In this document: piece after piece, positions 1-64,000 of the stretch
Layout: each line of letters starts with the position of its first letter
How positions within the stretch are numbered: position 1 is the stretch's first letter
Virus record (IMG/VR): IMGVR_UViG_3300013131_000024
Coordinates: 45,858 to 109,857 of that record
DNA: 64,000 nt
Reading direction: 5' to 3' (one strand)
Origin: a virus
Notes under the pieces: model-generated
Told to the model about the DNA's origin: nothing
Databases searched by the model: none
The model's input: only the letters and a program-made list of their open reading frames with translations
Made by a program: the position numbers and the translations under genes

Positions 1-140
1 TCGCCGAGTTGATTGTTAATGAATGTCTTGAAGTGATTGACAGCAGAAATAGGAAGCAGTTTCATCCAACTTCTATCTGCGGTGAACTATTGTACAATGT
101 TGCAAAAGATGTGAAACAACATTTCGGAGTTGAAGAATGA
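1..140 (+). CDS. 5'-truncated small protein, 'FAELIVxEC...HFGVEE' paralog family
   Basis: Frame 3 reads AELIVNECLEVI...KQHFGVEE-stop; same motifs as the next ORFs. Confidence 0.8.
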   Translation, partial: AELIVNECLEVIDSRNRKQFHPTSICGELLYNVAKDVKQHFGVEE

Positions 141-373
141 ACAAACGATTACTACGCTTATTCAATGAAGCAGGATTCCATCAGCCAGAAATGGAACGAT
201 TGGGAATTGAAGACAAGTTTGAAAAATTCACCGAGTTGATTGTCAGGGAATGTATGGCAATTAACAAAGTAGAAACAATAGCCTTGGATCTACCCGATTA
301 CAATTTAGGTGTGATAGAAGGCTACAGGAGAGCCAGAGAAAATATCAGTATACATTTTGGAGTTGAAGAATGA
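137..373 (+). CDS. small hypothetical phage protein, FxELIVxEC/HFGVEE family
   Basis: ORF; ATGA overlap with upstream gene; paralog motifs. Confidence 0.85.
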   Translation: MNKRLLRLFNEAGFHQPEMERLGIEDKFEKFTELIVRECMAINKVETIALDLPDYNLGVIEGYRRARENISIHFGVEE

Positions 374-603
374 ACGAACGATTCAAGCAAATAGCCCAAG
401 AAGTGTTTTTCGACGAATCCACTACCGGTAAGCCTGGCCAAAAGATGTATATTTTTGGTGAACTCAAGATGCAAAAGTTCGCCGAGTTGATTGTTAATGA
501 ATGTCTTGAAATCGTAGAAGATGAAGACGATGGTAGTCAGGATACTTTAGCAGTCCGTTGGGCCATGCACAGAATCCGTAAACATTTCGGAGTTGAAGAA
601 TGA
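370..603 (+). CDS. small hypothetical phage protein, FAELIVxEC/HFGVEE family
   Basis: ORF; 32-nt exact repeat 479-510 = 1-32. Confidence 0.85.
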   Translation: MNERFKQIAQEVFFDESTTGKPGQKMYIFGELKMQKFAELIVNECLEIVEDEDDGSQDTLAVRWAMHRIRKHFGVEE

Positions 604-872
604 ATGAACGATTAAAAAAACTAATGCGGGATCATGGCGTACACAAATACATCAGCGAGGAATGCCAAAGTCGTATTGAGTTGGTCACTAAGTTAGTAGT
701 AGAAGAGTGCGCTCAATTATGCATGAGTCAAGCTGATCGTAGGAACATTCGAGCTGCATTTGACCTACCCGTTGAAAGTAATGTGAAGTATCCTAGTCCT
801 GAAGATCACGGCAGTATAACTTCACAGTACGAAAGAAAATATAATATACCACAAGCAGGAGAAGTAAATTGA
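600..872 (+). CDS. hypothetical protein, divergent member of same family (MNERLK...LVVEEC)
   Basis: ORF; ATGA overlap. Confidence 0.8.
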   Translation: MNERLKKLMRDHGVHKYISEECQSRIELVTKLVVEECAQLCMSQADRRNIRAAFDLPVESNVKYPSPEDHGSITSQYERKYNIPQAGEVN

Positions 873-1273
873 AAATCGGTTTTAGTCTAGGTCGTTGTGT
901 TCGCGATATCGTCAATGGTGAAGTCAGCATAGATGACGTGGCTTTTATTATCACTGCTACCAGTATTCACGATCGCGAACATATTGATCGTGTTATAGAT
1001 GTTTACATTACAGAACCCAATTATCTCTTAGGCTTAGATTATAATAAGTGTCTAGAAACTGCACAGGACCTGTGGGATAGTAATCGTTTGTTGCAGCCAC
1101 GCAAACAAGGCCTGCATAGACACATGCAACCTGAGAACGCTGTCTGGGTTGACATCTTTCCCACGGCACTGAGCAATAACGAATCAGTTAAGAAATCGTG
1201 GGATGCATATAGATTTATGCTACATATGGTAGAGAACGTGGATAATGAAGCCACAGAAGTTTTTAAAACATAG
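869..1273 (+). CDS. hypothetical phage protein
   Basis: TTG start with GGAG SD; 134 aa ORF in operon. Confidence 0.8.
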   Translation: MKIGFSLGRCVRDIVNGEVSIDDVAFIITATSIHDREHIDRVIDVYITEPNYLLGLDYNKCLETAQDLWDSNRLLQPRKQGLHRHMQPENAVWVDIFPTALSNNESVKKSWDAYRFMLHMVENVDNEATEVFKT

Positions 1274-1281
1274 GAGGCAGT

Positions 1282-1470
1282 ATGGATATAAAAAATGGTT
1301 CGAGATGGGTGGGCACAGAAGGCAGGGTTTTCGTAGTAATTAATAGAACAAACTTAGAAGGTAAAGATTGGATCTATTATAGATCAGAACAACCTGTAGA
1401 TCATTTACCCGAAGAATTCAGCTGTTATGAAGAAAGTTTTCTTGGCAGATTTACACTTTTGCCAGAATGA
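1282..1470 (+). CDS. hypothetical protein
   Basis: AGGAGG SD; ORF. Confidence 0.75.
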   Translation: MDIKNGSRWVGTEGRVFVVINRTNLEGKDWIYYRSEQPVDHLPEEFSCYEESFLGRFTLLPE

Positions 1471-1745
1471 TAAATCTAAGATTAGAAATCCTAAATCCCT
1501 GGAGCCGAGATAGATTTAAAAATCTAGGCTCTGTTTCTGGAAAAATCACTCAAAATAAAAGTTGGGAGTTAGAACATACATTCTGCGATAGTGTAATTTT
1601 TGACATAGAATTTAAATTTACAACCAAACAGGATCATGCTGGGTTAGAGTTAGTTTTTGGCATTTTAGGCTACGAAGTTCATTTTAGGATATGCGATAAC
1701 AGGCATTGGGACTATGAAAACGATCGCTGGGCAGTGTATAATTAA
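1467..1745 (+). CDS. hypothetical protein
   Basis: ATGA overlap; ORF. Confidence 0.7.
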   Translation: MINLRLEILNPWSRDRFKNLGSVSGKITQNKSWELEHTFCDSVIFDIEFKFTTKQDHAGLELVFGILGYEVHFRICDNRHWDYENDRWAVYN

Positions 1746-1798
1746 CATATACTATAATTTCAGAGATGATAAGTAATAGTGAATCCAAAGGAGCTGCT

Positions 1799-2368
1799 GT
1801 GTCCAAAAAGTTCGACGATTTTAATGCCGAAGATCGCATCGACATCAAATTACTGGAAAATTCCATACATTTTCTCACAGGTGAAATAGACCAAGAATCT
1901 GTGGATAAATGCATCAAATGGATAACCTACGAAAATTTAGATACTCGATCAGAAAAAATTCTTACTCTTTACATCAATTCCACAGGCGGAGATTTGTATT
2001 CTGCTTTTGCCTTGATTGATGTAATGAAAAACAGTGAACATCCTGTTAGAACTATCGCTATAGGTGCTGTGATGAGTGCGGCATTTTTGATCGCAGCATC
2101 AGGTACCAAAGGACAGAGATTCGCTGCTCGCAATGTCAGTTATATGTGCCACCAATTTACGGAAAATGTTGATGCCAAATATCATGATATTAAGGCCGCG
2201 ATGAAAGGTAATGAAATGTGTAATGATATGATGGTTGCTGTATTGAAGGAAGCTACGGGGTTAGCACCTAGCATTATCAAGAAAAAACTACTGCCCGCCA
2301 GTGATGTGTATCTAACTGCTGATGAAGCTGTAGAATTAAAGATCGCTGACAATATTTTAGAAAGATAA
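1799..2368 (+). CDS. clpP: ClpP-family serine protease proteolytic subunit
   Basis: LYINSTGG, MSAA (catalytic Ser) and CHQ (His) motifs; GTG start after AAGGAG (ORF is open from 1766). Confidence 0.9.
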   Translation: MSKKFDDFNAEDRIDIKLLENSIHFLTGEIDQESVDKCIKWITYENLDTRSEKILTLYINSTGGDLYSAFALIDVMKNSEHPVRTIAIGAVMSAAFLIAASGTKGQRFAARNVSYMCHQFTENVDAKYHDIKAAMKGNEMCNDMMVAVLKEATGLAPSIIKKKLLPASDVYLTADEAVELKIADNILER

Positions 2369-2370
2369 AC

Positions 2371-2616
2371 ATGAGCAAAGTAATAGCCATAGACGGCAAA
2401 GCTAAAAAGGATCAAGAGCGGAAAGAATCTATGTTAGAAGTATTGAAAGTCATAGAACAGCAGATAGAAGAAGGCAATATCAAAGAGTTCGTGGCCTGCT
2501 CTATGAACGAAGATGGCAAAGCGCAGGTGCATGCTAGCTGCTTAGATCTCGTAGGCGGCGTGGGCATGTTTGAAGTTGGCAAGCACTTACTGATCGAAAG
2601 CGACAGAATGTTGTAA
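2371..2616 (+). CDS. hypothetical protein
   Basis: 81 aa ORF directly after clpP. Confidence 0.75.
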   Translation: MSKVIAIDGKAKKDQERKESMLEVLKVIEQQIEEGNIKEFVACSMNEDGKAQVHASCLDLVGGVGMFEVGKHLLIESDRML

Positions 2617-2645
2617 AAATGCCACATTATATGGGCATTTTTTCA

Positions 2646-2674
2646 TTGACAAATAAATAAACAGACAATACAAT
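2646..2674 (+). promoter_or_regulatory. sigma70-type promoter P1
   Basis: TTGACA-17 nt-TACAAT. Confidence 0.8.
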
Positions 2675-2743
2675 AGATACATGGTTAGTTGATGTTGTTG
2701 AAAAAGCAACAGCTCTTAATTTTTCCAAAAAGAAAAATAGGGG

Positions 2744-2772
2744 TTGACAACAGAACTAAATATTTGTATACT
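2744..2772 (+). promoter_or_regulatory. sigma70-type promoter P2
   Basis: TTGACA-17 nt-TATACT. Confidence 0.8.
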
Positions 2773-2823
2773 TAGATCATGCGTTGGAAATAGCGCAGAA
2801 ATTTTAAAGGAAAAACAAAGCAA

Positions 2824-2964
2824 ATGAAAACAGTAGGATCGTTATCAAGACATTATTGTATAGCCAAACAGGTAGGCATGCCCACCTCTTGGTCTGCGAT
2901 TAGTCTGTTCAATAATGATCGTACACCAGAGCTATGTCAGGGGTCCATGGAGACGATGAGTTAA
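2824..2964 (+). CDS. putative attenuator leader peptide (46 aa, contains all 20 amino acids)
   Basis: MKTVGSLSRHYCIAKQVGMPTSWSAISLFNNDRTPELCQGSMETMS; AAGGA upstream; last codons overlap the antiterminator 5' arm. Confidence 0.65.
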   Translation: MKTVGSLSRHYCIAKQVGMPTSWSAISLFNNDRTPELCQGSMETMS

Positions 2965-2996
2965 CGTAAAAATAACTCAAACTTCAAAAGGACCCC
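2940..2996 (+). promoter_or_regulatory. putative antiterminator hairpin
   Basis: GGGGTCC/GGACCCC, TGGAG/CTTCA and TGAGTTA/TAACTCA; shares 2992-2996 with the terminator. Confidence 0.7.
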
Positions 2997-3026
2997 AGGA
3001 CTAAACACCCTGGGGTTTTTGTTTTT
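2992..3026 (+). terminator. intrinsic terminator (attenuator)
   Basis: ACCCCAGG-9 nt-CCTGGGGT followed by TTTTGTTTTT. Confidence 0.85.
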
Positions 3027-3038
3027 ATAAGGAGAACT

Positions 3039-3215
3039 ATGCAGTATAATGAAATTGAATTTGATAAGTTGAGTAAGAGAATCGTTGAACAGGCTTACGC
3101 TTCTGCTGGTCAGGTACTAGACGAAGAGCAGAAACGCAAACTTATTCAAGATAAGTTTGACCGAGCCCGTGCCATGCACGAAGCTCAACAGAAGAGTCCA
3201 ATCTACGAAGATTAA
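3039..3215 (+). CDS. 58 aa hypothetical protein (MQYNEIEFDKLSKRIVEQAY...), below ORF-track cutoff
   Basis: TAAGGAG SD; open frame to TAA at 3213-3215. Confidence 0.75.
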   Translation: MQYNEIEFDKLSKRIVEQAYASAGQVLDEEQKRKLIQDKFDRARAMHEAQQKSPIYED

Positions 3216-3220
3216 GACTC

Positions 3221-3445
3221 GAGTGTGGATGGGAAACGAGGTCCCAGCGACACACTGTAATAAAAACGTAAACGGGCGGCCTAGTGGATGGAATCCCTCT
3301 TGTGGGACTAAAAATACTAGCGTAATTAAGCATTCCCCATTCGCCCTGCGACGGCGTCTAAAATCATAGAGGAGAATGCTTAATTACACACTCTCCTACT
3401 CCATTTGACAAGGAGGACAGGTTGACATAGTCTACGGAGAGTGTT
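3221..3445 (+). ncRNA. candidate structured non-coding RNA region
   Basis: Consecutive helices AGTGTG/CACACT, CTAGT/ACTAG, 14-bp 3322-3335/3374-3387 and ACACTCTCC/GGAGAGTGT; no credible ORF. Confidence 0.45.
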
Positions 3446-3450
3446 ATAAT
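3422..3450 (+). promoter_or_regulatory. sigma70 consensus promoter before tRNA-Tyr
   Basis: TTGACA-17-TATAAT with TGn extension. Confidence 0.8.
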
Positions 3451-3458
3451 ATGTCTTT

Positions 3459-3545
3459 GGAGGTGTGTGCCGAGCGGCGAAGGCAAGTGACTGTAAATCA
3501 CCCACATCAGAAACACCGTAGGTTCGATTCCTACCGCCTCCACCA
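3459..3545 (+). tRNA. tRNA-Tyr(GTA)
   Basis: cloverleaf, long V arm, CCA. Confidence 0.95.
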
Positions 3546-3551
3546 AAATTT

Positions 3552-3626
3552 GGTCCTATAGTTTATCGGTTAGAATAATGGCCTGTCACGCCGTAGGGAC
3601 GAGTTCGATTCTCGTTGGGACCGCCA
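3552..3626 (+). tRNA. tRNA-Asp(GTC)
   Basis: cloverleaf, CCA. Confidence 0.95.
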
Positions 3627-3635
3627 AAGTTTTAT

Positions 3636-3713
3636 TCCGGGATACCGTTCTAGGTGAGGCGGGTCTGACTGTTAATCAGAAATAGATTGGTTCGAATCCA
3701 ATTCCCGGAGCCA
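3636..3713 (+). tRNA. tRNA-Asn(GTT), atypical D arm
   Basis: acceptor, anticodon and T arms; GCCA end. Confidence 0.9.
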
Positions 3714-3766
3714 TTTGAAAGGTAGAGTGATAAATAAATATGTAAAATATTTTAAGGCTCTACCAT

Positions 3767-4210
3767 ATGAATTATAAGGGAACAAAAGACAAGACTTATG
3801 TCTGTCAGCATTGTAAAACAGAGTTTGGTTTTAAAGGTTATAGTAGCAATCATAAATTTTGCAGTTTAGATTGTTCTTATGCTTATCAATCAGCTCGAAA
3901 AGAAAGTTTAAAAGAGCATCGATATCAAAAATGGTTATCCGGAAAAGATATTGGTGTTAAAAATCCTCGTAAATTAATTAGAGATTTTTTAATTATACGC
4001 GATGGATATAGATGTAGTTGTTGTGGAATTGATAGTTGGAATGGTAAAGAAATAACACTCTGGACAGATCATATCGACGGAGATGCTACTAATAATCACC
4101 CAACTAACTTTAGATTAATCTGTCCTAACTGCGATAGCCAATCAGATACGTTTGGCGGCAAAAATTACGGTAAAGGAAGAAAATCTAGAGGTTTACCACA
4201 ATATGGTTAA
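3767..4210 (+). CDS. HNH homing endonuclease
   Basis: CSCC...DHIDGDATNNHPTNFRLICPNC HNH motif; N-terminal CxxC/CSxxC zinc motif; free-standing in tRNA array. Confidence 0.9.
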   Translation: MNYKGTKDKTYVCQHCKTEFGFKGYSSNHKFCSLDCSYAYQSARKESLKEHRYQKWLSGKDIGVKNPRKLIRDFLIIRDGYRCSCCGIDSWNGKEITLWTDHIDGDATNNHPTNFRLICPNCDSQSDTFGGKNYGKGRKSRGLPQYG

Positions 4211-4221
4211 GTAAAATTAAT

Positions 4222-4296
4222 GCACCGTTCGTCTATCGGTTAGGACACCCGCCTTTCACGCAGGTAAGAGGAGTTCGATTCTCCTACGGTGTACCA
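4222..4296 (+). tRNA. tRNA-Glu(TTC)
   Basis: cloverleaf, CCA. Confidence 0.93.
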
Positions 4297-4303
4297 GTTT
4301 TAT

Positions 4304-4379
4304 GCGGCATTAGTACAGTTGGTAGTACATCTGCTTGCCAAGCAGAAGGTCACCAGTTCGAGCCTGGTATGCCGCTCCA
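4304..4379 (+). tRNA. tRNA-Gly(GCC)
   Basis: cloverleaf, TCCA. Confidence 0.95.
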
Positions 4380-4387
4380 AAGTTTTT

Positions 4388-4486
4388 GCCTCTGTAGCTT
4401 AATGGTAAAGAAGGGAGCTTATACCTCCCCAAAGCACAGGCCAGATAAGCCTGAGTGTGCAGGTTCGAGTCCTGCCAGAGGCACCA
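4388..4486 (+). tRNA. tRNA with TAT (Ile) anticodon and long variable arm
   Basis: GGGAG-CTTATAC-CTCCC anticodon arm; ~29 nt V region; 7/5 acceptor/T stems; ACCA. Confidence 0.85.
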
Positions 4487-4492
4487 GTTAAT

Positions 4493-4569
4493 GGCTCCGT
4501 AGTTCAGTCCGGCAGAACGTTGGTCTCCAAAACCAAATGTCGGTGGTTCAAATCCATCCGGGGTCGCCA
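4493..4569 (+). tRNA. tRNA-Trp(CCA)
   Basis: cloverleaf, CCA. Confidence 0.95.
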
Positions 4570-4575
4570 AATGAT

Positions 4576-4652
4576 GTGAGGGTGCCAGAGAGGCCTAATG
4601 GCGCAGTCTGCAAAACTGTTGTTCGTCGGTTCGAATCCGACTCCTCACTCCA
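4576..4652 (+). tRNA. tRNA-Cys(GCA)
   Basis: cloverleaf, TCCA. Confidence 0.95.
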
Positions 4653-4656
4653 GAAT

Positions 4657-4737
4657 GCCCCTATGGCCAAATTGGTAAAGGCGGCTCTCTCAAAAGGAGT
4701 GTCATAACTATCGGTTCGAATCCGATTAGGGGCACCA
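4657..4737 (+). tRNA. tRNA-Leu(CAA), short V arm
   Basis: cloverleaf, ACCA. Confidence 0.9.
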
Positions 4738-4745
4738 AAGATTAT

Positions 4746-4835
4746 GGAAGTGTGGCAGAGCCCGGCTTAATGCACCTGTCTTGAAAACAGACGATCCGAA
4801 AGGGTCCGTGAGTTCGAATCTCACCGCTTCCACCA
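4746..4835 (+). tRNA. tRNA-Ser(TGA)
   Basis: cloverleaf, long V arm. Confidence 0.95.
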
Positions 4836-4839
4836 AATT

Positions 4840-4913
4840 GCCCGGATAGTTAAATGGTATAACGGTCGCTTGATAAGCGATTATTCCAAGTTCAATTCTT
4901 GGTCTGGGCACCA
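4840..4913 (+). tRNA. tRNA-Ile(GAT)
   Basis: cloverleaf, ACCA. Confidence 0.93.
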
Positions 4914-5047
4914 ACCTTAAGGAGAACGCAAAATGGGGCGGTCGCAGTTTTACTCTTGCTGGTAGTATTGATATATTATATTGACAAAAATTTAAAATAG
5001 GAGAATGTTATGGAAAGTGATAAATCTGACAAAGGTCCCAAACCTTT

Positions 5048-5122
5048 GGGGGTGTGGTGAAATGGTATCACAGCAGACTTTTAATCTGCCAATTTCGGGT
5101 TCGAGTCCCGGCGCCCCTACCA
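5048..5122 (+). tRNA. tRNA-Lys(TTT)
   Basis: cloverleaf, ACCA. Confidence 0.93.
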
Positions 5123-5188
5123 TATAAAAACACATTCTCTGCTGGGCATGAATCAGATTCTCTAGCGGGTATGAATGTGTTTCTATAT

Positions 5189-5263
5189 GGTAATGTAGCA
5201 TAACGGTAGTGCAGCACCTTCATACGGTGCCCAGTGAAAGTTCGACTCTTTCCATTACCACCA
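5189..5263 (+). tRNA. tRNA-Met(CAT), elongator (Ile2 not excluded)
   Basis: cloverleaf, CAT anticodon. Confidence 0.9.
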
Positions 5264-5278
5264 GGATTAAATAAGTGT

Positions 5279-5524
5279 ATGAAAGAGCTACTGAAAAATC
5301 TGCCGCAGCTATTGGCTGCGATGCCAGAGCTAGTAAAGTACTTAAAATACATTCCAATCCTCATGATCCTCGCGGGCCTTGGCTACGGAGTAGTCTACTT
5401 CGTCCAGAATCGCAAGGATCCATATCAATGCGTTAACAATCACGTCTTTGAACAGTTGAGATTAGACAGCGATGTCTATGTGTTCAAAGGCGGAACTTGT
5501 ATCGATGCCAAAGATTTAAAATAA
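5279..5524 (+). CDS. small membrane protein
   Basis: hydrophobic segment IPILMILAGLGYGVVYFV; TAAATA 5 nt upstream of ATG. Confidence 0.75.
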   Translation: MKELLKNLPQLLAAMPELVKYLKYIPILMILAGLGYGVVYFVQNRKDPYQCVNNHVFEQLRLDSDVYVFKGGTCIDAKDLK

Positions 5525-5529
5525 ACTGT

Positions 5530-5603
5530 TGGGGTGTAGTGTAATGGTAACACCACAGACTTTGACTCTGTAATTCTAGGTTCGAGCCCTAGCACCCCTG
5601 CCA
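5530..5603 (+). tRNA. tRNA-Gln(TTG)
   Basis: cloverleaf, GCCA. Confidence 0.93.
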
Positions 5604-5604
5604 T

Positions 5605-5678
5605 GCTCTTATAGTTAAATGGCAGAACACATCCTTGGTAAGGATGCGATACAAGTTCGATTCTTGTTAGGAGCACCA
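5605..5678 (+). tRNA. tRNA-Thr(GGT)
   Basis: cloverleaf, CCA. Confidence 0.95.
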
Positions 5679-5682
5679 TATT

Positions 5683-5757
5683 CGGCCTGTAGCTCAGTGG
5701 AAGAGTTCTGGTCTTCGAAACCAGCAGTCGGGAGTTCGAATCTCTCCAGGCCGGCCA
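5683..5757 (+). tRNA. tRNA-Arg(TCG)
   Basis: cloverleaf, GCCA. Confidence 0.93.
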
Positions 5758-5772
5758 TTTAAGGAGAAAACT

Positions 5773-5979
5773 ATGAAACCAACTTTATTCAAGAATCGTT
5801 TCAATAACGAGCGTTTTATCTGCGACAACCCTCGCTTGACCGAAAACATCGACGGTGTTGAATATGTTGTGGTCCATCGTCCTAATGAGCATCGTGAATT
5901 TAAAATGCGTCGTGATGCACTAGAAAAAATTAATGCGCCTGTAGCTCAGTCGGACCAGAGCACTACGCTACGAACGTAG
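5773..5979 (+). CDS. hypothetical protein whose 3' end runs into tRNA-Arg(ACG)
   Basis: TAAGGAG SD; 68 aa. Confidence 0.7.
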   Translation: MKPTLFKNRFNNERFICDNPRLTENIDGVEYVVVHRPNEHREFKMRRDALEKINAPVAQSDQSTTLRT

Positions 5980-6012
5980 GGGTCGGAGGTTCGAATCCTT
6001 CCAGGCGTGCCA
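5935..6012 (+). tRNA. tRNA-Arg(ACG)
   Basis: cloverleaf, GCCA. Confidence 0.95.
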
Positions 6013-6018
6013 AACAAT

Positions 6019-6094
6019 GGTGTCCTTAATGTAGTGGCCTGCATACTAGTCTGTGAAACTGGAAGTACCGGATCGATACCGGTAGGACACCCCA
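6019..6094 (+). tRNA. tRNA-His(GTG)
   Basis: G-1/C73 pair; GTG anticodon; atypical T loop ATCGATA. Confidence 0.9.
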
Positions 6095-6103
6095 AAAGAA
6101 CAA

Positions 6104-7042
6104 TTAAAGATTTAAACAAAATTCTATTCGAATTTCTTTGTTGATATGAGATACAAACAATTCATGTATATTAGAGGGCGGATCAAGTATTGTTCCTAAA
6201 GGTAGCTCTAACGGTAAATTACTTGGCAATCTTTCGTAAGATTTACACCACGATTGAAATCTTTTACTTGCATATAATCGTTTTCTTGTATAATCTATAT
6301 CTATGGTAATACCGCCATTAGATCCGAGACGTCCTGTACAATCAAACTCGTTAGGATTATCTTCATCGTAAAATGATCGAAGAACACTTTTACCTAGAAT
6401 GGATTGATCTAACAGCACCAAGTATTGATAAACTGAATATTTTTCATAATCATAATTTGCCAAAAAATCTTCTTGATCAAATTCTAACCAATTGTCAAAT
6501 TGCAAATATCTATCAGTGGGCGTTATGTCAAAACTGGTAAATGGATATTTGGTTAAAGCATAATTTTTATTATCTGTAATAGTAATTTTTTCTAAAAGAT
6601 GAACTGAATCATTGATTAAATTTATCAAGGAAAACCATTGATTATAATCTATGAATTCTGGAATTGTGAATTTAGAATTATATACATTTTCCACAGATTT
6701 ATTTAGGTGCAGAGTATCTCTAGCGAATAAAGCATTGTAAACAAAGAATCTGTGTAATTCATTTAGAATATTTTGATCGTAATTAAATTCTGTGGGAATC
6801 GTAGTAGGAAATTTTAAACCAAATCTTTCTAATTCTGATAAGGCAAATTGTATAAACTTCCAAGATTGTATAATTTGAGATTCGTGTATATAATATTCTT
6901 CTAATGATGCAAAATCTTTTTTACATTCATAAGATTGTTTTTTGCTATTAAAAAAATTAAACCATTTAAAATGCACTTTGTGATCTGTGAATATTCGAAT
7001 CGCAATGTGTTGATCATTAAGAAAATGTAATTTTAAAAACAT
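6104..7042 (-). CDS. hypothetical AT-rich protein, antisense within tRNA array
   Basis: 312 aa ORF; TAAATA 4 nt before ATG. Confidence 0.8.
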   Translation of the reverse strand: MFLKLHFLNDQHIAIRIFTDHKVHFKWFNFFNSKKQSYECKKDFASLEEYYIHESQIIQSWKFIQFALSELERFGLKFPTTIPTEFNYDQNILNELHRFFVYNALFARDTLHLNKSVENVYNSKFTIPEFIDYNQWFSLINLINDSVHLLEKITITDNKNYALTKYPFTSFDITPTDRYLQFDNWLEFDQEDFLANYDYEKYSVYQYLVLLDQSILGKSVLRSFYDEDNPNEFDCTGRLGSNGGITIDIDYTRKRLYASKRFQSWCKSYERLPSNLPLELPLGTILDPPSNIHELFVSHINKEIRIEFCLNL

Positions 7043-7065
7043 AAATTATTTAATATCATCGCTTC

Positions 7066-7141
7066 GCCAACTTAGCTGATGTGGTCATAGCGGCGGTCTG
7101 AAGAACCGTGGAAAGACGTTCGATTCGTCTAGTTGGCACCA
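7066..7141 (+). tRNA. tRNA-Phe(GAA)
   Basis: cloverleaf, CCA. Confidence 0.95.
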
Positions 7142-7144
7142 CAT

Positions 7145-7222
7145 GCGGATGTGATGGAATTTGGTATACATATCAGACTTAAAATCTGAGTTCTGAGGGT
7201 TCGAATCCCTCCATCCGCACCA
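7145..7222 (+). tRNA. tRNA-Leu(TAA), no long V arm
   Basis: Leu-type D loop; 5-nt V loop. Confidence 0.9.
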
Positions 7223-7227
7223 AACAT

Positions 7228-7299
7228 GCCTCTGCCGATGGAGCGGTGCCAGGTCTTCTAAACCAGGTTATGGGAGTTCGAATCTCTCCAGAGGCGCCA
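7228..7299 (+). tRNA. tRNA-Arg(TCT), reduced D arm
   Basis: acceptor and T arm canonical; CTTCTAA loop. Confidence 0.8.
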
Positions 7300-7307
7300 T
7301 ATATCAG

Positions 7308-7336
7308 TTGACAAAGCATAGAATAGACTATATAAT
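7308..7336 (+). promoter_or_regulatory. sigma70 consensus promoter
   Basis: TTGACA-17-TATAAT. Confidence 0.85.
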
Positions 7337-7369
7337 ATACTTTGTTCATTAAAAATTTCTAGTTGTTAT

Positions 7370-7397
7370 GCCCCGGTGGTGGAATGGTAGACACGCT
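7370..7397 (+). pseudogene. 5' remnant of a tRNA-Leu (acceptor strand + D arm)
   Basis: GCCCCGG-TG-GTGGAATGGTAGACAC-GCT, then stops abruptly. Confidence 0.75.
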
Positions 7398-7425
7398 TTT
7401 CTGTGTGTTTAGCATAAATAAATGT

Positions 7426-7869
7426 ATGAAAAACATTTATGAATACATTTCACTCCCGAGGGTTGAAAGACAGTCTCATCTCAAATTGGATGAGCCGTGT
7501 CTAGAAAGAGGAGCAGGTAGTTATTATTTCAAAGGGCTTTTAGCTCATTGTTTAGATACTACAGTTCCTACAGGACATAAGATACATTTATGTCATGCTT
7601 GTCATAACGGTGCTTGTGGTAATCCCAATCATATGTATTGGGGTACAGCACAAGAAAATCGTTTAGATCAAGTTGAAAATAACGGCAAAACAATTTGGGA
7701 GAGAACTGTCGAAAAACACGGCTTAGAAAAAGCGAAAGCTATGAACAAACGTGTTGGAAATAAAAATGGTTCTGGCAATAAGGGTAAACCTAAAAGCGAG
7801 GAACATAAAGCAAAAATTGCCGCAAACCGTAAAGGTGGGCGACAAAAGAAACATGCGGACGTGATGTAA
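7426..7869 (+). CDS. HNH/zinc-binding-loop homing endonuclease with NUMOD3-like motif
   Basis: HLCHACHNGACGNPNHMYWGTAQENRLD; GKPKSEEHKAKIA. Confidence 0.85.
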   Translation: MKNIYEYISLPRVERQSHLKLDEPCLERGAGSYYFKGLLAHCLDTTVPTGHKIHLCHACHNGACGNPNHMYWGTAQENRLDQVENNGKTIWERTVEKHGLEKAKAMNKRVGNKNGSGNKGKPKSEEHKAKIAANRKGGRQKKHADVM

Positions 7870-7938
7870 CTGGTAGCCATGCGAGTCTTAGAAGCTCGTG
7901 CCTTGTGCGTGTGAGTTCGAGTCTCACCGTCCGCACCA
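7855..7938 (+). tRNA. tRNA-Leu(TAG)
   Basis: cloverleaf with V arm, ACCA; overlaps endonuclease stop codon. Confidence 0.93.
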
Positions 7939-7958
7939 AGTTTGCCCTATGGACTTAA

Positions 7959-7974
7959 CCGACCTGGGGCACCA
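7959..7974 (+). pseudogene. 3' remnant of the disrupted tRNA-Leu
   Basis: CCGAC-CTGGGGC-ACCA; CTGGGGC pairs with GCCCCGG at 7370. Confidence 0.7.
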
Positions 7975-8139
7975 TTAAAAAATAGCATTAGCGGGTATCG
8001 CTTGTGGACGCACAGGCTCACGAAGATTAGGGCCATCTACTTCTTCTGAAAAAACCGTGGACAATGGCTTATGAGGAGAATCGAACTCCACTCAGAAATC
8101 CGTCCCATCCCGTAGGGTGTAATGTTATTCTTTAATGGT
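7971..8139 (+). ncRNA. candidate small structured RNA closed by ~19-bp stem
   Basis: ACCATTAAA-A-AATAGCATTA pairs with TAATGTTATT-C-TTTAATGGT; GC-richer non-coding interior. Confidence 0.5.
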
Positions 8140-8149
8140 AAAGTTTTTT

Positions 8150-8228
8150 CCGGGTGTAGCTTAGTCTGGCTTAAAGCGCCTGCTTTGGGAGCAGGAGATC
8201 GTGAGTTCGAATCCCACTTCCCGGACCA
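8150..8228 (+). tRNA. tRNA-Pro(TGG)
   Basis: cloverleaf, ACCA. Confidence 0.92.
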
Positions 8229-8234
8229 GTAAAT

Positions 8235-8309
8235 GCATCGTTAGTTCAGCGGTAGAACGTCGTCCTTACAAGGCGAATGTCAGTGGTTCGACTCCATTAC
8301 GATGCACCA
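8235..8309 (+). tRNA. tRNA-Val(TAC)
   Basis: cloverleaf, ACCA. Confidence 0.95.
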
Positions 8310-8314
8310 ATGCC

Positions 8315-8406
8315 GGAAGGATGGCTGAGAGGCTTAAGGCAGCAGGTTGCTAACCTGTCGATTCGGGTAACTGGGTCCGAGGGTTCGAATCCCTCTTCTT
8401 CCACCA
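8315..8406 (+). tRNA. tRNA-Ser(GCT)
   Basis: cloverleaf, long V arm. Confidence 0.95.
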
Positions 8407-8425
8407 ATTTTAAAAAGGAAACTAA

Positions 8426-8605
8426 ATGTTAAGACCAACCGCAAATTACAAGATGTCCAAACCTACCAAAACTATGTTGGCATCGAGAAGATTTAATTCA
8501 GAAACACAAAGACATGACTGGAAAAGATCTATGATTCAGGCTGAATTAGCTGCTCTTATTCAACCTAAAAGAGAAAAAGGTCGTCGAGAGAACAAAGGTG
8601 AATAA
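8426..8605 (+). CDS. 59 aa basic hypothetical protein (MLRPTANYKMSK...)
   Basis: AAGGA SD; open frame; below ORF-track cutoff. Confidence 0.7.
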   Translation: MLRPTANYKMSKPTKTMLASRRFNSETQRHDWKRSMIQAELAALIQPKREKGRRENKGE

Positions 8606-8606
8606 C

Positions 8607-8789
8607 ATGGAAGATTCTCAAAATATTAAAAGAACCGGAACTTGTGGTTGTGGGCGATCACCAACTGGTGATTGTATTGGTTGGCACAGTCTATCTGAAG
8701 ATATGTATCAACATCAAAAACTGCTTTGGATAGAAGAAGAAATGCGTAAAGATCAGGAAGCAGCACACTTAAAGGAGACTGGCAGATGA
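8607..8789 (+). CDS. CDGSH-like iron-sulfur domain small protein
   Basis: CGCGRSPTGDCIGWH resembles the CDGSH motif C-x-C-x2-S-x4/5-C-D-G-x-H. Confidence 0.6.
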   Translation: MEDSQNIKRTGTCGCGRSPTGDCIGWHSLSEDMYQHQKLLWIEEEMRKDQEAAHLKETGR

Positions 8790-8983
8790 GAGATAAACTG
8801 ATAGATGCATTGAGAGTTCATTTTGCAGGTAATTTGTTAAAACATAAAATGAATGTAGAAGTTATGTTAAATAATCCAATCGCAATCCATGATCATACTG
8901 ATTGGATGACTGCTATCGAATCGGAGATTGCACAAATAGCAGAATACGAAGATAAATTAGAAGTATTGAATAAACATTTTTAA
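8786..8983 (+). CDS. hypothetical phage protein
   Basis: ATGA overlap; 65 aa. Confidence 0.75.
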   Translation: MRDKLIDALRVHFAGNLLKHKMNVEVMLNNPIAIHDHTDWMTAIESEIAQIAEYEDKLEVLNKHF

Positions 8984-8986
8984 ATT

Positions 8987-9060
8987 GGGGGATTAGTTAA
9001 ATGGGATAACATCGGCTTTGCAAGCCGAGATTGAGAGTTCGATTCTCTCATCCTCCACCA
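8987..9060 (+). tRNA. tRNA-Ala(TGC)
   Basis: G3.U70 pair; cloverleaf. Confidence 0.95.
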
Positions 9061-9064
9061 ATAT

Positions 9065-9138
9065 GCCCTTTTAGTATAATGGTAATACAGTGGATTTGTA
9101 ATCCTCTGATGGCAGTTCGATTCTGTCAAGGGGCACCA
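9065..9138 (+). tRNA. tRNA-Thr(TGT)
   Basis: cloverleaf, CCA. Confidence 0.93.
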
Positions 9139-9154
9139 AGATTACCAAAATGTC

Positions 9155-9182
9155 TTGACACAGACACAAAACAGTGTATAAT
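9155..9182 (+). promoter_or_regulatory. sigma70-type promoter
   Basis: TTGACA-16-TATAAT. Confidence 0.75.
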
Positions 9183-9189
9183 AAGTTTT

Positions 9190-9458
9190 GTTGTGTAGCA
9201 ATACACAACCGGTGAAGTGAAAGGTAGATGAGGATAGACGCCTAGTATGGTTTCATACCATACGAACTTATCTGGCAAAGACGACTTGAAAACGTCTCCG
9301 TGCTTGAGTGAGCTGATCCAAATATCTTTAACTAGACTGTCAATTGCTGATCGGAAATATTCAGGTCTCTGTAGCCTGTCTATTGCACGTTGTCCAGACC
9401 GACGATATCGCACAATAGGTCTTGTCAATTGTCCGGTCTATTACTTGACCTTTCATCG
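9190..9458 (+). ncRNA. candidate ~270-nt structured RNA / long 5' leader
   Basis: GNRA-capped 8-bp hairpin; long-range GTGAAAGGT/ACCTTTCAT and ATAGAC/GTCTAT; internal hairpins; repeated GTCWATT. Confidence 0.55.
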
Positions 9459-9492
9459 ATCCGTCATTATAATTGTAAAAAGAGAGACACAA

Positions 9493-10065
9493 ATGAATAT
9501 CACACTACGCAAAGCAAATGCAGTACAAAACAGCATCAATGATGCACTAAAAAACATTAAGGTTGATCTTAATGTTGAGATTAACGAGTTTCAAAATATC
9601 GAAGATGTTATTGGCAAAGCCAATAACACTTTGGTCGAAAATGATGCACGTCGTCAAAAGTTGACTATGGCTTTGTACAATATCCGTGCTTTAGTAGGTA
9701 CTGCAAATGCTGCGAGTGGAATTGACACTGCGCTGGCCAAGGCAGCGTTCATCGATAAACGTATTGGCCAATTAGAGCAATTGGCGAGCTCTACTGAGAT
9801 GACTTCTTTAGAAATCATTAAAGGCAAGATTGAAAAGATCAAAAGTCTCAAGGACGAAGCTCGTAGCCGTATCTATGGCTATGGAGACACGGTAACAACT
9901 TCTGTTCTCAGCAAAGAACAGATCGCACAGGCCAAATCAGAAATCCTTAATCTGAAAAAGCAAAAGCAAAAGCTCAACGATGAGATCCTTGAGCTGAATA
10001 TCAAAACCGATATTCCATTATCAGATGATACTGTAGAATTACTACAAACAGAAGGATTACTATGA
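9493..10065 (+). CDS. coiled-coil hypothetical phage protein (MNITLRKANAVQ...)
   Basis: coding-like composition from ATG 9493; the upstream in-frame extension overlaps structured RNA. Confidence 0.8.
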   Translation: MNITLRKANAVQNSINDALKNIKVDLNVEINEFQNIEDVIGKANNTLVENDARRQKLTMALYNIRALVGTANAASGIDTALAKAAFIDKRIGQLEQLASSTEMTSLEIIKGKIEKIKSLKDEARSRIYGYGDTVTTSVLSKEQIAQAKSEILNLKKQKQKLNDEILELNIKTDIPLSDDTVELLQTEGLL

Positions 10066-10071
10066 TATTGC

Positions 10072-10145
10072 CGCGGGTTATAGAAAAGGCATCTTACCAG
10101 TCTCATAAGCTGGAGTTGGGGGTTCGAGTCCCTCACCCGCAACCA
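10072..10145 (+). tRNA. tRNA-Met(CAT), initiator-like
   Basis: C1.A72 mismatch; CAT anticodon; lacks the three anticodon-stem G-C pairs. Confidence 0.85.
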
Positions 10146-10174
10146 GTTATAGATAAAGATACTTATTTGAATAA

Positions 10175-10663
10175 ATGAATATCGCAATAATAATCGATTG
10201 TTGGAAAGATACACCAACTACATTGCATCATATAATTCTCTCTAAAATATTTAGATCGACAAGATTCGTTTATTTAAATATTAAGAAATTTTTAAGTTCA
10301 GATTTAATAGATGTAATAATTATTTCTTCCTACGACGACAAAGATACTACTCCTACTATTTTAAACATAGACAAGAAAAAATTCTTTTTTTTACACGAAG
10401 AACAATTAATAGAATTTTTAAAAAATAATTCAGTTAAAAATATCTATATGTGTGGTTGTGCCTGGGATAGTTGTGTAAGAGATCGTCCTCTTGGTTATTT
10501 GAATGTCTATAAAATTATTAATTCATTGAACTTAGATATTAGTGTTTTAGTAAAATATAACTGTGTTAAAAACTTAGATGACACATATTTTGTAAAATCA
10601 AAAAATGATGACTGGGTAAAAACCAGTGTAAAAAATATTTTTAAATACTATCCAAAATGTTAA
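10175..10663 (+). CDS. hypothetical AT-rich protein (isochorismatase-like fold possible)
   Basis: IIIDCW...YMCGCAWDSCVRD resembles cysteine-hydrolase motifs. Confidence 0.65.
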   Translation: MNIAIIIDCWKDTPTTLHHIILSKIFRSTRFVYLNIKKFLSSDLIDVIIISSYDDKDTTPTILNIDKKKFFFLHEEQLIEFLKNNSVKNIYMCGCAWDSCVRDRPLGYLNVYKIINSLNLDISVLVKYNCVKNLDDTYFVKSKNDDWVKTSVKNIFKYYPKC

Positions 10664-10670
10664 AGAATAT

Positions 10671-10740
10671 GTGGGAGTAGCTCGGTTGGTAGAGCATTTG
10701 CCTTTCAAGCAAGATGTCGTGAGTTCAAGTCTCGCAACCA
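10671..10740 (+). pseudogene. degenerate copy of tRNA-Gly(TCC) with TTC anticodon and no 3' acceptor strand
   Basis: strong similarity to 10838-10913; ends in CGCAACCA. Confidence 0.75.
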
Positions 10741-10745
10741 ATTAG

Positions 10746-10820
10746 CTCGCTGTAGTTCAATGGACAGAACGATTCTCTCCTAAAGAATAAATCCAGGTTC
10801 GATTCCCGGTGGCGAGGCCA
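10746..10820 (+). tRNA. tRNA-Arg(CCT)
   Basis: cloverleaf, GCCA. Confidence 0.93.
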
Positions 10821-10837
10821 GTGTTAAATAGTTTTAT

Positions 10838-10913
10838 GCGGGTGTAGCTCAGTTGGTAGAGCACTTGCCTTCCAAGCAAGATGTCGAGAGTTCGAGACTC
10901 TTCGCCCGCTCCA
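10838..10913 (+). tRNA. tRNA-Gly(TCC)
   Basis: cloverleaf, TCCA. Confidence 0.95.
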
Positions 10914-10918
10914 AATAT

Positions 10919-11494
10919 ATGCAAGTAATAGACTATAACGATACATTCCGTAAGTTTGATTTCAGTTCTGTTATAACAGCGGCTGATAACGATGTTGCTA
11001 TAGGAATCGTGAAAAATATCATCGCAGATGGCAATTATTTTACCAACAGTCCAAAATATCAAACTAAAGAAAACATCTTCAAAAGAAAAGAAACTGTATG
11101 GTTGAAATACCGTATGAGTTTTTTGTTTTCAGTTTTTATGTACCTAGGTCGTGAAGTAAAAGTTTCTAACATGATGGCCTGGTCATTCATGACTAATTTA
11201 GAGGGTGCCGAAGACCGTGAAAAATTATGGCACCATCATTGGCATCCTTCCAGACCAGATGCTAAGATGATGAGTGGAGTTTTTTATCTGCATATCCCCG
11301 ACGATGTCAAAGACAGAGATTATGCAGGCACAGAAATGGCACCAAACGGCATAGATGCAGATGGAAAGTTTTTTGTCCGCCCTGCAGACTATCAATGGCT
11401 TATATATCCCAGCGATCAATGGCATAGACCCGGCATCGTCCAAAGTAACCAATACAGATTCGTGTTGGCAGCAGACGTAGAATATTACGATTGA
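10919..11494 (+). CDS. putative 2OG-Fe(II) oxygenase
   Basis: WHHHWH...SGVFYL...YPSDQWH...RFVLAAD DSBH pattern; start placed after tRNA-Gly. Confidence 0.75.
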   Translation: MQVIDYNDTFRKFDFSSVITAADNDVAIGIVKNIIADGNYFTNSPKYQTKENIFKRKETVWLKYRMSFLFSVFMYLGREVKVSNMMAWSFMTNLEGAEDREKLWHHHWHPSRPDAKMMSGVFYLHIPDDVKDRDYAGTEMAPNGIDADGKFFVRPADYQWLIYPSDQWHRPGIVQSNQYRFVLAADVEYYD

Positions 11495-11519
11495 CAACAG
11501 CACTTTTTGGTGCTATAAT
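11491..11519 (+). promoter_or_regulatory. sigma70 consensus promoter
   Basis: TTGACA-17-TATAAT, TGn. Confidence 0.85.
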
Positions 11520-11540
11520 ACAACATCAAGGAGTGAAAAA

Positions 11541-12080
11541 ATGAACCCGTGGATCCAAAATGTATCTCTCAGCGATGTTAAGAAAGGAAATCATATCCAT
11601 GCCGGCATTAACAGTATGCTGATTCAAATTGTAGATCCAGGTATGGAGTTTCCTACACCTAGTTATCAGTTTCGAGAGATTCATCAATTCTTGTTTCTTG
11701 ATGTTGAAGAAAAGGACGAAGTTTTGGAAGAAGAGATGCGTTGCAGTCAGACTCAGGCAGATCAGCTTGTCTCTCTGCTACACAGAGCATTCGAGAATCG
11801 TATGAACGTTGTTGTTCATTGTGTAGCAGGTGTTTGTCGTTCGGGTGCTGTCTGCGAAGTAGGTGTAATGATGGGCTTCCGTGATACCGAAGTATTTCGT
11901 TCGCCTAATCTGCTAGTCAAGCACAAGATGATGAAGTGCCTAGGTTGGACCTACGACGAGCAGGAGCCTCACACAATTAATGGGGCTCCTGTCGAAGAAG
12001 ATTGGACCAACGACAACGAAAAGGTTTTTACCTTAGCAGCAGCTCGTCGTGAGCGCAGACAGCGTGAAGGAGATATCTAA
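11541..12080 (+). CDS. dual-specificity/protein-tyrosine phosphatase family protein
   Basis: HCVAGVCRS (HCx5R) P-loop. Confidence 0.85.
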   Translation: MNPWIQNVSLSDVKKGNHIHAGINSMLIQIVDPGMEFPTPSYQFREIHQFLFLDVEEKDEVLEEEMRCSQTQADQLVSLLHRAFENRMNVVVHCVAGVCRSGAVCEVGVMMGFRDTEVFRSPNLLVKHKMMKCLGWTYDEQEPHTINGAPVEEDWTNDNEKVFTLAAARRERRQREGDI

Positions 12081-12487
12081 TGGAGTATCTCGTCCAGGCC
12101 AGAAACAAGAGGACTAAAGAGTTTATCGAAGCGATATTGCCTTCAATGATCAAACAACTGAGATTACAAAATAGTCGAAAAGCTCTATTCGTAAAAATCA
12201 GCAAGAGTGACATCGAAAGCAATAATATGGGACAGACTGCTTATATTCAAGCCGTAGATGGGATTGTAGTTATAATCAGTCCTCAATCCAGAGAAAAGAT
12301 GGGATTGACTCTAGCACACGAAATGATACATGTTAAACAGATGGCCAAAGGTGTGTTAAAAACTTATAATGGAGTTTCGTACTGGAGAGGTAAGAGGGTA
12401 GGTAAAAAAGTTAAATATCTGGATCAACCTTGGGAAATAGAAGCTTTTAGTAAACAGGAATTAATTTTTCGTAGGGCTATAGAATAA
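12080..12487 (+). CDS. zinc metallopeptidase-like protein
   Basis: TLAHEMIHVKQ (HExxH) and PWEIEA. Confidence 0.8.
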   Translation: MEYLVQARNKRTKEFIEAILPSMIKQLRLQNSRKALFVKISKSDIESNNMGQTAYIQAVDGIVVIISPQSREKMGLTLAHEMIHVKQMAKGVLKTYNGVSYWRGKRVGKKVKYLDQPWEIEAFSKQELIFRRAIE

Positions 12488-12499
12488 AAGGAGGGCATT

Positions 12500-13105
12500 A
12501 TGCCAAGTGTGTTTTTAGTTTCAGACACGCACTTTGGACACGCTGGCGTTTGCCGTTTTACACGGGACGATGGTATTACAAAGTTGCGTCCGTGGGATGA
12601 CCCCGCGGAGATGGACGAAGCTATGGTCAAGGCTTGGAACGAACGGGTCAAGCCCACAGACAAAGTTTACCATTTGGGCGATGTTGTGATCAACCGTAAG
12701 GCGTTGACGACATTGAGTCGTTTGAACGGTGACAAGGTATTGATCCGTGGAAACCATGATATCTTTCGTGATACAGACTATGCCAAGTACTTCCGTGAGC
12801 TTCGTGCTTACCACGTTATGAACGGTATGATATTGAGCCATATTCCAGTACACGAAGCATCGTTAGGACGTTTTGGTGTAAACATACACGGGCACTTACA
12901 TTCAAATCGTGTAAAGAAAGCTCGTGGAGTAGATGCTAGAACGGGCGAGGTCTTGTACAGCGATGAGATTGATGTTAGATATCATTGCGTGTGCGTAGAG
13001 CAAACTCCAGATTTTGCGCCTATACTTTTTGAAGATGTTATTAAACGCATCGAAGAAGAAGGTGGAAAAATAGGGTTTAGGAACGGCAACGGACCTATAA
13101 TGTGA
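12500..13105 (+). CDS. calcineurin-like metallophosphoesterase
   Basis: SDTHFGH, HLGD, GNHD and HGHLH motifs. Confidence 0.9.
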   Translation: MPSVFLVSDTHFGHAGVCRFTRDDGITKLRPWDDPAEMDEAMVKAWNERVKPTDKVYHLGDVVINRKALTTLSRLNGDKVLIRGNHDIFRDTDYAKYFRELRAYHVMNGMILSHIPVHEASLGRFGVNIHGHLHSNRVKKARGVDARTGEVLYSDEIDVRYHCVCVEQTPDFAPILFEDVIKRIEEEGGKIGFRNGNGPIM

Positions 13106-13122
13106 CATTATCTACGTACTTT

Positions 13123-13149
13123 TAGGGCTCTTCGGAGCCCTATTTTTTT
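13123..13149 (+). terminator. intrinsic terminator
   Basis: TAGGGCTC-TTCG-GAGCCCTA-T7. Confidence 0.9.
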
Positions 13150-13212
13150 GGCTTTACTTCTTTAATACGACATAAATATATTGAGTTAGGAAATTTCCAG
13201 GAGTTGAGAATT

Positions 13213-14619
13213 ATGCCCTTACAGATTCGCAGAGGCACTGAAGCAGAAAGAGTAGCCATGACACAACCTCTAGCACAAGGGGAGCTGCTTTATGTTACAA
13301 ATACACAAAGAATTTATGTTGGAAATGGATCCACTTTAGGGGGTATTCCTGTAACTGGATATACCGATGGTAATGCCAAGGACGCAGCAGCCACAATCTT
13401 CACTAGCGGATCTCACACTGGGATAAACTTTTCTTATAACACCGCAACTGACATTATAACTGCAACAGTAGATCTGTCAAATTATAATGGCACTATCAAT
13501 GCTTCTGCTCTAAAAGGAACTATCGTCGCTGACGATTCTACCATATTAGTCGATGCAGTTTCAGGAACAATTCCTGCAACAGTAATAAGTGGAACCGCCA
13601 CTATTAACGTCATTGGGAATACCACAGGATATCATACTGGTGATGTCAAAGGATCAGTATTTGCAGACGATTCTACCATATTAGTCGATGCTGTTGCCGG
13701 TTCATTTAATTTAGACGGAACTGTTAAAGGAAATATCGTTCCAGATGCAAATGAAGTTTATGATCTAGGATCAGTCACAAATCGTTTTAGAGACATTTAT
13801 CTAAGCGGTACTTCTATTAAATTAGGAAATGCAACCATAACCGCCACCGGTGCTGCTGTTGATCTTCCGGTAGGATCTACTGTCGGTGGTATATCTATAG
13901 CTAGTTCTGGAGATGGAGTAATTTCAGGCAGTAATTACAATATCAACATCATTCGAGATGACAGTACTGTAATAGTGAACTCTTCATCAGGAGTTATTAC
14001 AGCAGATACATTATACGGAACTTTATTTGGAACACTCGAAGGAGATGTAAGCGGATCAATATTTTCAGATGACAGCACTATCATGCTAGACGGCATTGAT
14101 AAAGTACTAACAGTCAATTCGATTAATACCACTGAGATAAATGCGGAGGCTTCTAGACTATTTGTTAAATCATCTAGTCCTCAACCCATAGATGCTGTTG
14201 CTATCACAGACGGATCTACTGCACCATATATAGGATTAAGTGTATCTAGAGGAACTATATCCTCTCCCACAAATACTAATGCTAACGATATTCTAGGAGG
14301 ATTTAAAATTGAAGGTTATAGAGCGGGCGTATATAAATTTGCATCTGGTATGGCTTCTATATGGGCTAGTGATGCTGATTATTCATATACTTATCCTAGA
14401 TCAACTTTTAATTTATTCACCGGCAACAACTCCAATATGTTAGCAATAGGTGCATCATTAGATGGTGCCGGAACTTGGACAGCTAACACGATAAAAACAG
14501 GCACGTACACTTCTGCTCCAGATACTAGACCTACTGGTTCAAAGGGCATGATTATTTTTAATGACACTACCGGAAAATTTCAAGGATTCGACGGTTCGAG
14601 TTGGGTTGATCTAAGTTAA
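13213..14619 (+). CDS. virion fibre-like protein with Mtd/hyaluronidase-type N-terminal domain
   Basis: LQIRRGT...LAQGELLYVTNTQRIYVGNG; G/T/S-rich; GSVFADDST repeats. Confidence 0.75.
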   Translation: MPLQIRRGTEAERVAMTQPLAQGELLYVTNTQRIYVGNGSTLGGIPVTGYTDGNAKDAAATIFTSGSHTGINFSYNTATDIITATVDLSNYNGTINASALKGTIVADDSTILVDAVSGTIPATVISGTATINVIGNTTGYHTGDVKGSVFADDSTILVDAVAGSFNLDGTVKGNIVPDANEVYDLGSVTNRFRDIYLSGTSIKLGNATITATGAAVDLPVGSTVGGISIASSGDGVISGSNYNINIIRDDSTVIVNSSSGVITADTLYGTLFGTLEGDVSGSIFSDDSTIMLDGIDKVLTVNSINTTEINAEASRLFVKSSSPQPIDAVAITDGSTAPYIGLSVSRGTISSPTNTNANDILGGFKIEGYRAGVYKFASGMASIWASDADYSYTYPRSTFNLFTGNNSNMLAIGASLDGAGTWTANTIKTGTYTSAPDTRPTGSKGMIIFNDTTGKFQGFDGSSWVDLS

Positions 14620-14652
14620 TTAATAGTATACTTTTCTGGGTATAAATATCCC

Positions 14653-15294
14653 ATGAAAGATTATTACATCTGCTCCGCAAAATATCTTATTCTAGATATA
14701 TCATATCCATATGATGAAATGTTAGACGAAGCTAGAAGACTTAGCCATCGTTTCGTACCTCACAGATCAGCTTTATCTAAAGGTTGGGAATCTTTAACAC
14801 TGCATGGCCTAGGTGAAGATAAAACCGGAAGTTTTGAAGATTATGGATACAAGAACGGAGGAGATGCAGCTAAAGATATGTATTGGACTAAGGCAGCAGA
14901 TGAATCTCCGATAACGAAAAATTTTTTATTGAATAATTTTCCAAGTAAAAGATTCGGTAGAATTCGTCTAATGAAACTTAAGGCAGGTGGGTTTATCGGA
15001 CTTCACTCTGACAGTAGTAGACCTGTTATAGAAAATATAAATTTAGTACTAAACAATCCTCAACATTGTTTATGGATATGGGGGGATGGCACCGAAGTGT
15101 TTATGGATCCTGGCAAAGCCTACGCTATGAATGTTCATTATCAACATAGTGTTTACAACAATAGCTATGAAGATAGATATCACATGATTGTAACAAGACA
15201 CGATTCAACTGATAAATGGAAAGAGATAGTACTGAAAGCATCTAAAGAAACAGGAGAATTAGGCTATTTTGAAAAAATTGATTATCTACCTTAA
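14653..15294 (+). CDS. Asp/Asn beta-hydroxylase-like 2OG-Fe(II) oxygenase
   Basis: RIRLMKL...HSD...HSVYN...RYHMIV. Confidence 0.8.
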   Translation: MKDYYICSAKYLILDISYPYDEMLDEARRLSHRFVPHRSALSKGWESLTLHGLGEDKTGSFEDYGYKNGGDAAKDMYWTKAADESPITKNFLLNNFPSKRFGRIRLMKLKAGGFIGLHSDSSRPVIENINLVLNNPQHCLWIWGDGTEVFMDPGKAYAMNVHYQHSVYNNSYEDRYHMIVTRHDSTDKWKEIVLKASKETGELGYFEKIDYLP

Positions 15295-16692
15295 TATTAT
15301 TGGCGATGTCCAGTCTTTGCTATGCCATTTTGGTTTATTAAGAATGTTGATATCTGTTAAATTAAATTTACAGACTCGATCTTTATAAACTTGCGTAGAT
15401 TTATCGCAAAATCCATCTGCAGCTCTAGCAGAGAATGAAAGAAAAATTTCCGGATTTTTTTCTTGTAATTTATAAATTAATCTGTTCTCGGCTGCTATTC
15501 TATACTTAAGACTTGAAGTATAAGAGAGTGGTGTATAATTAAATACATCACTAACATTATAAAAAGTATTTGCAGTATTATCTACCCAATCAAGATTATA
15601 TGTGCCTAAATAATTTATTAAAATAAAACCATACTGAAGATTTTTAATTCTGTTCCAAGTCATGTCCCAATCGTAGAATTTTGATTTAAATTTTTCCCAT
15701 AATATATTAGATTGTATATAATATTCTTCAGGTATATGTATAGGACCCGATGGAAAATTTTTGTTGATAAAACTTTTATAAAATTCTCCGTAATTTTCTC
15801 CACTCCATTGGCTTATCATTAAGCTCATAAATTGTAGACATTGTGGGTTCACATCGGTAATTACGACTTTGGTTTTATTTGTTGTACCTAGAATATTTAA
15901 ATTATTAATCCAATTAAAACCTGTGCCTGTAGTGATATATTGCTCAATAGGACCTTGACAATTTATATTATCTAATAGACTATCTGAATTGTGCGAAGGA
16001 ACAAAATTAGATCCGAAAAATTGATAATAATATAAGTCAGCAACTTCTTTTAAAAAAACATGATCGTGTTCATAATAAAGATATTTTTTATAGTTCCTTA
16101 TATCGCCTAAATCTATTATTTTTTTTTCCTTTAACAATAATTTAGATATAAGATTCCACCCGTGCTTTTTACCCACATATGTTTTTTTATTTTTTCCTGT
16201 TTTAATCCAAAGAGGAACATAATCGTCGTGTACATTTTCTTCACTTCTTATTGGCTCTATCTGATCATGATATTCATCTTGTTCATAGCCCATCTCTGGC
16301 ATATCGATATCGGAATAGTCATATAAATTTAAAATATAGAACTGATGATGTAATTCGTAATAATATTCTTTTCTATCTAAAATGTGTCCTGCTAAACTAA
16401 AATCTGTAGAACAAAGTTTTTCAACAGACTCAAATAGTTTATCGTTCATTTTTAAACTTGTACCAGTCGAAATAAAAACAGCATACTTGTATTCTTCATA
16501 TACTGCCATTTTAGCTAATAGATCTTCAGATTCTCCTATGAGAATATCAAACCTTTCATGACATTTAAATATAAATTGATCTGTAAGATTAATTGATATC
16601 TCTTTAGCCCAGTTAGTTTGACAATTATTAGTATTATCAATAATGCAAAATACTATGGGTTTTTTCTTGCTAACACTAAATTTTATTGCCAT
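15286..16692 (-). CDS. hypothetical protein
   Basis: 468 aa ORF; no confident motif. Confidence 0.8.
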   Translation of the reverse strand: MAIKFSVSKKKPIVFCIIDNTNNCQTNWAKEISINLTDQFIFKCHERFDILIGESEDLLAKMAVYEEYKYAVFISTGTSLKMNDKLFESVEKLCSTDFSLAGHILDRKEYYYELHHQFYILNLYDYSDIDMPEMGYEQDEYHDQIEPIRSEENVHDDYVPLWIKTGKNKKTYVGKKHGWNLISKLLLKEKKIIDLGDIRNYKKYLYYEHDHVFLKEVADLYYYQFFGSNFVPSHNSDSLLDNINCQGPIEQYITTGTGFNWINNLNILGTTNKTKVVITDVNPQCLQFMSLMISQWSGENYGEFYKSFINKNFPSGPIHIPEEYYIQSNILWEKFKSKFYDWDMTWNRIKNLQYGFILINYLGTYNLDWVDNTANTFYNVSDVFNYTPLSYTSSLKYRIAAENRLIYKLQEKNPEIFLSFSARAADGFCDKSTQVYKDRVCKFNLTDINILNKPKWHSKDWTSPIILR

Positions 16693-17249
16693 TTTGGAAA
16701 CCTACTAAGTTGTCGTAAAAATTTTTCTGCATCTAATTGCCATACAGTTTGTAATGTTTCTCTATAAAATACTTGTCCTATATTTTTTAGGACACCTTGT
16801 TTTTCTAGAGCAGGACCAAATATATTGTTAACTCGACGCTGTGTTCCTACATCACTTTCGTTAGATGTTATGTAAAGCTTAGACGTTGGTGGAGCCCATT
16901 CAATACATTTGGGTATTAGAAATTGAGAAGTAGGATTTTGATATTCGGTTATAACTCTAATAGTTCTTAAGGCTCGTCCATACGAACCCTCTATTTCATC
17001 AGTTAATACACACGTTCTGGCTGCTATTCTATAACTTCCTTCTCCCATAACATCTTCGAAACTATGAGCAGCTACACTTCCGATTGGTTTAGATTTAAAA
17101 TACAATATCCAGACCTGTTTTTCTTTTTCATTATTAAAGCAATCAACTAATTTTTTCTGGCTACAATTATTCAAAAAACCTTTAGCTTTAGCTCTTTCAT
17201 AGAAATAAGATAAATCTAGATCTTCAGACCAAGGAATTACGTAGAACAT
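16683..17249 (-). CDS. GNAT-like acyltransferase (tentative)
   Basis: VWILYF..PIGSVAAH...RIAARTC pattern. Confidence 0.5.
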   Translation of the reverse strand: MFYVIPWSEDLDLSYFYERAKAKGFLNNCSQKKLVDCFNNEKEKQVWILYFKSKPIGSVAAHSFEDVMGEGSYRIAARTCVLTDEIEGSYGRALRTIRVITEYQNPTSQFLIPKCIEWAPPTSKLYITSNESDVGTQRRVNNIFGPALEKQGVLKNIGQVFYRETLQTVWQLDAEKFLRQLSRFPKWQ

Positions 17250-17923
17250 AAAATCTTATCGATAAATTCAGACGAATAGTTATTCCTAAAACTATTCCAA
17301 CAAAGTTTTTCAAGTATTTTAAAACTTTGAGGTTCCTCCCATTTTATATTTAAGATGTCAAGATGTTTTTTCATTTCATTTTGTCTTGTAGAATATATAT
17401 GACTTTCAACGTCTTTTATACTGATGTTAGGTTCATCTTCGTGATACGTGAAAAAATAATTTATACTTTTTAGTTTTCCTTGGACTATAAAATAGCTACT
17501 TGGATGCATACTGAATTTGTATAGTTTTAAAAATTTATGAGCTTTAATTATGTCAATCATCTGCTCTTGCCAATTTGGTAAAACGATATCATAATTTTCA
17601 GTAGCGCATCCTGCCTGCTCCCAAAAATCAACACCGTCTATTTGTAAATATATTTTTCTTTCAGTATAATCTATATCCAAAATAAAAGGAACATGCATAG
17701 GAAATGAACTGTGCATTATTTTTAGGAATTTAACTTCTCTTTCCCACTTTTCCTCCATCTTATCTGGATCAATAATCTCATTCATTCCTTTATGATAATT
17801 ATTGTCGTTATAATACCATTGGACAAATGTTTTTTTGTCTTTGCTTATTAAGCTAGTGTAAATTAAATTATTTCGACAATTTCCCTTACCCGGAACATTG
17901 TTGTAATAGTATTCGTATTTCAT
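17237..17923 (-). CDS. protein-kinase-like fold protein (tentative)
   Basis: WEREVKFL...VPFILDID...IYL...MHPSSYFI...LKSINYF; paralog of 26454-27146. Confidence 0.55.
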   Translation of the reverse strand: MKYEYYYNNVPGKGNCRNNLIYTSLISKDKKTFVQWYYNDNNYHKGMNEIIDPDKMEEKWEREVKFLKIMHSSFPMHVPFILDIDYTERKIYLQIDGVDFWEQAGCATENYDIVLPNWQEQMIDIIKAHKFLKLYKFSMHPSSYFIVQGKLKSINYFFTYHEDEPNISIKDVESHIYSTRQNEMKKHLDILNIKWEEPQSFKILEKLCWNSFRNNYSSEFIDKILCST

Positions 17924-17968
17924 AGATAGCATATTAATTTATCAATAAATATCTCGACCAAAATAAAA

Positions 17969-19447
17969 ATGTTAAAATGTATATTGTTCAATGTAGCCAG
18001 CGGAACTAATTTCGCAGGAAATGGTAGATCCGTTGGGGTTTACAGAATCTCTCACCATCTTCGAGAAGAAGGTTGGGATGTAGAAGTTATAGATTTTGCT
18101 AACGAATGGAGTTTAGAAGATCTTAAATTACTTGCTAAATCAAGGATGCATGGCGGACTAAAATTTTTTGGATTCAGTCATATGTATTCAATATGGACTG
18201 AAACCTTAGAGAAATTTTGTCAATGGATTAAAAAAGAGTATAGTGACATAGTTCTAATATCTGGCTCTAGTGTATCACCTCAATTTACGTCTATACATTT
18301 AGATTTTTATATTCAAGGATTCGGAGAAAACGCTATAACAGCTTTACTATCATGGTTGTTTGGCAACGGACCTAAACCAATTTTTTCTATATTCAAAGCA
18401 AACGGAAAACCATTAATTGCTGCCAACGACAATTATCCTTCATATCCAAGGAGAAACTTAAATGTAATTTACGAAGATAGAGATTTTATCGAATCAGAAG
18501 AGTGGTTAGGCATAGAATTTTCTAGAGGATGTAAATTTAGTTGTGATTTTTGTAATTTTCCAGTATTAGGCGTAAAAGGTGATTATACCAGAGATGCCGA
18601 AAATTTTGAAATACAGATAAAAGATGCTTATGATAGATTTGGTGTTACTAACTATTTGGTATCAGACGAAACATTTAATGATCGTACAGAAAAAATTACT
18701 AAATTTGCAGATATAATAGATAAATTAGATTTTAAACCTTGGTTTAGCGGATTTATACGTCCTGATCTCTTAATTAACAGACCGCAGGACAGAGAAGAAC
18801 TGCTACGCATGAATTTTTTAGGTCACCATTATGGTATAGAAAGTTTTAATTACAAAGCAGTTAAATCTATTGGAAAAGGTATGAATCCTGAAAAGGTTAA
18901 ACAGGGTCTTATAGATGTTAGAAAATATTTTGAAAATAATGGAATTAAAAAATACAGAGCTTTATTAACTTTTATCATAGGTCTACCTCATGAAACAAAA
19001 GATGACATTGAACGAACCACTAGATGGTTGATAGAAAATTGGCAAGGACAGTCATGGACTCCCTTCGTTCTGGAGATCCCCGTTGGGGAACTTAATAGAA
19101 AAAGTAAGATGAGCATGAACTATGAGAAATATGGCTATAGAATTTTTCAAGGAGAGCACAAACATCTAGAGTATAAACAGGCAAGAGTATCTAAAGATTT
19201 GTTAATTTGGGAGCATGATCATATGAATTATTTCGATGCCTATGATTTATTTTACAAAATGATAGAATCAAGAAATGATTTAAATAATAATTTTACTTTA
19301 GCTCCTTGGGATCTAGCTATGATAGGTCTTCCAGGAAACGTCTATGATCGACTCATGTTACACAATTCATGTTTACAGGACAAAATTATAGAAGAAAATA
19401 GAATAAAATTTATACAAAGATACATAAGGAAAAAATTAGAATGTTAA
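17969..19447 (+). CDS. B12-binding-domain radical SAM enzyme
   Basis: EFSRGCKFSCDFC, DETFN, GIES, FIIGLPHET. Confidence 0.9.
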   Translation: MLKCILFNVASGTNFAGNGRSVGVYRISHHLREEGWDVEVIDFANEWSLEDLKLLAKSRMHGGLKFFGFSHMYSIWTETLEKFCQWIKKEYSDIVLISGSSVSPQFTSIHLDFYIQGFGENAITALLSWLFGNGPKPIFSIFKANGKPLIAANDNYPSYPRRNLNVIYEDRDFIESEEWLGIEFSRGCKFSCDFCNFPVLGVKGDYTRDAENFEIQIKDAYDRFGVTNYLVSDETFNDRTEKITKFADIIDKLDFKPWFSGFIRPDLLINRPQDREELLRMNFLGHHYGIESFNYKAVKSIGKGMNPEKVKQGLIDVRKYFENNGIKKYRALLTFIIGLPHETKDDIERTTRWLIENWQGQSWTPFVLEIPVGELNRKSKMSMNYEKYGYRIFQGEHKHLEYKQARVSKDLLIWEHDHMNYFDAYDLFYKMIESRNDLNNNFTLAPWDLAMIGLPGNVYDRLMLHNSCLQDKIIEENRIKFIQRYIRKKLEC

Positions 19448-20910
19448 AATGTATTTTGTTTAACGTTGACAACGGTCCCTTAACTAGAAGACCAATAGGA
19501 GCACATAGAATAGCTCATTTTTTAAGAGAAAACAATTGGGATGCTGAAGTAATAGATTTTTTCAAATTTTGGAGTTTTGATCAACTACAACAATTAGCTA
19601 AACAAAAATTTACTCCAGATGTTAAATGGATCGGAATTTCTTATCTTTTTTTGTCATCTCCTATCGAATCTGTTGATAATTTTTTCTTGTGGGTAAAAAA
19701 GGAATATCCACATATAAAAATCATAGTAGGAAGCCCGATACAGTATAATCAAAAATCTGTGTACGTTGACTATAATATATCTGGGTTCGGAGAAAACGCT
19801 CTGTTAGAACTATTAAAATATCTTTTCAGCAATGGAGCGTCACCGAAATTTTCGTTGGCTACCCATGCCGGAAAACAGATACTAGCTAATGAAATGTACC
19901 CTTCTTATCCTATGAAGAGCCTCAATATAATCTATGAAGATAGAGACTTCATCCAGCCAGAAGAGTGGCTAGGCATTGAATTTGCTAGAGGTTGTAAATT
20001 TAGTTGTGCTTTCTGTAATTTTCCAGTTATAGGTGTTAAAGGAGATTACTCTCGAGATGCGGAAGATTTCGAAGTACAGATCAAGGATGCCTATGATAGA
20101 TTTGGTGTAGAGAACTACTGGGTTTCAGATGAAACGTTTAATGATCGCACGGAGAAAATCACCAAGTTCGCTGATGTTGTTGAAACACTTTCATTTACTC
20201 CATATTTTACCGGATTTATTAGACCTGACCTGTTAATCATTAGACCACAAGATAGAGAAGAACTTCTGCGAATGAATTTTTTAGGTCACTTTTACGGCGT
20301 TGAAACTTTTAATCAAGAAACTGGAAAAATTATAGGAAAAGGTATGGATCCTATTAAAATGAAAGAAGGATTGATAGCTATACGTAAATATTATGAACAA
20401 TATGAAAATAGAAGATATCGGGGCAGTATAAGTTTAATTGCAGGGCTACCTTACGAATCGATTGACAGTATTTTACAAACCAAAGATTGGTTGATAGAAA
20501 ATTGGCAAGGACAAAATTTTACCATGTATCCATTAGAGATTGGAGTTGATGAATTTGATAATCCATCAAAAATAAGTAAAAATTGGAAAAAATATGGTTA
20601 TGTAGATGCATCTAACGATCCTGATATAGGACACCATTTCGCACACATAGGAAATATGCAAATGAATAAAATTTTTATTTGGAAAAATGATTTCACTAAT
20701 CTTAAAGAAGCCAGCGACATAGCGTATCTATATTGGAAAGAAAAATACAATACTGGAAACGATTTTAGACTTAGCAACTTTGCATTATTACATTTAGGAT
20801 TACCTAAAAACTTAGATGAAAAATTTTCTGTAAAAGATACCGAAGAGATAGAAATGTACTCGGCAAATAAAATTATACAAGATTATATAGAGAAAAAATT
20901 AAACAATTAG
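19441..20910 (+). CDS. B12-binding-domain radical SAM enzyme (tandem paralog)
   Basis: EFARGCKFSCAFC; long stretches identical to upstream gene. Confidence 0.9.
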   Translation: MLKCILFNVDNGPLTRRPIGAHRIAHFLRENNWDAEVIDFFKFWSFDQLQQLAKQKFTPDVKWIGISYLFLSSPIESVDNFFLWVKKEYPHIKIIVGSPIQYNQKSVYVDYNISGFGENALLELLKYLFSNGASPKFSLATHAGKQILANEMYPSYPMKSLNIIYEDRDFIQPEEWLGIEFARGCKFSCAFCNFPVIGVKGDYSRDAEDFEVQIKDAYDRFGVENYWVSDETFNDRTEKITKFADVVETLSFTPYFTGFIRPDLLIIRPQDREELLRMNFLGHFYGVETFNQETGKIIGKGMDPIKMKEGLIAIRKYYEQYENRRYRGSISLIAGLPYESIDSILQTKDWLIENWQGQNFTMYPLEIGVDEFDNPSKISKNWKKYGYVDASNDPDIGHHFAHIGNMQMNKIFIWKNDFTNLKEASDIAYLYWKEKYNTGNDFRLSNFALLHLGLPKNLDEKFSVKDTEEIEMYSANKIIQDYIEKKLNN

Positions 20911-20920
20911 TTACGAAAAA

Positions 20921-21988
20921 ATGAAAAAATTGTCAGATACTCTTTCTGTTTGTGAATTTTGTTATAGACATGTGCCAGCCATACGATTTGAAAGAGATGG
21001 AGGAATCTGGTTGTGGAAAAAATGTAAATGGCATGGAGAATCAGAACATTTAGTCGAGCCTGATGCAAGTTTTTATTTAAATTATACCTACATAAGAAAA
21101 CAATTAGAAAGTTACATGATTGATATAACCAATAAATGTAATCTCACTTGTCCAAACTGTCATCAAGAACCGAATAATAATTCAAAAGATTTACCTATAA
21201 ATTTTTTTATAGATATCATATCATCATGGCCAGATAACGGTTGGCCAGTAGCACTTTGTGGGGCAGAACCGACTATTAGAAAAGATTTACCTGAATTTGT
21301 AGAAGCCATTAATTCTATGCCAAGAAAGAAACGTGATATTATTATCCTCACCAACGCTGTGCGACTGGCTGATGAAAATTATACGCAGCAATTTATTGCC
21401 TACAACAATATCTACTGGACTATTGGGTTAAACCATCCTGAATATCAAGGGCATAAGGTTAGAGAAAAACAAATTAAAGGAATTGAAAATTTAGTAAAAT
21501 ATAAACAAAAAATTAAGAATATCAGTTACACTTTAGAAATACTAGGACAAATGGAGTATTGTCTTGAAGAGTTACAAGAATTTTCAAAAAAATATTGTAA
21601 GGCCTTTAGAGTAAGGACAGGTGTTGATATTGGCAGATATCCAGGAGGTCCAAAAGTGTATATGTCAGATTTAGTCAAAGAAATGAATAGAGTGGCAGAA
21701 AAAAATAAATGGCCAATTGAAAAAATTAATGACCAAGGTAATAGAGCTCATTACGCTGTGTTAATTAATGATGTGCCAGTAAAAATTATTCAATGGCCAG
21801 ATGCACAAACATTAGATTTAAGAGAAATACAAACGGAAGCTTTTGGAGATTTTGTACCTAACAAACCAGCATCTCCGCTGATCCATCAAATTATTTTACG
21901 AGATGCACACATTAACAAAGGTCTTCCTCTATATGATACCATTCCACAGGAATATTTAGATAATTATGGCAATCATAGGAATCAATAA
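20921..21988 (+). CDS. radical SAM enzyme with N-terminal CxxC...CxxHG metal module
   Basis: SVCEFC...KKCKWHG; ITNKCNLTCPNC; GAEPT. Confidence 0.85.
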   Translation: MKKLSDTLSVCEFCYRHVPAIRFERDGGIWLWKKCKWHGESEHLVEPDASFYLNYTYIRKQLESYMIDITNKCNLTCPNCHQEPNNNSKDLPINFFIDIISSWPDNGWPVALCGAEPTIRKDLPEFVEAINSMPRKKRDIIILTNAVRLADENYTQQFIAYNNIYWTIGLNHPEYQGHKVREKQIKGIENLVKYKQKIKNISYTLEILGQMEYCLEELQEFSKKYCKAFRVRTGVDIGRYPGGPKVYMSDLVKEMNRVAEKNKWPIEKINDQGNRAHYAVLINDVPVKIIQWPDAQTLDLREIQTEAFGDFVPNKPASPLIHQIILRDAHINKGLPLYDTIPQEYLDNYGNHRNQ

Positions 21989-22775
21989 TTTACCTTATAT
22001 AGATATGGAACCATACTTAGATATGGATATCTTTGAAAAATTACAGCCTGAAATCTACACAGGATTTTCGTTGGCTAGAGAATATGCCAAAGAAGGAACT
22101 TGGATGCAGCCTGGATTTTCTATGAAAGATATGAGCTATATTATAAATTGGAAACCAATATATAAAGCAATGGAAGAGTTTCAATCATTGCCGGACGACA
22201 ACCCAATTAAAAAGGAAGGAATAAAGTTAATGCCATCCGATTTCAAAGATTTTCGTCAAAGAAATATTTTTACAAGATATTTAAAAATGGCTATGGGAGC
22301 ATACGATCCTTACATTTATTATTTTTTATGGGAAGAAGGCGATTGGAATAACAGAGAAAAAGAACGTAAGATGACCGACGAAGCAAAATATTTTCCTTCT
22401 GTTGTAGAATGGGTATTGAATCTTCAAAAAACACAGATATTTGAACATATTGGTAGAGTAATATTTTTCCACTGTGAGGCAGACGGCATTCCATTTGAAC
22501 ATAGAGATCTAGATGCCCAAAACGGCATAGACATAATTAAACCTCATCGAAACGAATTTATACATATTAGACCTGATACAAAAAAATCATTTTATATTTG
22601 GGATCCAAAAAAGAAAAATAAAATTTATCTTAATACAAGAGCAGCATGGTGGAATGACGTGGACTGGCATGGAGGAGAGAGGATTATGGAACAGAGTTAT
22701 AGCTTACGTGTAGATGGCAGGTTTACCGATGAGTTTCGGAAACGTTTAGGTATAAATCACTTGGATAATTATTAA
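21966..22775 (+). CDS. 2OG-Fe(II) oxygenase-like protein
   Basis: EHRD...DWHGG...SLRVDG. Confidence 0.75.
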   Translation: MAIIGINNLPYIDMEPYLDMDIFEKLQPEIYTGFSLAREYAKEGTWMQPGFSMKDMSYIINWKPIYKAMEEFQSLPDDNPIKKEGIKLMPSDFKDFRQRNIFTRYLKMAMGAYDPYIYYFLWEEGDWNNREKERKMTDEAKYFPSVVEWVLNLQKTQIFEHIGRVIFFHCEADGIPFEHRDLDAQNGIDIIKPHRNEFIHIRPDTKKSFYIWDPKKKNKIYLNTRAAWWNDVDWHGGERIMEQSYSLRVDGRFTDEFRKRLGINHLDNY

Positions 22776-23548
22776 TGATAGGACTATACGGAAAAACTCA
22801 TTTTGAATTAGATGAATTTATAGATTTAACTGAGTTTGACAATATTCAATTGGATATTTTTAGAGGTATAGCCATAGCTAAATCTCTTGCAGATCATGGA
22901 TATCTAATATCCATGAAAATGTATAACGACGAGGATCTAAGTTCAACTCTTTCTGTTTTACCACTAATGGATGCATACAGAGATTTTTTGTCTCTACCTG
23001 AAAATAATGATGTGAAAATAATCGGAGACAAAATTTATAGAGAACATGGCTATAATGCATTAGCAACTTTTTTAAAATATACATATAAAGCTCACGACTT
23101 ATGTTCCCATTACTTATTTTGGGATTATCATCCGAACTGGAGATTAAACAAACATAATAGACAATTAACCAAATTATCAGAACATTTCTCACCATTAATT
23201 AATTACATTGACAGTTTAATTAGAAAAGAAATATTCATTAATATTGGAAGAGCGTATCTAATATCTTTTGACTCTAAAGGTCATTCTTTTGAACACAGAG
23301 ATCCGCACTTAGATCCAGATGTATCAGAAGATGTTTTTCCTGAATTCATACATATAAGACCTAATACAAAAAGACCGTTTTACATTTTTGATCATGAAAA
23401 AAATAAAAAACATTATGTTATGTCTAGAATAGGTTGGTGGAATGATAGAGACATACATGGCGGTGAGGCAATATCTGAACCAACATATGCTATTCGCATT
23501 GACGGAATTTTTACGGATAAATTTAAAAAACAATTATGCATTTTATAG
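22775..23548 (+). CDS. 2OG-Fe(II) oxygenase-like protein (paralog of 21966)
   Basis: EHRD...EFIHIRP...DIHGG...AIRIDG. Confidence 0.75.
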   Translation: MIGLYGKTHFELDEFIDLTEFDNIQLDIFRGIAIAKSLADHGYLISMKMYNDEDLSSTLSVLPLMDAYRDFLSLPENNDVKIIGDKIYREHGYNALATFLKYTYKAHDLCSHYLFWDYHPNWRLNKHNRQLTKLSEHFSPLINYIDSLIRKEIFINIGRAYLISFDSKGHSFEHRDPHLDPDVSEDVFPEFIHIRPNTKRPFYIFDHEKNKKHYVMSRIGWWNDRDIHGGEAISEPTYAIRIDGIFTDKFKKQLCIL

Positions 23549-24039
23549 ATAATTATAAAGATTGGATAGATTCGTCTTTAACTAATTACCTTTTGAACAA
23601 CGAAGGAATCTTAAGGCCAAATATAGGAACTAATCCCGATGTCGAAGAATTTAAAAATGCTGAAAAAGCAGGATACGATCTTAGAAAAACATGGTGGCAC
23701 ATTTATGAACCAAATATTTTGCCATTTACAATTAAATTACCTATAGAATCGAATAGATCGTCGATATGGTGGTTCATTAAACTACTACCGGGAGGAATGA
23801 TGCCCATGCATCGAGATCCTCATGTAAGATTTGATAATGTAAAAAATCCTACAAGGTACTGGATGCCTCTACAAGATTACGAACCGGGCCATATTTTTGT
23901 CTATAATAATGTCGTTCTTACCGATTACAAAGCTGGAGATCTTTGGAGCTACGGGGACAGCGATGAGCTTCATGGCGCTTGCAACATCAGTTATATTCCA
24001 AGGTTAACATTTCTTTTTACGATATATGACATCCCATGA
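23536..24039 (+). CDS. 2OG-Fe(II) oxygenase-like protein
   Basis: PMHRD...LHGACN...RLTF. Confidence 0.75.
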   Translation: MHFIDNYKDWIDSSLTNYLLNNEGILRPNIGTNPDVEEFKNAEKAGYDLRKTWWHIYEPNILPFTIKLPIESNRSSIWWFIKLLPGGMMPMHRDPHVRFDNVKNPTRYWMPLQDYEPGHIFVYNNVVLTDYKAGDLWSYGDSDELHGACNISYIPRLTFLFTIYDIP

Positions 24040-24635
24040 TATACACTTTAAATTTAAAATATGATGTGGAAGAATCTAGAAAATATCTAGAAATTCTCAA
24101 CGAAAAATTTTATAATCTTCATTGGTTCTATAGAAAACATCATAATGAACCAAGAGTCATAGAGAAAAAAAATGCTATGGATGATGTACACGGATGGGGT
24201 CTACAAACAATATACGATGATCAATTTTTTCCCTACCATTGTGATATAGATCCTCATAACGAAACAGCCGAATATTTTAAAGATACTCCTATGGTATTTG
24301 GATTTTTCTATAGATTCAAAAATTTATTCAAAAATCCTTATAGATCTTTCTTGATGAATTTCCCAGGACATCATCATATAGGAAAATGGCTTCCGACTAA
24401 ACCCTTGCACGGAAAGATTTTTCTTCCGATATATTCTAATGAAGAATCTGTTTTAATAACTTATAGTCAACCAATGGTTCAAATGAAATTTGAAGTGGGG
24501 AAAATATATTTGATAGATATGACGACACACCACGGTGAATTCAGAAACGATGGGGATTCTAAGATTTCTTTTATAACCTTTAATGTTCTTCCTGAGACCT
24601 TTAATAAAATTTTAGAATTACAAGGAACAGTATGA
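24036..24635 (+). CDS. divergent Asp-beta-hydroxylase-like DSBH protein
   Basis: GWGLQ, GKIYLID..HH.EFRN; the HxD motif at the usual position is degenerate. Confidence 0.55.
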   Translation: MIYTLNLKYDVEESRKYLEILNEKFYNLHWFYRKHHNEPRVIEKKNAMDDVHGWGLQTIYDDQFFPYHCDIDPHNETAEYFKDTPMVFGFFYRFKNLFKNPYRSFLMNFPGHHHIGKWLPTKPLHGKIFLPIYSNEESVLITYSQPMVQMKFEVGKIYLIDMTTHHGEFRNDGDSKISFITFNVLPETFNKILELQGTV

Positions 24636-25156
24636 GGTATATAGAAAATTATAACTCTTGGATCACTAGCGATCTCATGAACCATTTAGAAACACATGAC
24701 GGTGATACTAGATACGTCTATCAACCAGAACGTTGGAAAACAGGAAACTCTATTTTAGAAGAATTCAATGAAAGATGCAGAAAAGCATACTCAAAAAATC
24801 CACCATGTTTTCAACAGTTCAATTCTAATTCTAAAGACATGGAAAATTTTCCAATAATTTTACCAGACCTCCCTGAAAAAAGATCTAACTGTCATTGGTG
24901 GTTTGTTAAATTACTTCCCGGACAATTCCAAGCTATGCACGTTGATCCTCATTTATTAGAGGTAAAAAATCCGCTGAGATATACCTTATTTCTACAAGAT
25001 TTTATACCGGGGCACATATTTGTATGGGATGATAAAATAATTACAAATTATAAAAAGGGAGATATGTATGAATGGAGTGATCCTATGATAGTTCACGGTC
25101 CGGCCAATATATCTTTTGAAAACAGATACACGTTGCAGATAACTCTTTATGATTGA
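24632..25156 (+). CDS. 2OG-Fe(II) oxygenase-like protein (paralog of 23536)
   Basis: AMHVD...VHGPAN...RYTLQI. Confidence 0.75.
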   Translation: MRYIENYNSWITSDLMNHLETHDGDTRYVYQPERWKTGNSILEEFNERCRKAYSKNPPCFQQFNSNSKDMENFPIILPDLPEKRSNCHWWFVKLLPGQFQAMHVDPHLLEVKNPLRYTLFLQDFIPGHIFVWDDKIITNYKKGDMYEWSDPMIVHGPANISFENRYTLQITLYD

Positions 25157-25740
25157 TATCCAAGAATATGCAACAGATAATTCGATTCTAAGCCACCATT
25201 AATACCAGTATGCCACTCTCTATAGTTCTTCCATTTAAAAATAGAACCCCAGGGAACTTCATACAGATAGTCGGTGCCTATAATTAATATGTGTCCCATA
25301 GTAGGATTATTTAGAAAAATACTATATCTTACTGGAGTACCTTTTTTTAAATACTCTGTCTCGTCGTCGTCTACATCCCAATGATGCGGCGCATAAAATC
25401 CAGGATCTAATCTGCTGATCCATGCTCGATGAACTCCACCTAGTCTAAGATAAAAAGATACATCATCTACTAATTCTTGTTCGAAATCTTCTCCTGGATA
25501 ATAGTTGGTCCATCTTATAGAGGAAGGATTGAAATTGGCATTTTTCCATATTTTATAGATCTCATTATAGTTAGATTCGCTTTTATTCCATCTATCATAA
25601 TCTGTTGTAAGAATAGTTCCCGATCGACTAGAAAGATTATTAACGATTTGAGATAAATCTTTTCTTCTATATGTGCTAAGAAAGACTGAACTTTTTAAAT
25701 TTAGTAATCTTAAATCATAGTGTGATGATAAATTTTGCAT
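25147..25740 (-). CDS. 2OG-Fe(II) oxygenase-like protein
   Basis: PGFYAPHHWD...WHTGING. Confidence 0.7.
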   Translation of the reverse strand: MQNLSSHYDLRLLNLKSSVFLSTYRRKDLSQIVNNLSSRSGTILTTDYDRWNKSESNYNEIYKIWKNANFNPSSIRWTNYYPGEDFEQELVDDVSFYLRLGGVHRAWISRLDPGFYAPHHWDVDDDETEYLKKGTPVRYSIFLNNPTMGHILIIGTDYLYEVPWGSIFKWKNYREWHTGINGGLESNYLLHILGYQS

Positions 25741-26453
25741 TATTCTAAATACCCAAAAGCCCATAATCTCTCATGGCACCACCAGCAATTCCCGCAGTGA
25801 GTACCTAAATGTAAATGATTCTCACAACTCCTAGTTTTTACGAACAATTCTTTTTCTATGTCTAAAAATCTATACATTTCTGCAATATCTTTTTTATTAA
25901 GATTTACGAACGGAACATATGCTCTATCATCAATAGAGACATCATCGGCCCTAATATTAATATCTACTACTATAAATCTTTGATCTGTATTTTCATCCAT
26001 TGGTATTGAAATACCATAAAGAGATTTTTCTATCTCATCGCTTCGGAATTTATTATGCCAATCCGGCTGCTGATCAGGAAAATCTTTCCAAACTTTGTAA
26101 GGAGGAAATTTTGTAAGACCTACATAAATTAAATCAACTTCGCGAATATCTAATTTTTTCCTATAAAGATCAAAAAGAGATTGAGGACGTTGTAAAACTA
26201 CTGTGTCTTTAATATATGAAAAATTCTTATTACCTGTTAATCTTGAACAAGTTTCTACTATCATATCCACATGACATTCCATGGCAGGTCTTCTTTCGGG
26301 AGCAAACATTGTATAGATATGTAAATGTTGTTTTAGATTTTTCATTAAAATATATAATAGTAATGCACTATCTGCCCCACCAGATACACTCACACCTACT
26401 GATCTGTCTTCGTATAAGATGATCGGATTACCGTTTACATATATCGTTCGCAT
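25740..26453 (-). CDS. QueC-like PP-loop ATPase
   Basis: SGGADS; TRSC...HCGNCWWCHER. Confidence 0.8.
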   Translation of the reverse strand: MRTIYVNGNPIILYEDRSVGVSVSGGADSALLLYILMKNLKQHLHIYTMFAPERRPAMECHVDMIVETCSRLTGNKNFSYIKDTVVLQRPQSLFDLYRKKLDIREVDLIYVGLTKFPPYKVWKDFPDQQPDWHNKFRSDEIEKSLYGISIPMDENTDQRFIVVDINIRADDVSIDDRAYVPFVNLNKKDIAEMYRFLDIEKELFVKTRSCENHLHLGTHCGNCWWCHERLWAFGYLE

Positions 26454-27146
26454 TTAATTTCTCAAATTTAAATTTTTATAGATAGCAGGAAATGGATTTT
26501 CTAACCACGTTTTTCCTAATTGCCGATTCATAGTTAGTTCAAAAAAAACTTTGAAATCTATCATGCCATCGGCTGTAGTCGCTTCTTGGAATCTTCCTGT
26601 GGAATCAATTCCTATCATATCTTTTATTTTAGAACATTCTATATATCTTTCTTCTATGCCGACACAGGAATAAAAATCAAAGGTTTTTATGACATCATTC
26701 TTTAAGTAAAAGCAATGAGGATATAATGCTAATTTATAATATCCTTCTGAAATTATATCATTTACAATTTTAAAAATTTGTTCTCGCCAGTCGGAGCAGT
26801 AAACTTCTAATGGTTTTTTATGTTTAAACAATACATGATTAATTGTTGTATCCCCCCACTCTAAGAAAATTTTTCGATTGATATAATCAATATCATAAAG
26901 AATTGGTGCCCACAAATATCCTTGAAATTTTTGTATGTGAAAACATTCTCTTTCAAAGAAGAAATCAATAACTTCACTCGAAATGTCTTGAGCATTGTCT
27001 TTTCTATAGGAACTATTCTCATCCCATAACATACACATGACATTATTTTCAGGATTTACCAAAGGAGTGTACATAACATTAGTACTCCATGTACTACCAT
27101 CATCTATTACCTTATAAAAATATTTCCAATTAGTAGTATCAATCAT
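26454..27146 (-). CDS. protein-kinase-like fold protein (tentative)
   Basis: FERE...APILYDID...IFLEW...LYPHCFY...IKTFDFY. Confidence 0.55.
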   Translation of the reverse strand: MIDTTNWKYFYKVIDDGSTWSTNVMYTPLVNPENNVMCMLWDENSSYRKDNAQDISSEVIDFFFERECFHIQKFQGYLWAPILYDIDYINRKIFLEWGDTTINHVLFKHKKPLEVYCSDWREQIFKIVNDIISEGYYKLALYPHCFYLKNDVIKTFDFYSCVGIEERYIECSKIKDMIGIDSTGRFQEATTADGMIDFKVFFELTMNRQLGKTWLENPFPAIYKNLNLRN

Positions 27147-27811
27147 ATAACATTAACAATAAAATTTTTACCTAAGATATCCGACAGCTGAGAAATTTCA
27201 TTTTTTTCTATAAGAAGTTCTACAACATTATCATAAATTTTAAAATTTGAAATTTTGCCTGATTTATTAGCTTGATTGAGCCACTTACTAGCTGTTTGAT
27301 CAAATTCAAATCTTTGGTCGTCTGCTGATAGATCTGAGGTTATTGTTATTCTAATGGGATTTTCTAATTTATTTTTTATAAGTAATTTTCTTACAACTAG
27401 TTGTACTCTGTGTATTCTTCCTAAATTAGCAGCACTGTGCAATCTGCCAGCATCCATTTCGTACCAAAATCCATCTTGAAAGATTTTATGTACAACATTG
27501 TTTTCTAGATCTATAAAATATGACTCCTCACTTTGTATATTAAGATGATATCTATCATCTATATCAGCATGAGATTGATAACATGTAGCAGGATATAAGA
27601 CTATTATTCTAGCTTCACCATGAGGATAGGGCAAAGTTTTAAGAATATTATTCCATAAGGTGTTTTTATATTCATCTTTAATCGACCATGAATCGTAAAA
27701 AAAATCCCCGTTTGGTTGATTTAATGTTGTTTTATCGTGGAAGATAAAACTTTCATCGGCACCTTCTTTGATTAAATTTAAGTTTACAGAATGACAAAGT
27801 TTAACTAGCAT
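27143..27811 (-). CDS. Asp/Asn beta-hydroxylase-like oxygenase
   Basis: SHADIDDRYHL...HSAAN...RVQLVV. Confidence 0.8.
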   Translation of the reverse strand: MLVKLCHSVNLNLIKEGADESFIFHDKTTLNQPNGDFFYDSWSIKDEYKNTLWNNILKTLPYPHGEARIIVLYPATCYQSHADIDDRYHLNIQSEESYFIDLENNVVHKIFQDGFWYEMDAGRLHSAANLGRIHRVQLVVRKLLIKNKLENPIRITITSDLSADDQRFEFDQTASKWLNQANKSGKISNFKIYDNVVELLIEKNEISQLSDILGKNFIVNVI

Positions 27812-27854
27812 AGTGAAAAATATTTATGTACTATTATTATCGTGTAAATATATT

Positions 27855-28541
27855 ATGGAACTTTATCTAGATCCAAATTGGAAAAAAATCGGAATCAGTA
27901 TCAGCGGTGGTGCAGATAGTGCTCTATTAGCATTTCTAATCTGTTCAAATACAAATGCAGACATACATTTTACTAATCAAATACGTATGTGGAGGACACG
28001 ACCTTGGCAAGAACATGTAGCAGATACTGTTATCGATTGGTTCAAAAATCGATTTAAAAATAATTTCTATCTTCATAGAAATTTAATACCACCAGAATTA
28101 GAGTGGTCCGAAAATGGTCCGACATTTATCGACGAATACGGAAAAATAAAAAGTGGTAATCGAGTAATATTGAGATCTCACAATGAATATGTGGCTCACA
28201 GATATAAATTAGATGCATTGTATGGAGGAGTAAATCAAAATCCATCGATCAATATCGAAGGTTCTCTAAAAGATAGAGACGAGGAAAACTCTTATCTATC
28301 TCCGTATTTTATACATGATGGGATTCATATTTGTCATCCGTTAGTAAATGTGAAAAAAGACTTTATTATAAAACAATATGTTAAACATGAGATACTCGAT
28401 CTCCTTGACATTACTCGTAGTTGCGAGGGAGAATTTGAGGATATAAACTATAAAACATACATACCCGGACAAGTTGTTCCAACTTGCGGAAAATGTTTTT
28501 GGTGCAAAGAAAGAGAATGGGGCATCGAACATGCAAAGTAA
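27855..28541 (+). CDS. QueC-like PP-loop ATPase
   Basis: SGGADS; TRSCEG...CGKCFWCKER. Confidence 0.8.
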   Translation: MELYLDPNWKKIGISISGGADSALLAFLICSNTNADIHFTNQIRMWRTRPWQEHVADTVIDWFKNRFKNNFYLHRNLIPPELEWSENGPTFIDEYGKIKSGNRVILRSHNEYVAHRYKLDALYGGVNQNPSINIEGSLKDRDEENSYLSPYFIHDGIHICHPLVNVKKDFIIKQYVKHEILDLLDITRSCEGEFEDINYKTYIPGQVVPTCGKCFWCKEREWGIEHAK

Positions 28542-29787
28542 AACATTTTGTATGCATCCGTTTACAGGATTGGCAACAAGAGAAGATGGAGCGATAAAGG
28601 TATGTTGCCGTAGTCATCCTATAGGATTCATTCAGAATTCAGATCTAGAAGAAATTTGGAACAATGATACTATCAAACGCATTCGTGAGCAGGTATTAAA
28701 CAACGAGCGGCCACCAGAATGCGAACCTTGTTTTAATTTAGAGGATCAAGGTGTTGAAAGTCTCCGACAACGGCATATTAGAGGAAACATTCCCGAAGCT
28801 AGAATTAACTTATATCCGAAAGCATTAGAAAAATTAGATTCAGATTATTCAATGCCTTTTGAAATTCCAACTATGGAGTTAAAATTGAATAATCTATGTA
28901 ATTTAAAATGTAGAATGTGTCATCCTATGGACAGTACCAGTTGGAATGATTGGGGAGAGATTAAAGAATTCTACAAAAACGAAAATCACATTATGTTCAA
29001 AATGATAGAAGATCATGGACTAGAACAAAAACCATTTTTAGATCAGTTCCAGGATAATCCGGAATGGTGGAAAAAATTAGAAAAGTTGTTACCTTATTTT
29101 CGCCGAGTAGAGTTCGCCGGCGGTGAACCTCTTATGGATCCACAGCATTATAAAATTTTAGATATGTTATCTCATTATGGAGATAATATAGAAATTAAAT
29201 ATGCTACCAATTTAACATTGTTAGGAAAAAGCAATAGAACTATTTGGCAATATTGGCCTAAATTTAAAAGTGTAGCAGTAAACGTTAGTATCGACGGCAT
29301 AGGAGATGTGTATGAATATATTAGAGGAAATGCTCGTTGGTCTGAACTAATACATAATGTTAAACAGATACAACAAATCCCCAACATAAGCAGAATAGTT
29401 GGTGCAGTTACTGTTCAAGTTTCTAACATAATGCAACTAGACAAGATCTGCGAATATTTTTTAAATGATTTAGGTATAGTATTTCATACTCATAGAGTAG
29501 AATATCCTCGAGTGCTTTCAGCTCAAGTTTTACCGAACGATCTTAGAAAGGTCTGTATAGAAAGATTAAAATCTGTTTCTGAACGTGTACATAAATTTAA
29601 ATTAGTTTTAGAACATCCTCGATTGATAGAATATACTTTAGGTCAACTGAGAGATAATATAAATTATCTCGAAGCCAGAGATCAAAGTTTTAGATGGCAA
29701 GACTGTATAGAGTTCAATCAAAGATTAGATAAGACAAGAAGTCAAAGTTTTATCTCTGTTAATCCTGAGTTTAAACCTTATGTATAA
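28531..29787 (+). CDS. radical SAM enzyme with N-terminal SPASM/twitch-like domain
   Basis: FCMHPF...VCC; CNLKCRMC; AGGEP. Confidence 0.9.
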   Translation: MQSKTFCMHPFTGLATREDGAIKVCCRSHPIGFIQNSDLEEIWNNDTIKRIREQVLNNERPPECEPCFNLEDQGVESLRQRHIRGNIPEARINLYPKALEKLDSDYSMPFEIPTMELKLNNLCNLKCRMCHPMDSTSWNDWGEIKEFYKNENHIMFKMIEDHGLEQKPFLDQFQDNPEWWKKLEKLLPYFRRVEFAGGEPLMDPQHYKILDMLSHYGDNIEIKYATNLTLLGKSNRTIWQYWPKFKSVAVNVSIDGIGDVYEYIRGNARWSELIHNVKQIQQIPNISRIVGAVTVQVSNIMQLDKICEYFLNDLGIVFHTHRVEYPRVLSAQVLPNDLRKVCIERLKSVSERVHKFKLVLEHPRLIEYTLGQLRDNINYLEARDQSFRWQDCIEFNQRLDKTRSQSFISVNPEFKPYV

Positions 29788-30676
29788 AATCACTTCTGCA
29801 TGGCCGCATCAAGACCAATTAAAAATAGAATGGAATTTAGGCAAACGTTGTAATTACGATTGTAGTTACTGTCCTGCAGAAATACATGACAACTTTAGTC
29901 CGCATACTGATATCAACATTTTAGAAAAAACTGTTGACAGATTGTCTGATCTAGGCAAGCCTCTAAGAATAAGCCTCACAGGAGGGGAGCCTTGCGTTCA
30001 TCCGGATATAGAAGAGTTATTCGATTATCTCAAGAGAAAAAATATATTTTGGGTAAACATAACAACTAACGGGACGAGGGGATATCGTTGGTATTTAGAC
30101 AACGAAATGTTTTTTAACCATATTGTTTTTAGTTTACATTTCGAATTTGATTATACAAGAGTAGTAGATACTATTTTAAAATATTACGATTCTACAGAAC
30201 GTGAGTTTTTAGTCAATGTAATGGCACATCATAATTATATGCCTCAGGTCAAAACTGTTGTTAGTAAATTTAAACAATTAGGTATAAAATTTGCTGTTCG
30301 AAGAATTCGATGGACAGAAGGCGACCATAATATATTTGATGATCTAAGATATGAAGGCAAAGACTTAGAATGGATACTACAAGAACATTCTACTGCCAAA
30401 CCTAATTGCAGAATTAATGATGAAACGATAGTACATGCCAACGATATAATAAAATTACATCTTAATAAATTCAAAGGTTGGCAGTGTAATGCTGGTCTCG
30501 AAAGCTTAATGATCAACTGGGATGGAGAAGTACATCGTGCTACTTGTAGAGTAGGCGGTAGCCTAGGAAACATATACCAAGGTACATTCAAAATTCCAAC
30601 AGAGCCGATAATCTGCACCAGAGATTGGTGCACCTGTGCAGCTGATATTCCATTAACTAAAAATGTTATTAACTAA
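29780..30676 (+). CDS. radical SAM enzyme with C-terminal SPASM-like cysteines
   Basis: CNYDCSYC; TGGEP; CNAG...CTRDWCTC. Confidence 0.9.
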   Translation: MYKITSAWPHQDQLKIEWNLGKRCNYDCSYCPAEIHDNFSPHTDINILEKTVDRLSDLGKPLRISLTGGEPCVHPDIEELFDYLKRKNIFWVNITTNGTRGYRWYLDNEMFFNHIVFSLHFEFDYTRVVDTILKYYDSTEREFLVNVMAHHNYMPQVKTVVSKFKQLGIKFAVRRIRWTEGDHNIFDDLRYEGKDLEWILQEHSTAKPNCRINDETIVHANDIIKLHLNKFKGWQCNAGLESLMINWDGEVHRATCRVGGSLGNIYQGTFKIPTEPIICTRDWCTCAADIPLTKNVIN

Positions 30677-31505
30677 TCTTGATACAAATCGATACAAGAG
30701 ATTTTTTTCTTTTGGTTGTAGTTTTACTAATTATTTCTGGCCTACGTGGGCTGATATAATTGGTCGACAAATAGATCATTACGAAAATTGGGGGAAGGGT
30801 GGAGCCGGGAATCAGTTCATCTTTAACTCACTAATTGAATGTCATAGACGAAATAAGTTTACCAAAGAAGATCTTGTTGTAGTGATGTGGACCAGTTGTA
30901 GTAGAGAAGACCGATATGTTAACAACGAGTGGTTAGTGGCCGCTTCAGAAAACAGAGAAGAAATATATGGTAAAGAATGGATGAAAAAGTTTGGTCAACA
31001 AAGCAAAGGTTTAATGATAAGAGATTTTGCTGTTATAGATGCGTCTCAAAAACTTTTAGATTCGTTCGGATGCGATTGGTTAAACTTATGTAGTTTGCCT
31101 CTGATTAGATTTGATTTTGAAAAAGCAGAACAAGATATTAAAAAAAATTATATAACTCTGGATGAAATAGAAAATAGATGGTGTAAACAACAACTGTCGT
31201 TATCAGAAGGAGGATCATATAGAGATCATTATCTAACAGATATAGACGTAGTAGATCTGTACAAAGATATCTTTACAAAAATAAAAAGACCTTTATACGA
31301 AATAGTACGTAAAAACAAGCCCAGACCTAATTTTGGAGATCAACATCCTAGCCCCCTAGAGGCCTTATCTTACATAAATGAAGTTGTTGATAATAATTTA
31401 GACGTCCTTGAATATTGTAATCATTGGAACGATATAGTTTTCAATATTAAAAATAAATCATCAATACCTGTTAAGTTTTTTAGACCGGCACCTATAAGAT
31501 TTTAA
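30663..31505 (+). CDS. SGNH/GDSL-like hydrolase or acyltransferase
   Basis: FGCSFT, NWGKGGAGN, DQHP. Confidence 0.65.
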   Translation: MLLTNLDTNRYKRFFSFGCSFTNYFWPTWADIIGRQIDHYENWGKGGAGNQFIFNSLIECHRRNKFTKEDLVVVMWTSCSREDRYVNNEWLVAASENREEIYGKEWMKKFGQQSKGLMIRDFAVIDASQKLLDSFGCDWLNLCSLPLIRFDFEKAEQDIKKNYITLDEIENRWCKQQLSLSEGGSYRDHYLTDIDVVDLYKDIFTKIKRPLYEIVRKNKPRPNFGDQHPSPLEALSYINEVVDNNLDVLEYCNHWNDIVFNIKNKSSIPVKFFRPAPIRF

Positions 31506-32466
31506 ATTTAGTTGTGTTTATTTCTGGCTGACAAAAACATTTGTTTCTAGTACATGTTGTCGGAATAATTTTAGGATTAAAATTATTCTTAAAATTTTTA
31601 TCGAATATATTAAATTGATAAGGAAGGTCATAAAGATTTTCTCCACACGCTCCTTGGATAGAACCAGATTTATCAATATATAATGTATCTATTCCGATAT
31701 TACATTTCCAACCGTCAAAAGAGTTTAAAGAATTTAATGAAATCCAATTATGCGGAACTTTTTTTGTGCTATTATCATTAAATGTGACTGTACTTTTTTT
31801 ATCTGGAATAGTTTGAGCTTTTAACCACCAGAAGACATTTGGAATTCTTTTTAGTGATTTAGACAAATATTTTTTTTGATCTTCGGTATATCTTATAGAA
31901 TGATGATGCACTTCTTGAGCATCTATAGGCCAACTTTTATTACTGCCTTTCAAAGTCTCAATTAAATGAACGCACTGATTCCATGCTGTTGGATCCATTA
32001 ATACTTTTACAGACAAACTCTTGTTTTTACTGTAAAGTAAATCTCCAACTTTTATTATGTGGGCAGGATCAACAAACTGGTGATGACAGCTTATCATCGT
32101 GTGATCAAAATTCTGACCATTTTCATCCCACCATTTCAATGTCCTACTCCCATTGGTAGAAATGCTTATCAAAGTGTTATAATTTTCTTTAAAGTATGAA
32201 ACAAAATCTGTAAGATTCGGCCAAATAGTTGGTTCTCCACCGATAATATGAAAATAAAAACGTTCTTTATTTTGATGTTGTTTATAATAATTTAATAAAT
32301 GACTTAAATTATCAATTAGAAGATCGTAATCCGGCCAACGATGAGTTCCTTCGTTTGATCCGGGAAAGCAATACCAACATCGATGATTACATACGTTGAA
32401 CAAGAATAATTCAATTCTTAAATAATTATTCGGTAAATTGGATTCTATTTTAATAATTTCTTTCAT
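31492..32466 (-). CDS. radical SAM enzyme
   Basis: CNHRCWYC; GGEPT; C-terminal Cys cluster. Confidence 0.9.
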   Translation of the reverse strand: MKEIIKIESNLPNNYLRIELFLFNVCNHRCWYCFPGSNEGTHRWPDYDLLIDNLSHLLNYYKQHQNKERFYFHIIGGEPTIWPNLTDFVSYFKENYNTLISISTNGSRTLKWWDENGQNFDHTMISCHHQFVDPAHIIKVGDLLYSKNKSLSVKVLMDPTAWNQCVHLIETLKGSNKSWPIDAQEVHHHSIRYTEDQKKYLSKSLKRIPNVFWWLKAQTIPDKKSTVTFNDNSTKKVPHNWISLNSLNSFDGWKCNIGIDTLYIDKSGSIQGACGENLYDLPYQFNIFDKNFKNNFNPKIIPTTCTRNKCFCQPEINTTKFKIL

Positions 32467-33878
32467 AATAAATTGCTTAGTTCCGGAAATGTTATTTTAA
32501 AATCTAATTTACGTTGATTATCTAAAGTCGTTATATATTCTCTAAAATCAGGTAATAAATTTGTATGGTCTTCACTGTCCATCCAATCGAGAATTCCTTC
32601 CCAGCGTTTCCAACCATATGAATTTACTTCCCAGAAGTCTTCATCTTTGGTATAATTATGCCAAAGCCATTCTTTTAATTCGTTGAATAAATTTCGAATT
32701 TCTTCTTTATGTTCTTTTGGCAAAACTTTCAAACTTAGCCAGGTCGGAATCCATACGAGATGTGCGCTGAACAATCCTCCGCTATGTATCTCTCCTACTA
32801 TGTTTTGATTAAGATTAATTTTCTTAAAATTTTGTGAAATCTTCCATTTTATAAAATCAGGTATATGTTTGATATTCAACAATTGAACTGCACATGCGAT
32901 TGTTGTTTCGATGTTTTCTGGAGCATTGTCAAGCAAATGCAAATTTTTTACTACGGTTTCCCAATCGGTCGGATATCGAATATAATGCAATCTATCCCCC
33001 ATACCATCTATGCTGAATCCAAATTTCACTTTTTTAAAATTTTTCCATAGATTTATTGTATTCTCATCTAGAAGTAATCCGTTGCTATTATATCTAAGTT
33101 CGATATCTTTTGCATATCCCTGTTTTATTATTTCTTCCAAGAATCTCCTGTGTTCTTTAATCATTAGAGGTTCACCACCTGCAAAATAAATTTGTTTTAT
33201 GTTAGGAATTTGTTCATAAATTTCTTTCCAAAAATTTAAATTCTCATGCCACAGATTATTAAATTTGTCTTGCTGCCAGCTCAATTGTTTTTTGATTAAA
33301 GAACTATTGAATAAAGGATAAATCTTTTTATGATCCTCTACCCATTTGCTGCTGTCATGCGGACTACACATAACACATTTTAAATTACAGGTATGACCTA
33401 ATCTTAAATCAATATAATGTAATTTATAAGGAACCCTACCGTCTAGGTCTGTCTGGGCAATTAATGATGGAATATCTATGCCTTGCTTATGCCATACGCC
33501 AGTTTCCCAAATACGTTTACTTACAACTCCGTTTTGTTCTTCTTCGAAACATTTTTTACAACTTAAAGGAATTTTTCCTTCTAACATCGTTTGTCTAACA
33601 TTTCGCATGTATTCGCTGTTAAATGATTCCGATGGCGAATCTTTAGAAAAATTTGCAGATTCTCCAGTTTCTGTTTTTACAAGACCTACATTATAATTTC
33701 CATCTTTGGCACCACTGGCATTTGCAACACAACATATTCGCATATCTCCATTCGGTCTAGTAGCCAAATGTATCCATGGAAGAACACAGAAGCTAGGGCT
33801 TCCACTAATGTCTTCTATTTGTTTTTGCCAACTACCTAACTGTGATTCTTGAGATTGCATCCAGAATATTTTATTCAT
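32463..33878 (-). CDS. radical SAM enzyme with N-terminal SPASM/twitch-like domain
   Basis: FCVLPW...ICC; CNLKCVMC; AGGEP. Confidence 0.9.
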   Translation of the reverse strand: MNKIFWMQSQESQLGSWQKQIEDISGSPSFCVLPWIHLATRPNGDMRICCVANASGAKDGNYNVGLVKTETGESANFSKDSPSESFNSEYMRNVRQTMLEGKIPLSCKKCFEEEQNGVVSKRIWETGVWHKQGIDIPSLIAQTDLDGRVPYKLHYIDLRLGHTCNLKCVMCSPHDSSKWVEDHKKIYPLFNSSLIKKQLSWQQDKFNNLWHENLNFWKEIYEQIPNIKQIYFAGGEPLMIKEHRRFLEEIIKQGYAKDIELRYNSNGLLLDENTINLWKNFKKVKFGFSIDGMGDRLHYIRYPTDWETVVKNLHLLDNAPENIETTIACAVQLLNIKHIPDFIKWKISQNFKKINLNQNIVGEIHSGGLFSAHLVWIPTWLSLKVLPKEHKEEIRNLFNELKEWLWHNYTKDEDFWEVNSYGWKRWEGILDWMDSEDHTNLLPDFREYITTLDNQRKLDFKITFPELSNLL

Positions 33879-34962
33879 TGAATTGATCTAATTTTAAAAA
33901 TTGGTCTTTGCTTTTGCTTATTTGATGATTTTTAAAAACTCCACAGGTTCTCGAACATGCCCTGAGCGGACTATTTTCAAAAGAATCTATCCATAGTGTT
34001 TGCCACTGATCGCTGTCGACAATCTCTTCTATAGTTTTATTTTGCAAATTAAAATTCTCTAGTCCTCCAAACTTATCTATAAATTCAAAAAACGTTTGGC
34101 GACTATCTTCTTGAAATGAATGAACTAGCTGATCGGATTTTGTATAAATGTAAGGAACTGCGCCTACAAAACAGCAGGGCCATAAATACCCATTAGCATC
34201 GATGAAAATACTCTTTGTTTTTTCTACATCGCAATTTATTTTTACTTCGCTGAAAATTTTTCTATAATTTTCTACAGTTTTTTTATCAATAAAAGCTAAT
34301 TTATGAACCGTAGGCATTTCTAATTTATGTGAAACTTTTCCTTCTTTGTTATAAACTTCATAATAAGGGGTTCCAATAAATCTACTTGTTTGTTTTTCAA
34401 AGAAACTATCGAATCCGAGAGTTTTTGCTAATTTTTTACATTCTTCTAATTGATGTTCATTGTGCTTAAATGTAATAAAAACCCATCGTGCATTTCCCCC
34501 TGCTTCGATAAATGATTTTGAATTATCGATAATTTTGTTCCAGTCAGTTCCGATTCTGTAAAGGGAATGCGTATCGGCTAGGCCATCTAACGCAAAATGC
34601 ACTAAATGATTAGTCGGTAATGCAAGTGCAAGGTCTTTCCACCATTTTGTTGACCTAGCTCCGCCATTTGTATGGATATCAATTTTTATTTTTGGAGATA
34701 CTTTTTTAATATATTCTGTTATAGGTATAAGATCTTGGTTAAGTATAGGATCTCCAAAATTTCCGCACATAGAAATCTGATGCAATTGAGATAACAAATC
34801 AGGTGAAACTATTTTTTTAAAAAAATCTAAATCAACATCTTTTACCTTCAAAATAGGATTAGGCAACCCTCCATGATGATTTCTCGCACACATAGGACAA
34901 CTTGCCTGACAATTAGAGGATAGCTCAAGATGTAATTCTTTTAAATCTTCGTATCGATACAT
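33871..34962 (-). CDS. radical SAM/SPASM enzyme
   Basis: CQASCPMC; GNFGDP; WPCC...CSRTC. Confidence 0.9.
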   Translation of the reverse strand: MYRYEDLKELHLELSSNCQASCPMCARNHHGGLPNPILKVKDVDLDFFKKIVSPDLLSQLHQISMCGNFGDPILNQDLIPITEYIKKVSPKIKIDIHTNGGARSTKWWKDLALALPTNHLVHFALDGLADTHSLYRIGTDWNKIIDNSKSFIEAGGNARWVFITFKHNEHQLEECKKLAKTLGFDSFFEKQTSRFIGTPYYEVYNKEGKVSHKLEMPTVHKLAFIDKKTVENYRKIFSEVKINCDVEKTKSIFIDANGYLWPCCFVGAVPYIYTKSDQLVHSFQEDSRQTFFEFIDKFGGLENFNLQNKTIEEIVDSDQWQTLWIDSFENSPLRACSRTCGVFKNHQISKSKDQFLKLDQFNE

Positions 34963-35576
34963 TATACTTTACCTATGATCATGAATCTTTTATATAAAGA
35001 TAATTCTAATTCTCTCGACCAAAGAACTTGGATATTAGATTGTTTTATAAATTCTTCTAGAGAACCGGCTGTCCTCACATGTTCTGGTATGTTATAGTTG
35101 TTGCTTTGTAAAACAATTATACTGTTTTGAGGTTGGCCACTGAGCCATAGATCGTATTGATCCTGCGTAATATGTTCGCAACTGGTATTGATAATGATAT
35201 CAGCATCACTTCGCATAATACACATGTCTGCGGTTACTGCTCTAAAACGACCTCCCATTTCTTCTTTCTTATTCATCATAGTTGCTATAGATTCACAGTC
35301 TGGATCTATATCAATGCTACGAATATTACTGATAGGAATATCGCTTTGGAACAACATACTGGCCAACACTCCTACCCATCCGCCGTGTACGTCGACACTT
35401 AATGGAAAGTCTAAAACTTTGTTTATTTCAGTATAGATATAATATTCTAAGTTTTCAATTAACCATTCTTTGCTTTGTATTTGTCCTCGCCAGAATGCAT
35501 CAAGGGTACGCATAGGATCCTTGCTTTCACGAATAGCACACATCCAATAATGTAAATGTTCTGTATCAATTTGCAT
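34962..35576 (-). CDS. SAM-dependent methyltransferase-like protein
   Basis: GGWVG, SIDID, INTSCEH. Confidence 0.7.
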   Translation of the reverse strand: MQIDTEHLHYWMCAIRESKDPMRTLDAFWRGQIQSKEWLIENLEYYIYTEINKVLDFPLSVDVHGGWVGVLASMLFQSDIPISNIRSIDIDPDCESIATMMNKKEEMGGRFRAVTADMCIMRSDADIIINTSCEHITQDQYDLWLSGQPQNSIIVLQSNNYNIPEHVRTAGSLEEFIKQSNIQVLWSRELELSLYKRFMIIGKV

Positions 35577-36570
35577 GAATAGGTATAATCTTTTTACTGT
35601 TGTTAATCTTTCTCTTCGGCATGACAGTTTCAACACTGCAAACACAAGAAGTTTGACTACATATCGCTGGTTTAATAGAGGGATTAAATTTTTTTGTAAA
35701 GTCTATATCATAAAGATTGTATGAGAAGTCATTTCCATATAAAACTTGATTACAACTTCCTTGTATGTTACCTTCTTTTGATACATTGACCCAATGAACA
35801 CCTACACTACATTCCCATCCATAAAAATTATTCAACTTTTTTAGTAGGATTTCGTTGTCCTTAAACTTATGTTTTTTATTATTTAAATCAGTTACCACTA
35901 CAGAACTTCTATAATATTTGTTATTTTTCCAAAAGAAAAACGGATTTACTTTACGTGCTCTATGTTTAGATAAAATTTTCTTTTGTTCTTCTGTATAATC
36001 TACAGTATTGTCGATAATTTCAACATACCTAATAGTCCATCTACGTCTACTACCTTTTAAGTATTCAACCAATTCTAAACACTTGTCCCATTCACGGGGA
36101 TCCATCATTACTGATACACTTACTACAATATTTTTCTCATACAAATGATCACATAGATTTCTAAATTCTTCCTTGTCGACAAATTCATGATGGCAACTCA
36201 TATGCACTCGATCAAAATACTTTGCGTTCTGTTCCCACCAGTCTAATTTCTTAGAACCGTTAGATGTCATAGATATTAAACAATTAAATTCTTCTTTAAG
36301 AAACTTTATAAACTCTGGTAATTTAGGCCAATGCGTAGGTTCACCGCCACAAAAATGAACATCGAATACTTTTTTATCTGTATAAGTTTTATAATAATTT
36401 ATAAAATGAGAAATATTTTGTTTTATTACATCTATATCAGGAAATTTATGAGTACCTACATTTGACCCTGGCCAACAATACCAACATTTGTAATTACAGT
36501 AATTGCCGAGATTTATGTCAATGTTTAATACTTCTTCTCGCCAATTATTCTTTATTTCGATTATATCCAT
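35566..36570 (-). CDS. radical SAM enzyme
   Basis: CNYKCWYC; GGEPT. Confidence 0.9.
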   Translation of the reverse strand: MDIIEIKNNWREEVLNIDINLGNYCNYKCWYCWPGSNVGTHKFPDIDVIKQNISHFINYYKTYTDKKVFDVHFCGGEPTHWPKLPEFIKFLKEEFNCLISMTSNGSKKLDWWEQNAKYFDRVHMSCHHEFVDKEEFRNLCDHLYEKNIVVSVSVMMDPREWDKCLELVEYLKGSRRRWTIRYVEIIDNTVDYTEEQKKILSKHRARKVNPFFFWKNNKYYRSSVVVTDLNNKKHKFKDNEILLKKLNNFYGWECSVGVHWVNVSKEGNIQGSCNQVLYGNDFSYNLYDIDFTKKFNPSIKPAICSQTSCVCSVETVMPKRKINNSKKIIPIHAN

Positions 36571-37267
36571 ATTGTACCATTTTAATATTTAATCTTGTCT
36601 TATCTCCTGGATAGTCGGTAATGATATCAGTTAGAGTATTTGCAAATAACTCATTTCCTTTTAAGGTATAATGATTACCTGACGGTTTTTTAAAATTTAA
36701 AAAATATTTTTCCTGTTCTTCTGCATATGTGTATAAAGGTATACCAATAGTAACTCCTTTATCAAAAGTATAATTAGAATAATCCCCATCAAACCCAAAA
36801 AAATGTACAATCTTTTCTATACTATATTTTTTAACTATATCGTCTAGTTCCTTAAACCATTGATGTACTGCCCAATTATAAAAATCAAATGACATTAGAT
36901 GTTTGTAATATTGAAATGCAGCTTGATGCACTTCATCGGGCATCTTATATTCTTTATCGTTTACATTAATTAACCTAGTTTCGACACTTCGAAAATTAAG
37001 ACCTACATCGTTATCATTCGGAATTCGATATGGTTCTGTATGACATACTATCAGTATTTTGGGTATGCTAATTTCCAATTCTTTTAAAATAATTTTCCTG
37101 TAAGACCACCAAGATCCGCCCGGCATTCCTTTGCCTCTCGGTTGTCTTTTTGAATTAAATGTCTCTCCTGTTAAATTACTAACTAGAATTTGAGGCCAGT
37201 GATATTTCTTGTTTCTGTCTGAACAAAAACTATCTCCGACTATTAATATATCATTCCAATTATACAT
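36545..37267 (-). CDS. SGNH-like protein
   Basis: VGDSF...NHY...GN. Confidence 0.6.
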   Translation of the reverse strand: MYNWNDILIVGDSFCSDRNKKYHWPQILVSNLTGETFNSKRQPRGKGMPGGSWWSYRKIILKELEISIPKILIVCHTEPYRIPNDNDVGLNFRSVETRLINVNDKEYKMPDEVHQAAFQYYKHLMSFDFYNWAVHQWFKELDDIVKKYSIEKIVHFFGFDGDYSNYTFDKGVTIGIPLYTYAEEQEKYFLNFKKPSGNHYTLKGNELFANTLTDIITDYPGDKTRLNIKMVQYGYNRNKE

Positions 37268-37298
37268 GCTTATACTTTACATCCGTCTAAATTTATTT

Positions 37299-37955
37299 CT
37301 AATCGCACTTAGCTCGATCTCTTAAGAAATGTTTTACAACTCCGTAAGGTTTATGATACGGAATATCGTTGCTTATATTTAAAAACTCTAAAATCTGTTT
37401 GGCAAATGCTTGATTGCATTCTATACCCGGATGACATTTATCAAGAGCATAAGGATAAAATTCACTTAATCTAATAATATAAACAGGAATATGTCTAACT
37501 GTGTCATTTGACAATGTTAATATTGTGTTTATAGAATCTTTAACAATTAAATTATATGTTTGTATATTTTTAGATTTTAAAAACACGTTAGCATGGTTAA
37601 CAAATAATTTTGACATTAGATTAGCATCAAAAACATCATAAAAATCTTTGTAGTACTCGCAATCAGATCTTACATTAATATCAATGACGCGATCTTGTTT
37701 TATAATTGCACTTCGATCTGGGTACGACCATAAAATAAAAACAGTATCTGTTTCAATAAAATTAAAATTAAGTATAGTATTCCAGATTCGTTTATTACTA
37801 GATCCCGGACTAGCCATGTTTATACAATGTCTATTCATATATTTTGCAAGAATAGTAGGCCATCCTAATTGACTAGGAGTAGGACACGGGTTAACACAAT
37901 CAGGAAGACCTTGTCCATATGTCAACGAGCATCCAAAAGTTATCAATCTTTCCAT
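37299..37955 (-). CDS. SGNH-like protein
   Basis: FGCSLT, NMASPGSSN, DKCHPG. Confidence 0.65.
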   Translation of the reverse strand: MERLITFGCSLTYGQGLPDCVNPCPTPSQLGWPTILAKYMNRHCINMASPGSSNKRIWNTILNFNFIETDTVFILWSYPDRSAIIKQDRVIDINVRSDCEYYKDFYDVFDANLMSKLFVNHANVFLKSKNIQTYNLIVKDSINTILTLSNDTVRHIPVYIIRLSEFYPYALDKCHPGIECNQAFAKQILEFLNISNDIPYHKPYGVVKHFLRDRAKCD

Positions 37956-38926
37956 TTTGGTATCTTACTGTCTGCTGAACTAACACATGTTGGGGTGATA
38001 CAAATTTTTGATTCTTTAAAAAGTTCAAAATTAGTTATAGTACCTAATGATATATCTTGACAACTATACGATCTTTTAACTTCACTACCTCTTATTATGA
38101 TACTTTGATATCCTGAATTGCAATTCCATCCGGTGAATTTGTTAAATCCGTAAGCATTAAATCGTTCAGCTTGATCAATTAAATATTCTTTTTCGTTTTT
38201 ATCGTAAAGAGATATCTGATACACATCTTCACCGTTCGTTTGTTGAGGAAATCCGGTTTTCATCAGTCTGGTCATCTCATCGGTATAACCATCTACTACA
38301 CAACTTGCAGTAGGATCACTCTGCGGTTTTAAAGTCACATTGATTCCTCTTCGATATAATCGTTCGCAACGTTCGTATAATTCGTAAAATTTTTCCGGTA
38401 CCATTACTTGATTAACTGTTAAGAAAACATTTTCATAAATTAACTGTAAACATTTATCTCCAAATTCTTGTTCTTTAGCATGTTCTGCATGATAACTAGC
38501 AGTTATACTACGGCGTTGTAAATCTTTAGTAATACTACACCAAGATCCCCACCATTTCGACCCTGGACTAAGGTTCGTAGTCATATGAACACTTTGGTAT
38601 GGGGTTGTTGGACCATCATCTAAATATTGTATTAGATGTAAGAGATCTTTATAAGCAGTAGGTTCTCCGCCGCTAAAACTCCAATGAAACTCCATGAAAT
38701 CATTTTGCCTAGCCTGACGTTTAATTTCATCTATGGTGCGTTTATAAACTGCAAGTTCTTGATGGTCAAGTTCATCGCTTCGAGCATAAGGCCAACAATA
38801 AGAACAATTATAATTACAGAATCTTCCCAATATCCAGCTTACAGAAAACAAAGGACGAGACAACATAGTTCGTTGTCCAAATTTAACAATATGTTGAAAA
38901 GGAATTTTTTGAAAATCGTGCGTCAT
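37943..38926 (-). CDS. radical SAM enzyme
   Basis: CNYNCSYC; SGGEPT. Confidence 0.9.
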   Translation of the reverse strand: MTHDFQKIPFQHIVKFGQRTMLSRPLFSVSWILGRFCNYNCSYCWPYARSDELDHQELAVYKRTIDEIKRQARQNDFMEFHWSFSGGEPTAYKDLLHLIQYLDDGPTTPYQSVHMTTNLSPGSKWWGSWCSITKDLQRRSITASYHAEHAKEQEFGDKCLQLIYENVFLTVNQVMVPEKFYELYERCERLYRRGINVTLKPQSDPTASCVVDGYTDEMTRLMKTGFPQQTNGEDVYQISLYDKNEKEYLIDQAERFNAYGFNKFTGWNCNSGYQSIIIRGSEVKRSYSCQDISLGTITNFELFKESKICITPTCVSSADSKIPKWKD

Positions 38927-38954
38927 AAACTGCTAATATTTAACCTATAAAAGG

Positions 38955-38983
38955 TTGCTTTAAAGATTTTAAGGTTATATAAT
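38955..38983 (+). promoter_or_regulatory. sigma70-type promoter for the tRNA-like RNA
   Basis: TTGCTT-17-TATAAT; predicted +1 about 38990. Confidence 0.7.
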
Positions 38984-38989
38984 ATACTT

Positions 38990-39100
38990 GTGGTCGTGAG
39001 TGGAATTGGCAGACCTCCGGTCCGTTGCGAAACGCACTTGGGTTATGGGGCGCCGTCTTAGACACAGCCTTTGTAGGTTCGAATCCTACCGACCACACCA
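38990..39100 (+). tRNA. atypical tRNA-Leu(TAG)-like RNA with ~35-nt extra arm between D and anticodon arms
   Basis: 7-bp acceptor, Leu-type D loop, GCCGT-CTTAGAC-ACAGC arm, perfect T arm, ACCA. Confidence 0.7.
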
Positions 39101-39143
39101 TATTCTATGATAAGTAGAATACTACTAACAAAAGGAAAACATT

Positions 39144-39347
39144 ATGTCAAATACAGTAGAACAATTAAAAGCAGCGTTTGAAGAATTCTTAGCTGAAGAT
39201 TCAAAATTTTCTTCGGGAAATAATGCAGCAGGTACACGTAGTCGTAAAGCATTACAGGAAGTAGCCAAACTTGTCAAGGCTCGTCGCAATGAAATCACCG
39301 AAGAAAAAAACGCTCGCAAAGAAGCCAAAGCCTCAACAAAGGGCTGA
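39144..39347 (+). CDS. histone H1-like (Hc1-type) small basic protein
   Basis: KFSSGNNAAGTRSRKALQE. Confidence 0.7.
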   Translation: MSNTVEQLKAAFEEFLAEDSKFSSGNNAAGTRSRKALQEVAKLVKARRNEITEEKNARKEAKASTKG

Positions 39348-39348
39348 T

Positions 39349-39849
39349 ATGGATGACAAGGACCTACTGACCTTCGGTGGTACAGACAGCATTACGGTTA
39401 CTGACACTATTACTCTTGACCTAGACTTTGGTGCTGCCCAACCAGCTTTAACTACTATAGGGTTCGATACTATTAGTTTAGATGATATAGTCAATACATC
39501 ATCGACCATAACATTGCCTTCTTCCTCAACGTACACAATTAATACCGGAGGTAGTAGTTCTATAGGTGGAGGAGTATACACTACTTCTGGTACAGGTTAT
39601 ACTTGGAATCAAAGCTATGCCCCTACAGTTAATATTGACAACGATGGTGTCAATATTAAAGATGGTGGTGATCTTAAGATAGGCAATAAAAGTCTCAAAG
39701 AGTTTATGACCAAGATGGAAGAACGTTTGTCCATTTTGGTCCCGGATCCAGAAAGACTAGAAAAGTTTGAAGCACTGAAAAAAGCCTACGAACACTACAA
39801 AACTATGGAAGCACTGTGTTTTCCAGACGAGAAAGACAAGAAAGAATGA
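39349..39849 (+). CDS. hypothetical phage protein
   Basis: ORF; T/S/G-rich N-half and helical C-terminus. Confidence 0.75.
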   Translation: MDDKDLLTFGGTDSITVTDTITLDLDFGAAQPALTTIGFDTISLDDIVNTSSTITLPSSSTYTINTGGSSSIGGGVYTTSGTGYTWNQSYAPTVNIDNDGVNIKDGGDLKIGNKSLKEFMTKMEERLSILVPDPERLEKFEALKKAYEHYKTMEALCFPDEKDKKE

Positions 39850-40529
39850 ATGTTAAACTGGTATCCTATTCACAACCAACAGCGGAATTTGCAGATATGG
39901 GAATCGCAGATGCGCAGGAACTCATTGCGTATTGCGCCCGTGTCAGCAACCCATCAAACCAATTCAATACAGAGACATCAGAGAAGCTTATACGATATCT
40001 TGTTAAACACGCACACTGGAGTCCCCTTGAAATGGTTTCAGCCTGTGTTGAAATTACCACAACAAGAGATATTGCTAGACAGATCCTTAGACACAGATCA
40101 TTCTCCTTCCAAGAGTTCAGTCAGCGATATGCTGACCCTACTAAAGATCTCTCGTTCGTACTGCGAGAAGCACGACTCCAAGATCCAAAGAACAGACAGA
40201 ACAGCGTCCCTTTGGACGGTACACTCGGCCATGCAATCGTACAAGACGAATGGGAACGCAGACAAAAAGAGCTTATCTCAATGGCCAGACAAACCTATGA
40301 ATGGGCTATCAATAAAGGCATAGCCAAAGAACAGGCTCGTGCTGTACTACCAGAAGGTCTAATCGAAAGCAAACTTTATATGAACGGTACTCTGCGTTCA
40401 TGGGTTCATTTTATTGAATTGCGTTCCGGCAATGGTACACAGAAAGAACATCAGTTAGTGGCGCTGGCCTGTGCTAAAGCTATCTCTGCTATTTTTCCTA
40501 TGACCGAAAGTTTAATACAAAATGCATGA
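39846..40529 (+). CDS. thyX: FAD-dependent thymidylate synthase
   Basis: HWSPLE and RHRSFSFQEFSQRY motifs. Confidence 0.95.
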   Translation: MNVKLVSYSQPTAEFADMGIADAQELIAYCARVSNPSNQFNTETSEKLIRYLVKHAHWSPLEMVSACVEITTTRDIARQILRHRSFSFQEFSQRYADPTKDLSFVLREARLQDPKNRQNSVPLDGTLGHAIVQDEWERRQKELISMARQTYEWAINKGIAKEQARAVLPEGLIESKLYMNGTLRSWVHFIELRSGNGTQKEHQLVALACAKAISAIFPMTESLIQNA

Positions 40530-40905
40530 TGAACTGTATATGTTCTGCAAGAATTACGAAGTGCAGATACTAAACGATCAGAAACGCAGGGCAAGATATC
40601 ACCCTCCCCGTTTTTTTACAGATCCAGAACGTGCTGATCTTATTCGTAATGATGTCGTAGAGTATGAAACTGAAAAAGTCATCACTATGGATATTCCAGA
40701 AAGCAGACTACGTGCATTGATTGAAATGGAAAGACGCTTCTTCAAATGGCAGAATCACAACAGAGGCGAAATAGATATGTTCCAAACACTAATGGACAAA
40801 GAGCGAGAAGAAGCACACTATCGTCATACCAATCCTGCCGTCCAAAAAGCCTATGAGCAGTATTCAATCATGCTCAATCTAGCTGGCTACCAAAGAAAAT
40901 TTTGA
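40522..40905 (+). CDS. hypothetical protein
   Basis: ORF overlapping thyX end. Confidence 0.75.
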   Translation: MHDELYMFCKNYEVQILNDQKRRARYHPPRFFTDPERADLIRNDVVEYETEKVITMDIPESRLRALIEMERRFFKWQNHNRGEIDMFQTLMDKEREEAHYRHTNPAVQKAYEQYSIMLNLAGYQRKF

Positions 40906-40923
40906 TTCATTTTGATATAATCA

Positions 40924-40952
40924 TTGACAGGTTTTGACAGAGATCGTATAAT
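40924..40952 (+). promoter_or_regulatory. sigma70 consensus promoter
   Basis: TTGACA-17-TATAAT. Confidence 0.8.
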
Positions 40953-40978
40953 TAAGTTGTTCGACAGAAAGAAATTAT

Positions 40979-41794
40979 ATGAGAAACTATTGGACTTGCT
41001 CAAAATTTGCGGATTGGATCCGCGGTACTACCAAAATCAAATGTGGTACAGGTAAAGAATGGCGTGAATGGGAAGAGGCTGCTAAGGCCCGATATCCCGT
41101 TCGTTGGTGGATTGCAGAAGAGGGTTTAGATAAACTGCAAGACGTTTGGTGCTATATTCCTGAAAGGATCAACGATGTACGCTATTATGTCAACAATCGC
41201 TGGATCACTAAGGCCCACGCTCTCACTGCTCACCCAAATGATATTCCTCGTGGCGAGTGGCGTGATGTTGGCAACCGTTTTCTTCCATGTCTTTTTAACG
41301 AACTTGTGGATTTTGTTGAAGTAGAGCAGGCCTGGCATCACTGTGTTTGGGATGATGAAGCTCGTAAAAAATATAATTATCCTTGGTGGCGTCGTTGGTA
41401 TCGCAACTGGCGCTGTCCAGAAGCTGGTATCGCCTATCTACATTGGGCCATGACCCTAACCAACGAGGAGTTTTTGGATGAAGATCAAAAACACCTAGCC
41501 GAACCAACCTATCAGGCCAAAGCTGCTCGAGAAATCCTAGAGCTTTACACCTGGTGGAAAGAAGTCTACCCAAAGCGTCCTGATGTATACGATGCCAGCG
41601 GGTGGAGTGCTTACTGTGATATGCGTCGTGAGAAAGGTTATCATCTTCTTGATATGGAGGAAAAAACTCCTGAAGAAGCAGAAATGCGGGATACTGCCTT
41701 AGCCAAAAGTAATGAAATAGAAGCAGCATACAATAAAGAAGATGAAGAAATGATGATCCGTCTTATAAAAATCCGTGAATCACTTTGGACCTAA
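40979..41794 (+). CDS. hypothetical Trp-rich phage protein
   Basis: 271 aa ORF after promoter. Confidence 0.85.
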   Translation: MRNYWTCSKFADWIRGTTKIKCGTGKEWREWEEAAKARYPVRWWIAEEGLDKLQDVWCYIPERINDVRYYVNNRWITKAHALTAHPNDIPRGEWRDVGNRFLPCLFNELVDFVEVEQAWHHCVWDDEARKKYNYPWWRRWYRNWRCPEAGIAYLHWAMTLTNEEFLDEDQKHLAEPTYQAKAAREILELYTWWKEVYPKRPDVYDASGWSAYCDMRREKGYHLLDMEEKTPEEAEMRDTALAKSNEIEAAYNKEDEEMMIRLIKIRESLWT

Positions 41795-41795
41795 T

Positions 41796-42017
41796 ATGGC
41801 TATAATTGATAAGAACGCTAAAAGCACAGACGAGCTGTATTCAAAATATTTACAATTTACAGGTCTTATGCTTGAAGAATACGATGCGATAGAAATAGCA
41901 GCTATTATGGCTGTTCAGGCTCTTAGTTTATATCGTACTTGCATGTCTGAGGAAGATTATCAACGTATGGTTAAAAGTATATACGATCAAAGAGATCAAG
42001 TTCAAACTTTTGAATAA
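41796..42017 (+). CDS. hypothetical protein
   Basis: ORF in operon. Confidence 0.7.
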   Translation: MAIIDKNAKSTDELYSKYLQFTGLMLEEYDAIEIAAIMAVQALSLYRTCMSEEDYQRMVKSIYDQRDQVQTFE

Positions 42018-42363
42018 TATGGAAACACAAACACCAGCAGAAGGCATACTCAAGAAAAACGATTGGGGTGATGCGAAAATGTATCATGTGGTCTGCGATT
42101 GCGGAGCAGACGATCACACTCAAGATCTCTGGATCGAAGCCGAAGACATAGGAATAACTGTAATTATCTATGCTACTGTAAAATCTCCTTGGTGGTCTAT
42201 GAATCGTTTTAAACAAATTTGGAAATTACTTACAGATGGTTATTTAGAACAACAAACTGTGCTAACCATGAATGAACAAACTGCTTTTAATTATTCAGAA
42301 ACATTAAAGAAAGCTATTCAAGATGTCCGACAATTCAGAGAAGACCGTGTCAAAAAGTCCTGA
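42010..42363 (+). CDS. hypothetical protein
   Basis: ORF; CDC..DDH motif. Confidence 0.7.
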   Translation: MNNMETQTPAEGILKKNDWGDAKMYHVVCDCGADDHTQDLWIEAEDIGITVIIYATVKSPWWSMNRFKQIWKLLTDGYLEQQTVLTMNEQTAFNYSETLKKAIQDVRQFREDRVKKS

Positions 42364-42886
42364 TCGACATACCTTCCAAAAGGAAGGATACGTCAAACGG
42401 CAGGAAGAAAAGGGCGAACCCATCAACGAAGACTATCTAGATTATTTCGAAAAGATAATCGAAGAATCTAATCATAAGTTTGACGATCCCCAAAGCAGAA
42501 TCCGTAATATGGAGTACGATCTCCTAACCACTGATTGGATTCTGGAAAAAGTTCGAGCCAACGAAGCCTATGCCCAAAACTTATATGCGGCCATGTGTAA
42601 TAATGGTTTTATTCGTTTAGAAGTTATCCCCGTTCTTTTAGAAGAAGAATGGTCATGCTCTTGGCGTTATGCCGGAGGTATAATCGCAGACATGAGACAA
42701 GAAGGCGACTACATTGATTGGTACTGTTCTGGTATTCGAGATATATCGCACGATGAAGAAGAAAACAAAGTCTGGGGCAATAGACAGTATGTATCAGAAG
42801 GCATGATAACTGACGAGATCCGGACAGATCTCCAGAGTCTTGGTTGGGCAGTGGCGCCTGATGGAGATTGGACTAAATTTGAATAA
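42323..42886 (+). CDS. hypothetical phage protein
   Basis: ORF; YAQNLYAAMCNN...WSCSWR...YIDWYCSG. Confidence 0.8.
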   Translation: MSDNSEKTVSKSPDRHTFQKEGYVKRQEEKGEPINEDYLDYFEKIIEESNHKFDDPQSRIRNMEYDLLTTDWILEKVRANEAYAQNLYAAMCNNGFIRLEVIPVLLEEEWSCSWRYAGGIIADMRQEGDYIDWYCSGIRDISHDEEENKVWGNRQYVSEGMITDEIRTDLQSLGWAVAPDGDWTKFE

Positions 42887-42911
42887 CTTAATAGGAGAAA
42901 AGTGAAAGAAA

Positions 42912-43106
42912 ATGACCTGGGAACTGTATGAGGTCTGGACCGAAGATGAAGACGGTCATCAAGAATTAATTGATACAACCAAAAGCAAAAAGGAAGCAGA
43001 GGATATCGCTCAAAGAACTTTGATAGAAGGTGCTTATTTGGTTTTGGTTATGAAAGAAACCCAAGACGGTGAAATAGAAGAAATAGACCGATTGACATTG
43101 GGTTAA
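42912..43106 (+). CDS. small acidic hypothetical protein
   Basis: ORF with GGAG upstream. Confidence 0.7.
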   Translation: MTWELYEVWTEDEDGHQELIDTTKSKKEAEDIAQRTLIEGAYLVLVMKETQDGEIEEIDRLTLG

Positions 43107-43120
43107 TTTGGTGTTATAAT
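43092..43120 (+). promoter_or_regulatory. sigma70 consensus promoter
   Basis: TTGACA-17-TATAAT, TGn. Confidence 0.85.
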
Positions 43121-43149
43121 ATATACACTGTAAACAATAGGAGCAATAA

Positions 43150-44334
43150 ATGGCTAAGTCTGCAATTAAGACTCGTGTTTCCAAAAAACACGTAGCAGAA
43201 CATCGATCAAATTCTAAACGAGATCTTAGTCCAAAATGGGATGGACATGAAACGATGTCCACCGACGATTTTTATATGCACTTTCGTCGTTCTATGAATT
43301 ACTATCGAGTAGAGTTCAGTGGACGCGATCTCAAACCGAAAGTCATTAATTGGATGGGTGCTAACGGTTATACCAAAGACCAAATCAAAGCATTTAAAGA
43401 TACCAAAGACTTTCGCTGTAATGGAACTATGGGCGCGATCGCAGCTAATCTTTTGCGTGGAATGCCTGTCGTTCGTAAAGATTTTAACGAAGGTCGTAGC
43501 ACTGAAAAATGGCTTCGTGAATCAATTGACAAAATTATATTAGAAGGCAAAGACGATTACGAGCCCGAAGTAGTTGAAGATAAAGCTGCCGTTCCTGTAA
43601 TGTCGATCCAGGATCGAGTCCGTGAAGCCACCTTTGCAATGACTGAAGAACTAGAAGAAACTATTGAGTCATTCAGCCAAGATCCGGAAGCATTTGATCC
43701 TAAATCGTTCAAAGTTCTTAATCTCCTGCGAGGGAAACAGACCAAAGCTGCTCACGCTCGTATTATCAAAGATTACTACCAACGACAATATAATGAATAT
43801 ATTGAGCTACAAGAAGGTAAATGCGAACAGCTCAAAGAAGCTTATCGTCATCTAAGCAAGGCTCAGATAAAGAAAATCGTAGCGTTTTATCAAGAAATCC
43901 TCTCAGCCTGCGATATGCTGATGCAGGAAGCTAAGGTCAATCGTAAGCCTCGTGCTAAAAAGTCTAAACCTGTTGAGAAGATCGTTGAAAAACTAAAGTA
44001 TCTTAAACAAGATGATAAACTTAAACTTGTTTCTATCAATCCAACTGATATCGTAGGCTGTAAAGAATTATGGGTTTTTAATATTAAAACACGTAAATTA
44101 GGTAGATATTCTGCATCAGAGTTTGGAGAAATAAGTATTAAAGGAACATCCATCACTGGCTTTGATGATATCCGATCTGTACAAAAGACTTTGCGTAAAC
44201 CGGAAGATCAGTTAAAAGAATTTAAAAATGCCGGTAAAGTAGCATTGCGGAAGTTCTTAGAAGATATTAAAGCTGTAGATATCAAACTAAATGGACGTAT
44301 TAATGAAGATACAATACTGTTAAAAACTCAGTAA
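43150..44334 (+). CDS. hypothetical phage protein
   Basis: 394 aa; AGGAG SD. Confidence 0.85.
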   Translation: MAKSAIKTRVSKKHVAEHRSNSKRDLSPKWDGHETMSTDDFYMHFRRSMNYYRVEFSGRDLKPKVINWMGANGYTKDQIKAFKDTKDFRCNGTMGAIAANLLRGMPVVRKDFNEGRSTEKWLRESIDKIILEGKDDYEPEVVEDKAAVPVMSIQDRVREATFAMTEELEETIESFSQDPEAFDPKSFKVLNLLRGKQTKAAHARIIKDYYQRQYNEYIELQEGKCEQLKEAYRHLSKAQIKKIVAFYQEILSACDMLMQEAKVNRKPRAKKSKPVEKIVEKLKYLKQDDKLKLVSINPTDIVGCKELWVFNIKTRKLGRYSASEFGEISIKGTSITGFDDIRSVQKTLRKPEDQLKEFKNAGKVALRKFLEDIKAVDIKLNGRINEDTILLKTQ

Positions 44335-44351
44335 ATAGTAAAGTAGATCCT

Positions 44352-44378
44352 AAAAAGCGGGCTACGGCCCGCTTTTTT
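44352..44378 (+). terminator. intrinsic (bidirectional) terminator
   Basis: AAAAAGCGGGC-TACG-GCCCGCTTTTTT. Confidence 0.9.
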
Positions 44379-44400
44379 ATTGGCAGATAAATATAATACT

Positions 44401-45501
44401 ATGAGCAATAATCACATCGATCGAGCATTAGCAGCGTTAGGCGACGCTATAAAAGCGATAGAATCTAACACCGTTATAGATTATAAAGAACTTTCTAGAA
44501 AATTTCCATTGAAATCTCTAAGTGGAGATCATATAGTTGGAGGTAAAATCCAGAACTTTTCTAGTTCAGGTATTACAGATAATTCAAATAAAACACAACT
44601 TACTATTAATAATGATGGTGTTCATATTGCTACACTAACTGTAGATAAAATAGATAATCTAAGTGTAAGCGGCACTCTAAAAACAAAGATATTAGAAGTT
44701 GATGAAATCAAAGCAGATATAAAATTTGAGAAAAATGTTCCTATAGTATTCTCGGCCGATGATTTAGATGGTAAAGGTTTGCTTTGGGCTGGCAAGGGAT
44801 TTACAAAACAATTTGTATTTTCATCTAACCCTGACAGATTTTTTATGTCAGAAAATTTAGAATTTGCCAAAGGCAAAAGCATCACAGTTAATAATGTTAA
44901 ATTAATAGATGAAAAATCAATAGGTCCTAGTATAACCAAAAGTAATTTGCAAGAATTAGGAAGATTAAAAGGTTTAATCGTTGATGGCTCTATGGTTATA
45001 GATCAATACATAGTTTATAGCAGTGATACAAATAGATTAGGATTAGGTATAGAAGAACCTAATAGTGCTCTTAGTGTTGCTGAAGACGGTATAGAAATAG
45101 TCATAGGCACTAGAGATCATGTAAAAGGATATGTAGGTACATATGCGAGCAACGATTTTGATATCGTTACAGATAACACATCCAGATTATCTATAACTTC
45201 GGGCGGTAATATTACTTTAGGCAACCCTAAAATTGCTCCTGTAAAAGTTTCAGTTCATGGAAGACTATCAGTTAGAGTATCTACTCCGGATCCAGAAGTT
45301 GATTTACATGTGAATGGGTCTGTAAAATTCAATAACAAATTACAAACCGTAGGTAATCATTCCCCTACAGCTGGATCATACAATCCGGGAGACATAGTTT
45401 GGAATTCAGATCCAAAAATAAATCAATATGTTGGTTGGATATGTGTACAAGCTGGTAGTCCAGGAATATGGGAACCATTTGGAAAAATTGGAAATTCTTA
45501 A
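44401..45501 (+). CDS. virion structural / fibre-like protein
   Basis: RLGLGIEEPNSAL, GDIVWNSDP...GWICVQAGSPG. Confidence 0.7.
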   Translation: MSNNHIDRALAALGDAIKAIESNTVIDYKELSRKFPLKSLSGDHIVGGKIQNFSSSGITDNSNKTQLTINNDGVHIATLTVDKIDNLSVSGTLKTKILEVDEIKADIKFEKNVPIVFSADDLDGKGLLWAGKGFTKQFVFSSNPDRFFMSENLEFAKGKSITVNNVKLIDEKSIGPSITKSNLQELGRLKGLIVDGSMVIDQYIVYSSDTNRLGLGIEEPNSALSVAEDGIEIVIGTRDHVKGYVGTYASNDFDIVTDNTSRLSITSGGNITLGNPKIAPVKVSVHGRLSVRVSTPDPEVDLHVNGSVKFNNKLQTVGNHSPTAGSYNPGDIVWNSDPKINQYVGWICVQAGSPGIWEPFGKIGNS

Positions 45502-45503
45502 TT

Positions 45504-46346
45504 ATGACAGACAAAGCAAAACTAGAAACGTTGGCCAATCTTCTTAAAGAAATATTATCAGAGGGTCAAACTATAGATTCTGCAGAATTTCCTTACGTTA
45601 TTATCAAAGGAGATATTGAGGGCAAGGGTATTCTATGGTCTGGACAAGGACATAACAAGCAATTTATTTTTGCAAATGACCCGGATAGATTCTTCATATC
45701 TGAAAATATTGATTTAAACAAAGGTAAATGTATATCTATCAATAACATTAAACTCATAGACGAAAAAGAATTAGGATCATCAATAACTAAAAGTAATTTA
45801 CGAGAAGTTGGTAGACTTAAAGGTCTGATTGTAGACGGAGGTTTGAGCGTTAATCAATATCTTGTTTACGATGCCAATACAGATAGATTAGGTATAGGCA
45901 CTGATCAACCAAAAGCATCTCTAAGTATAGTAGATCAAAATATAGAATTATTATTGGGTTCGTCTGAACCCAATGTAGCAGTAATAGGATCATATAATTT
46001 TGTAGATTTAGATCTTGTCACTGATAATACTCCTAGAATCAAAATCCAAGCAGGCGGAAATATAGTTTTAGGAAATGCATCGGCCGGTGATATAAAAGTT
46101 ACGGTGCTAGGAAAACTAGGTGTAAATGTATCTAATCCCGATCCACGAAGTGCATTACATGTTAATGGTGCTATTAAATTTAATGACAAATTGCATCTAA
46201 ATGGTAGAGAACCGCCTACGAGTGGTGCATTTAATGAGGGAGATATTGTTTGGAACACTGATCCGCAACCAAACAAGTTCGTTGGTTGGGTATGTACTAA
46301 ATCTGGAAATCCTGGTTTGTGGAATGGATTCGGAAGAATTGAATAA
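45504..46346 (+). CDS. virion structural / fibre-like protein (paralog of 44401)
   Basis: collinear similarity to upstream gene. Confidence 0.7.
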   Translation: MTDKAKLETLANLLKEILSEGQTIDSAEFPYVIIKGDIEGKGILWSGQGHNKQFIFANDPDRFFISENIDLNKGKCISINNIKLIDEKELGSSITKSNLREVGRLKGLIVDGGLSVNQYLVYDANTDRLGIGTDQPKASLSIVDQNIELLLGSSEPNVAVIGSYNFVDLDLVTDNTPRIKIQAGGNIVLGNASAGDIKVTVLGKLGVNVSNPDPRSALHVNGAIKFNDKLHLNGREPPTSGAFNEGDIVWNTDPQPNKFVGWVCTKSGNPGLWNGFGRIE

Positions 46347-46939
46347 TGCAGCATGTGTTGGTAGTAGGAAACGGAGAAAGTAGAAAAAATCTAAATATAA
46401 AAAACTTTACTCAAGACACCATAATAGGTTGCAATGCTTTACATAGAGACATAATTGTCGACCATTTAGTATGCTGCGATAGAAGAATGGTAGCAGAAGC
46501 TTTAGAAAATCCTCAAACAAAAAATACCAAAATATATGTAAGACACCATTGGTATCATTTTTTTAGAAAAATACAGAAGAATAAAAATATCAATCATCTT
46601 CCGCAAATACCGTATCAAGGAGAATATAAAAGAGATGATCCCGAACATTGGGGTAGTGGACCTTATGCAGTTCTGCTGGCTGCAACATTAGGGTTCCCAA
46701 ATATCGAAATGATAGGATTTGATTTATATTCTATAGATCATTCTGTGAATAACATATACAAAAATAGTTCTAATTATTCTAGAGAAAATTCACAACCTGT
46801 CGATCCTTGTTATTGGATATATCAAATATCGCAGATTTTTAAATATTATCCGGATTCGAAATTCATATTACGAAACCACTCGGCCTGGCAAATGCCGAAA
46901 GAATGGATAAAAAATAACGTAGAGTTTATTGCGTTATAA
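46346..46939 (+). CDS. hypothetical nucleotide-binding/transferase-like protein
   Basis: VVGNGESR, IGCNAL, WGSGPYA, MIGFDL. Confidence 0.6.
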   Translation: MQHVLVVGNGESRKNLNIKNFTQDTIIGCNALHRDIIVDHLVCCDRRMVAEALENPQTKNTKIYVRHHWYHFFRKIQKNKNINHLPQIPYQGEYKRDDPEHWGSGPYAVLLAATLGFPNIEMIGFDLYSIDHSVNNIYKNSSNYSRENSQPVDPCYWIYQISQIFKYYPDSKFILRNHSAWQMPKEWIKNNVEFIAL

Positions 46940-46957
46940 ATATTCTAGTAGTATAAT
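46929..46957 (+). promoter_or_regulatory. sigma70-type promoter (contains a TATAAATA late box)
   Basis: TTGCGT-17-TATAAT. Confidence 0.6.
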
Positions 46958-46964
46958 ATCTACA

Positions 46965-47048
46965 TAGAGGCCTTAAATGACGCTCACCCCTCTCTAAATA
47001 CTCTGCGTGTCATCAAACTTACTCGCTTATTTGTACAGGAGGCAAGAG
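46965..47048 (+). promoter_or_regulatory. candidate pseudoknot riboswitch in queD leader
   Basis: AGAGG/CCTCT and ATGACGC/GTGTCAT crossing helices; SD-sequestering hairpin. Confidence 0.5.
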
Positions 47049-47576
47049 ATGGCGAAATTCTATTCAACAAAAACTTACGGTAACGACAGAGGATTGTCCT
47101 GCTGTTTTAGGCAGTGGCGTGCCACACATAGCCATTGTTCAACCTTACATGGTTATTCGATCGGAATCAAACTGATTTTTGAGTGTGATACACTAGATGA
47201 TAAAAACTGGTGTATGGACTTTGGCGGTCTCAAAGAATTCAAAGCATGGGCCGATCATATGTTCGATCATACTTTGGTCATAGCAGAAGATGATCCAATG
47301 CTGGATCGATTCAAAGCAATGAGCGGTTGGAGTTCAAACCCAGAACATGACAACAATCCAGAACGTGTACAGATAGAACCATATCGCAGATCGGGTGTCT
47401 GTGATCTACGTATTGTTCCGGGAGTGGGCTGTGAGATGTTTGCTAAGATGTGTTTTGACAAAATGGCAGAACTACTAGCATCAGGAAATATGCGTTATCC
47501 GATCAATCCCAGTGTGCGTATTAAATCTGTGGAAGTGTTTGAACATGGTGCTAACTCAGCAATATATGAAGGATAA
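47049..47576 (+). CDS. queD: 6-pyruvoyl-tetrahydropterin synthase / QueD family
   Basis: CSTLHGYS, MDFGGLK, FDH, VEVFEHGANSA. Confidence 0.85.
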   Translation: MAKFYSTKTYGNDRGLSCCFRQWRATHSHCSTLHGYSIGIKLIFECDTLDDKNWCMDFGGLKEFKAWADHMFDHTLVIAEDDPMLDRFKAMSGWSSNPEHDNNPERVQIEPYRRSGVCDLRIVPGVGCEMFAKMCFDKMAELLASGNMRYPINPSVRIKSVEVFEHGANSAIYEG

Positions 47577-47597
47577 TATGTACTCATAAATAATTCT

Positions 47598-48428
47598 ATG
47601 CGTACATTTAATATCAATCAAATTAAGGTCAGCAATGAGAATAAATTTTTTCTCATTGCTGGTCCATGTCAAATAGAATCTCTAGATCATGCTCACGAAA
47701 CTGCTGGTCAAATAAAAGAAATCTGCGATATACTAGATATAGATTTAATTTACAAAAGTAGTTTTGACAAGGCAAATAGATCTAGTATCAATACTAAGAG
47801 AGGATGTGGTCTTGAAAAAGGACTTAAAATTCTATCTAGTATCAAGCAATCTATAGGGGTGCCCGTACTTACAGATATTCACGAAACATGGCAGGCCGAA
47901 TTGGTTGCCAGTGCAGGTATAGATGTTTTGCAGATTCCCGCATTTCTCTGCAGACAAACAGATTTATTATTAGCGGCCGGTGCCACAGGCAAAGCGGTCA
48001 ATGTTAAGAAAGGACAATTCTTAGCACCTCACGATATGAAAAATGTCGCAGAAAAAATTGCATCCACAGGCAACGAACGTGTGATGCTCTGTGAAAGAGG
48101 ATATACTCATGGATACAATAATCTTGTGGTCGACATGCGTAGTCTACCTATTATGGCACGCTCTGGTTATCCCGTGGTCTTTGATGCAACACATTCTGTG
48201 CAGCAACCTGGAGGTATGGGAACAACGTCAGGTGGAGATCGCGAAATGGTGCCCTACTTGGCGAGAGCTGCTGTAGCCACAGGCTGTGTAGCCGGAATAT
48301 TTATGGAAGTCCATGAAGACCCCGATTCAGCTCCCAGCGATGGACCTAATATGATTAAAATTAACAACCTTAGATCCGTTTTAGAAGATTTGGTAGCTAT
48401 AGATGGAATTGTCAAAAGAAGAACGTAA
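47598..48428 (+). CDS. kdsA: KDO 8-phosphate synthase
   Basis: [40 protein letters not shown]. Confidence 0.95.
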
Positions 48429-49197
48429 GCGTCTCAAACAAGAGGCCAAAGCCGCTAAATTAAATCGTTTGGCGGAAAGGGAAACAAATCCCATTGCCGG
48501 AAACTTAACGGTACTGTGTGTTAGATTTGGTCAAAAATATGGAAGAGAATATGTAGAAAAGTTAAGGAATATGGTAGACAGACATCTTACTATTCCTTAT
48601 GAATTTGTTTGCTTAACAGACGACCAGCATTCTATTTCGGGAGTTAGAAGCATACATCAAGCCAATGCCAATTATCAAAAAGGTTGGTGGCACAAGGTAC
48701 ATATGTTTGATCCAAAATTACCATTGTCAGGAAGAATTTTGTATTTTGATCTCGATGTAGTCATTCATAACAACATAGATAAACTTGCTTCATTTCAAAT
48801 AGATCATTTTATAGGTATACATGATTTTAATAGAAAATTTCATCCCACGTGGAAGTATTTGAATAGTTCTGTGTTAGCATGGACTCATGGTACACAGAAT
48901 CATATATACGATCAATTTAAAGAAAAGCCAACAGAAGCTATGCGAATGCAGGGAGATCAAGATTGGATATGGAAGCTATCTGCAAATCGAATAAAGTTTT
49001 GGCCTAGAGAATGGATTCAAAGTTATAAATGGGAAATTCGCAGTCGAGAAGAATTACATCTAATAAACGGAAAAAGACAATTCAAAGAAGTAAAAGACAA
49101 AGTAAATGTGCCTACAGATTGTTCGGTGATCGTTTTTCATGGTGAACCAAATCCTTGCGAAGTTAAGGACAAATTTGTCATTGACAATTGGTGCTAA
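48403..49197 (+). CDS. glycosyltransferase-like protein (GT-A)
   Basis: GWWHK, YFDLDVV, NSSV, GDQDW, VFHGEP. Confidence 0.75.
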
Positions 49198-49209
49198 TTC
49201 TTGTATAAT
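49181..49209 (+). promoter_or_regulatory. sigma70 consensus promoter (leaderless uvsE)
   Basis: TTGACA-17-TATAAT, 6 nt before ATG. Confidence 0.8.
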
Positions 49210-49215
49210 AAAAGT

Positions 49216-50241
49216 ATGACTAAACGTATAGGCTTCGCTTGCAAATGGATCGACCGTCCCGATCAGGTCGATGGGATTAAATCCAAAGACGACTGTAAAA
49301 AATACAATACAGGTTCTACTACCGTAGCTTGGTTAAATAGACAGACTAAGGAAGTGGCCGTAGAAAAGCTCTGGACATTAATGGAGCAAAATATCGAATC
49401 GTGCCGCTTACTTGTAGAACGAGTAGGAGCATTAGATGAAAATCTTAGAATGGTACGACTCAGTAGCGATATTCTTCCTGTATACACTGAGCCTAATTGG
49501 AGCTGGTTTTGGAGGACTGCTGACGTCAGAGCTGAAGCAGAAAAAAGATTTAGACAAGTCGGAGGTTTGGCTCGCTCGCGTAATGTTCGGCTCAGTTTTC
49601 ATCCTGGGCAGTTTTGCGTGTTGGCATCTGATAACCCTGATATTGTCAACAGAAGTATAGAGGAATTTGAATATCATGTGGACATGGCTCGCTGGATGGG
49701 ATATGGTCAAACGTTTCAAGACTTTAAGATCAATGTTCACATCGCAGGCAGACAAGGCCCAATGGGAATCGTTGCTGCGCTGGCTCGCATGACTCCCGAA
49801 GCCCGCAACACATTAACCATCGAGAACGACGAAATTTCATGGGGCACTGATGCTAGTCTGGAACTGATAGAGCACTGTGCTCTGGTATTAGACATACACC
49901 ATCATTGGATACACACAGGAGAATATATTGAAGCGACTGATGACCGTGTTAAAAGGATTATTGACAGTTGGCGCGGTGTGCGTCCTGTCATACATTATAG
50001 TGTTTCACGGAAAGAGCATCTTACTAATCATTCCGGATACCAACGCCCCGATCTTCGGACGCTATTAGAAAGCGGACACAAAAAAGCAAAACTCAGAGCA
50101 CATTCTAATTACTACTGGAACACAGCAGTGAATGAATGGGCACTGAGTCATTGGGAATGGGCCGATATCATGGCAGAAAGTAAAGCAAAAAATCTTGCTT
50201 CGTTTGCGTTATACGAAGAAGCTAAAAGATTAGGCCTTTGA
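49216..50241 (+). CDS. uvsE: UV DNA damage endonuclease (UvsE/UVDE)
   Basis: RIGFAC, RLSSD, RLSFHPGQF, IENDE, LDIHHH. Confidence 0.9.
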   Translation: MTKRIGFACKWIDRPDQVDGIKSKDDCKKYNTGSTTVAWLNRQTKEVAVEKLWTLMEQNIESCRLLVERVGALDENLRMVRLSSDILPVYTEPNWSWFWRTADVRAEAEKRFRQVGGLARSRNVRLSFHPGQFCVLASDNPDIVNRSIEEFEYHVDMARWMGYGQTFQDFKINVHIAGRQGPMGIVAALARMTPEARNTLTIENDEISWGTDASLELIEHCALVLDIHHHWIHTGEYIEATDDRVKRIIDSWRGVRPVIHYSVSRKEHLTNHSGYQRPDLRTLLESGHKKAKLRAHSNYYWNTAVNEWALSHWEWADIMAESKAKNLASFALYEEAKRLGL

Positions 50242-50535
50242 TTTTGGCTTGCGACCTGTTGCTTTCTTAACAGTTTCTTTGGCCTTGGTAGCTGCTTTTT
50301 TAGCACCTGCCTTGGCTTTTTCTTTAACTGCTACAGCATCGGCAGCATCAACCTTACCGTCCTTGTTGACATCTGCGGTTTCTTGCACACCACAGACTAC
50401 ATTTTGGACAGCAGCCTTAACATCAGCAGAGTCTACTTTACCATCATTGTTTACATCTAGTCCTTTAGAACTACGATTATAATAAATGAAAGCACCAATT
50501 ACCACTGCTGCGATTGCTAAAAGTACGATTTCCAT
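50230..50535 (-). CDS. small membrane-anchored protein with two EF-hand/dockerin-like loops
   Basis: N-terminal TM; DVNNDGKVDSAD and DVNKDGKVDAAD; Lys/Ala tail. Confidence 0.75.
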   Translation of the reverse strand: MEIVLLAIAAVVIGAFIYYNRSSKGLDVNNDGKVDSADVKAAVQNVVCGVQETADVNKDGKVDAADAVAVKEKAKAGAKKAATKAKETVKKATGRKPKSKA

Positions 50536-50577
50536 AGGTTTTTCTCCTTGTGGTTTATTTATACGGTAAATACTGAT

Positions 50578-51135
50578 ATGCTACATTTTATAAAAAGTTT
50601 AACTGAAAACACAGATCGTAGAGAAATCTATCAGGACAAATTAAAGTTCGCTAAAACCGAATTAGAGCCTGTGATGAGCGAAGCTACCATCAAATATCAT
50701 TATGATGGACTAGCAGCAAAATACTCAGAGAGATACAATAAGGGAGAAGGTGATGCAGATTTTAACTATGGTGGCGCTGTTCTACACAATCTATTTTTTA
50801 GCAATTTGGCCCCTCCCAGAGCTGCGAACAAACCCGAGGGGCTCAGTAAGACTGTAATAGATGATGTTTACCAAAGTTTTGATAAGTTTAAAGAAGCAGT
50901 GGAGAAAGAGTTCATGGCCGCTCAAGGATCCAATTGGATCTATATGGATACCTCCGGCGAACTGCACACGATACATAATCACGAATATAAAAAGACCATG
51001 AAGATTGCTCTGTTGATCGATGCTTGGGAACACTCGTGGGCCCTGGATTATCAACAGGACAAAGCCAAATACCTTAACAATATTTGGCGTATCATCAACT
51101 GGGACGTTGTTGATATCCGTTTACAAGGAGCGTAA
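50578..51135 (+). CDS. Fe/Mn superoxide dismutase-like protein
   Basis: LEPVMSEATIKYHY, LHNLFF, DAWEH. Confidence 0.8.
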   Translation: MLHFIKSLTENTDRREIYQDKLKFAKTELEPVMSEATIKYHYDGLAAKYSERYNKGEGDADFNYGGAVLHNLFFSNLAPPRAANKPEGLSKTVIDDVYQSFDKFKEAVEKEFMAAQGSNWIYMDTSGELHTIHNHEYKKTMKIALLIDAWEHSWALDYQQDKAKYLNNIWRIINWDVVDIRLQGA

Positions 51136-51136
51136 A

Positions 51137-51256
51137 ATGTTAGATACATTATTTTGGGTAGCAGTAGGTGCATTCGTTGGTTGGAATTTTCCGCAGCCTT
51201 TCTGGGCTAAGATCATCCAGGAAAAGATCCAAACTATGTTAAGTAAAAAATCTTAA
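51137..51256 (+). CDS. 39 aa membrane peptide
   Basis: AAGGAG SD; MLDTLFWVAVGAFVGWNFPQP. Confidence 0.7.
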   Translation: MLDTLFWVAVGAFVGWNFPQPFWAKIIQEKIQTMLSKKS

Positions 51257-51267
51257 GGAGAAATCAT

Positions 51268-51647
51268 ATGGCATACAGTGGGGCTGTTTTAGATCATTAT
51301 GAAAATCCTAGAAATGTTGGATCATTTGATAAAAATGATCCTACTGTAGGAACTGGGCTCGTGGGAGCACCAGCATGCGGGGATGTTCTCAAACTGCAAA
51401 TCAAAGTCAACGACGAAACGGGTATTATCGAAGATGCCAAGTTTAAGACCTATGGTTGTGGTAGTGCGATTGCAAGCAGCAGTTTGGTTACTACTTGGTT
51501 GAAAGGAAAAAGTCTCGACGAGGCAGAAGCGATTAAAAATAGTGAAATCGCTGAAGAATTAGCCTTGCCGCCGGTAAAATCCATTGCTCTATATTAGCAG
51601 AGGACGCGATAAAGGCTGCGATCGCTGATTATAAAAATAAAAAATAA
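51268..51647 (+). CDS. iscU: Fe-S scaffold IscU, with a 1-nt frameshift at 51576-51579
   Basis: DHYENPRNVG, GAPACGD, GCGSAIAS, LPPVK; IHCSILAEDAIKAAIADYK continues in the -1 frame. Confidence 0.9.
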
Positions 51648-51725
51648 TTAGCTCCTAATATAGAGTGTAAAGCCAAAAATACCCCCTGTAAAAGTTTATT
51701 AGATAAATAATTATAGGGGGTAATC

Positions 51726-52454
51726 ATGAGTAAATGTGAGATATGCGAAAAAGAGTTTGTTCCTAAAAATGAAAGGAAACCATCTCGTACCTGTTCTAAA
51801 GAGTGTAAAAATGAACTAGCTAGAAGGAATACTATAAATCAATTTAGCGATCCTGCCGCAAGAGAAATACAAAGACAAAAAAGCCTAGCTCAGAAAAAAA
51901 ATCCTGAATATCAAAAAAAAGTAAAACGTGCGATGAAGGCCAGAACAGAAAGATGGGATAAACAAGGTCATCCTAGGCTAGGCATAAAACATCCAGAAAC
52001 GGCTAAAGAAAAAATAGGAAAAGCAAATAAAGGAAGATTTAAAGGAAAAACCTGGGAAGAAATATATGGCAAAGACATCGCTGCTAGAAGAAGATTAGAA
52101 AATTCTCTTTCAATGTCAAAAAAGAATGAAGTACTTTTAAAAGAAAAAAGAAGCAGTTTAGAAGAAAAAATTTTACCCTATCTAAATGATTATGAAAACA
52201 ATATACAAATAAGTTATTACAATGTAGATTTTCTAAATAGAGAAACCAATCATATAATAGAAATACACGGAGATTATTGGCACTGCAATCCAAAAATTTA
52301 TCCGGATGATTTTGTTCATCCATATTTTAAAATGACAGCTAAAGAAAGAAGAAATTTAGATCATCAAAGAAAACAATACCTCGAATCTTTAGGATATACA
52401 TTAACAATAGTATGGGAAAGTGATCTAGAAGAATTTATAGGAACACTGACATGA
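51726..52454 (+). CDS. putative homing endonuclease (NUMOD3-like + Vsr/DUF559-like nuclease)
   Basis: CxxC..CSKEC, KHPETAKEKIG, VDF...IEIHGDYWH...IVWE. Confidence 0.8.
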   Translation: MSKCEICEKEFVPKNERKPSRTCSKECKNELARRNTINQFSDPAAREIQRQKSLAQKKNPEYQKKVKRAMKARTERWDKQGHPRLGIKHPETAKEKIGKANKGRFKGKTWEEIYGKDIAARRRLENSLSMSKKNEVLLKEKRSSLEEKILPYLNDYENNIQISYYNVDFLNRETNHIIEIHGDYWHCNPKIYPDDFVHPYFKMTAKERRNLDHQRKQYLESLGYTLTIVWESDLEEFIGTLT

Positions 52455-52771
52455 TATCTCTAACACCATTAGCAGCTGATAAAGTAAAATCTCACCTAAA
52501 GCATAGAGGTAAAGGCTACGGAATTAAAATCGGTGTTAAAACTACCGGTTGTTCCGGACTTGCCTATACTTTAGAATACGTTGACGATCCTATGCAAGAA
52601 GATTTAAGTTTTGTCAGCGAGGGGGTACACATATTTGTAGATCCCAAAGCCATGCCCTATTTAGAAGGATTAACCATGGATTGGACCAAAAAAGGTCTCA
52701 ACGAAGGATTCGATTTTATCAATCCCAACGAACGTGATCGTTGCGGGTGTGGAGAAAGTTTTAGAATTTAG
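52451..52771 (+). CDS. iscA: Fe-S cluster assembly protein IscA
   Basis: GCSGLAY; CGCGESF. Confidence 0.95.
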   Translation: MISLTPLAADKVKSHLKHRGKGYGIKIGVKTTGCSGLAYTLEYVDDPMQEDLSFVSEGVHIFVDPKAMPYLEGLTMDWTKKGLNEGFDFINPNERDRCGCGESFRI

Positions 52772-53048
52772 ATATTGGTAAATCTAAGCTAGCAGGCATA
52801 TCCCATATCTTCTTGCGCTCAACTCCTTTGCGTTGGGCGAATTTTTTTGCATCGCAATTAGAACAACAATGAAAATAATTGTTGTTTAATCTCTTACTAT
52901 GTATCTTTTTTAGTTCCCTTTTGAAAGTATCGTCGCAATTATCACATCTTAAAACAGCCAGTGTCTTTTTCCTTTTATAATTATGTTCAACACCAAGTTT
53001 GCTTAAACGAACATAATTTATAATTTCTATTTCTGTAGTTAAGAACAT
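52761..53048 (-). CDS. hypothetical zinc-binding protein
   Basis: CDNC...CCSNC; TAAATA 5 nt before ATG. Confidence 0.7.
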   Translation of the reverse strand: MFLTTEIEIINYVRLSKLGVEHNYKRKKTLAVLRCDNCDDTFKRELKKIHSKRLNNNYFHCCSNCDAKKFAQRKGVERKKIWDMPASLDLPISKF

Positions 53049-53120
53049 AAATGTATTTACATTAGGCTTATAAAATTTTGGGCTAAATACGTTAGCATTC
53101 GCTAATTTAGGATTAAAAAC

Positions 53121-56100
53121 ATGGCACGTAAAATTGTTGATATAGGATCCATAGGAAATGATGGTACTGGTGATAGTATCAGGGATTCGTTTAGGAAGGT
53201 AAATGATAACTTTCGTGAACTATATAGTTCACTAGGTTTAGGGGAAAATCTTACATTTGTAGGCTTAGATGACTCTCCCGACTCATATGTAGGTCAAAAT
53301 GATCCGGCCACGGGAAATACACCTTTATTGACCATTAATAATACCGAATCCGGTTTAGCTTTCAAAAAATTAGTTCCAGGAAATGGTATCAGTATAGATT
53401 TCATATCGAACCCAAGTGAAATAACAATAAATTCCGATTTCGCTGAAATTTCTGCAGACGAAACACCGCAATTGGGCGGCGATTTATCGATGAGATCCGG
53501 GGGTAATCAATTTAGAATCTATGATGCTGGTACTACGATTTCTCCGCTTTTACCGATATATAGACACGAGTTAGTAAACAAATCTTATGCTGATACTAAG
53601 ATAAGCAAGGCGGGTGCTAATGCTATAAATCCAGAAACCAATCAGCAAGATGCATCCTTTGGACGTATGAGCGGTCCGTTGATATTAGCTAGAGATCCGG
53701 AACCGGATGATGACATAACTTACGGTGGTTTAGTAGCCGCAACTAAAAGATACGTTGACAATGCTGCATTTGGCTCCAGCAGTAATTTATTTGTTGCATT
53801 AACTGGAGAAGATGATCGGATAGGAGTTTCAAAAGCATTACAAGGTCGTGCTTTGGCATATGCTTATAGAACATTAGAAGCAGCATTGAAACGTGCAGAA
53901 GAATTAGTAAACGAAGCGCCTGTACAAATTGGTCCATACAAAAAAGTACTGACATACAATAACGGAGCAGGGATTTGTACTTTAGATAATATTGATCCGT
54001 CCCCATCATCCGGTGCTGGTTTTAGTGGTACTATACGAATGAGTGTAGACACTGCAACTTTGAGTACGATAGGCACGAACTATTATCCTGGAGATGTCTT
54101 GACGATAGCAGGTGGATCAGGAGCTGGCCAATGTATTATCGAAGTATTATCTACTCTCACAACTCCTGGCTCAATATTAACCTACAGAATAGTCAGTACA
54201 GGTTCTTATACTTCCTTGCCCGGAGCTGTGAATGTCACTACAACTATAACCACTTCAGCGGCACCTGCCGGAGTAGGTGCGATAGGCGTAAACGCTAAAT
54301 TCAATTTAACTTATAAAGTTAATTCTGTATCTATTACAAATGGCGGTTCAGGTTATTCATTAGTTTCGGTAAGGATTATAGGTGGTGGAGGCACAGGAGC
54401 ATTTGGTACTGCTGTTGTAACTGGTGGGGTAATTACCAGTATTACCATAGACGACCAGGGGTCTGGATTCACAAGTTTTCCAACTCTAGATGTAAATCTT
54501 CCAAGATTTTTCATTAAGACAGAAGGATATAGAACTGACTTCACTGGAGATGTTACTACAAATACAGCCGAAGCGATCAGAGGTAGAGATCTAAGAGAAG
54601 GTCTACATCTAAGAGGTGAAACTTCAGGAGCCTTGGCACAAATATTGGCTCATTCTGGAGCGTTGGACAGCGAAGGTAGAGAAATATTTGATGTTGATAT
54701 TAAATTTGGTGTATTCCAAGAAGGTGAAACGATATCATATGGAGACATCAGCAAAGACATACAGATATCGATATTAGTTGAATCTGGAGAATATTACGAA
54801 AACTATCCTCTCAAGGTGCCAACAAATTGTTCGATCGTGGGAGATGAATTCCGTAGAGTTATTTTTAGACCTAAGGTAGGAACTTCTAGTTCTCCATGGG
54901 CCTTCCAAAAATTCAGAAGAGATACTGAAATTGACGGATTGACGACCGCGACGCAGCTATATGGATATCACTACTTACAAGATTCATCGCAACCGATATA
55001 CCCTAAAATAAACAATAAAGGTGCATATAAATCTGCGGCAGCACTACTAGATCTTAATCGTAGTTTTCTTCAAGAAGAAATCATAGCATGGATGGATTAT
55101 AACATTTTAAATGCTGTGGCTCCATTCTCGGCTAGTTTTCAATATAATTCAACTTTATGTAGACGAGATGTAGGATTGCTAGTAGATGCATTTGTATTCG
55201 ATTTAAAATATGGCAGTTATAATCGAACTATTTCTGCCGGTTTAAAGTATTACGAAAGTCAAAGTGCATTAATAGCCATAACTTCACAACTGAGTCAATA
55301 TCTAGCTGTACTGACACATCTAGAAGATCTGATGCAAGATGTCATAGATAACAATGAGGTAGTAGATAACAAACAAGATGCATTCCCTCAGATAATCGAT
55401 CTAGCTTATACATCCGAATTAGGATCTGACAGTGTTATCACAGCTCTTATCACAACATTGAAAGATGTTATCGACGGCTCTGGATCTGTAAATTATCCTA
55501 AAGAAAATCAAGATATGGATGTGTTCTTAGCCAATGACGCTGTAAGATGGCAAGCTATATCTGCCATAGGTCATGGTGGATTTATGGCTGTGTTAGATCC
55601 AGAAGGTCAGATACTTTCTCGTTCACCTTACTTTCAAGAATGTGCCAGCTTTTCTAGAAGCAAAGATGTGCAGGTATTTGCAGGAGGAATGTTAGTTGAC
55701 GGGTTCGCAGGCAATCTTGAATTCGTTATTGATACAGTTGTAAACCCTACAAGATTAGAAGTCAGTGGTCTAGACAGATTTCCACAACTTCCTTGTTCTT
55801 TTATAGTTGCTGACAGTGTTTATAGAATTAATTATATCAGAGACTTTGTGTATAATCCTAATGGGTCTATAGCAACCTTCGTTCTAGATGAAACCACACC
55901 CTGGCCGTATCCAGTATTTGTTTATGATCCAGCAGCGTGTTTTAGAGACGTAGGTTTAATATTAGATGGTTTAGGATATGACATCGTATTTGGAACCAAC
56001 TATTGGACTAGACAAAACGGTATCACATATCGATTAGCACAATCGGCGGTGGTTATTGAAGATCAGAGAGCCATCACTTTAGAGGCCATTGGATATGCAC

Positions 56101-59100
56101 ATGAATTAGTAAATGAAGAATTGACTTTGTATCCGAGCATACAAACCATAGTTAATCTCAGTGAAGCGACTATCAGCGATATCATTGATAGAGGAACAGC
56201 TTCAGCTCCGACTTTAACTTTCACTTTACCCCCAGGAGTTTCTTCTAACGTAACTAATGCATATAATCTGTTGTTGGCAAACAGAAGTTATATCGTGGCA
56301 GAAGTTCAGGGATGGGTAAATGCACAGGTAGCAGGAAATATTGCACCATGGACAACTGTCGACATTTATAATCAAAGTAAATTCCAATCCGACATAAGGT
56401 TCATAGTAGAATCTTTGATCCATGATTTAATTTATGGTGGAAACGCAGCTACTAGACATTGTTCTTTGAAATTTTACAATAATCTAACTGGAGTGGTTCA
56501 ACTAGCTGCTGGATATCCGGCAAGGTACGGCAGTGCTATCGCATATGCAAATTATCTAGCACAACGGGTAATACAAAATTTAGCGCCGGCTGTGTCCTAT
56601 TCGGGATTACCAAGACAGACCGGTTCCGCAGCATCGGGAGCTGAAGTTGCCATAGTAAACACGAGACTAACTGCTGTTCAAAATGCGGTTTCTGCGGGGA
56701 ATTTTGTCACTGCACAAACTTTCGTGGTACTATCAGCGCCAAGCACCAGCGGATACACTGCAAATAACATAACTGCTAGAAATCTTATACAATCGGCAAA
56801 GTCGGACATTCAGCAAGCGGTAGTAGATTATGTTGACGAAAACGGAAACAAATATGAGATTCTGTTTCCAGGTAATCGATCAATGTTGGCCAACGATCAT
56901 ACCCAAATCAACGATATGGGATATGGTGCTATAGCTACGAATGGTGGTTTGATAGAATTAGTATCTGTTTACACTTATTATTGCTACACATCTTATTATT
57001 CTGTAAACGGTGGACAGATTAGATCTATCAGTGGTTCTAGTGCGCACGGAATTTGGGCGTTAGTTGCTGAAGGAGCTGATCCATTAGAAGTTCCTACACC
57101 TACAACTCTATACGAAAATCTTGCACAGGCTTGTACTTGTTATTTTCCTAGTCCCGCATATGCAAATATTGTAGGCGGATTAGCAATTTATGTAACAAAC
57201 TACGAATATGAACCATTAGGAGGTTCCGAATTAGAAATACAACACGGAACAGAAATGTACAGATATCCTGTAACATCTATTTCGACACAGGACTTGCCAG
57301 CAGGTGTAGCTAGATTAAATCTTACATCCGGTGTAGGAGGAGCTGAAGGGTTAGCAGCTATTGTTTCAGATGGCACTAAGATGACTCTAAGGATGCTAAG
57401 TCAAGTATTGTTAACTGGAGGTTTAGAAAACGTAGCGGTAAGACCGTCAACTGGATTGAAACTGCGAGAAACCAATGAGACTGTTTATCGTGTTTTACAG
57501 TTTACTACAGCTGAAGACGAAAATGGTCCTTATGAATTGCTATTCAATACAGCCACTCCTACGATAATACAAGTATTGGCTACGATTACTACTATAGCCA
57601 CAAACGTGTGTACAACCAGTGGAAATCATAAATTAAGGACTGGAGATATTTTTATACCGCAAACAACTTCCAACGGATTAACCGCTGGTACAGTATATTA
57701 TATCACTGATGTACCGGAATATAATCAATTTACATTATCTCTAAGTCCCGGTGGAAGCACCGAAGTATTAGTCAATGGAACTGGTTTATCTATTAAAGGA
57801 GTCAAAACACATAGACTGTTAGAAAATTATACCATACAGTTATCTTCCACAGGCACACTACCTTTACCTTTGATAGCCGGTGATACGTATTATGTCATTG
57901 CAAATGATCTTACAGAAACAGAATTTTCTGTCTCTGCACAAAAACAAGGCAATGCAATTTCAATTACCACTTCAGGTAGTGGTATACAGAGATATAACAT
58001 AGATGGTTTAACTCTCACAGTACTAAGAGAAAACTATAATTATATCGACTTAACAATTAACACTCCCGGTGAATATGTAACTACCGGAACTGTTGTGACA
58101 ATCAGTGTTGCATCTCCGGCAGAAGTAACATGGAACAGTCATGGATTTTCTGGCGGTGAAGTAATAAAATTTACAACTACCGGTACATTGCCTACTGGTT
58201 TATCGACCACAAACAGATATTTTGTTTTAGCAGCTGGTATTACTCTAAACACTTTTAGAGTAAGTTTGGCTCCTTCAGGCACAGCGGTAGACACTACCCT
58301 AGCAGGTAGTGGCACCCACAGTGCAGGATTAGTTACTGGTAGAGTAGGAGATACTACTTTTGCAGTGGTAGCTGTAGGATCTGTAGAAATTCCTAGAGTC
58401 GCTGGATCAAGGATAGTATTCTTAGGTGAAGAATATGTTATCGCCAATTATGCTCCGGAATCAGTCACTAATGAACCTTTTGCTAGAGTGACTTTAGATA
58501 GACCCTTAGTTAATGCTATAAATGCATTTTCTTCTGCCTATACAATAAAATCGGCGGTGCCAATAAGGACAGCAGGATCTCTAGGAACACTGACTATTAG
58601 AATTGCGCTGACTAGATGTACTTCTCATGATTTGCTTGAAATAGGTACAGGCTCGTATGCAGATACAAACTATCCTAAAGAAATTTACGGTCCGTCTGTT
58701 AATCCTATCAATGAGGACGGTGAAGTTGATGAAAGAGATGTAGGTCGAGTATTCTATGTTACTACGGATCAATATGGAAACTTTTCAGTAGGTCCATACT
58801 TTAGAGTTGATCAAGGTACTGGAACTGTTACGTTCAGTGCTTCTATCGCTCTTTCAAATCTAGATGGTCTTGGATTCAAAATCGGTGTTCCGATTAAAGA
58901 ATTTTCAACTGATTCGGGCATGGTTGACAACGCCACTGATACAGTACCTACAGAAAATGCCACAAGAATTTACATTGAACGTCGTCTAGGTATTACTCAC
59001 GACGGTGCGATAGTTCCATCAGGACAATTAATTCCTACAGTTACTGGCGGATATATGTCCCTAGATGGTCAATTAGCTATGAAATCTAATATGAATCTAG

Positions 59101-60524
59101 GTTCATATAGAATTATTAATGTAGCTGATCCAATAAATCCTACAGATGTAGCAAACTTAAGAAGTATTAAAGTAAGTAATTTGCAAGGATTTTCACTGAG
59201 TAATGTCGATGCTGGTGATATTTTAGTATTCACTGGAGACGGCGACGGACTTGTGAATGCATCTGTGACTGGTGATATCAGTTTTAATTTAACCACAGGT
59301 ATAGATTCTGCATTAAATCAAGTTGATGTTCAAATAGTTGCAAACTCTATAGTCAATGCTGATATTAATTCTTCAGCAGCCATAGCTCAAAGTAAATTAG
59401 CTATGAGCGCGGCAACTACTAGAGCGAATGCCTCAGGCATCAGCCAAGCAGACCTAGGACTTGCTAGTTTTAACAATACGGATTTTGACATAACAAGTGG
59501 ATGGGTTAGCCTTAAAGGTAATTCGGTGGTATTAGGTGATCTAGCACAGATAGGCACTAAAAAAGTGTTAGGTAATTCAACTTTAGCTACCGCTAATGTG
59601 GCTGAAGTAGATTTTAGCACAGTGGTCGCCGACGGAGGTGCGATCAAGAAATCACAATACAGCAGTGTAGGATTCTTAAGAAGAACATCTGGCGTAAGTT
59701 TTGTCAGCGATGCTGATTACGCTATGGTTGCAGCATCTGCAGGATCATCAGGCACAGTAGGCGCTTCCGAAATTATAGTCAGAGACGGCAACGGTGATTT
59801 TGGCGGCCGGACAGCCGATCTACAGTCCATAAAAATAGACACTAATCTTGCCATAGATACTGCAACCATTGCGGCAGGCGGATATGTAAGATATTATGGA
59901 TGGGGGTCAGCTGGAGGTATATTGATCCAAGACAGTACCTTAGCTGCAGAAAAACTAACCGGTTATTGGAATGATCTACACCAGTTTAAAACTCAGAACG
60001 GTGTTTCGGACGCTCCTATAACCTGCTCTAGTATTCAAACTCTAACGTTGACTACCGGTGCCAGTACTACTAGCGGAAATATTACCGGTCGTTGGACATT
60101 AACAGGAACTTCTCCTAACGAATCTAGATTGCAGGCTACTTATTCAGCTGACTTGGCTGAAAATTATGAAGGTGATAAAGAGTATGAAGTAGGTACCGTT
60201 TTGGTATTCGGCGGCGAGAAAGAAGTTACAACTTCAAGTGCAAAAGGCGATACCAGAGTAGCAGGAGTGGTATCAAATACAGCAGCATTTACAATGTATG
60301 AAGCCTGTCCTGGATTGAAAAATCTAGTCGCTTTGCAGGGACGTGTACCATGTAAGGTAGTTGGAAAAATTACCAAAGGCGACATATTAATTACATCAGG
60401 AATACCAGGAGTAGCTGTAGCTGCTACAGGAGATGTTAAGGTCGGATCAGTAGTAGGCAAAGCCTTGAAAGATTATGATTCAGATCATATCGGTATGATA
60501 GAAATAGCAGTGGGGAGAACATAA
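53121..60524 (+). CDS. very large virion structural protein (baseplate/tail fibre-like)
   Basis: N-terminal GNDGTGDSIRDSFRKVNDNF (gp9/gp10-like); C-terminal ADLAENY...VALQGRVPCKV chaperone-like domain. Confidence 0.8.
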   Translation: MARKIVDIGSIGNDGTGDSIRDSFRKVNDNFRELYSSLGLGENLTFVGLDDSPDSYVGQNDPATGNTPLLTINNTESGLAFKKLVPGNGISIDFISNPSEITINSDFAEISADETPQLGGDLSMRSGGNQFRIYDAGTTISPLLPIYRHELVNKSYADTKISKAGANAINPETNQQDASFGRMSGPLILARDPEPDDDITYGGLVAATKRYVDNAAFGSSSNLFVALTGEDDRIGVSKALQGRALAYAYRTLEAALKRAEELVNEAPVQIGPYKKVLTYNNGAGICTLDNIDPSPSSGAGFSGTIRMSVDTATLSTIGTNYYPGDVLTIAGGSGAGQCIIEVLSTLTTPGSILTYRIVSTGSYTSLPGAVNVTTTITTSAAPAGVGAIGVNAKFNLTYKVNSVSITNGGSGYSLVSVRIIGGGGTGAFGTAVVTGGVITSITIDDQGSGFTSFPTLDVNLPRFFIKTEGYRTDFTGDVTTNTAEAIRGRDLREGLHLRGETSGALAQILAHSGALDSEGREIFDVDIKFGVFQEGETISYGDISKDIQISILVESGEYYENYPLKVPTNCSIVGDEFRRVIFRPKVGTSSSPWAFQKFRRDTEIDGLTTATQLYGYHYLQDSSQPIYPKINNKGAYKSAAALLDLNRSFLQEEIIAWMDYNILNAVAPFSASFQYNSTLCRRDVGLLVDAFVFDLKYGSYNRTISAGLKYYESQSALIAITSQLSQYLAVLTHLEDLMQDVIDNNEVVDNKQDAFPQIIDLAYTSELGSDSVITALITTLKDVIDGSGSVNYPKENQDMDVFLANDAVRWQAISAIGHGGFMAVLDPEGQILSRSPYFQECASFSRSKDVQVFAGGMLVDGFAGNLEFVIDTVVNPTRLEVSGLDRFPQLPCSFIVADSVYRINYIRDFVYNPNGSIATFVLDETTPWPYPVFVYDPAACFRDVGLILDGLGYDIVFGTNYWTRQNGITYRLAQSAVVIEDQRAITLEAIGYAHELVNEELTLYPSIQTIVNLSEATISDIIDRGTASAPTLTFTLPPGVSSNVTNAYNLLLANRSYIVAEVQGWVNAQVAGNIAPWTTVDIYNQSKFQSDIRFIVESLIHDLIYGGNAATRHCSLKFYNNLTGVVQLAAGYPARYGSAIAYANYLAQRVIQNLAPAVSYSGLPRQTGSAASGAEVAIVNTRLTAVQNAVSAGNFVTAQTFVVLSAPSTSGYTANNITARNLIQSAKSDIQQAVVDYVDENGNKYEILFPGNRSMLANDHTQINDMGYGAIATNGGLIELVSVYTYYCYTSYYSVNGGQIRSISGSSAHGIWALVAEGADPLEVPTPTTLYENLAQACTCYFPSPAYANIVGGLAIYVTNYEYEPLGGSELEIQHGTEMYRYPVTSISTQDLPAGVARLNLTSGVGGAEGLAAIVSDGTKMTLRMLSQVLLTGGLENVAVRPSTGLKLRETNETVYRVLQFTTAEDENGPYELLFNTATPTIIQVLATITTIATNVCTTSGNHKLRTGDIFIPQTTSNGLTAGTVYYITDVPEYNQFTLSLSPGGSTEVLVNGTGLSIKGVKTHRLLENYTIQLSSTGTLPLPLIAGDTYYVIANDLTETEFSVSAQKQGNAISITTSGSGIQRYNIDGLTLTVLRENYNYIDLTINTPGEYVTTGTVVTISVASPAEVTWNSHGFSGGEVIKFTTTGTLPTGLSTTNRYFVLAAGITLNTFRVSLAPSGTAVDTTLAGSGTHSAGLVTGRVGDTTFAVVAVGSVEIPRVAGSRIVFLGEEYVIANYAPESVTNEPFARVTLDRPLVNAINAFSSAYTIKSAVPIRTAGSLGTLTIRIALTRCTSHDLLEIGTGSYADTNYPKEIYGPSVNPINEDGEVDERDVGRVFYVTTDQYGNFSVGPYFRVDQGTGTVTFSASIALSNLDGLGFKIGVPIKEFSTDSGMVDNATDTVPTENATRIYIERRLGITHDGAIVPSGQLIPTVTGGYMSLDGQLAMKSNMNLGSYRIINVADPINPTDVANLRSIKVSNLQGFSLSNVDAGDILVFTGDGDGLVNASVTGDISFNLTTGIDSALNQVDVQIVANSIVNADINSSAAIAQSKLAMSAATTRANASGISQADLGLASFNNTDFDITSGWVSLKGNSVVLGDLAQIGTKKVLGNSTLATANVAEVDFSTVVADGGAIKKSQYSSVGFLRRTSGVSFVSDADYAMVAASAGSSGTVGASEIIVRDGNGDFGGRTADLQSIKIDTNLAIDTATIAAGGYVRYYGWGSAGGILIQDSTLAAEKLTGYWNDLHQFKTQNGVSDAPITCSSIQTLTLTTGASTTSGNITGRWTLTGTSPNESRLQATYSADLAENYEGDKEYEVGTVLVFGGEKEVTTSSAKGDTRVAGVVSNTAAFTMYEACPGLKNLVALQGRVPCKVVGKITKGDILITSGIPGVAVAATGDVKVGSVVGKALKDYDSDHIGMIEIAVGRT

Positions 60525-62219
60525 ATGGGATTCAACAATAATATTACTCCGGGAGCACCTCCATTATTATGGAGTAATATCTACGATGCATTTACACAGA
60601 TAAATGAAAATTTTGATATACTAGTAGCAACAATAGGTGCTGGCTCAGGTCTGACACCATTAAATTTTGAAACACTCGATACTAATGTATCTCCTTCGAC
60701 CGATAATCTTTACAGTCTAGGCACAGGAACATTTAGATGGAAGAACATAAGAACTGCACCCTTTATAGCAGGAGGTACTGATCAAGACAATGGATTATGG
60801 GCAGGATCTGCACAGATAAAAGGCATAGGAACCATAATCGATATCCCAGCGGGATCGACCGTCGACGGTTCTTTGATAATTGATCCTGATAAGACTTTTT
60901 TCAAGACTATAGATGTTGATAATAATTTAAGTCTAGTAGCAACGACTTTTGGTGATACGCTAAATCTATTATCCGGAGCGGGAATAAATTTAAATGTGAA
61001 TTCCGCCAGTGATTCTATCTCTATAGAAAACGATGGAATTATATCTATTACTAATGGCTTAGGCATCACAGTGGCAACAGCCGCAGGAATATCAACTATA
61101 ACTAATGCCGGTGTAAGAAGTATCTTTAATAGCACAGCTTTACCTGCAGGAAGATCATTGGGTGCAGGTATTAACATTAATGCTGGTTCGGGAGACAATC
61201 TAAGAATAACTAATGCTGGCATAATCAGTATTACTAATGGTGTTGGTATTACAGTGTCAACTGATGCTGCTACAGGCGAAGCAACTATTACTAATTCAGC
61301 TCCAGCGGTAAATGCATTTGCACAAATAGAGGTAAACGGTGATTCTTCAAATAGATTGGTTGCTGATGCTGTCAGCGACATACTTAATATTACCAGCGGA
61401 TTAGGTATTACATTATCGAAAACTGTAGGAACAGATACATTAGATATATCAGTGAATCCAATATTTGATTTGAAAGGTTCTGTATTTGGAGATGATTCAA
61501 GTATATTAGTCGATGCAGTCAGTAATATCATCAATGGTAATGTGAGAGCAACTACACTAAGAACTGAAGATGTTAAAATCATTTTAGGACAGGGAGCCAA
61601 CGCTGGAAATTATGGAGTGGGCATTGGTTATGATTCTGGTAAAACTAATCAAGGCGACGGTGCAGTGGCTGTGGGTTTGGAAGCTGGCAACAGCAATCAA
61701 GGAAATTACGCAGTCGCCGTAGGAAGAGATAGCGGTTATCAAAACCAGGCAACACAGGCGGTAGCCATAGGATTTGAAGCAGGTTTGAGCAGTCAGGGTT
61801 CAAATGCCATAGCCATAGGATATCGTGCAGGTTATAGTAATCAAACTAATGGTAGTATTGTGTTAAATGCCAGTGGTGCTGCACAAAATGCTGCTGCCTC
61901 TGGATTCTACGTTAATCCTATCCGTTCAACTACGTCGTCAGCAAGACCGATAGTTTATGATTCAACAACTAAAGAATTATTTTACACATCAACGTTGGAG
62001 TTTATCAACAGCACTATTTCAACTACTGATTCTAGTGGACTTATTATAGATGTGCAGACAACATTCAACACAGATGTCAGCATAGAAAATGATCTAGATG
62101 TTGTACAAAGATTAAGAGTACAAGGTAGTAGGGTCATTAATTTAAATGAACTGAAATCAGTAGTTGCGGAGAGTTCAAGTTTTTCAGACTTCCAAACAAG
62201 AATAGCAGCATTGGTATAA
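60525..62219 (+). CDS. virion fibre-like protein
   Basis: AFTQINENF; AVAVG/AIAIG repeats (YadA-head-like); GSVFGDDSS. Confidence 0.75.
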   Translation: MGFNNNITPGAPPLLWSNIYDAFTQINENFDILVATIGAGSGLTPLNFETLDTNVSPSTDNLYSLGTGTFRWKNIRTAPFIAGGTDQDNGLWAGSAQIKGIGTIIDIPAGSTVDGSLIIDPDKTFFKTIDVDNNLSLVATTFGDTLNLLSGAGINLNVNSASDSISIENDGIISITNGLGITVATAAGISTITNAGVRSIFNSTALPAGRSLGAGININAGSGDNLRITNAGIISITNGVGITVSTDAATGEATITNSAPAVNAFAQIEVNGDSSNRLVADAVSDILNITSGLGITLSKTVGTDTLDISVNPIFDLKGSVFGDDSSILVDAVSNIINGNVRATTLRTEDVKIILGQGANAGNYGVGIGYDSGKTNQGDGAVAVGLEAGNSNQGNYAVAVGRDSGYQNQATQAVAIGFEAGLSSQGSNAIAIGYRAGYSNQTNGSIVLNASGAAQNAAASGFYVNPIRSTTSSARPIVYDSTTKELFYTSTLEFINSTISTTDSSGLIIDVQTTFNTDVSIENDLDVVQRLRVQGSRVINLNELKSVVAESSSFSDFQTRIAALV

Positions 62220-62232
62220 TTGGAGCGACTAA

Positions 62233-64000
62233 ATGACTAAACAGGTAATTAACGTAGGCACAACAGCAAATGATAAAAAAGGCGACAGCCTACGTGCTGC
62301 GTTCCAAAAAGTAAATGCTAACTTTACAGAACTGTACACCGCATTAGGTCTAGACAGTGGTGGATTGAATCTAGGTGCTTTTGAATTTACAGGTAGTATT
62401 ATGAGTACTACTGACAGTACTCCTATCGTTATAGATCAGGCAACAACAATTACTAGTGATTTAACGGTCAGCGGTGATGTCCTCCCTAGTACAGCCAACG
62501 GTGGAGATCTAGGATCTTCGGCTCGACCCTGGCGTAGTCTTTATGTCAGCAACAACACTATTTTTATCGGTGGTAATGCTCTCAGCATAGACAGTAATGG
62601 TGATCTCACATTAAACAACAATCGCATCGTTCAGGAGAACGGTGAATTTCTAGTATTAGACAATCTCACAGATGTCAGTGCTAATTCACCTTCAGTGGGT
62701 GATGTGCTGGCGTGGAACGGTGGCTCTTGGGTCAATGCTGATCAGGCTACTGTGCCAACACTGACTAGTCAACTTACCAACGATTCAGGATTCATCACAG
62801 CAGCAAGTATTCCTACTGATTTCAAAGGATCAGTATTCGCCGACGACAGTACGTTGATGATAGATGCAGTAGATAATAAGATTTATGCCACAGGACTCAC
62901 AGTGGCAGTAGGAAATTTTGTCAATGTCAACAGCAACAATGTGGATGTAGAAAACATAAATGGTCTTGCTTCGCAGATCAATTTTACTGTTGGAGGTTAC
63001 AACAATCTAGTTATTGAAAATAATCTTGTGACAATACAAAATGTATCCTTGTCAGTGGCAGGTGATATAACATTAGGTGGTGCTATCCGTAGCGAAGGTG
63101 CTATCAACATAGACATCAATCTTACAGATTCTACCCTGCGTAGATGGACATTTAGTGAGGATGGTGATCTCACATTACCCAACAATCAAAAAATAGACGC
63201 TACGTCAGCAACTGTGCTGTCAGTGGGGTCTAGCAATGCCAGTGTGTATTTGGATTCAACCAACCGTGTGGCCAAGATCATAGCCAAGAAACATTTCAAC
63301 AGAAGTTTTGGCCAAGATGGAGTCACATTGACTTACACCAGTGCCACTGTGACTGCGGCGTTTGCGACCAATCAAGGTTTGTATTTCAAACAACTGTTGT
63401 CCAGGCTCACAGACTACTTTGTTGGAAACACGGAGTTTGTCTATGACTACAGCAATGTGACTCTCACAATCAACCCCGACGGAGAAAACCTTGCGTCCAC
63501 TGTGACCAATGTGGTTTCTGACGGAAGCGATCCGCCAACATACACCATCACACTGGCCACAGCACACGAAGAACCCATCATAATAAATTACATAGTATTT
63601 GACTACGACTACAACAACACCATAGGTTTGGATGTGGACAATGATTTCTTTGGAATAGCCACAGACAATGACGATTTAGATTTAAGGTCCGGCAGAGACA
63701 TAGATCTTATGGCGGCAGATGACATCCGTGTTCAGGCTGGTAGTTTTATGTCCATAGAACTGGTTAAAAACGATAATCAAGGCAACACCGATGGCATTGA
63801 GATCACAACCACCTCCGCTGCTGGTTATAAAAATTGGAAATTTCAATTTGATGGTGATCTCGCATTCCCAGATGCCACTGTGCAGACCACAGCATTCACT
63901 GGCACTGCCAACATCGCAAGAAACATAGAATCAGAAAATGATGTTAGTATCAAAGTCAATCTCACAGATTCTACACAGCGTATTTGGAGTTTTGGTGAGG
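62233..64000 (+). CDS. virion structural protein, 3'-truncated by window
   Basis: MTKQVINVGTTANDKKGDSLRAAFQKVNANF; frame appears open to window end; NLTDST..W.F.EDG repeats. Confidence 0.8.
   Translation, partial: MTKQVINVGTTANDKKGDSLRAAFQKVNANFTELYTALGLDSGGLNLGAFEFTGSIMSTTDSTPIVIDQATTITSDLTVSGDVLPSTANGGDLGSSARPWRSLYVSNNTIFIGGNALSIDSNGDLTLNNNRIVQENGEFLVLDNLTDVSANSPSVGDVLAWNGGSWVNADQATVPTLTSQLTNDSGFITAASIPTDFKGSVFADDSTLMIDAVDNKIYATGLTVAVGNFVNVNSNNVDVENINGLASQINFTVGGYNNLVIENNLVTIQNVSLSVAGDITLGGAIRSEGAINIDINLTDSTLRRWTFSEDGDLTLPNNQKIDATSATVLSVGSSNASVYLDSTNRVAKIIAKKHFNRSFGQDGVTLTYTSATVTAAFATNQGLYFKQLLSRLTDYFVGNTEFVYDYSNVTLTINPDGENLASTVTNVVSDGSDPPTYTITLATAHEEPIIINYIVFDYDYNNTIGLDVDNDFFGIATDNDDLDLRSGRDIDLMAADDIRVQAGSFMSIELVKNDNQGNTDGIEITTTSAAGYKNWKFQFDGDLAFPDATVQTTAFTGTANIARNIESENDVSIKVNLTDSTQRIWSFGE

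Follow-up and report, generated by a model that had tools for sequence, protein, structure and literature searches.

An element near the start of the 64,000-nucleotide stretch of phage DNA analysed here (the window) is likely to be a ribosome-mediated (leader-peptide) transcription attenuator heading a phage tRNA array; no ribosome, transcript-end or reporter data are available for it. Transcription toward the phage tRNA genes probably rises when any codon is decoded too slowly. The evidence consists of the layout of the locus, the composition of a short leader ORF across its relatives, a pair of mutually exclusive hairpins at the end of that ORF, and the constant association with tRNA genes.

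Organization of the leader region

All features lie on the + strand. An upstream sigma-70-like promoter (2646–2674; TTGACA, 17 nt, TACAAT; score 11/12) is kept in the closest relatives, and folding places a small hairpin and then a U-rich tract on its 3' side (2693–2725). The leader promoter (2744–2772; TTGACA, 17 nt, TATACT; score 11/12) has a predicted transcript start at ~2779, and its GGTTGAC is invariant across 7 relatives. The 5' UTR (2779–2823) contains a small 5' hairpin (2780–2797) and a weak A-rich ribosome-binding region with AAGGA 11 nt before the ATG. A Shine–Dalgarno sequence that is weak and distant from the leader ATG is a feature that speaks against an attenuator. The leader ORF itself (2824–2964) has 46 codons, starts with ATG and stops with TAA at 2962–2964, and its body (2833–2924, codons 4–34) is predicted to form a rod hairpin.

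The antiterminator is a three-tier hairpin. The 5' arm of its outer helix P1, GGGGTCC (2940–2946), is located at codons 39–41, the inner helices P2 (2948–2952/2982–2986) and P3 (2957–2963/2973–2979) span 2948–2986, and the 3' arm of P1, GGACCCC (2990–2996), has 2993–2996 in common with the terminator stem. The intrinsic terminator (2993–3026) pairs CCCCAGG (2993–2999) with CCTGGGG (3009–3015) in a GC-rich stem of 7 bp across a 9-nt loop and is followed by a U-run (3016–3026); it was left unlisted by the terminator scan solely owing to the 9-nt loop.

The first gene past the switch is a 58-aa ORF of unknown function (3039–3215) with a strong Shine–Dalgarno sequence, AAGGAG, and a similarly sized and placed ORF is found in roughly 60% of the relatives. 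Between this gene and the tRNA promoter lies a structured non-coding stretch (3216–3421; fold z = −2.99) for which no Rfam match was obtained. An independent consensus promoter (3422–3450; score 12/12 with extended TG) ends 9 nt before the first tRNA gene, and the array (3459–10913) contains 29 ARAGORN genes and 2 Rfam-only hits covering all 20 amino acids, with small ORFs interspersed. An earlier note on this DNA had described the two promoters, the ORF, a three-segment hairpin exclusive with the terminator, the 58-aa gene, the array and the promoter at its head, and each of these features was located where it had been placed.

Composition of the leader ORF

The 46 codons of the window leader hold all 20 amino acids, with Glu appearing last at codon 36, and 34 distinct codons; recomputation gave the same values as the earlier note. 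For the window by itself, the presence of all 20 amino acids does not exceed chance. Specifically, all 20 amino acids occur in 2.6% of 46-codon windows from the phage's own long ORFs and in 3 of the 54 short six-frame ORFs of the window. The warning already attached to the original proposal, that such a composition can arise by chance, was thus justified for a single leader, and it is the family counts that exceed the nulls of 4–16%. The codon diversity and anticodon coverage of the leader are unusual even within this window: its 34 distinct codons are matched by only 0.5% of 46-codon windows from the long ORFs, and its codons cover 25 of the 28 anticodon species of the array versus 18.5 ± 2.1 in random windows, a value reached by 0.1% of them.

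A scan for the terminator motif, which occurs in no fewer than 119 viral contigs, provided the relatives. Of the 103 usable upstream segments, 100 contain an ORF that begins with ATG and runs for 40 codons or more, and the leaders of 102 distinct relatives, mostly 42–52 codons long, were analysed. They terminate 19–32 nt before the terminator motif, within the same three-tier hairpin in the 102 relatives, and their indels are in-frame. All 20 amino acids are present in 83 of the 102 leaders, the remainder holding 18–19, versus expectations of 3.7% from the pooled composition of the family and 11.8% from a uniform composition. With column shuffling as the null, 11–16% of the leaders are complete compared with 57–82% observed, and none of 2000 shuffles reached the observed level. 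The sequences are related and the counts overstate independent events; the excess persists among 23 representatives sharing less than 40% identity.

No amino acid is enriched in the leaders (Ala accounts for 5.7% of the residues across the family), and each rare one is present about once. In particular, Cys, His and internal Met are each present at ~1 copy per leader while their positions wander. Cys is single-copy in 84 of the 102 leaders yet is spread across 28 alignment columns, His is spread across 21 columns, and an internal (elongator) Met is found in 97% of the leaders. Comparison of these sequences indicates that the composition of the leader is under selection across the family. Translation of the ORF is inferred from its conserved frame and from this constraint, and there is no direct evidence for it.

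The leader might instead be a plain gene for a small phage protein, with a promoter and terminator of its own, a 3' hairpin that stabilises the mRNA and an all-20 composition due to chance; we consider this very improbable. The conservation of the ORF, with a recognisable motif (AKQxG..W..NDRTPE), and the 2.6% chance frequency would be consistent with such a gene. The mean column identity of the peptides is, however, only 31%, with only Met1 and Trp23 near-invariant, and the composition persists although individual residues change position. Searches of Pfam, PHROG and PDB revealed no relative of the peptide, and AlphaFold2 on 98 leader sequences gave a pLDDT of 60.7 and a pTM of 0.12 without secondary structure. 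Further points against an ordinary gene are its invariable placement before tRNA arrays and the covariation of a shared nucleotide in two exclusive helices (see below).

A helix-turn-helix protein reading (IAKQVG..SWSAIS..) was rejected: there were no Pfam or PHROG hits, HTH_19 matched 1 of 98 sequences at E = 0.011, a PDB profile search returned only a coat protein (E = 0.55), and the AlphaFold2 model lacked secondary structure. A protein database search with the leader peptide gave 4 clusters, which say nothing on family size, the ORF being rarely called by gene callers. No cultured relative was found by blastn (distant mode) of 2600–3460 against 50,697 phage records. The peptide conservation (K-Q-x-G, W, D-R) partly coincides with RNA helices.

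Antiterminator and terminator hairpins

In the window, the last sense codon of the leader and the first two bases of its stop codon are within the 5' strand of P3. The stop is UAA in 84 of 88 sequences and is located in the P3 5' strand, mostly 14–18 nt past the 5' arm of P1. The all-20 set is typically complete 3 codons before that arm. By a strict footprint estimate, which counts against the attenuator, the full set of 20 falls within the part where stalling leaves the arm free in only 38 of 101 leaders. The last motif, D-R-T-P-E, is at the limit of the stall region that the footprint permits.

In a model-fitted alignment, 91.7% of the antiterminator cells are paired, compared with 77% in shuffled and 27–59% in slid controls, and compensatory change is seen in 12 of the 18 antiterminator pairs. 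The shared position 2996 pairs with 2940 in the antiterminator as G:C (43), A:U (38) and G:U (3). In the terminator it pairs as C:G (45), U:G (22) and U:A (21), and C-A never occurs, though the search pattern permitted it. In these alignments, nucleotide 2996, which is common to the hairpin and the terminator, covaries with both of its partners. The terminator stem is paired in 88 of 88 sequences; it was fixed by the search pattern, and the alignment used for covariation had been guided by the structure itself. RNAalifold returned no structure from an ordinary MAFFT alignment of the 88 antiterminators, since the helix registers were misaligned there, and folds of the individual sequences, a control with chimeras and an alignment by covariance model were used instead. 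The inner helices have a folding energy of −9.8 kcal/mol in native sequences versus −5.9 kcal/mol in chimeras. The mean stabilities of the antiterminator and terminator are −23.5 and −11.4 kcal/mol, respectively, and 83 of 101 full leader RNAs adopted the antiterminator form when folded. An upstream partner of the 5' arm that would cause untranslated RNA to terminate, as in trp, was also sought; given these full-length folds, a trp-style 1:2 pairing was not adopted.

Comparison of sequences thus shows the ORF and its composition constraint, the two hairpins that exclude each other, and the association with tRNA arrays. The check suggested in the earlier note, alignment of the region from related phages, turned out in favour of its proposal, with the ORF, its codon and amino-acid diversity and both alternative hairpins conserved and covarying in ~100 divergent relatives. 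Its attenuator reading is also supported by the geometry, with the amino-acid set normally complete ~3 codons ahead of the 5' arm and the stop codon predicted to lie inside the hairpin. Three features expected of an attenuator are present, namely a terminator between the ORF and the genes, an antiterminator sharing bases with it, and an ORF overlapping the switch.

Two other kinds of switch were considered. In a nascent-peptide arrest switch like TnaC, ErmCL or SecM, W...NDRTPE would stall the ribosome on a ligand or state and so set the choice between terminator and antiterminator. The best-conserved residues, Trp23 and D-R-T-P-E, would suit this role, and ACACCAGAG is conserved in nucleotides without a predicted partner. 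However, arrest at or after D-R-T-P-E would leave the ribosome on top of the 5' arm and favour termination, adding no inducible state. Arrest peptides also do not need all 20 amino acids, and GAUCG and UGG are also within conserved helices of the ORF rod hairpin. We therefore give this possibility very little weight.

A protein-independent RNA switch, T-box-like or another riboswitch, would bind tRNA or a metabolite directly, with no part played by the ORF. In its favour, strong structure is predicted for the leader RNA (z = −4.55 for 2779–3030) and for the rod hairpin of the ORF (family mean z −2.9 versus codon shuffles), and the controlled RNA genes are linked to tRNA. T-box riboswitches need no ribosome, since a specifier codon and the T-box motif allow them to bind one uncharged tRNA directly; as is proposed for the phage element, they couple tRNA status to a choice between terminator and antiterminator upstream of translation-related genes. 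The phage element differs in being an ORF, and its ATG is invariant and its frame open, with in-frame indels, in ~100 divergent sequences. No T-box match was found, although the Rfam models searched include that family: within 2000–12000 only tRNA-related Rfam families were detected at E ≤1, and within 2600–3450 no family at all. In addition, the stop codon sits at a constant position within P3, and a composition constraint is sensible only for a translated sequence. This explanation is barely tenable.

Genomic context and tRNA set

The source of the window is an uncultured lake-water giant phage, and the stretch was found only in lake-water DNA sequencing runs. RNA-labelled runs contained short contigs of relatives, including one metatranscriptome contig covering 2802–2926 of a relative. 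These contigs reveal no transcript ends, strand or level and therefore provide no evidence on expression or termination.

All 79 loci for which 1.5 kb or more of downstream sequence is available carry a tRNA array on the same strand, beginning 169–1198 nt past the terminator. A sigma-70-like promoter with a score of at least 10/12 is located upstream of the leader ATG in 98 of 101 relatives. The 12/12 promoter immediately before the first tRNA gene of the window means that the switch is not the sole control of the array there; it can only add to array transcription and would not gate it, as the earlier note had cautioned, and it may control mainly the 58-aa gene. In 58 of 93 relatives, the stretch from the terminator to the first tRNA contains no promoter-like site.

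When a leader lacks an amino acid, the corresponding tRNA is missing from the seen array in 5 of 8 cases, compared with 84 of 612 otherwise (Fisher p = 0.002). This test relies on 8 cases only, and the arrays were incompletely seen. In the leaders, each split codon family is over-represented in both of its halves, even for Ala, Pro and Val, which have one array tRNA each in the window. This suggests general codon diversity and not specifically isoacceptor sensing or a strict tRNA list.

Such diversity would also be compatible with the same architecture gauging the capacity for translation as a whole (availability of ribosomes, speed of elongation or release, polymerase coupling) instead of single tRNAs, the all-20 composition then representing average decoding or a by-product. 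Without ribosomes the RNA is predicted to fold into the antiterminator, so that the switch would go on whenever translation is lost, and whiB7 is responsive to many translation inhibitors (PMC10274678). A capacity gauge, however, has no need for rare amino acids exactly once with positional turnover, nor for an internal Met, and it fails to predict that leaders without an amino acid tend to precede arrays without that tRNA. We consider this reading unlikely, though it deserves to be kept in mind.

Comparison with known systems

The leaders of amino-acid operons (trpL, hisL, pheL, leuL and the multivalent thrL and ilvGMEDA) contain runs of 1–3 regulatory amino acids and govern how these are made. 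The phage element resembles them in its promoter, short ORF, overlapping antiterminator and intrinsic terminator, in that a ribosome at the end of the ORF would block the antiterminator, and in that the ORF RNA may form a pause hairpin. It does not qualify as a classical amino-acid operon attenuator, for which enrichment of the regulated amino acid and biosynthetic cargo are expected. Its proposed sensor spans all amino acids while those leaders sense 1–3, and its cargo is tRNA genes. The default also differs: in trp, leader RNA that is not translated pairs 1:2 and 3:4 and terminates, whereas the naked phage RNA is predicted to favour read-through.

Of the known systems, the one nearest to the phage element is the whiB7 (wblC) uORF attenuator of mycobacteria and other Actinobacteria, an analogue in logic only. 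It comprises a translated uORF of mixed composition followed by an antiterminator/terminator pair; a single Trp codon in the uORF suffices for sensing of Trp, and without the start codon read-through is constitutive (PMC10274678). As proposed here for the phage, a stall at any represented codon results in read-through and one codon per amino acid suffices, and constitutive expression on start-codon loss matches the antiterminator default predicted for the phage element. In contrast, the output of whiB7 is a transcription factor for drug resistance and the cargo of the phage element is tRNA genes. The whiB7 uORF is variable, Ala-enriched and in M. tuberculosis devoid of several amino acids, whereas the phage leader holds all 20 about once each without Ala enrichment. 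One system is cellular and the other is in a phage, and they have no sequence relationship. With a 58-aa ORF and tRNAs downstream and without enrichment of Ala, the phage element does not meet the definition of the whiB7/wblC family.

A long tRNA array (trn operon) in Anabaena sp. PCC 7120 is induced under translational stress (PMC8421152) and is controlled by the repressor TrcR (PMC10272220). It resembles the phage locus, as interpreted here, in being an accessory array of many tRNAs that is kept low and turned on when translation is impaired. It differs in that control is exerted at the promoter, through direct repeats bound by the repressor, and in that it is cellular or on a megaplasmid while the phage element is in a phage. 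The paper on the Anabaena trn operon does not mention a leader, attenuator or terminator. In the literature, we found no description of attenuator-type control of tRNA genes or of a cis-regulatory logic for phage tRNA arrays.

Proposed mechanism and implications

The proposed attenuator would operate as follows. Leader RNA would be made from the promoter at 2744–2772. The rod hairpin (2833–2924) is a possible pause or synchronising structure for RNA polymerase that the translating ribosome would unwind, although this role is an inference. A ribosome translating all 46 codons at normal speed would sit on codons 37–46 and the UAA, covering P1 5', P2 and P3, while the polymerase makes 2990–3026. 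The antiterminator would then be unable to close, the weaker terminator (2993–3015 and the U-run) would form, and transcription would stop. If the ribosome were instead held at codons 2 to ~36 for want of a usable aminoacyl-tRNA, or had never loaded, the three-tier antiterminator (2940–2996) would form first and, as the stronger fold, sequester 2993–2996. The polymerase would continue through the 58-aa gene and the structured RNA into the tRNA genes. Translation of the whole leader would call at least once on each of the 20 amino acids and on most tRNA species of the array, and the net feedback would raise phage tRNA synthesis when decoding is slow and lower it when decoding is adequate. In this scheme, translation of the ORF, the timing, the natural trigger (which may be host anticodon nucleases, depletion of host tRNA or starvation) and the response of read-through to aminoacyl-tRNA supply are inferred.

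A more specific proposal is that the leader is a roll-call of the phage's own tRNA set, so that a shortage of any single tRNA turns on the whole replacement set. We would put the chances of this proposal at about even. Under it, each amino acid, with elongator Met and the AUA-reading Ile included, and most of the anticodon species in the array would have at least one codon before the switch, and a large clade of giant phages from fresh water would have the circuit in common. Host anticodon nucleases, loss of host tRNA during infection and codon-usage mismatch are conceivable triggers, none of which has been shown.

The purpose and control of phage tRNA genes have been debated for decades. Phage tRNAs have recently been tied to escape from tRNA-cleaving host defences (PMC10264068, PMC11555353). 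An all-amino-acid leader wired to a terminator switch, if true, would constitute a simple feedback loop in which tRNAs are made when decoding falters, and the demand-driven view of phage tRNAs would become directly testable with reporters. It would also represent a rare kind of selection, in which the composition of a peptide and not its sequence is constrained. As a compact portable part of ~250 nt reporting any aminoacyl-tRNA shortage, the element would be a possible tool for synthetic biology. For the phages themselves, the roll-call reading, if true, would mean that their tRNA genes are governed by a self-adjusting circuit for both counter-defence and supply.

Organization of the leader and the tRNA locus

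The window is a piece of a 109.9-kb IMG/VR virus contig estimated to be 31% complete (CheckV), which indicates a fragment of a giant phage. A sequencing-run search found the stretch nearly whole only in lake-water metagenome runs, and the region had no blastn match among a collection of 50,697 phage genomes. The leader is a 46-codon ATG ORF (2824–2964) that uses 34 distinct codons and has encoded every one of the 20 amino acids by codon 36. Its 3′ end runs into the antiterminator, a three-tier hairpin closed by P1 (GGGGTCC 2940–2946 with GGACCCC 2990–2996) and containing the inner helices P2 (2948–2952 with 2982–2986) and P3 (2957–2963 with 2973–2979). The intrinsic terminator consists of a stem (2993–2999 with 3009–3015) and a U-run (3016–3026), and bases 2993–2996 are common to both structures. 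Its 9-nt loop is the sole reason that an automated terminator scan overlooked it. Promoter-like sites are present at 2646–2674 (11/12), 2744–2772 (11/12) and 3422–3450 (12/12 with TG). Downstream of the switch lie a 58-aa ORF (3039–3215), a structured RNA and 29–31 tRNA genes on the same strand that cover all 20 amino acids. All features that the earlier note described are thus present, and its observation is confirmed.

Two genes upstream of the switch, with an 81-aa ORF in between, a 200-aa ClpP-like protein (1766–2368) matches phage head-maturation protease families (phrog_94, E = 2e-26). The promoter at 2646–2674 is consensus-like, lies 98 nt upstream of the leader promoter and is followed by a hairpin (2693–2711) and a U-rich tract; the region 2646–2745 may represent a tandem promoter or produce a very short transcript.

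Amino acid composition of the leader

In the window alone, the all-20 content of the leader is not above chance, as the earlier note had cautioned: all 20 amino acids occur in 2.6% of 46-codon windows of the phage's long ORFs and in 3 of 54 short six-frame ORFs. Two other properties stand out even in the window alone. As many as 34 distinct codons occur in 0.5% of such windows (mean, 27.3). The leader codons cover 25 of the 28 anticodon species of the array, compared with 18.5 ± 2.1 for random windows, 0.1% of which reach 25.

Six related contigs were found through flanking proteins, and the whole intergenic region could be aligned across these and the window, with an ORF of 46–48 codons in 7/7 and in-frame indels. 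A motif scan located the terminator motif in at least 119 viral contigs, and 100 of 103 usable upstream segments carry an ATG ORF, 40 or more codons long, that ends 19–32 nt before it. Among the 102 distinct leaders analysed (mostly 42–52 codons), 83 have the full set of 20 amino acids, 17 lack one of them and two lack two. Random draws gave expected all-20 rates of 3.7% from the pooled composition of the family and 11.8% from a perfectly uniform composition. Shuffling residues within alignment columns, which preserves their positional preferences, gave 11–16% versus 82% observed over all sequences, and none of 2000 shuffles matched the observed value. The all-20 rate in non-redundant subsets was 73% (<70% identity), 70% (<50%) and 57% (<40%, 23 representatives). 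Cys is present as a single copy in 84 of the 102 leaders yet is spread over 28 alignment columns, and His, single in 86, over 21. We infer from these patterns that selection acts on the presence of amino acids and not on their position.

Leaders have on average 35.7 distinct codons out of 46.6, and in each split codon family the two halves are both commoner than expected. A non-initiator Met is found in 97% of them, a feature that is meaningful only if elongator tRNA-Met has to be used. Where an amino acid is absent from a leader, its tRNA is absent from the visible array in 5 of 8 cases, versus 84 of 612 for amino acids that the leader does contain (p = 0.002), a comparison that rests on few cases and on arrays visible only in part. 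The comparative data indicate that leader composition is under selection. That the ORF encodes a folded small protein is unlikely, given a mean column identity of 31% and an AlphaFold2 model without secondary structure (pLDDT 60.7); no family or PDB relatives of the peptide were found. A ribosome-free riboswitch or T-box is also unlikely, as there is no Rfam match and both the open frame and the composition constraint oppose it.

Conservation of the antiterminator and terminator

The antiterminator is found in 102/102 leaders (88 distinct sequences), with a mean stability of −23.5 kcal/mol versus −11.4 kcal/mol for the terminator. The inner helices vary widely in sequence (48 distinct apical helices) while complementarity is kept; folding the two native halves together gives −9.8 kcal/mol, compared with −5.9 kcal/mol when the halves come from different relatives. 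In an alignment made with a covariance model, 91.7% of cells are paired, compared with 77% in shuffles and 27–59% in slid controls, and 12 of 18 antiterminator pairs show compensatory changes (covariation score, 0.36 versus 0.16). These pairing and covariation figures come from an alignment that had itself been fitted to the structure, and should be read with that caveat.

The best argument for a selected switch is the single variable base that the two helices share (C2996 in the window). It forms G:C (43), A:U (38) or G:U (3) in the antiterminator and C:G (45), U:G (22) or U:A (21) in the terminator. A C-A mismatch was never seen there, although the search pattern permitted it, which argues that both mutually exclusive structures are maintained. 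The earlier note had left conservation to an alignment of related phages; in that alignment the ORF, its codon diversity and both alternative hairpins are kept, and the hairpins covary. The RNA switch is, as judged from sequence comparison, under selection.

Folding and ribosome geometry

The RNA 2779–3030 is far more stably folded than shuffled versions of it (z = −4.55) and takes the antiterminator form at minimum energy. The same form is predicted for 83 of 101 full leader RNAs, so that read-through would be the untranslated default. P3 holds the stop codon (UAA in 84 of 88 sequences, UAG in 4) in its 5′ strand, and the final sense codon is paired with covarying partners. The stop lies mostly 14–18 nt downstream of the 5′ arm of P1 and mostly 21–27 nt upstream of the 3′ arm, so a terminating ribosome should occupy P2, P3 and the edge of P1. 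The amino acid set is usually complete three codons ahead of the codon where the 5′ arm starts, roughly the latest position at which a stalled ribosome would not cover the arm.

The ORF body forms a long rod hairpin (2833–2924 in the window; family mean z of −2.9 versus codon shuffles), which by inference may hold the polymerase until the ribosome arrives, as in trp. GAUCGY ACA CCA GAG, encoding D-R-T-P-E (2914–2932, and the same place in the aligned relatives), shows ~90% nucleotide conservation. Its GAUCG forms part of the base of the rod, but ACACCAGAG lacks a predicted partner and could act as a pause signal or through the nascent peptide. On a strict footprint estimate, the final residue of this motif is on the limit. 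A nascent-peptide arrest element at the conserved W...NDRTPE motif cannot be excluded, but it would leave the all-20 rule unexplained, and a stall there would favour termination.

Promoters and downstream genes

A same-strand tRNA array follows in 79/79 loci with at least 1.5 kb of downstream sequence, starting 169–1198 nt after the terminator. A sigma-70-like promoter precedes the leader in 98 of 101 relatives; in ~24 of the 98 (e.g. the contigs L014 and L128), the −10 box ends 6–11 nt before the ATG, which would make the leader mRNA leaderless or nearly so. No promoter-like site was found between the terminator and the first tRNA in 58 of 93 relatives, and ~14 loci have a consensus promoter within ~20 nt (7–22 nt) of that tRNA. 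The window is among the latter (9 nt); as the earlier note had allowed, the switch here works alongside an independent tRNA promoter and adds to array transcription without gating it. No terminator-like site was found on the + strand in 3027–4500, so transcription that passes the switch is expected to extend into the tRNA genes.

Immediately behind the terminator, the 58-aa ORF is preceded by a strong Shine-Dalgarno sequence; database searches gave 71 clusters related to it, but no Pfam or PHROG family. An ORF of comparable size lies at this place in roughly 60% of relatives, which makes it a frequent first cargo of unknown function. The ~200 nt between this gene and the tRNA promoter (3216–3421; −64.1 kcal/mol, z = −2.99) include a 14-bp stem (3322–3335 with 3373–3386), with no Rfam match and no credible ORF. 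The Rfam tRNA model scores 4388–4483 (59 bits; 96 nt, an unusual tRNA length) and 10671–10743 (45 bits), neither called by ARAGORN.

Proposed mechanism

The attenuator interpretation of the earlier note is supported but experimentally untested. The element would be a ribosome-mediated attenuator: a ribosome that reaches the UAA without hindrance would block the antiterminator, leaving the terminator to act. With a ribosome stalled at any of codons 2 to ~36, or without translation, the stronger antiterminator would form and transcription would proceed into the 58-aa ORF, the structured RNA and the tRNA array. Closely allied to tRNA-specific sensing is a reading in which the switch gauges translation capacity in general; only experiments can tell the two apart.

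Classical leaders of the trp and his type are enriched for one to three amino acids, whereas the phage leader is pan-amino-acid. The mycobacterial whiB7 uORF attenuator follows the same logic: stalling at any represented codon leads to antitermination, a single Trp codon is enough, and expression becomes constitutive once the start codon is lost (PMC10274678). It differs in being Ala-rich and variable in content and in controlling a transcription factor (PMC10274678). The Anabaena tRNA array is induced by translational stress, but unlike the phage switch it is controlled by a repressor at the promoter (PMC8421152, PMC10272220). Our literature search uncovered no report of tRNA genes being controlled by leader-peptide attenuation. 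Pending experiment, the element would be a new form of such attenuation, with a pan-amino-acid sensor and a tRNA-gene cargo. Host tRNA loss or cleavage during infection is the likely natural trigger; this is an inference, plausible in view of published work on phage tRNAs and on defences that target tRNAs (PMC10264068, PMC11555353). The outcome would be feedback control of the phage tRNA supply.

Follow-up and report, generated by a model that had tools for sequence, protein, structure and literature searches.

The core of a tRNA-Leu(TAG) gene in the tRNA array of an uncultured giant phage has probably been replaced by a free-standing homing-endonuclease gene that is fused to a tRNA-Leu(TAG) of its own. 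Mobile endonuclease genes usually spare their carrier by residing in self-splicing introns or inteins, or by occupying an intergenic position. In the case of an RNA gene, the cassette family described here would follow a third route, in which the target is destroyed and a working, presumably uncuttable, copy of it is delivered. The sequences suggest that a useful gene can be invaded in this manner without splicing and without functional cost to the carrier, and the family would then be a naturally occurring model for gene drives of the replacement type. It could also explain some of the tRNA gene fragments, as well as the turnover of alleles, in phage tRNA arrays, and it points to small enzymes that probably recognize tRNA-gene sequences. 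One of its members, ORF169 of the cultured phage RsoM2USA, makes the family testable.

The interrupted tRNA-Leu(TAG) locus

The phage was sampled from lake water and is represented in IMG/VR by a contig of 109,857 bp; as a contig of this length is estimated to be ~31% complete, the phage must be a giant one. The window, i.e. the whole stretch of DNA that was analysed, is the final 64 kb of this contig and contains an array of 29 tRNA genes within positions 3459–10913, as called by ARAGORN. Inside this array, at 7370–7974, two pieces of a tRNA-Leu(TAG) gene, a head of 28 nt and a tail of 12 nt, were found on either side of an insert of 565 nt, which carries the gene for a predicted His-Me-finger (HNH-type) endonuclease of 147 amino acids and a complete, divergent tRNA-Leu(TAG) (Table 1). 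The head, GCCCCGGTGGTGGAATGGTAGACACGCT, comprises the acceptor strand, the D arm and bases 1–2 of the anticodon stem. The putative sigma-70-type promoter lies inside the tRNA array, now upstream of the remnant and the cassette, and faces the whole unit; a similar element, TTGACA...TATACT, occupies the equivalent place in a relative with an intact gene (L050, alignment A1). The tRNA-Arg(TCT) that ARAGORN calls at 7228–7299 is a short form of 72 nt, and its 24.3 bits with the Rfam tRNA model fall short of the threshold, which is 29.

Table 1 Features of the tRNA-Leu(TAG) locus, in window coordinates
Feature	Position	Strand	Evidence
Putative sigma-70-type promoter of the resident tRNA-Leu locus, TTGACA-17-TATAAT	7308..7336	+	Perfect consensus (12/12)
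5′ remnant of the resident tRNA-Leu(TAG)	7370..7397	+	28/28 identical to the intact alleles of L050, L019 and L043
Inverted repeat/hairpin, conserved	7386..7413	+	Pairing over 16 loci; MFE fold
565-nt insert, replaces 44 nt of the resident gene	7398..7962	+	Alignment A1; run X1 contig joining 7393 to 7963
A+T box CATAAATAA, just 5′ of the start codon; candidate phage late-type promoter	7413..7421	+	TAAATA invariant in alignment A2
Endonuclease gene, 147 aa, NUMOD3-like C-terminal motif	7426..7869	+	PHROG, Pfam, family profile, structure model
Cassette tRNA-Leu(TAG)	7855..7938	+	ARAGORN; Rfam tRNA 50.3 bits
CCA-ended microhelix, 31 nt	7944..7974	+	Final 12 nt identical to intact alleles; fold energy
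3′ remnant of the resident tRNA-Leu, CCTGGGGCACCA	7963..7974	+	12/12 identical to the 3′ end of intact alleles

Uninterrupted alleles and the reality of the arrangement

An initial annotation of this DNA, made from the letters alone, had read 7370–7397 as the 5′ part of a tRNA-Leu and had described a 3′ remnant, CCGAC-CTGGGGC-ACCA; comparison with intact tRNA-Leu(TAG) genes bore out both, with identity over all 28 nt of the former and over 7963–7974 for the latter. Exact matches to nt 1–25 of the 5′ remnant were found in 59 IMG/VR contigs, nearly all of them within whole tRNA-Leu genes that end in CCTGGGGCACCA. When the neighbourhood of the locus was compared with these 59 contigs by BLAST, L050 was found to have a whole tRNA-Leu gene with both flanks in common with the window, L008, L055, L024 and L041 a whole gene with the upstream flank in common, and L019, L039, L043, L044 and L059 a whole gene with the downstream flank in common, including a non-coding stretch of ~170 nt. 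The uninterrupted allele on which the earlier reading depended is thus represented by L050 and by nine relatives that match on one flank, and the presence or absence of the cassette at this same site is polymorphic among related genomes. In alignment A1 only the first 28 and the last 12 nt of the 84-nt gene of the relatives have a counterpart at the window locus; the intervening 44 nt, which are absent there, correspond to the anticodon and variable arms plus the 5′ half of the T arm. These data support the proposal that the middle of the resident gene was replaced by the insert, 565 nt having taken the place of 44 nt. Because this exchange is seen in an alignment with syntenic relatives, and because the tRNA-Leu fragments found upstream of homologous enzyme genes score above controls (see below), chance can be excluded as its origin.

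The non-coding stretch itself, at 7975–8141, lies directly 3′ of the locus and is 80–88% conserved in six relatives (L019, L039, L043, L044, L050 and L059), in which it stands downstream of the intact tRNA. A search of this stretch against Rfam gave no match; it may be a stable RNA that is processed out of the tRNA transcript.

As the initial annotation had pointed out, the acceptor strands of the two remnants can pair, and this could indicate an intron-like or split tRNA, in which the resident tRNA-Leu would be regenerated at the RNA level, either by excision of the insert or by joining of the remnants. However, such pairing follows from the common origin of the two remnants from one gene, and splicing could not restore the resident gene, which has lost its anticodon and variable arms together with half of its T arm. 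Rfam finds tRNAs only, and no intron family, at 6900–8500, and the locus does not have the make-up of a tRNA intron, i.e. two complete exons and a ribozyme core or splice motif. None of the contigs of an RNA-library run joins 7397 to 7963, a result that has no bearing on splicing either way; those recovered, which may stem from DNA carry-over, cover the 5′ remnant with the enzyme gene, and the end of the enzyme gene with the tRNA. We consider a split tRNA extremely improbable, and the contention that the cassette does without splicing is upheld by the missing 44 nt and by the Rfam result.

The arrangement might also be a chimera created when two phage strains were assembled together across the repeats of the tRNA region, given that tRNA arrays are prone to mis-assembly and that several related strains are present in the sample. 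Contigs from an independent 2025 freshwater study nevertheless cover 7272–7900 and 7874–7974 in an order identical with that of the window, the same architecture is found in more than 30 separate contigs, and the genome of a cultured phage has it too, all of which leaves the likelihood of a chimera close to nil. In the probable source sample a second contig, the match of which is known from its two sides alone, skips 7393–7963 at a similar depth, 27 compared with 34 (run X1); a cassette-less relative thus seems to co-occur with the cassette form in the same lake sample.

The cassette tRNA

The cassette tRNA-Leu(TAG) is 84 nt long, ends in GCACCA and scores 50.3 bits with the Rfam tRNA model, for which the threshold is 29. 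By its sequence it has the long variable arm, the Leu anticodon and the discriminator A73 of a class II tRNA-Leu. It overlaps the final 15 nt of the ORF, such that tRNA positions 13–15 (TAA), in the D-loop, are at the same time the stop codon of the endonuclease. An alignment with the resident-type allele gave 62/86 identical columns (72%) and 24/86 that differ; around the left junction 7/31 columns differ, and the two tRNAs have a block of 13 nt in the T arm in common. The earlier description of an intact but divergent tRNA-Leu lying over the stop codon was therefore accurate.

Since the cassette tRNA looks canonical and is the only tRNA-Leu(TAG) that ARAGORN finds in the array, functional replacement is plausible, i.e. 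the cassette tRNA could restore the tRNA-Leu(TAG) decoding that was lost. Its immunity to the enzyme is presumed from the architecture of the locus. The resident motif GGTAGACAC, tested as GGTA[GA]ACAC, was present in 1/31 cassette tRNAs and in 2/18 other tRNA-Leu genes of the same loci; this comparison, intended to indicate the target, did not show the motif to be significantly rarer in the cassette tRNAs (p = 0.55). The cassette tRNA of L083 retains this resident-type motif, and both observations speak against a clear contrast between cassette and resident-type tRNAs.

The endonuclease

The ORF starts at a conserved ATG at 7426, and not at the TTG at 7363, and ends with TAA at 7867–7869; it has its own start and stop, and no self-splicing intron or intein surrounds it. 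Its product matches the PHROG HNH endonuclease families with E = 2e-7, whereas the match to Pfam PF05551 is weak (18.8 bits, below the cut-off of 27). A profile of the family built from 30 homologues matches the active-site loop of I-PpoI, the nearest solved relative by sequence, with E = 7e-4, and the alignment places His57 opposite the catalytic His98 of I-PpoI and Asn78 opposite the metal-binding Asn119. His57, Asn78 and the Cys ligands C59 and C64 are invariant in the 30 homologues, and the family alignment has the conserved motif LCHACxNxxCxNPxHxYWGTxxEN. The AlphaFold model (pLDDT 79.7) contains a beta-beta-alpha element at residues 54–84, which is made up of strands 54–57 and 70–73 and a helix at 75–84, with pLDDT values of ~90 in this part. 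Foldseek gave no significant match for the model in the PDB; the best structural matches were I-PpoI (Z 4.4; VIA) and I-HmuI (Z 2.7), both of which are weak. The modelled beta-hairpin and helix, together with the catalytic His, the metal-binding Asn and the Cys residues, correspond to a His-Me finger, and the enzyme is predicted to contain a His-Me-finger (HNH-type) DNA-nuclease domain.

Near the C-terminus the motif GNKGKPKSEEHKxKI is nearly invariant in the family, and it is the basis of the NUMOD3 call. Pfam shows no NUMOD3 match in the endonuclease at E ≤ 1. Of the HNH/NUMOD3 enzyme proposed in the initial annotation, the HNH part is confirmed by the PHROG match (E = 2e-7) and by the I-PpoI loop, whereas for NUMOD3 there is a candidate motif that would fit but is undetected by Pfam. 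GIY-YIG-type ORFs of other phage contigs (L120, L124–L132 and L134), retrieved along with the homologues, contain one to several copies of the GKPKSEEHKxKI motif, and a DNA-binding module seems to be common to two nuclease families, the His-Me finger and GIY-YIG enzymes.

A family of enzyme–tRNA-Leu cassettes

A megablast search with 7000–8450 against cultured phages gave no match, and the distant mode returned generic tRNA matches only. In IMG/VR, by comparison, the homologue search returned 74 loci, of which 36 are distinct and full-length, including that of the window, and 35 could be evaluated. At 34 of the 35, with amino acid identities of 45–89%, a tRNA-Leu (TAG, TAA, AAG or CAA) begins at the enzyme stop or extends over it; the 34 include L115, where a tRNA-Gln lies between the enzyme stop and the tRNA-Leu. 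The ORF ends inside the tRNA at 26 of the 34 loci, and for 22 of these 26 the overlap is either 10 nt (TGA at tRNA positions 8–10) or 15 nt (TAA at positions 13–15). A long 5′ fragment of a tRNA-Leu precedes the ATG by 18–62 nt at 21/36 loci, these upstream fragments having scores of 18–28 compared with a maximum of 13 in 200 control windows, and ~10 loci have 3′ remnants that cannot be part of a whole tRNA. Enzymes of more than ~60% identity are associated with TAG-type tRNAs and remnants, and more distant ones mostly with TAA types; the family seems to have diversified along with the tRNA-Leu isoacceptors.

Enzymes that are 73–89% identical are found between neighbouring tRNA genes that differ from locus to locus, which is the signature of a mobile unit and sustains the earlier claim of mobility. 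Decayed copies occur at L117, L118 and L121–L123, where the last 39–64 codons only remain before a cassette-type tRNA-Leu. The cassette of the window appears, by its sequence context, to bear the marks of a homing gene: a polymorphic site, similar copies that are mobile, decayed copies and no intron.

A conflict module would also suit the strict association with a single tRNA identity and the D arm of the cassette tRNAs, which is altered systematically. In such a module the nuclease would attack the tRNA-Leu genes, or the tRNA-Leu itself, of the host or of competing phages, and the linked variant tRNA-Leu, as a resistant substitute, would allow the carrier to go on translating; phage tRNA loci are known counter-defence assets that are amplified by SegB (PMC13096335). 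However, the gene destroyed in the window is the phage's own, the predicted fold is that of a DNA nuclease, with a NUMOD3-like motif of the DNA-binding type that is common to GIY-YIG homing-type ORFs, and no matches suggest an RNase. We regard such a module as quite improbable and favour the homing endonuclease with its own tRNA-Leu.

The exceptions within the family are L069 and L141, with a tRNA upstream and none downstream, and the homologues of Citrobacter phage Ursula and Klebsiella phage K6, which have no linked tRNA-Leu. The protein database contains at least 490 clusters of the endonuclease family, all labelled as hypothetical. The matches in bacterial MAG bins proved to be further tRNA-array contigs like those above and provide no evidence that the family has a cellular home. 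At L117, L118 and L121–L123 the tRNA outlives the enzyme gene. At L145 a 92-nt gene at 1879–1970, called as tRNA-Ile(TAT), directly follows an endonuclease homologue in the place expected for tRNA-Leu; possibly this is a class II tRNA whose anticodon has changed.

The ends of the cassette

The left junction is uniform, lying after ...GACACGCT, at tRNA position 28, in the TAG types; the junction may, however, have travelled with the cassette and need not mark a cut site. The hairpin listed in Table 1 is formed across this junction: its left arm, GGTAGACACGC, comes from the D arm of the remnant, and its right arm, GTGTGTTTAGC, from the cassette. Over 16 loci 86% of the cells pair, compared with 22–54% with a slid partner, three pairs show compensatory changes, and the hairpin is present in the MFE fold with z = −3.3. 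Loci that are without the acceptor part of the remnant still retain the hairpin arm derived from the D arm. The 5′ fragment of the resident tRNA thus appears to have gained a second use, as part of a leader hairpin that is conserved. Downstream of the hairpin stands a conserved [C/T]ATAAATAA box, which is found in nearly all homologue leaders; in some members the A+T box stands 5 nt before the ATG and no ribosome-binding site is present, and in others a GGAG leader comes after the box. We infer that this is a putative promoter box of the T4-late kind. Two other candidates were discarded, namely TAGACA (7388) with TAGCAT as a −35/−10 pair, as the spacing varies from 16 to >27 nt among the homologues and the inverted repeat is what is kept, and a second hairpin around the start codon, which is seen in the fold but is not conserved across the family.

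At the right end there are two classes of junction, one with remnants that keep the T arm and the other with 12-nt remnants. The 12 nt of the 3′ remnant in the window form the end of the self-pairing microhelix, which is found after the cassette tRNAs of the window, L072 and L078 and nowhere else in IMG/VR, i.e. in three contigs, and which has fold energies of −11.6 to −14.3 kcal/mol. At L072 (~3530–3600; on the same contig as L135) two successive scars follow the cassette tRNA. The first of these, CCAGCCGCACCA, corresponds to the 3′ end of a cassette-type tRNA such as those of L061 and L079, and the second is the microhelix; this nested scar suggests serial overwriting of one cassette by another.

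As the sequence just beyond the two tRNA-derived ends shows synteny with relatives that lack the cassette, the recombination joints must lie within the tRNA-derived segments. Junctions in tRNA-derived sequence that is common to donor and recipient would be expected too if recombination of tRNA-Leu genes between co-infecting phages drove the movement by itself, with the endonuclease as a passenger, or cutting elsewhere, and the fragments as by-products of unequal recombination. The 13-nt T-arm block common to the cassette and resident tRNAs fits such a process, as does the lack of a significant contrast in the test of GGTAGACAC. However, the link between enzyme and tRNA-Leu, overlap included, is kept down to 45% identity, which would be hard to maintain unless the pair were under selection; tRNAs of other identities play no part, bar the one locus with an intervening tRNA-Gln; and the relics decay in the way that is typical of homing genes. 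Recombination with a passenger endonuclease is therefore an unlikely explanation, and movement by homing is the one that we adopt below.

Proposed mechanism

In a mixed infection the enzyme would cut or nick the resident-type tRNA-Leu gene of cassette-free phages near tRNA position 28, and the break would be repaired from the cassette-bearing genome with the short tRNA-derived ends as homology arms. The constancy of the left junction at this position, and the 7/31 columns around it at which the cassette tRNA differs, lend indirect support to such cleavage. Against the proposal, the potential arms are short, at 28 nt and 12–31 nt. The enzyme gene and the variant tRNA would be copied in together and the target destroyed, and the variant tRNA, presumed to stay uncut, would supply the lost decoding, so that there would be little cost to the carrier. 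Transcription of the unit would start at the resident promoter and perhaps also at the A+T box of the cassette. With the stop codon inside the tRNA, excision of the latter would leave the enzyme message without a stop; excision by RNase P would sever the message before that point, resulting in a low level of enzyme and thereby a built-in brake.

We put forward more tentatively, as a possibility that may well prove wrong, that the family is a widespread, self-limiting tRNA gene drive that swaps tRNA-Leu alleles among giant phages. Maturation of the tRNA and translation of the full enzyme would be mutually exclusive, the stump of the resident gene would have been recruited into the leader hairpin by the late-type box, and successive waves of cassettes would overwrite one another. 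If this were true, the spread of variant tRNA-Leu genes could help phages to escape from host defences that cleave tRNA.

Comparison with known systems

I-PpoI (His-Cys box) and I-HmuI (HNH) have a catalytic motif like that of the cassette enzyme, although the overall similarity is low and is confined to the nuclease core. Both ride in self-splicing group I introns, whereas the cassette enzyme has no intron and has a spare gene copy instead. Among free-standing phage enzymes, the insertion of MobE splits nrdA in Aeromonas phage Aeh1, the split halves of which still work together as protein pieces, and F-TflI, F-TflII and F-TflIV are HNH endonucleases of the tRNA region of phage T5. Like the cassette, these are free-standing phage HNH genes that are tolerated in or beside conserved genes or tRNA regions. 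To our knowledge, however, neither MobE nor the T5 F-Tfl genes carry a fused substitute gene, and we know of no report that the T5 tRNA genes are replaced.

The closest parallel among phage tRNA genes is SegB, a free-standing GIY-YIG homing endonuclease encoded in the tRNA gene cluster of phage T4, as the cassette enzyme is encoded, free-standing, among the tRNA genes of the window; its recognition site is in a tRNA gene (T-psi-C motif), and in mixed infections SegB drives its own inheritance, along with that of neighbouring tRNA genes, into rival phages (PMC2330249). The two enzymes belong to different nuclease families, the cassette enzyme being a predicted His-Me finger. Moreover, SegB lies between intact tRNA genes, is not fused to any of them, is not tied to a single tRNA identity and leaves no target stumps, whereas fusion, a single tRNA identity and target stumps are all found with the cassette.

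The mORFs of fungal mitochondria come with a foreign copy of the displaced gene end, e.g. in atp6 of Allomyces macrogynus and in atp6, atp9, cox2 and nad3 of Glomus (PMC3630166). Like the cassette, they insert in a useful gene, bring a divergent replacement and leave a native relic, all without splicing (PMC3630166). They differ in that the relic lies downstream, the genes are organelle protein genes and the C-terminal part only is supplied, in frame, whereas the cassette brings a whole RNA gene, has relics on both sides and resides in a phage. The hybrid structure of the cassette, with relics that are 28/28 and 12/12 identical to the alleles of relatives and a carried tRNA that is 72% identical, corresponds to that of the mORF hybrids, in what would be a likeness of design and not of descent. 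Endonuclease targeting of a tRNA gene is known from SegB, and a carried replacement from the mORFs. Our literature search found no description of a tRNA-Leu-fused endonuclease family that replaces resident tRNA genes.

A cultured member of the family

One cultured member of the family was found, namely ORF169 of the Ralstonia jumbo phage RsoM2USA (L139, record 108355–109997), which is annotated as hypothetical. It has the family leader (GGTAGACACAC and the A+T box) and a different C-terminal half, and its end is overlapped over 36 nt by a tRNA-Leu(TAA). The arrangement of ORF169 and tRNA-Leu(TAA) is not mentioned in the paper on this phage (PMC8504454). Within 108355–109997 of the RsoM2USA record ARAGORN calls a tRNA-Trp, a tRNA-Leu(TAG) and a tRNA-Leu(TAA), all three of which are additional to the feature table for that stretch.

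Follow-up and report, generated by a model that had tools for sequence, protein, structure and literature searches.

The DNA analysed here, a window of 64,000 nucleotides from a large uncultured lake phage, carries 24 kb of 28 intact tailoring-enzyme ORFs adjoining a tail-fibre gene, and this island represents one form of a modular, often reshuffled family of cassettes in aquatic jumbo phages of ~350 kb. Shuffled modular versions of it occur in at least 80 viral contigs. Among the 80 IMG/VR loci recovered with g22, g24 is present in 77, the family of g19, g21, g25 and g28 in 78 and g23 in 68; module order varies, and close relatives differ in island gene content. The conserved core consists of g22, g23, g28 and g24; the modules that surround it are accessory and interchangeable, namely radical SAM paralogs, B12-type radical SAM enzymes, SGNH hydrolases, PP-loop ATPases, small kinase-like proteins and oxygenases of the 2OG/AspH-like kind. 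We found no published characterisation of such an island.

At 14653-38926, the 28 ORFs are closely packed in six strand blocks (+, g01; -, g02-g04; +, g05-g12; -, g13-g16; +, g17-g20; -, g21-g28), in agreement with the 28 genes, 24 kb and alternating strands of an earlier note on this DNA, which had also rightly called the island AT-rich (GC 0.320, flanks 0.397 and 0.390). They comprise ten radical SAM, eight cupin/2OG-oxygenase-like, two QueC-like PP-loop, two kinase-like and two to three SGNH-like proteins, one class-I methyltransferase and three unknowns (Table 1). Misassembly, which the earlier note had kept in view, can be rejected, since 21000-39300 or a longer stretch is covered, with 0 differences, by individual contigs from runs X1 and X2, and relatives show synteny on either flank; in all, the island is assembled contiguously in three runs. 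The dN/dS values against nearest homologs are 0.05-0.41, with synonymous sites saturated, and, judged from their sequences, the island genes are demonstrably under purifying selection. The fibre-like protein at the border contains four DDSTxxVD/N repeats (T 12.6%, G 11.8%, S 10.9%), and the best homolog of its gene adjoins the island in G001/G003, G004, G005 and L034, so that this border is conserved in five lineages, the window plus four further viral ones. The cluster-scale tailoring set beside a fibre-like gene is, as claimed earlier, real, intact and conserved.

Table 1. Features of the island and its border, in positions of the window
Feature	Position	Strand	Assignment
Fibre-like gene	13204-14619	+	Mtd_N N-terminal domain (Pfam 6e-10)
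g01	14653-15294	+	Asp/Asn beta-hydroxylase-like cupin, PF05118 (Asp_Arg_Hydrox) 3.3e-10
g02	15286-16692	-	468 aa, virus-only family (ESM Atlas)
g03	16683-17249	-	Conserved 188-aa protein, fold without assignment
g04	17237-17932	-	Small protein-kinase-like, paralog of g15 (hhalign 99.9%)
g05	17969-19447	+	B12-binding domain and radical SAM
g06	19441-20910	+	Tandem paralog of g05, 52% identical (blastp)
g07	20921-21988	+	N-terminal HMPTM-type zinc ribbon (PF23545 6e-12) and PF04055
g08	21966-22775	+	2OG-Fe(II) oxygenase fold, HRD...H motif
g09	22775-23548	+	Paralog of g08, same fold and HRD...H motif
g10, g11, g12 (+), g13 (-)	23536-25764	+/-	Small cupin/AspH-like paralogs
g14	25740-26453	-	QueC-like PP-loop ATPase, SGGADS, C-terminal CGNCWWC
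g15	26454-27146	-	Kinase-like, paralog of g04
g16	27143-27811	-	AspH-like cupin, H81-x-D83...H125, Pfam Asp_Arg_Hydrox
g17	27855-28541	+	QueC-like PP-loop ATPase, likely start ATG 27855
g18	28474-29787	+	N-terminal SPASM/twitch radical SAM, NF033640, 340 bits (cut-off 170)
g19	29780-30676	+	Small radical SAM, g19/g21/g25/g28 family
g20	30663-31505	+	SGNH-like hydrolase, GCS...GxGN...DxHP (alignment A5)
g21	31492-32466	-	Small radical SAM, 43% identical to g25
g22	32463-33878	-	Core; N-terminal-twitch radical SAM, NF033640, 406 bits (cut-off 170)
g23	33871-34962	-	Core; radical SAM and C-terminal SPASM (Pfam)
g24	34962-35564	-	Core; class-I SAM-dependent methyltransferase fold, true start ATG 35564 (alignment A1)
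g25	35566-36570	-	Small radical SAM
g26	36545-37267	-	Degenerate SGNH-like; GDS kept, block V DxxH missing
g27	37299-37955	-	SGNH hydrolase-like; GCS, GxSN, DxxHP
g28	37943-38926	-	Core; small radical SAM
TAAATA box of g01	14643		4 nt before ATG
TAAATA box of g16			9 nt before start
TAAATA box of g17			4 nt before likely ATG 27855
TAAATA box of g28			10 nt before start

The ten radical SAM genes counted earlier, two of them B12-type and several SPASM/twitch, are borne out by Pfam and NCBIfam matches and by a CX3CX2C motif that is intact in all ten proteins. Both g05 and g06 match Pfam Radical_SAM, with a B12-binding-domain match under the cut-off, and partially match NCBIfam class-B radical SAM methylases. 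The N-terminal-twitch proteins g18 and g22 are paralogs; cysteines 31, 49, 50, 107 and 110 at the N-terminus of g22 are invariant (alignment A6), and this protein has more than 4000 metagenomic homologs. The eight 2OG-Fe(II)/Asp-hydroxylase-like genes likewise stand, on Pfam, hhalign and AF2 models searched with Foldseek, and seven keep an invariant HxD...H triad (g01, H118-x-D120...H165/H177; g08 and g09, H179, D181 and H235; also g10, g12, g13 and g16), which is absent from g11. Placement of g08 and g09 is by fold (AF2 pLDDT 84.5; every top Foldseek match a 2OG oxygenase), hhalign links g10-g13 to g01 and g16, and g16 is found in 45 of the 80 related loci.

Two QueC-like, two kinase-like and one methyltransferase gene could also be confirmed. 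The PP-loop proteins g14 and g17 share SGGADS and a C-terminal CxxCxxC; the Pfam QueC match of g14 (2.7e-8) covers the C-terminal part only, and the N-acetyl-sugar amidotransferase model gave no match to either. PDB profile matches of g04 and g15 are to TTK (4e-7) and, faintly, Bud32, while the canonical HRD catalytic loop is absent from the g04 family consensus (alignment A3). The methyltransferase g24 was modelled by AF2 with a pLDDT of 87.7 (Foldseek DnrK/NTMT1, 2e-9); its nearest ESM Atlas clusters are viral, and it has sequence homologs in Bdellovibrionota. As for the three SGNH-like genes proposed earlier, g20 and g27 (hhalign 97.6%) retain blocks I, III and V, but g26 is degenerate and has no homolog in the 80 loci. 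The supposed GNAT-like protein, presumably g03 (mean column identity 68% in alignment A7), had no match in Pfam or PHROGs, nor in a profile search of the PDB, and that assignment was not confirmed. The g02 protein, with no match in Pfam, PHROGs or NCBIfam, is encoded next to its partner g01 in other loci too, and other viruses probably carry it as a fusion with an AspH domain.

An exact TAAATA lies 4-17 nt upstream of the first start codon in five of the six strand blocks and is depleted across the window (62 found vs 114 expected). The boxes reported earlier are present in five blocks; they may at most hint at late expression, as TAAATA is also found in front of ORFs of the tRNA region that are non-structural.

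The closest cellular homologs of g22 (45-50% identity) are nearly all from Bdellovibrionota, predatory bacteria whose chromosomes have g22, g23, g28 and g24 together as an orthologous core. These loci lie on contigs of up to 3 Mb, adjoining dnaG/rpoD, with locus GC equal to gene GC, and g23 occurs in 29 of the 29 cellular loci analysed in detail. Identity to g28 is 58-77% in 63-73 viral loci and 46-50% in Bdellovibrionota, and in the g22 tree the phage and cellular clades are sisters. Both the core shared with Bdellovibrionota and the modular jumbo-phage family had escaped the earlier note.

What do these enzymes act upon? We tentatively favour, at somewhat less than even confidence, a reading in which a sugar nucleotide or sugar-bearing intermediate, bound for a surface structure, would be tailored in the cytoplasm. 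Of the four targets offered earlier, glycans are favoured because related phage islands contain nucleotide-sugar genes and the homologous Bdellovibrionota clusters contain genes for GT2 enzymes and carbamoyltransferases. UDP-Glc/GDP-Man-dehydrogenase-family genes were found in 15 of the 80 phage loci (in L056 between g28 and g24), SDR epimerase/dehydratase genes in 8, and either or both in 20. In the cellular clusters, core genes enclose two glycosyltransferase genes of the GT2 type in L102 and one for a NodU/CmcH carbamoyltransferase in L088, and beside the core are an SDR epimerase/dehydratase (L124) and a flavin amine-oxidoreductase that faintly resembles GLF. The window's own island contains no nucleotide-sugar enzyme or glycosyltransferase, so that the link to sugars is made by association, through relatives; GT2 and SDR genes, moreover, are common, and no more than roughly one phage locus in four has such genes. 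No GT2, UGDH or epimerase family was detected within the 110 kb of the phage's own contig, which encodes a GT4 glycosyltransferase outside the island, and the complete relative G001 gave no GT2/GT4 match. Every island protein stays below the cut-offs of the characterised sugar-modifying families, and further accessory genes in related islands (Trp halogenase, class-III aminotransferase, fatty-acid desaturase) count against sugars. Pathways that modify peptides and proteins just as typically use SPASM/twitch radical SAM enzymes, oxygenases that resemble AspH or prolyl hydroxylases, and kinase-like proteins. We infer the substrate class, each single reaction and the final acceptor; the earlier view that sequence alone does not fix the substrate is upheld. 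Direct action on a membrane lipid or the outer surface appears unlikely, as none of the 28 predicted proteins has a transmembrane segment.

Protein hypermodification, in which the enzymes act directly on amino-acid residues of a phage protein (the neighbouring fibre or some other protein of the virion being the most plausible), is unlikely, if still worth serious thought. It would amount to RiPP-like chemistry of the proteusin type, but on a structural protein, and the toolkit resembles that of the polytheonamide pathway, which comprises two B12-radical SAM enzymes, a further radical SAM enzyme, an N-methyltransferase and a 2OG hydroxylase. SPASM/twitch enzymes are mostly peptide maturases, many of which are among the best partial NCBIfam matches of the radical SAM proteins; the g08 model resembles prolyl hydroxylases in fold, g01 and g16 match AspH, and NTMT1, a protein N-terminal methyltransferase, is among the structural neighbours of g24. 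However, no conserved precursor-type ORF of at least 50 codons was found in the 80 related loci, in line with the earlier note, which had seen no obvious precursor in the island, and g23, whose radical SAM domain begins at residue 14, shows no N-terminal extension able to hold a recognition element. In Bdellovibrionota, as many as eight N-twitch radical SAM genes stand in tandem amid housekeeping genes, with no evident protein partner. Although the linkage to the fibre-like gene in five lineages fits a protein substrate, any hypervariable host-recognition region would likewise show it, and the embedded nucleotide-sugar, GT2 and carbamoyltransferase genes are left without explanation.

We consider it improbable that the product is a diffusible small molecule (aminoglycoside-, nucleoside- or halogenated-metabolite-like, or a nucleotide analogue) and not a surface glycan, with which the phage would target competitors, the host's defence or the host's metabolism. 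Such a molecule could start from a primary metabolite, so that a scaffold synthase, of which the island shows none, as the earlier note had seen, would not be needed, yet the island lacks transporter, resistance and regulator genes, the fibre-gene linkage stays unexplained, and the differences in gene content between close relatives are more readily expected of a variable surface trait than of one defined metabolite. Its scale and enzyme mix are like those of a biosynthetic gene cluster, and the Trp halogenase and class-III aminotransferase genes of related islands fit, as does the NodU/CmcH carbamoyltransferase in Bdellovibrionota, an enzyme family typical of antibiotic pathways. The small radical SAM paralogs show weak N-terminal viperin-, MoaA- and QueE-like matches, but matches to characterised enzymes are all far under family cut-offs. 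For cyanophage dioxygenase arrays, where an association with such halogenase and aminotransferase genes was noted too, secondary metabolism has been proposed (PMC2938197).

Very improbable is hypermodification of nucleic acids, whether of phage DNA bases (7-deazaguanine- or hypermodified-thymidine-type) or of the 29 phage tRNAs, by the QueC-, QueE-, TYW1-like, kinase-like and oxygenase enzymes: the two PP-loop proteins, weak QueE, TYW1 and MoaA matches of the small radical SAM proteins, the faint Bud32 match and the 29-tRNA array, tRNA-like RNA and thymidylate-synthase gene that flank the island are in its favour, but this target, also among the four, is disfavoured by the lack of TGT/DpdA in the phage's own contig, in the 100%-complete, 357-kb G001 and its near-identical G003, and in G002, G004 and G005, QueC similarity is limited to the PP-loop and C-terminal Cys motif (25 bits, cut-off 150), in G001 the thymidylate-synthase flank and the island are not linked, and the sugar genes that lie within homologous islands suggest another target.

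Under the sugar-tailoring reading that we prefer, all 28 soluble enzymes would act in the cytoplasm of the infected cell. Radical C-H chemistry could bring about epimerisation, dehydrogenation, deoxygenation and C-methylation, and the oxygenases O2-dependent hydroxylation, with an O/N-methylation step, a phosphorylation step and the handling of O-acyl groups; the QueC-like proteins may activate a carboxylate at the expense of ATP, for example to amidate a uronic acid. This would yield a heavily modified sugar placed on a surface structure, and the acceptor may be the neighbouring fibre or virion, or a host envelope glycan that phages recognise.

The enzyme island is genuine, intact and conserved. 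Its 28 ORFs (g01 to g28) overlap or are closely packed in six strand blocks (g01 on the plus strand, g02-g04 minus, g05-g12 plus, g13-g16 minus, g17-g20 plus and g21-g28 minus), and its GC content is 0.320, compared with 0.397 and 0.390 in the flanks. An earlier note had described a tailoring island of radical SAM and 2OG-Fe(II) enzymes, and this gene inventory is essentially right, as judged from Pfam, NCBIfam, hhalign, structural models and motifs. Searches by blastp and hhalign comparisons of family alignments, themselves compiled from related loci, group the proteins into the paralog sets g05/g06, g08/g09, g10/g12/g13, g04/g15, g14/g17, g18/g22, g20/g27 and g19/g21/g25/g28. The contig itself, an IMG/VR virus record of 109,857 bases from lake water, is 31% complete according to CheckV, indicating a jumbo phage of roughly 350 kb. 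A long stretch of the island is covered with zero differences by single contigs of two sequencing runs, and the region is also tiled by a third; these runs could be those of the source samples. A fourth run, which belongs to a different study and habitat (an aquaculture metagenome), contains the g18-g22 module with 154 differences in 4479 bases (~96.6% identity) and, at ≥95% identity, a portion of the right flank; the remaining island modules are absent from it at the ≥95% threshold. This lone module fits a mosaic swapping of modules among phages. The right flank, on the thymidylate-synthase side, keeps its synteny in close relatives. Comparison with the nearest homologs gave dN/dS values of 0.05-0.41, with synonymous sites saturated, indicating that selection maintains the island genes. 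Some mechanically called ORF starts are probably too early, since homologs place the probable true start of g24 at ATG 35564 and not at GTG 35645, g17 likely begins at ATG 27855 (called at 27813), just past a TAAATA box, and the g18 family profile starts at residue 22 of the TTG-started ORF (28474). Another observation was a strongly promoted tRNA-Leu-like RNA that lies directly after g28 and before the thymidylate-synthase-side genes.

Coordinates of the island, its surroundings and features of related loci
Feature	Location	Description
tRNA block	window 3459-10913	29 tRNA genes
Fibre-like gene	window 13204-14619	Mtd_N-type N-terminal domain and four DDSTxxVD/N repeats
Enzyme island	window 14653-38926	g01-g28
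Adjoining pair g01 (AspH-like) and g02	window 14653-16692
Stretch covered by single contigs of two runs	window 21000-39300 or more
g18-g22 module in the fourth run	window 28912-33390
Right-flank part in the fourth run	window 38900-40200
tRNA-Leu-like RNA	window 38955-39100
TAAATA-N4-5-ATG sites	window 14643-14655, 27845-27857, 47587-47600, 50567-50580, 7040-7052 (-), 7415-7428, 5268-5281
GT4 glycosyltransferase gene	G000:C1:16599-17609 (= L166:7600-8610)	own contig, outside the window
Tandem arrays of N-terminal-twitch radical SAM genes	L113:8689-17039, L131:2229-11350, L124:6702-15216	5-8 paralogs
Trp-halogenase homolog beside class-III aminotransferase	L062:3500-8400	flavin-dependent, E 5e-93
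Membrane fatty-acid-desaturase-family gene	L003:7043-7819	inside a viral island

The position of the island next to a fibre gene is shared with some of its relatives. The best homolog of the fibre gene borders the island in four further lineages, immediately adjoining it in a complete 357-kb relative (G001) and its near-twin (G003) and lying at the island edge in two other related viral records (G004 and G005) and in the viral locus L034. The flank opposite the fibre gene is not conserved in G001, which leaves the fibre linkage as the single stable positional feature.

Pfam and NCBIfam returned exactly the ten radical SAM genes that had been claimed (g05, g06, g07, g18, g19, g21, g22, g23, g25 and g28), all scoring above the Pfam PF04055 cut-off and carrying one CX3CX2C motif each. 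In g05 and g06, a B12-binding domain that scores 24-25 bits, below the Pfam cut-off of 32.1, is combined with the radical SAM core; their best NCBIfam matches reach 54-59 bits where the cut-offs are at least 360, so that the architecture fits class B methylases and no equivalog is found. A HMPTM-type zinc ribbon accompanies the radical SAM domain of g07 and a C-terminal SPASM domain that of g23, while g19, g21, g25 and g28 form one paralog family. The g18 and g22 proteins match NCBIfam NF033640 (N_Twi_rSAM) over their full length, scoring 340 and 406 bits, respectively (cut-off 170); both have an N-terminal auxiliary-cluster cysteine domain of SPASM/twitch-like type followed by the radical SAM core, and these cysteines are invariant in the g22 family alignment. 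Since NF033640 was named by architecture alone and the substrate or reaction of no member is known, membership is silent on function. Searches of PDB profiles with g22, g23 and g28 gave distant generic radical SAM matches only (Tes, SkfB and 5v1q). An assignment of g19, g21, g25 and g28 to the viperin-type antiviral enzymes was rejected, as they score 36-47 bits against the NF038283 cut-off of 180 and match in the N-terminal cluster region only.

Oxygenases were recognized by an HxD/E...H iron triad set in a double-stranded beta-helix. Both g01 and g16 match Pfam Asp_Arg_Hydrox, g01 above the PF05118 cut-off, and hhalign joins g10-g13 to these two; g08 and g09 were placed by the AlphaFold model of g08 (pLDDT 84.5), whose top Foldseek matches are all 2OG-Fe(II) oxygenases (proline hydroxylases, PHD2, ALKBH5 and AspH). 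The HxD...H triad is family-invariant in seven of the eight cupin-type proteins (g01, g08, g09, g10, g12, g13 and g16), and the family alignments show no such invariant triad in g11. In many viral and Bdellovibrionota loci g01 adjoins g02, a 468-residue member of a virus-only family, and an ESM Atlas cluster of 688-residue viral proteins, 97% of which have Asp_Arg_Hydrox, resembles g02, which suggests that the two are fused in other viruses.

The remaining partners were assigned with varying precision. The PP-loop proteins g14 and g17 carry an SGGADS motif and a QueC-like C-terminal CxxCxxC, and we classify them from these motifs as PP-loop ATPases that resemble QueC in their zinc motif and not as QueC itself: TIGR00364 gives 25 bits against a cut-off of 150, in the C-terminal part only, and, as regards the QueC pathway (FolE, QueD, QueE and a TGT/DpdA context), TGT/DpdA is absent from the own contig and from the complete relative. 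Neither protein has an NCBIfam match to N-acetyl-sugar amidotransferase. In g20, g27 and their families, SGNH blocks I (G-D/C-S), III (G-x-N) and V (D-x-x-H) are all present, and g26 is a degenerate relative without block V; the SGNH call rests on motifs because Pfam gave no match. Kinase folds were judged by an N-lobe Lys/Glu pair, an HxD...N catalytic loop and a DFG-type Asp. PDB profile matches of g04 and g15 include TTK (4e-7) and Bud32 at positions 62-164, and their consensus reads K-x-S-L-Y-P-x-C where the HRD loop is expected, with no canonical catalytic loop, so these are likely small proteins of the protein-kinase fold whose catalysis is uncertain. The predicted structure of g24 (pLDDT 87.7) identifies it as a class I SAM-dependent methyltransferase with a Rossmann-like seven-strand fold: it has at least 500 Foldseek matches at E≤1e-3, among those listed all methyltransferases, including DnrK and NTMT1 at 2e-9, and its family conserves an HGGWxG motif and an acidic residue following strand 2. 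Homologs of g24 with 356-838 residues exist, none of these longer forms has a Pfam domain, and no informative fusion was found among them. The earlier label "GNAT-like" for g03 could not be confirmed, since PHROGs and PDB profile searches gave no usable match and assigned no fold to it. PHROGs likewise gave no usable match for ten unassigned island proteins, NCBIfam none for g01, g02, g04, g08, g15, g16, g24 and g27, and PDB profile searches none for g24 and g08.

The search with g22 retrieved 80 distinct viral loci at 44-79% identity, and metagenomic protein matches to g22 at E≤1e-10 number more than 4000. Together with g22, which is present in 80/80 loci by selection because the loci were found with it, the core recurs as g24 (77/80), the g19/g21/g25/g28 family (78/80) and g23 (68/80). 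Accessory modules (g16-g17-g18-g19 and g03-g04-g07-g08-g10-g12-g13-g15) recur in varied order and orientation, as do g05/g06 and g27. Long contigs among these loci measure 115-191 kb at 32-50% completeness and one is complete at 357.6 kb, indicating that the carriers are jumbo phages of ~350 kb. In a megablast search of 50,697 phage records, the island had no match and the left flank matched tRNA genes only. The sole case among cultured phages in which an N-twitch radical SAM gene adjoins a g24-like gene is the Ralstonia jumbo phage RsoM2USA, accession MG752970, at genes 347-349, where the region is annotated as hypothetical throughout. Several related islands carry additional enzymes. A Trp-halogenase homolog lies beside a class-III aminotransferase in L062 and likewise in L063, L064, L066 and L067, an arrangement that echoes the dioxygenase-halogenase association reported for cyanophages (PMC2938197). 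A membrane fatty-acid-desaturase-family gene lies inside L003 and 13 other viral islands, and such a gene (30-35% identity) also occurs in three loci from the genome scan (L105, L108 and L109).

Outside viruses, in a scan with each prokaryote species represented by one genome, nearly all of the closest g22 homologs (45-50% identity) fell in Bdellovibrionota, on contigs of up to 3 Mb and beside dnaG and rpoD. The rest of the core is found there as well (g23 at 33-37%, g28 at 46-50% and g24 at 30-39% identity), often joined by g01-, g17-, g05- and g19-like genes and by arrays of up to eight N-twitch radical SAM paralogs. In the maximum-likelihood tree of g22, the phage and cellular orthologs are sister clades (SH-aLRT 98 for the orthogroup, 99 for the cellular and 81 for the phage clade), and the GC content of the cellular genes equals that of their loci; both observations argue for an old split and not for a recent transfer. 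In Bacteriovoracaceae, two GT2 glycosyltransferase genes lie between the core and further N-twitch radical SAM genes, genes for an AspH-like protein and a QueC/Asn-synthase-like PP-loop protein are part of the cluster too, and next to it is the gene of a flavoenzyme faintly similar to UDP-galactopyranose mutase. Another Bdellovibrionales lineage has a NodU/CmcH O-carbamoyltransferase gene between g22 and g23. Tandem arrays of 5-8 N-twitch paralogs, carried by some Bdellovibrionota genomes and by one contig binned as Gammaproteobacteria, form a large lineage-specific expansion; the array in L113 sits among housekeeping genes, judged from sequence to be respiratory-complex-like and ATP-synthase-like ORFs.

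Given this gene content, the reading we tentatively place first, with confidence a little short of even, is that the substrate tailored by the island is a sugar nucleotide or an intermediate bearing a sugar, destined for a surface structure. None of the 28 island proteins has a transmembrane segment, which points to cytoplasmic chemistry, and a sugar substrate is favoured by the dehydrogenase-family, SDR, GT2 and carbamoyltransferase genes that are embedded in the homologous clusters. Pathways to unusual sugars classically begin with UDP-glucose/GDP-mannose dehydrogenases and SDR epimerase/dehydratases. Genes of the dehydrogenase family occur in 15/80 phage loci (in L056 between g28 and g24) and SDR epimerase/4,6-dehydratase genes in 8/80 (in G005 adjoining the fibre gene), so that one or both are present in 20/80; the carboxylate of a uronic acid would be a plausible target of the QueC-like carboxylate-activating enzymes. 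The toolkit as a whole, comprising twitch and B12 radical SAM enzymes, 2OG oxygenases and kinase-fold proteins, with a carbamoyltransferase in the cellular clusters, also resembles that of sugar and aminocyclitol pathways, in which BtrN (a twitch dehydrogenase), GenK and GenD1 (B12 C-methylases), AprD4, DesII, KanJ (2OG), APH-type kinases and the carbamoyltransferase TobZ act, although the island proteins are similar to any of these enzymes at the superfamily level at most. The island in the window has no nucleotide-sugar enzyme or glycosyltransferase, and the 110-kb contig has one distant GT4 only, which neighbours genes for a ribonucleotide-reductase small chain, a PAAR protein, a peroxiredoxin, a cell-wall hydrolase and an IMPDH/GMP-reductase-family protein. 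No GT2 was found in the five phage records searched, the complete relative has neither a GT2 nor a GT4 match, and carbamoyltransferase homologs lie far from the island in G001 and in G002, another related viral record. The Trp halogenase, class-III aminotransferase and fatty-acid desaturase of the relatives also broaden the range of possible products. Since the sugar genes are confined to 20/80 relatives and Bdellovibrionota, our claim is that the island works like a glycan or nucleotide-sugar island, not that it is a proven member of this class.

Alternatively, the island enzymes might modify the fibre or another protein directly, which we regard as unlikely. A precedent for such an enzyme set acting on one substrate exists in the proteusin polytheonamide, which is built with two B12 radical SAM C-methylases, a further radical SAM enzyme, a SAM methyltransferase and a 2OG hydroxylase. 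Proteusin pathways, however, need a leader-bearing precursor peptide, whereas the island and the 80 related loci have no conserved precursor ORF of ≥50 codons; the cassettes of the 80 viral loci hold no conserved non-shadow ORF of 50-110 residues, and the cellular tandem arrays are so tightly packed that they leave no room for precursor genes. That the island makes a diffusible metabolite seems to us quite improbable. A modification of nucleic acid, as the QueC-like motifs might call to mind, is very improbable, because TGT/DpdA is absent from the own contig and from G001-G005, one of which is complete. Modification of membrane lipids was judged unlikely, all 28 proteins being soluble; desaturases of fatty acids are nevertheless encoded in other islands.

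Within the sugar reading, one may further speculate that the product is a new class of heavily modified, radical-SAM-built sugar that the phage places on its own tail fibre as a strain-specific chemical "serotype", a proposal that we consider doubtful. Here, the shuffling of modules between phages, as seen in the contig comparisons and the 96.6%-identical partial module, would drive rapid diversification, and the four-gene core common to Bdellovibrionota would perform sugar chemistry without characterised precedent. Fibril glycosylation clusters of giant viruses and the O-antigen genes of seroconverting phages are likewise clade-specific and variable and alter sugars of the virion or host surface, and the basis of these systems is glycosyltransferases together with acetyltransferases and the classical enzymes of nucleotide-sugar metabolism. 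To our knowledge, no virus glycan machinery is dominated by radical SAM enzymes.

Two published systems come closest. The host recognition cluster of T4-like marine myophages (pelagi- and cyanomyophages), in which "radical SAM gene cassettes" are mentioned in passing, is hypervariable, lies beside tail-fibre genes and holds non-tail enzymes, with radical SAM cassettes that differ among close relatives (PMC7029224). These clusters belong to phages of ~150-200 kb and are dominated by glycosyltransferases (PMC7029224), and their likeness to the island is one of locus description. Cyanophages such as Syn9 carry tandem dioxygenase arrays (Iyer et al. 2010, PMC2938197) that share with the island many diverse 2OG/JmjC-type oxygenases in tandem, the lack of a scaffold gene and Trp halogenases in relatives; the Syn9 array was not described with radical SAM enzymes, whereas the core of the island is radical SAM plus methyltransferase and its oxygenases are accessory. 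Literature searches turned up only passing mentions of such cassettes (PMC7029224, PMC2938197), with no characterised pathway and no known reaction of a core member.

The hexamer TAAATA, although depleted across the window (62 sites where 114 are expected), occurs as an exact copy 4-17 nt before the first start codon in five strand blocks out of six (ahead of g01, g05, g16, g17 and g28). Many other genes in the window, including fibre- and virion-like genes and ORFs of the tRNA region, are preceded by the same box, often as TAAATA-N4-5-ATG. It has the look of a promoter element that the phage uses generally. If the box is a -10-type element, a distance of only 4-5 nt to the ATG leaves no space for a Shine-Dalgarno leader, and a phage-specific promoter may give rise to leaderless or very-short-leader mRNAs. 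A T4-type late promoter was rejected, as TATAAATA is not enriched (3 sites in the window, 11 expected).

With ten radical SAM and eight oxygenase proteins plus their partners, the island is one of the densest sets of difficult C-H chemistry seen in viruses, and no characterised reaction could be assigned to any of its enzymes. Homologs of the g22-g23-g28-g24 core number in the thousands and abound in lakes and oceans, and the core is common to jumbo phages and predatory bacteria. One solved core member would annotate very many environmental genes and probably reveal new enzymology. Because the cultured phage RsoM2USA has an N-twitch radical SAM gene beside a g24-like gene, the question is accessible to experiment. 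Should the product be attached to the fibre or alter a host receptor glycan, the island would bear on how giant phages recognize their hosts and exclude competitors.
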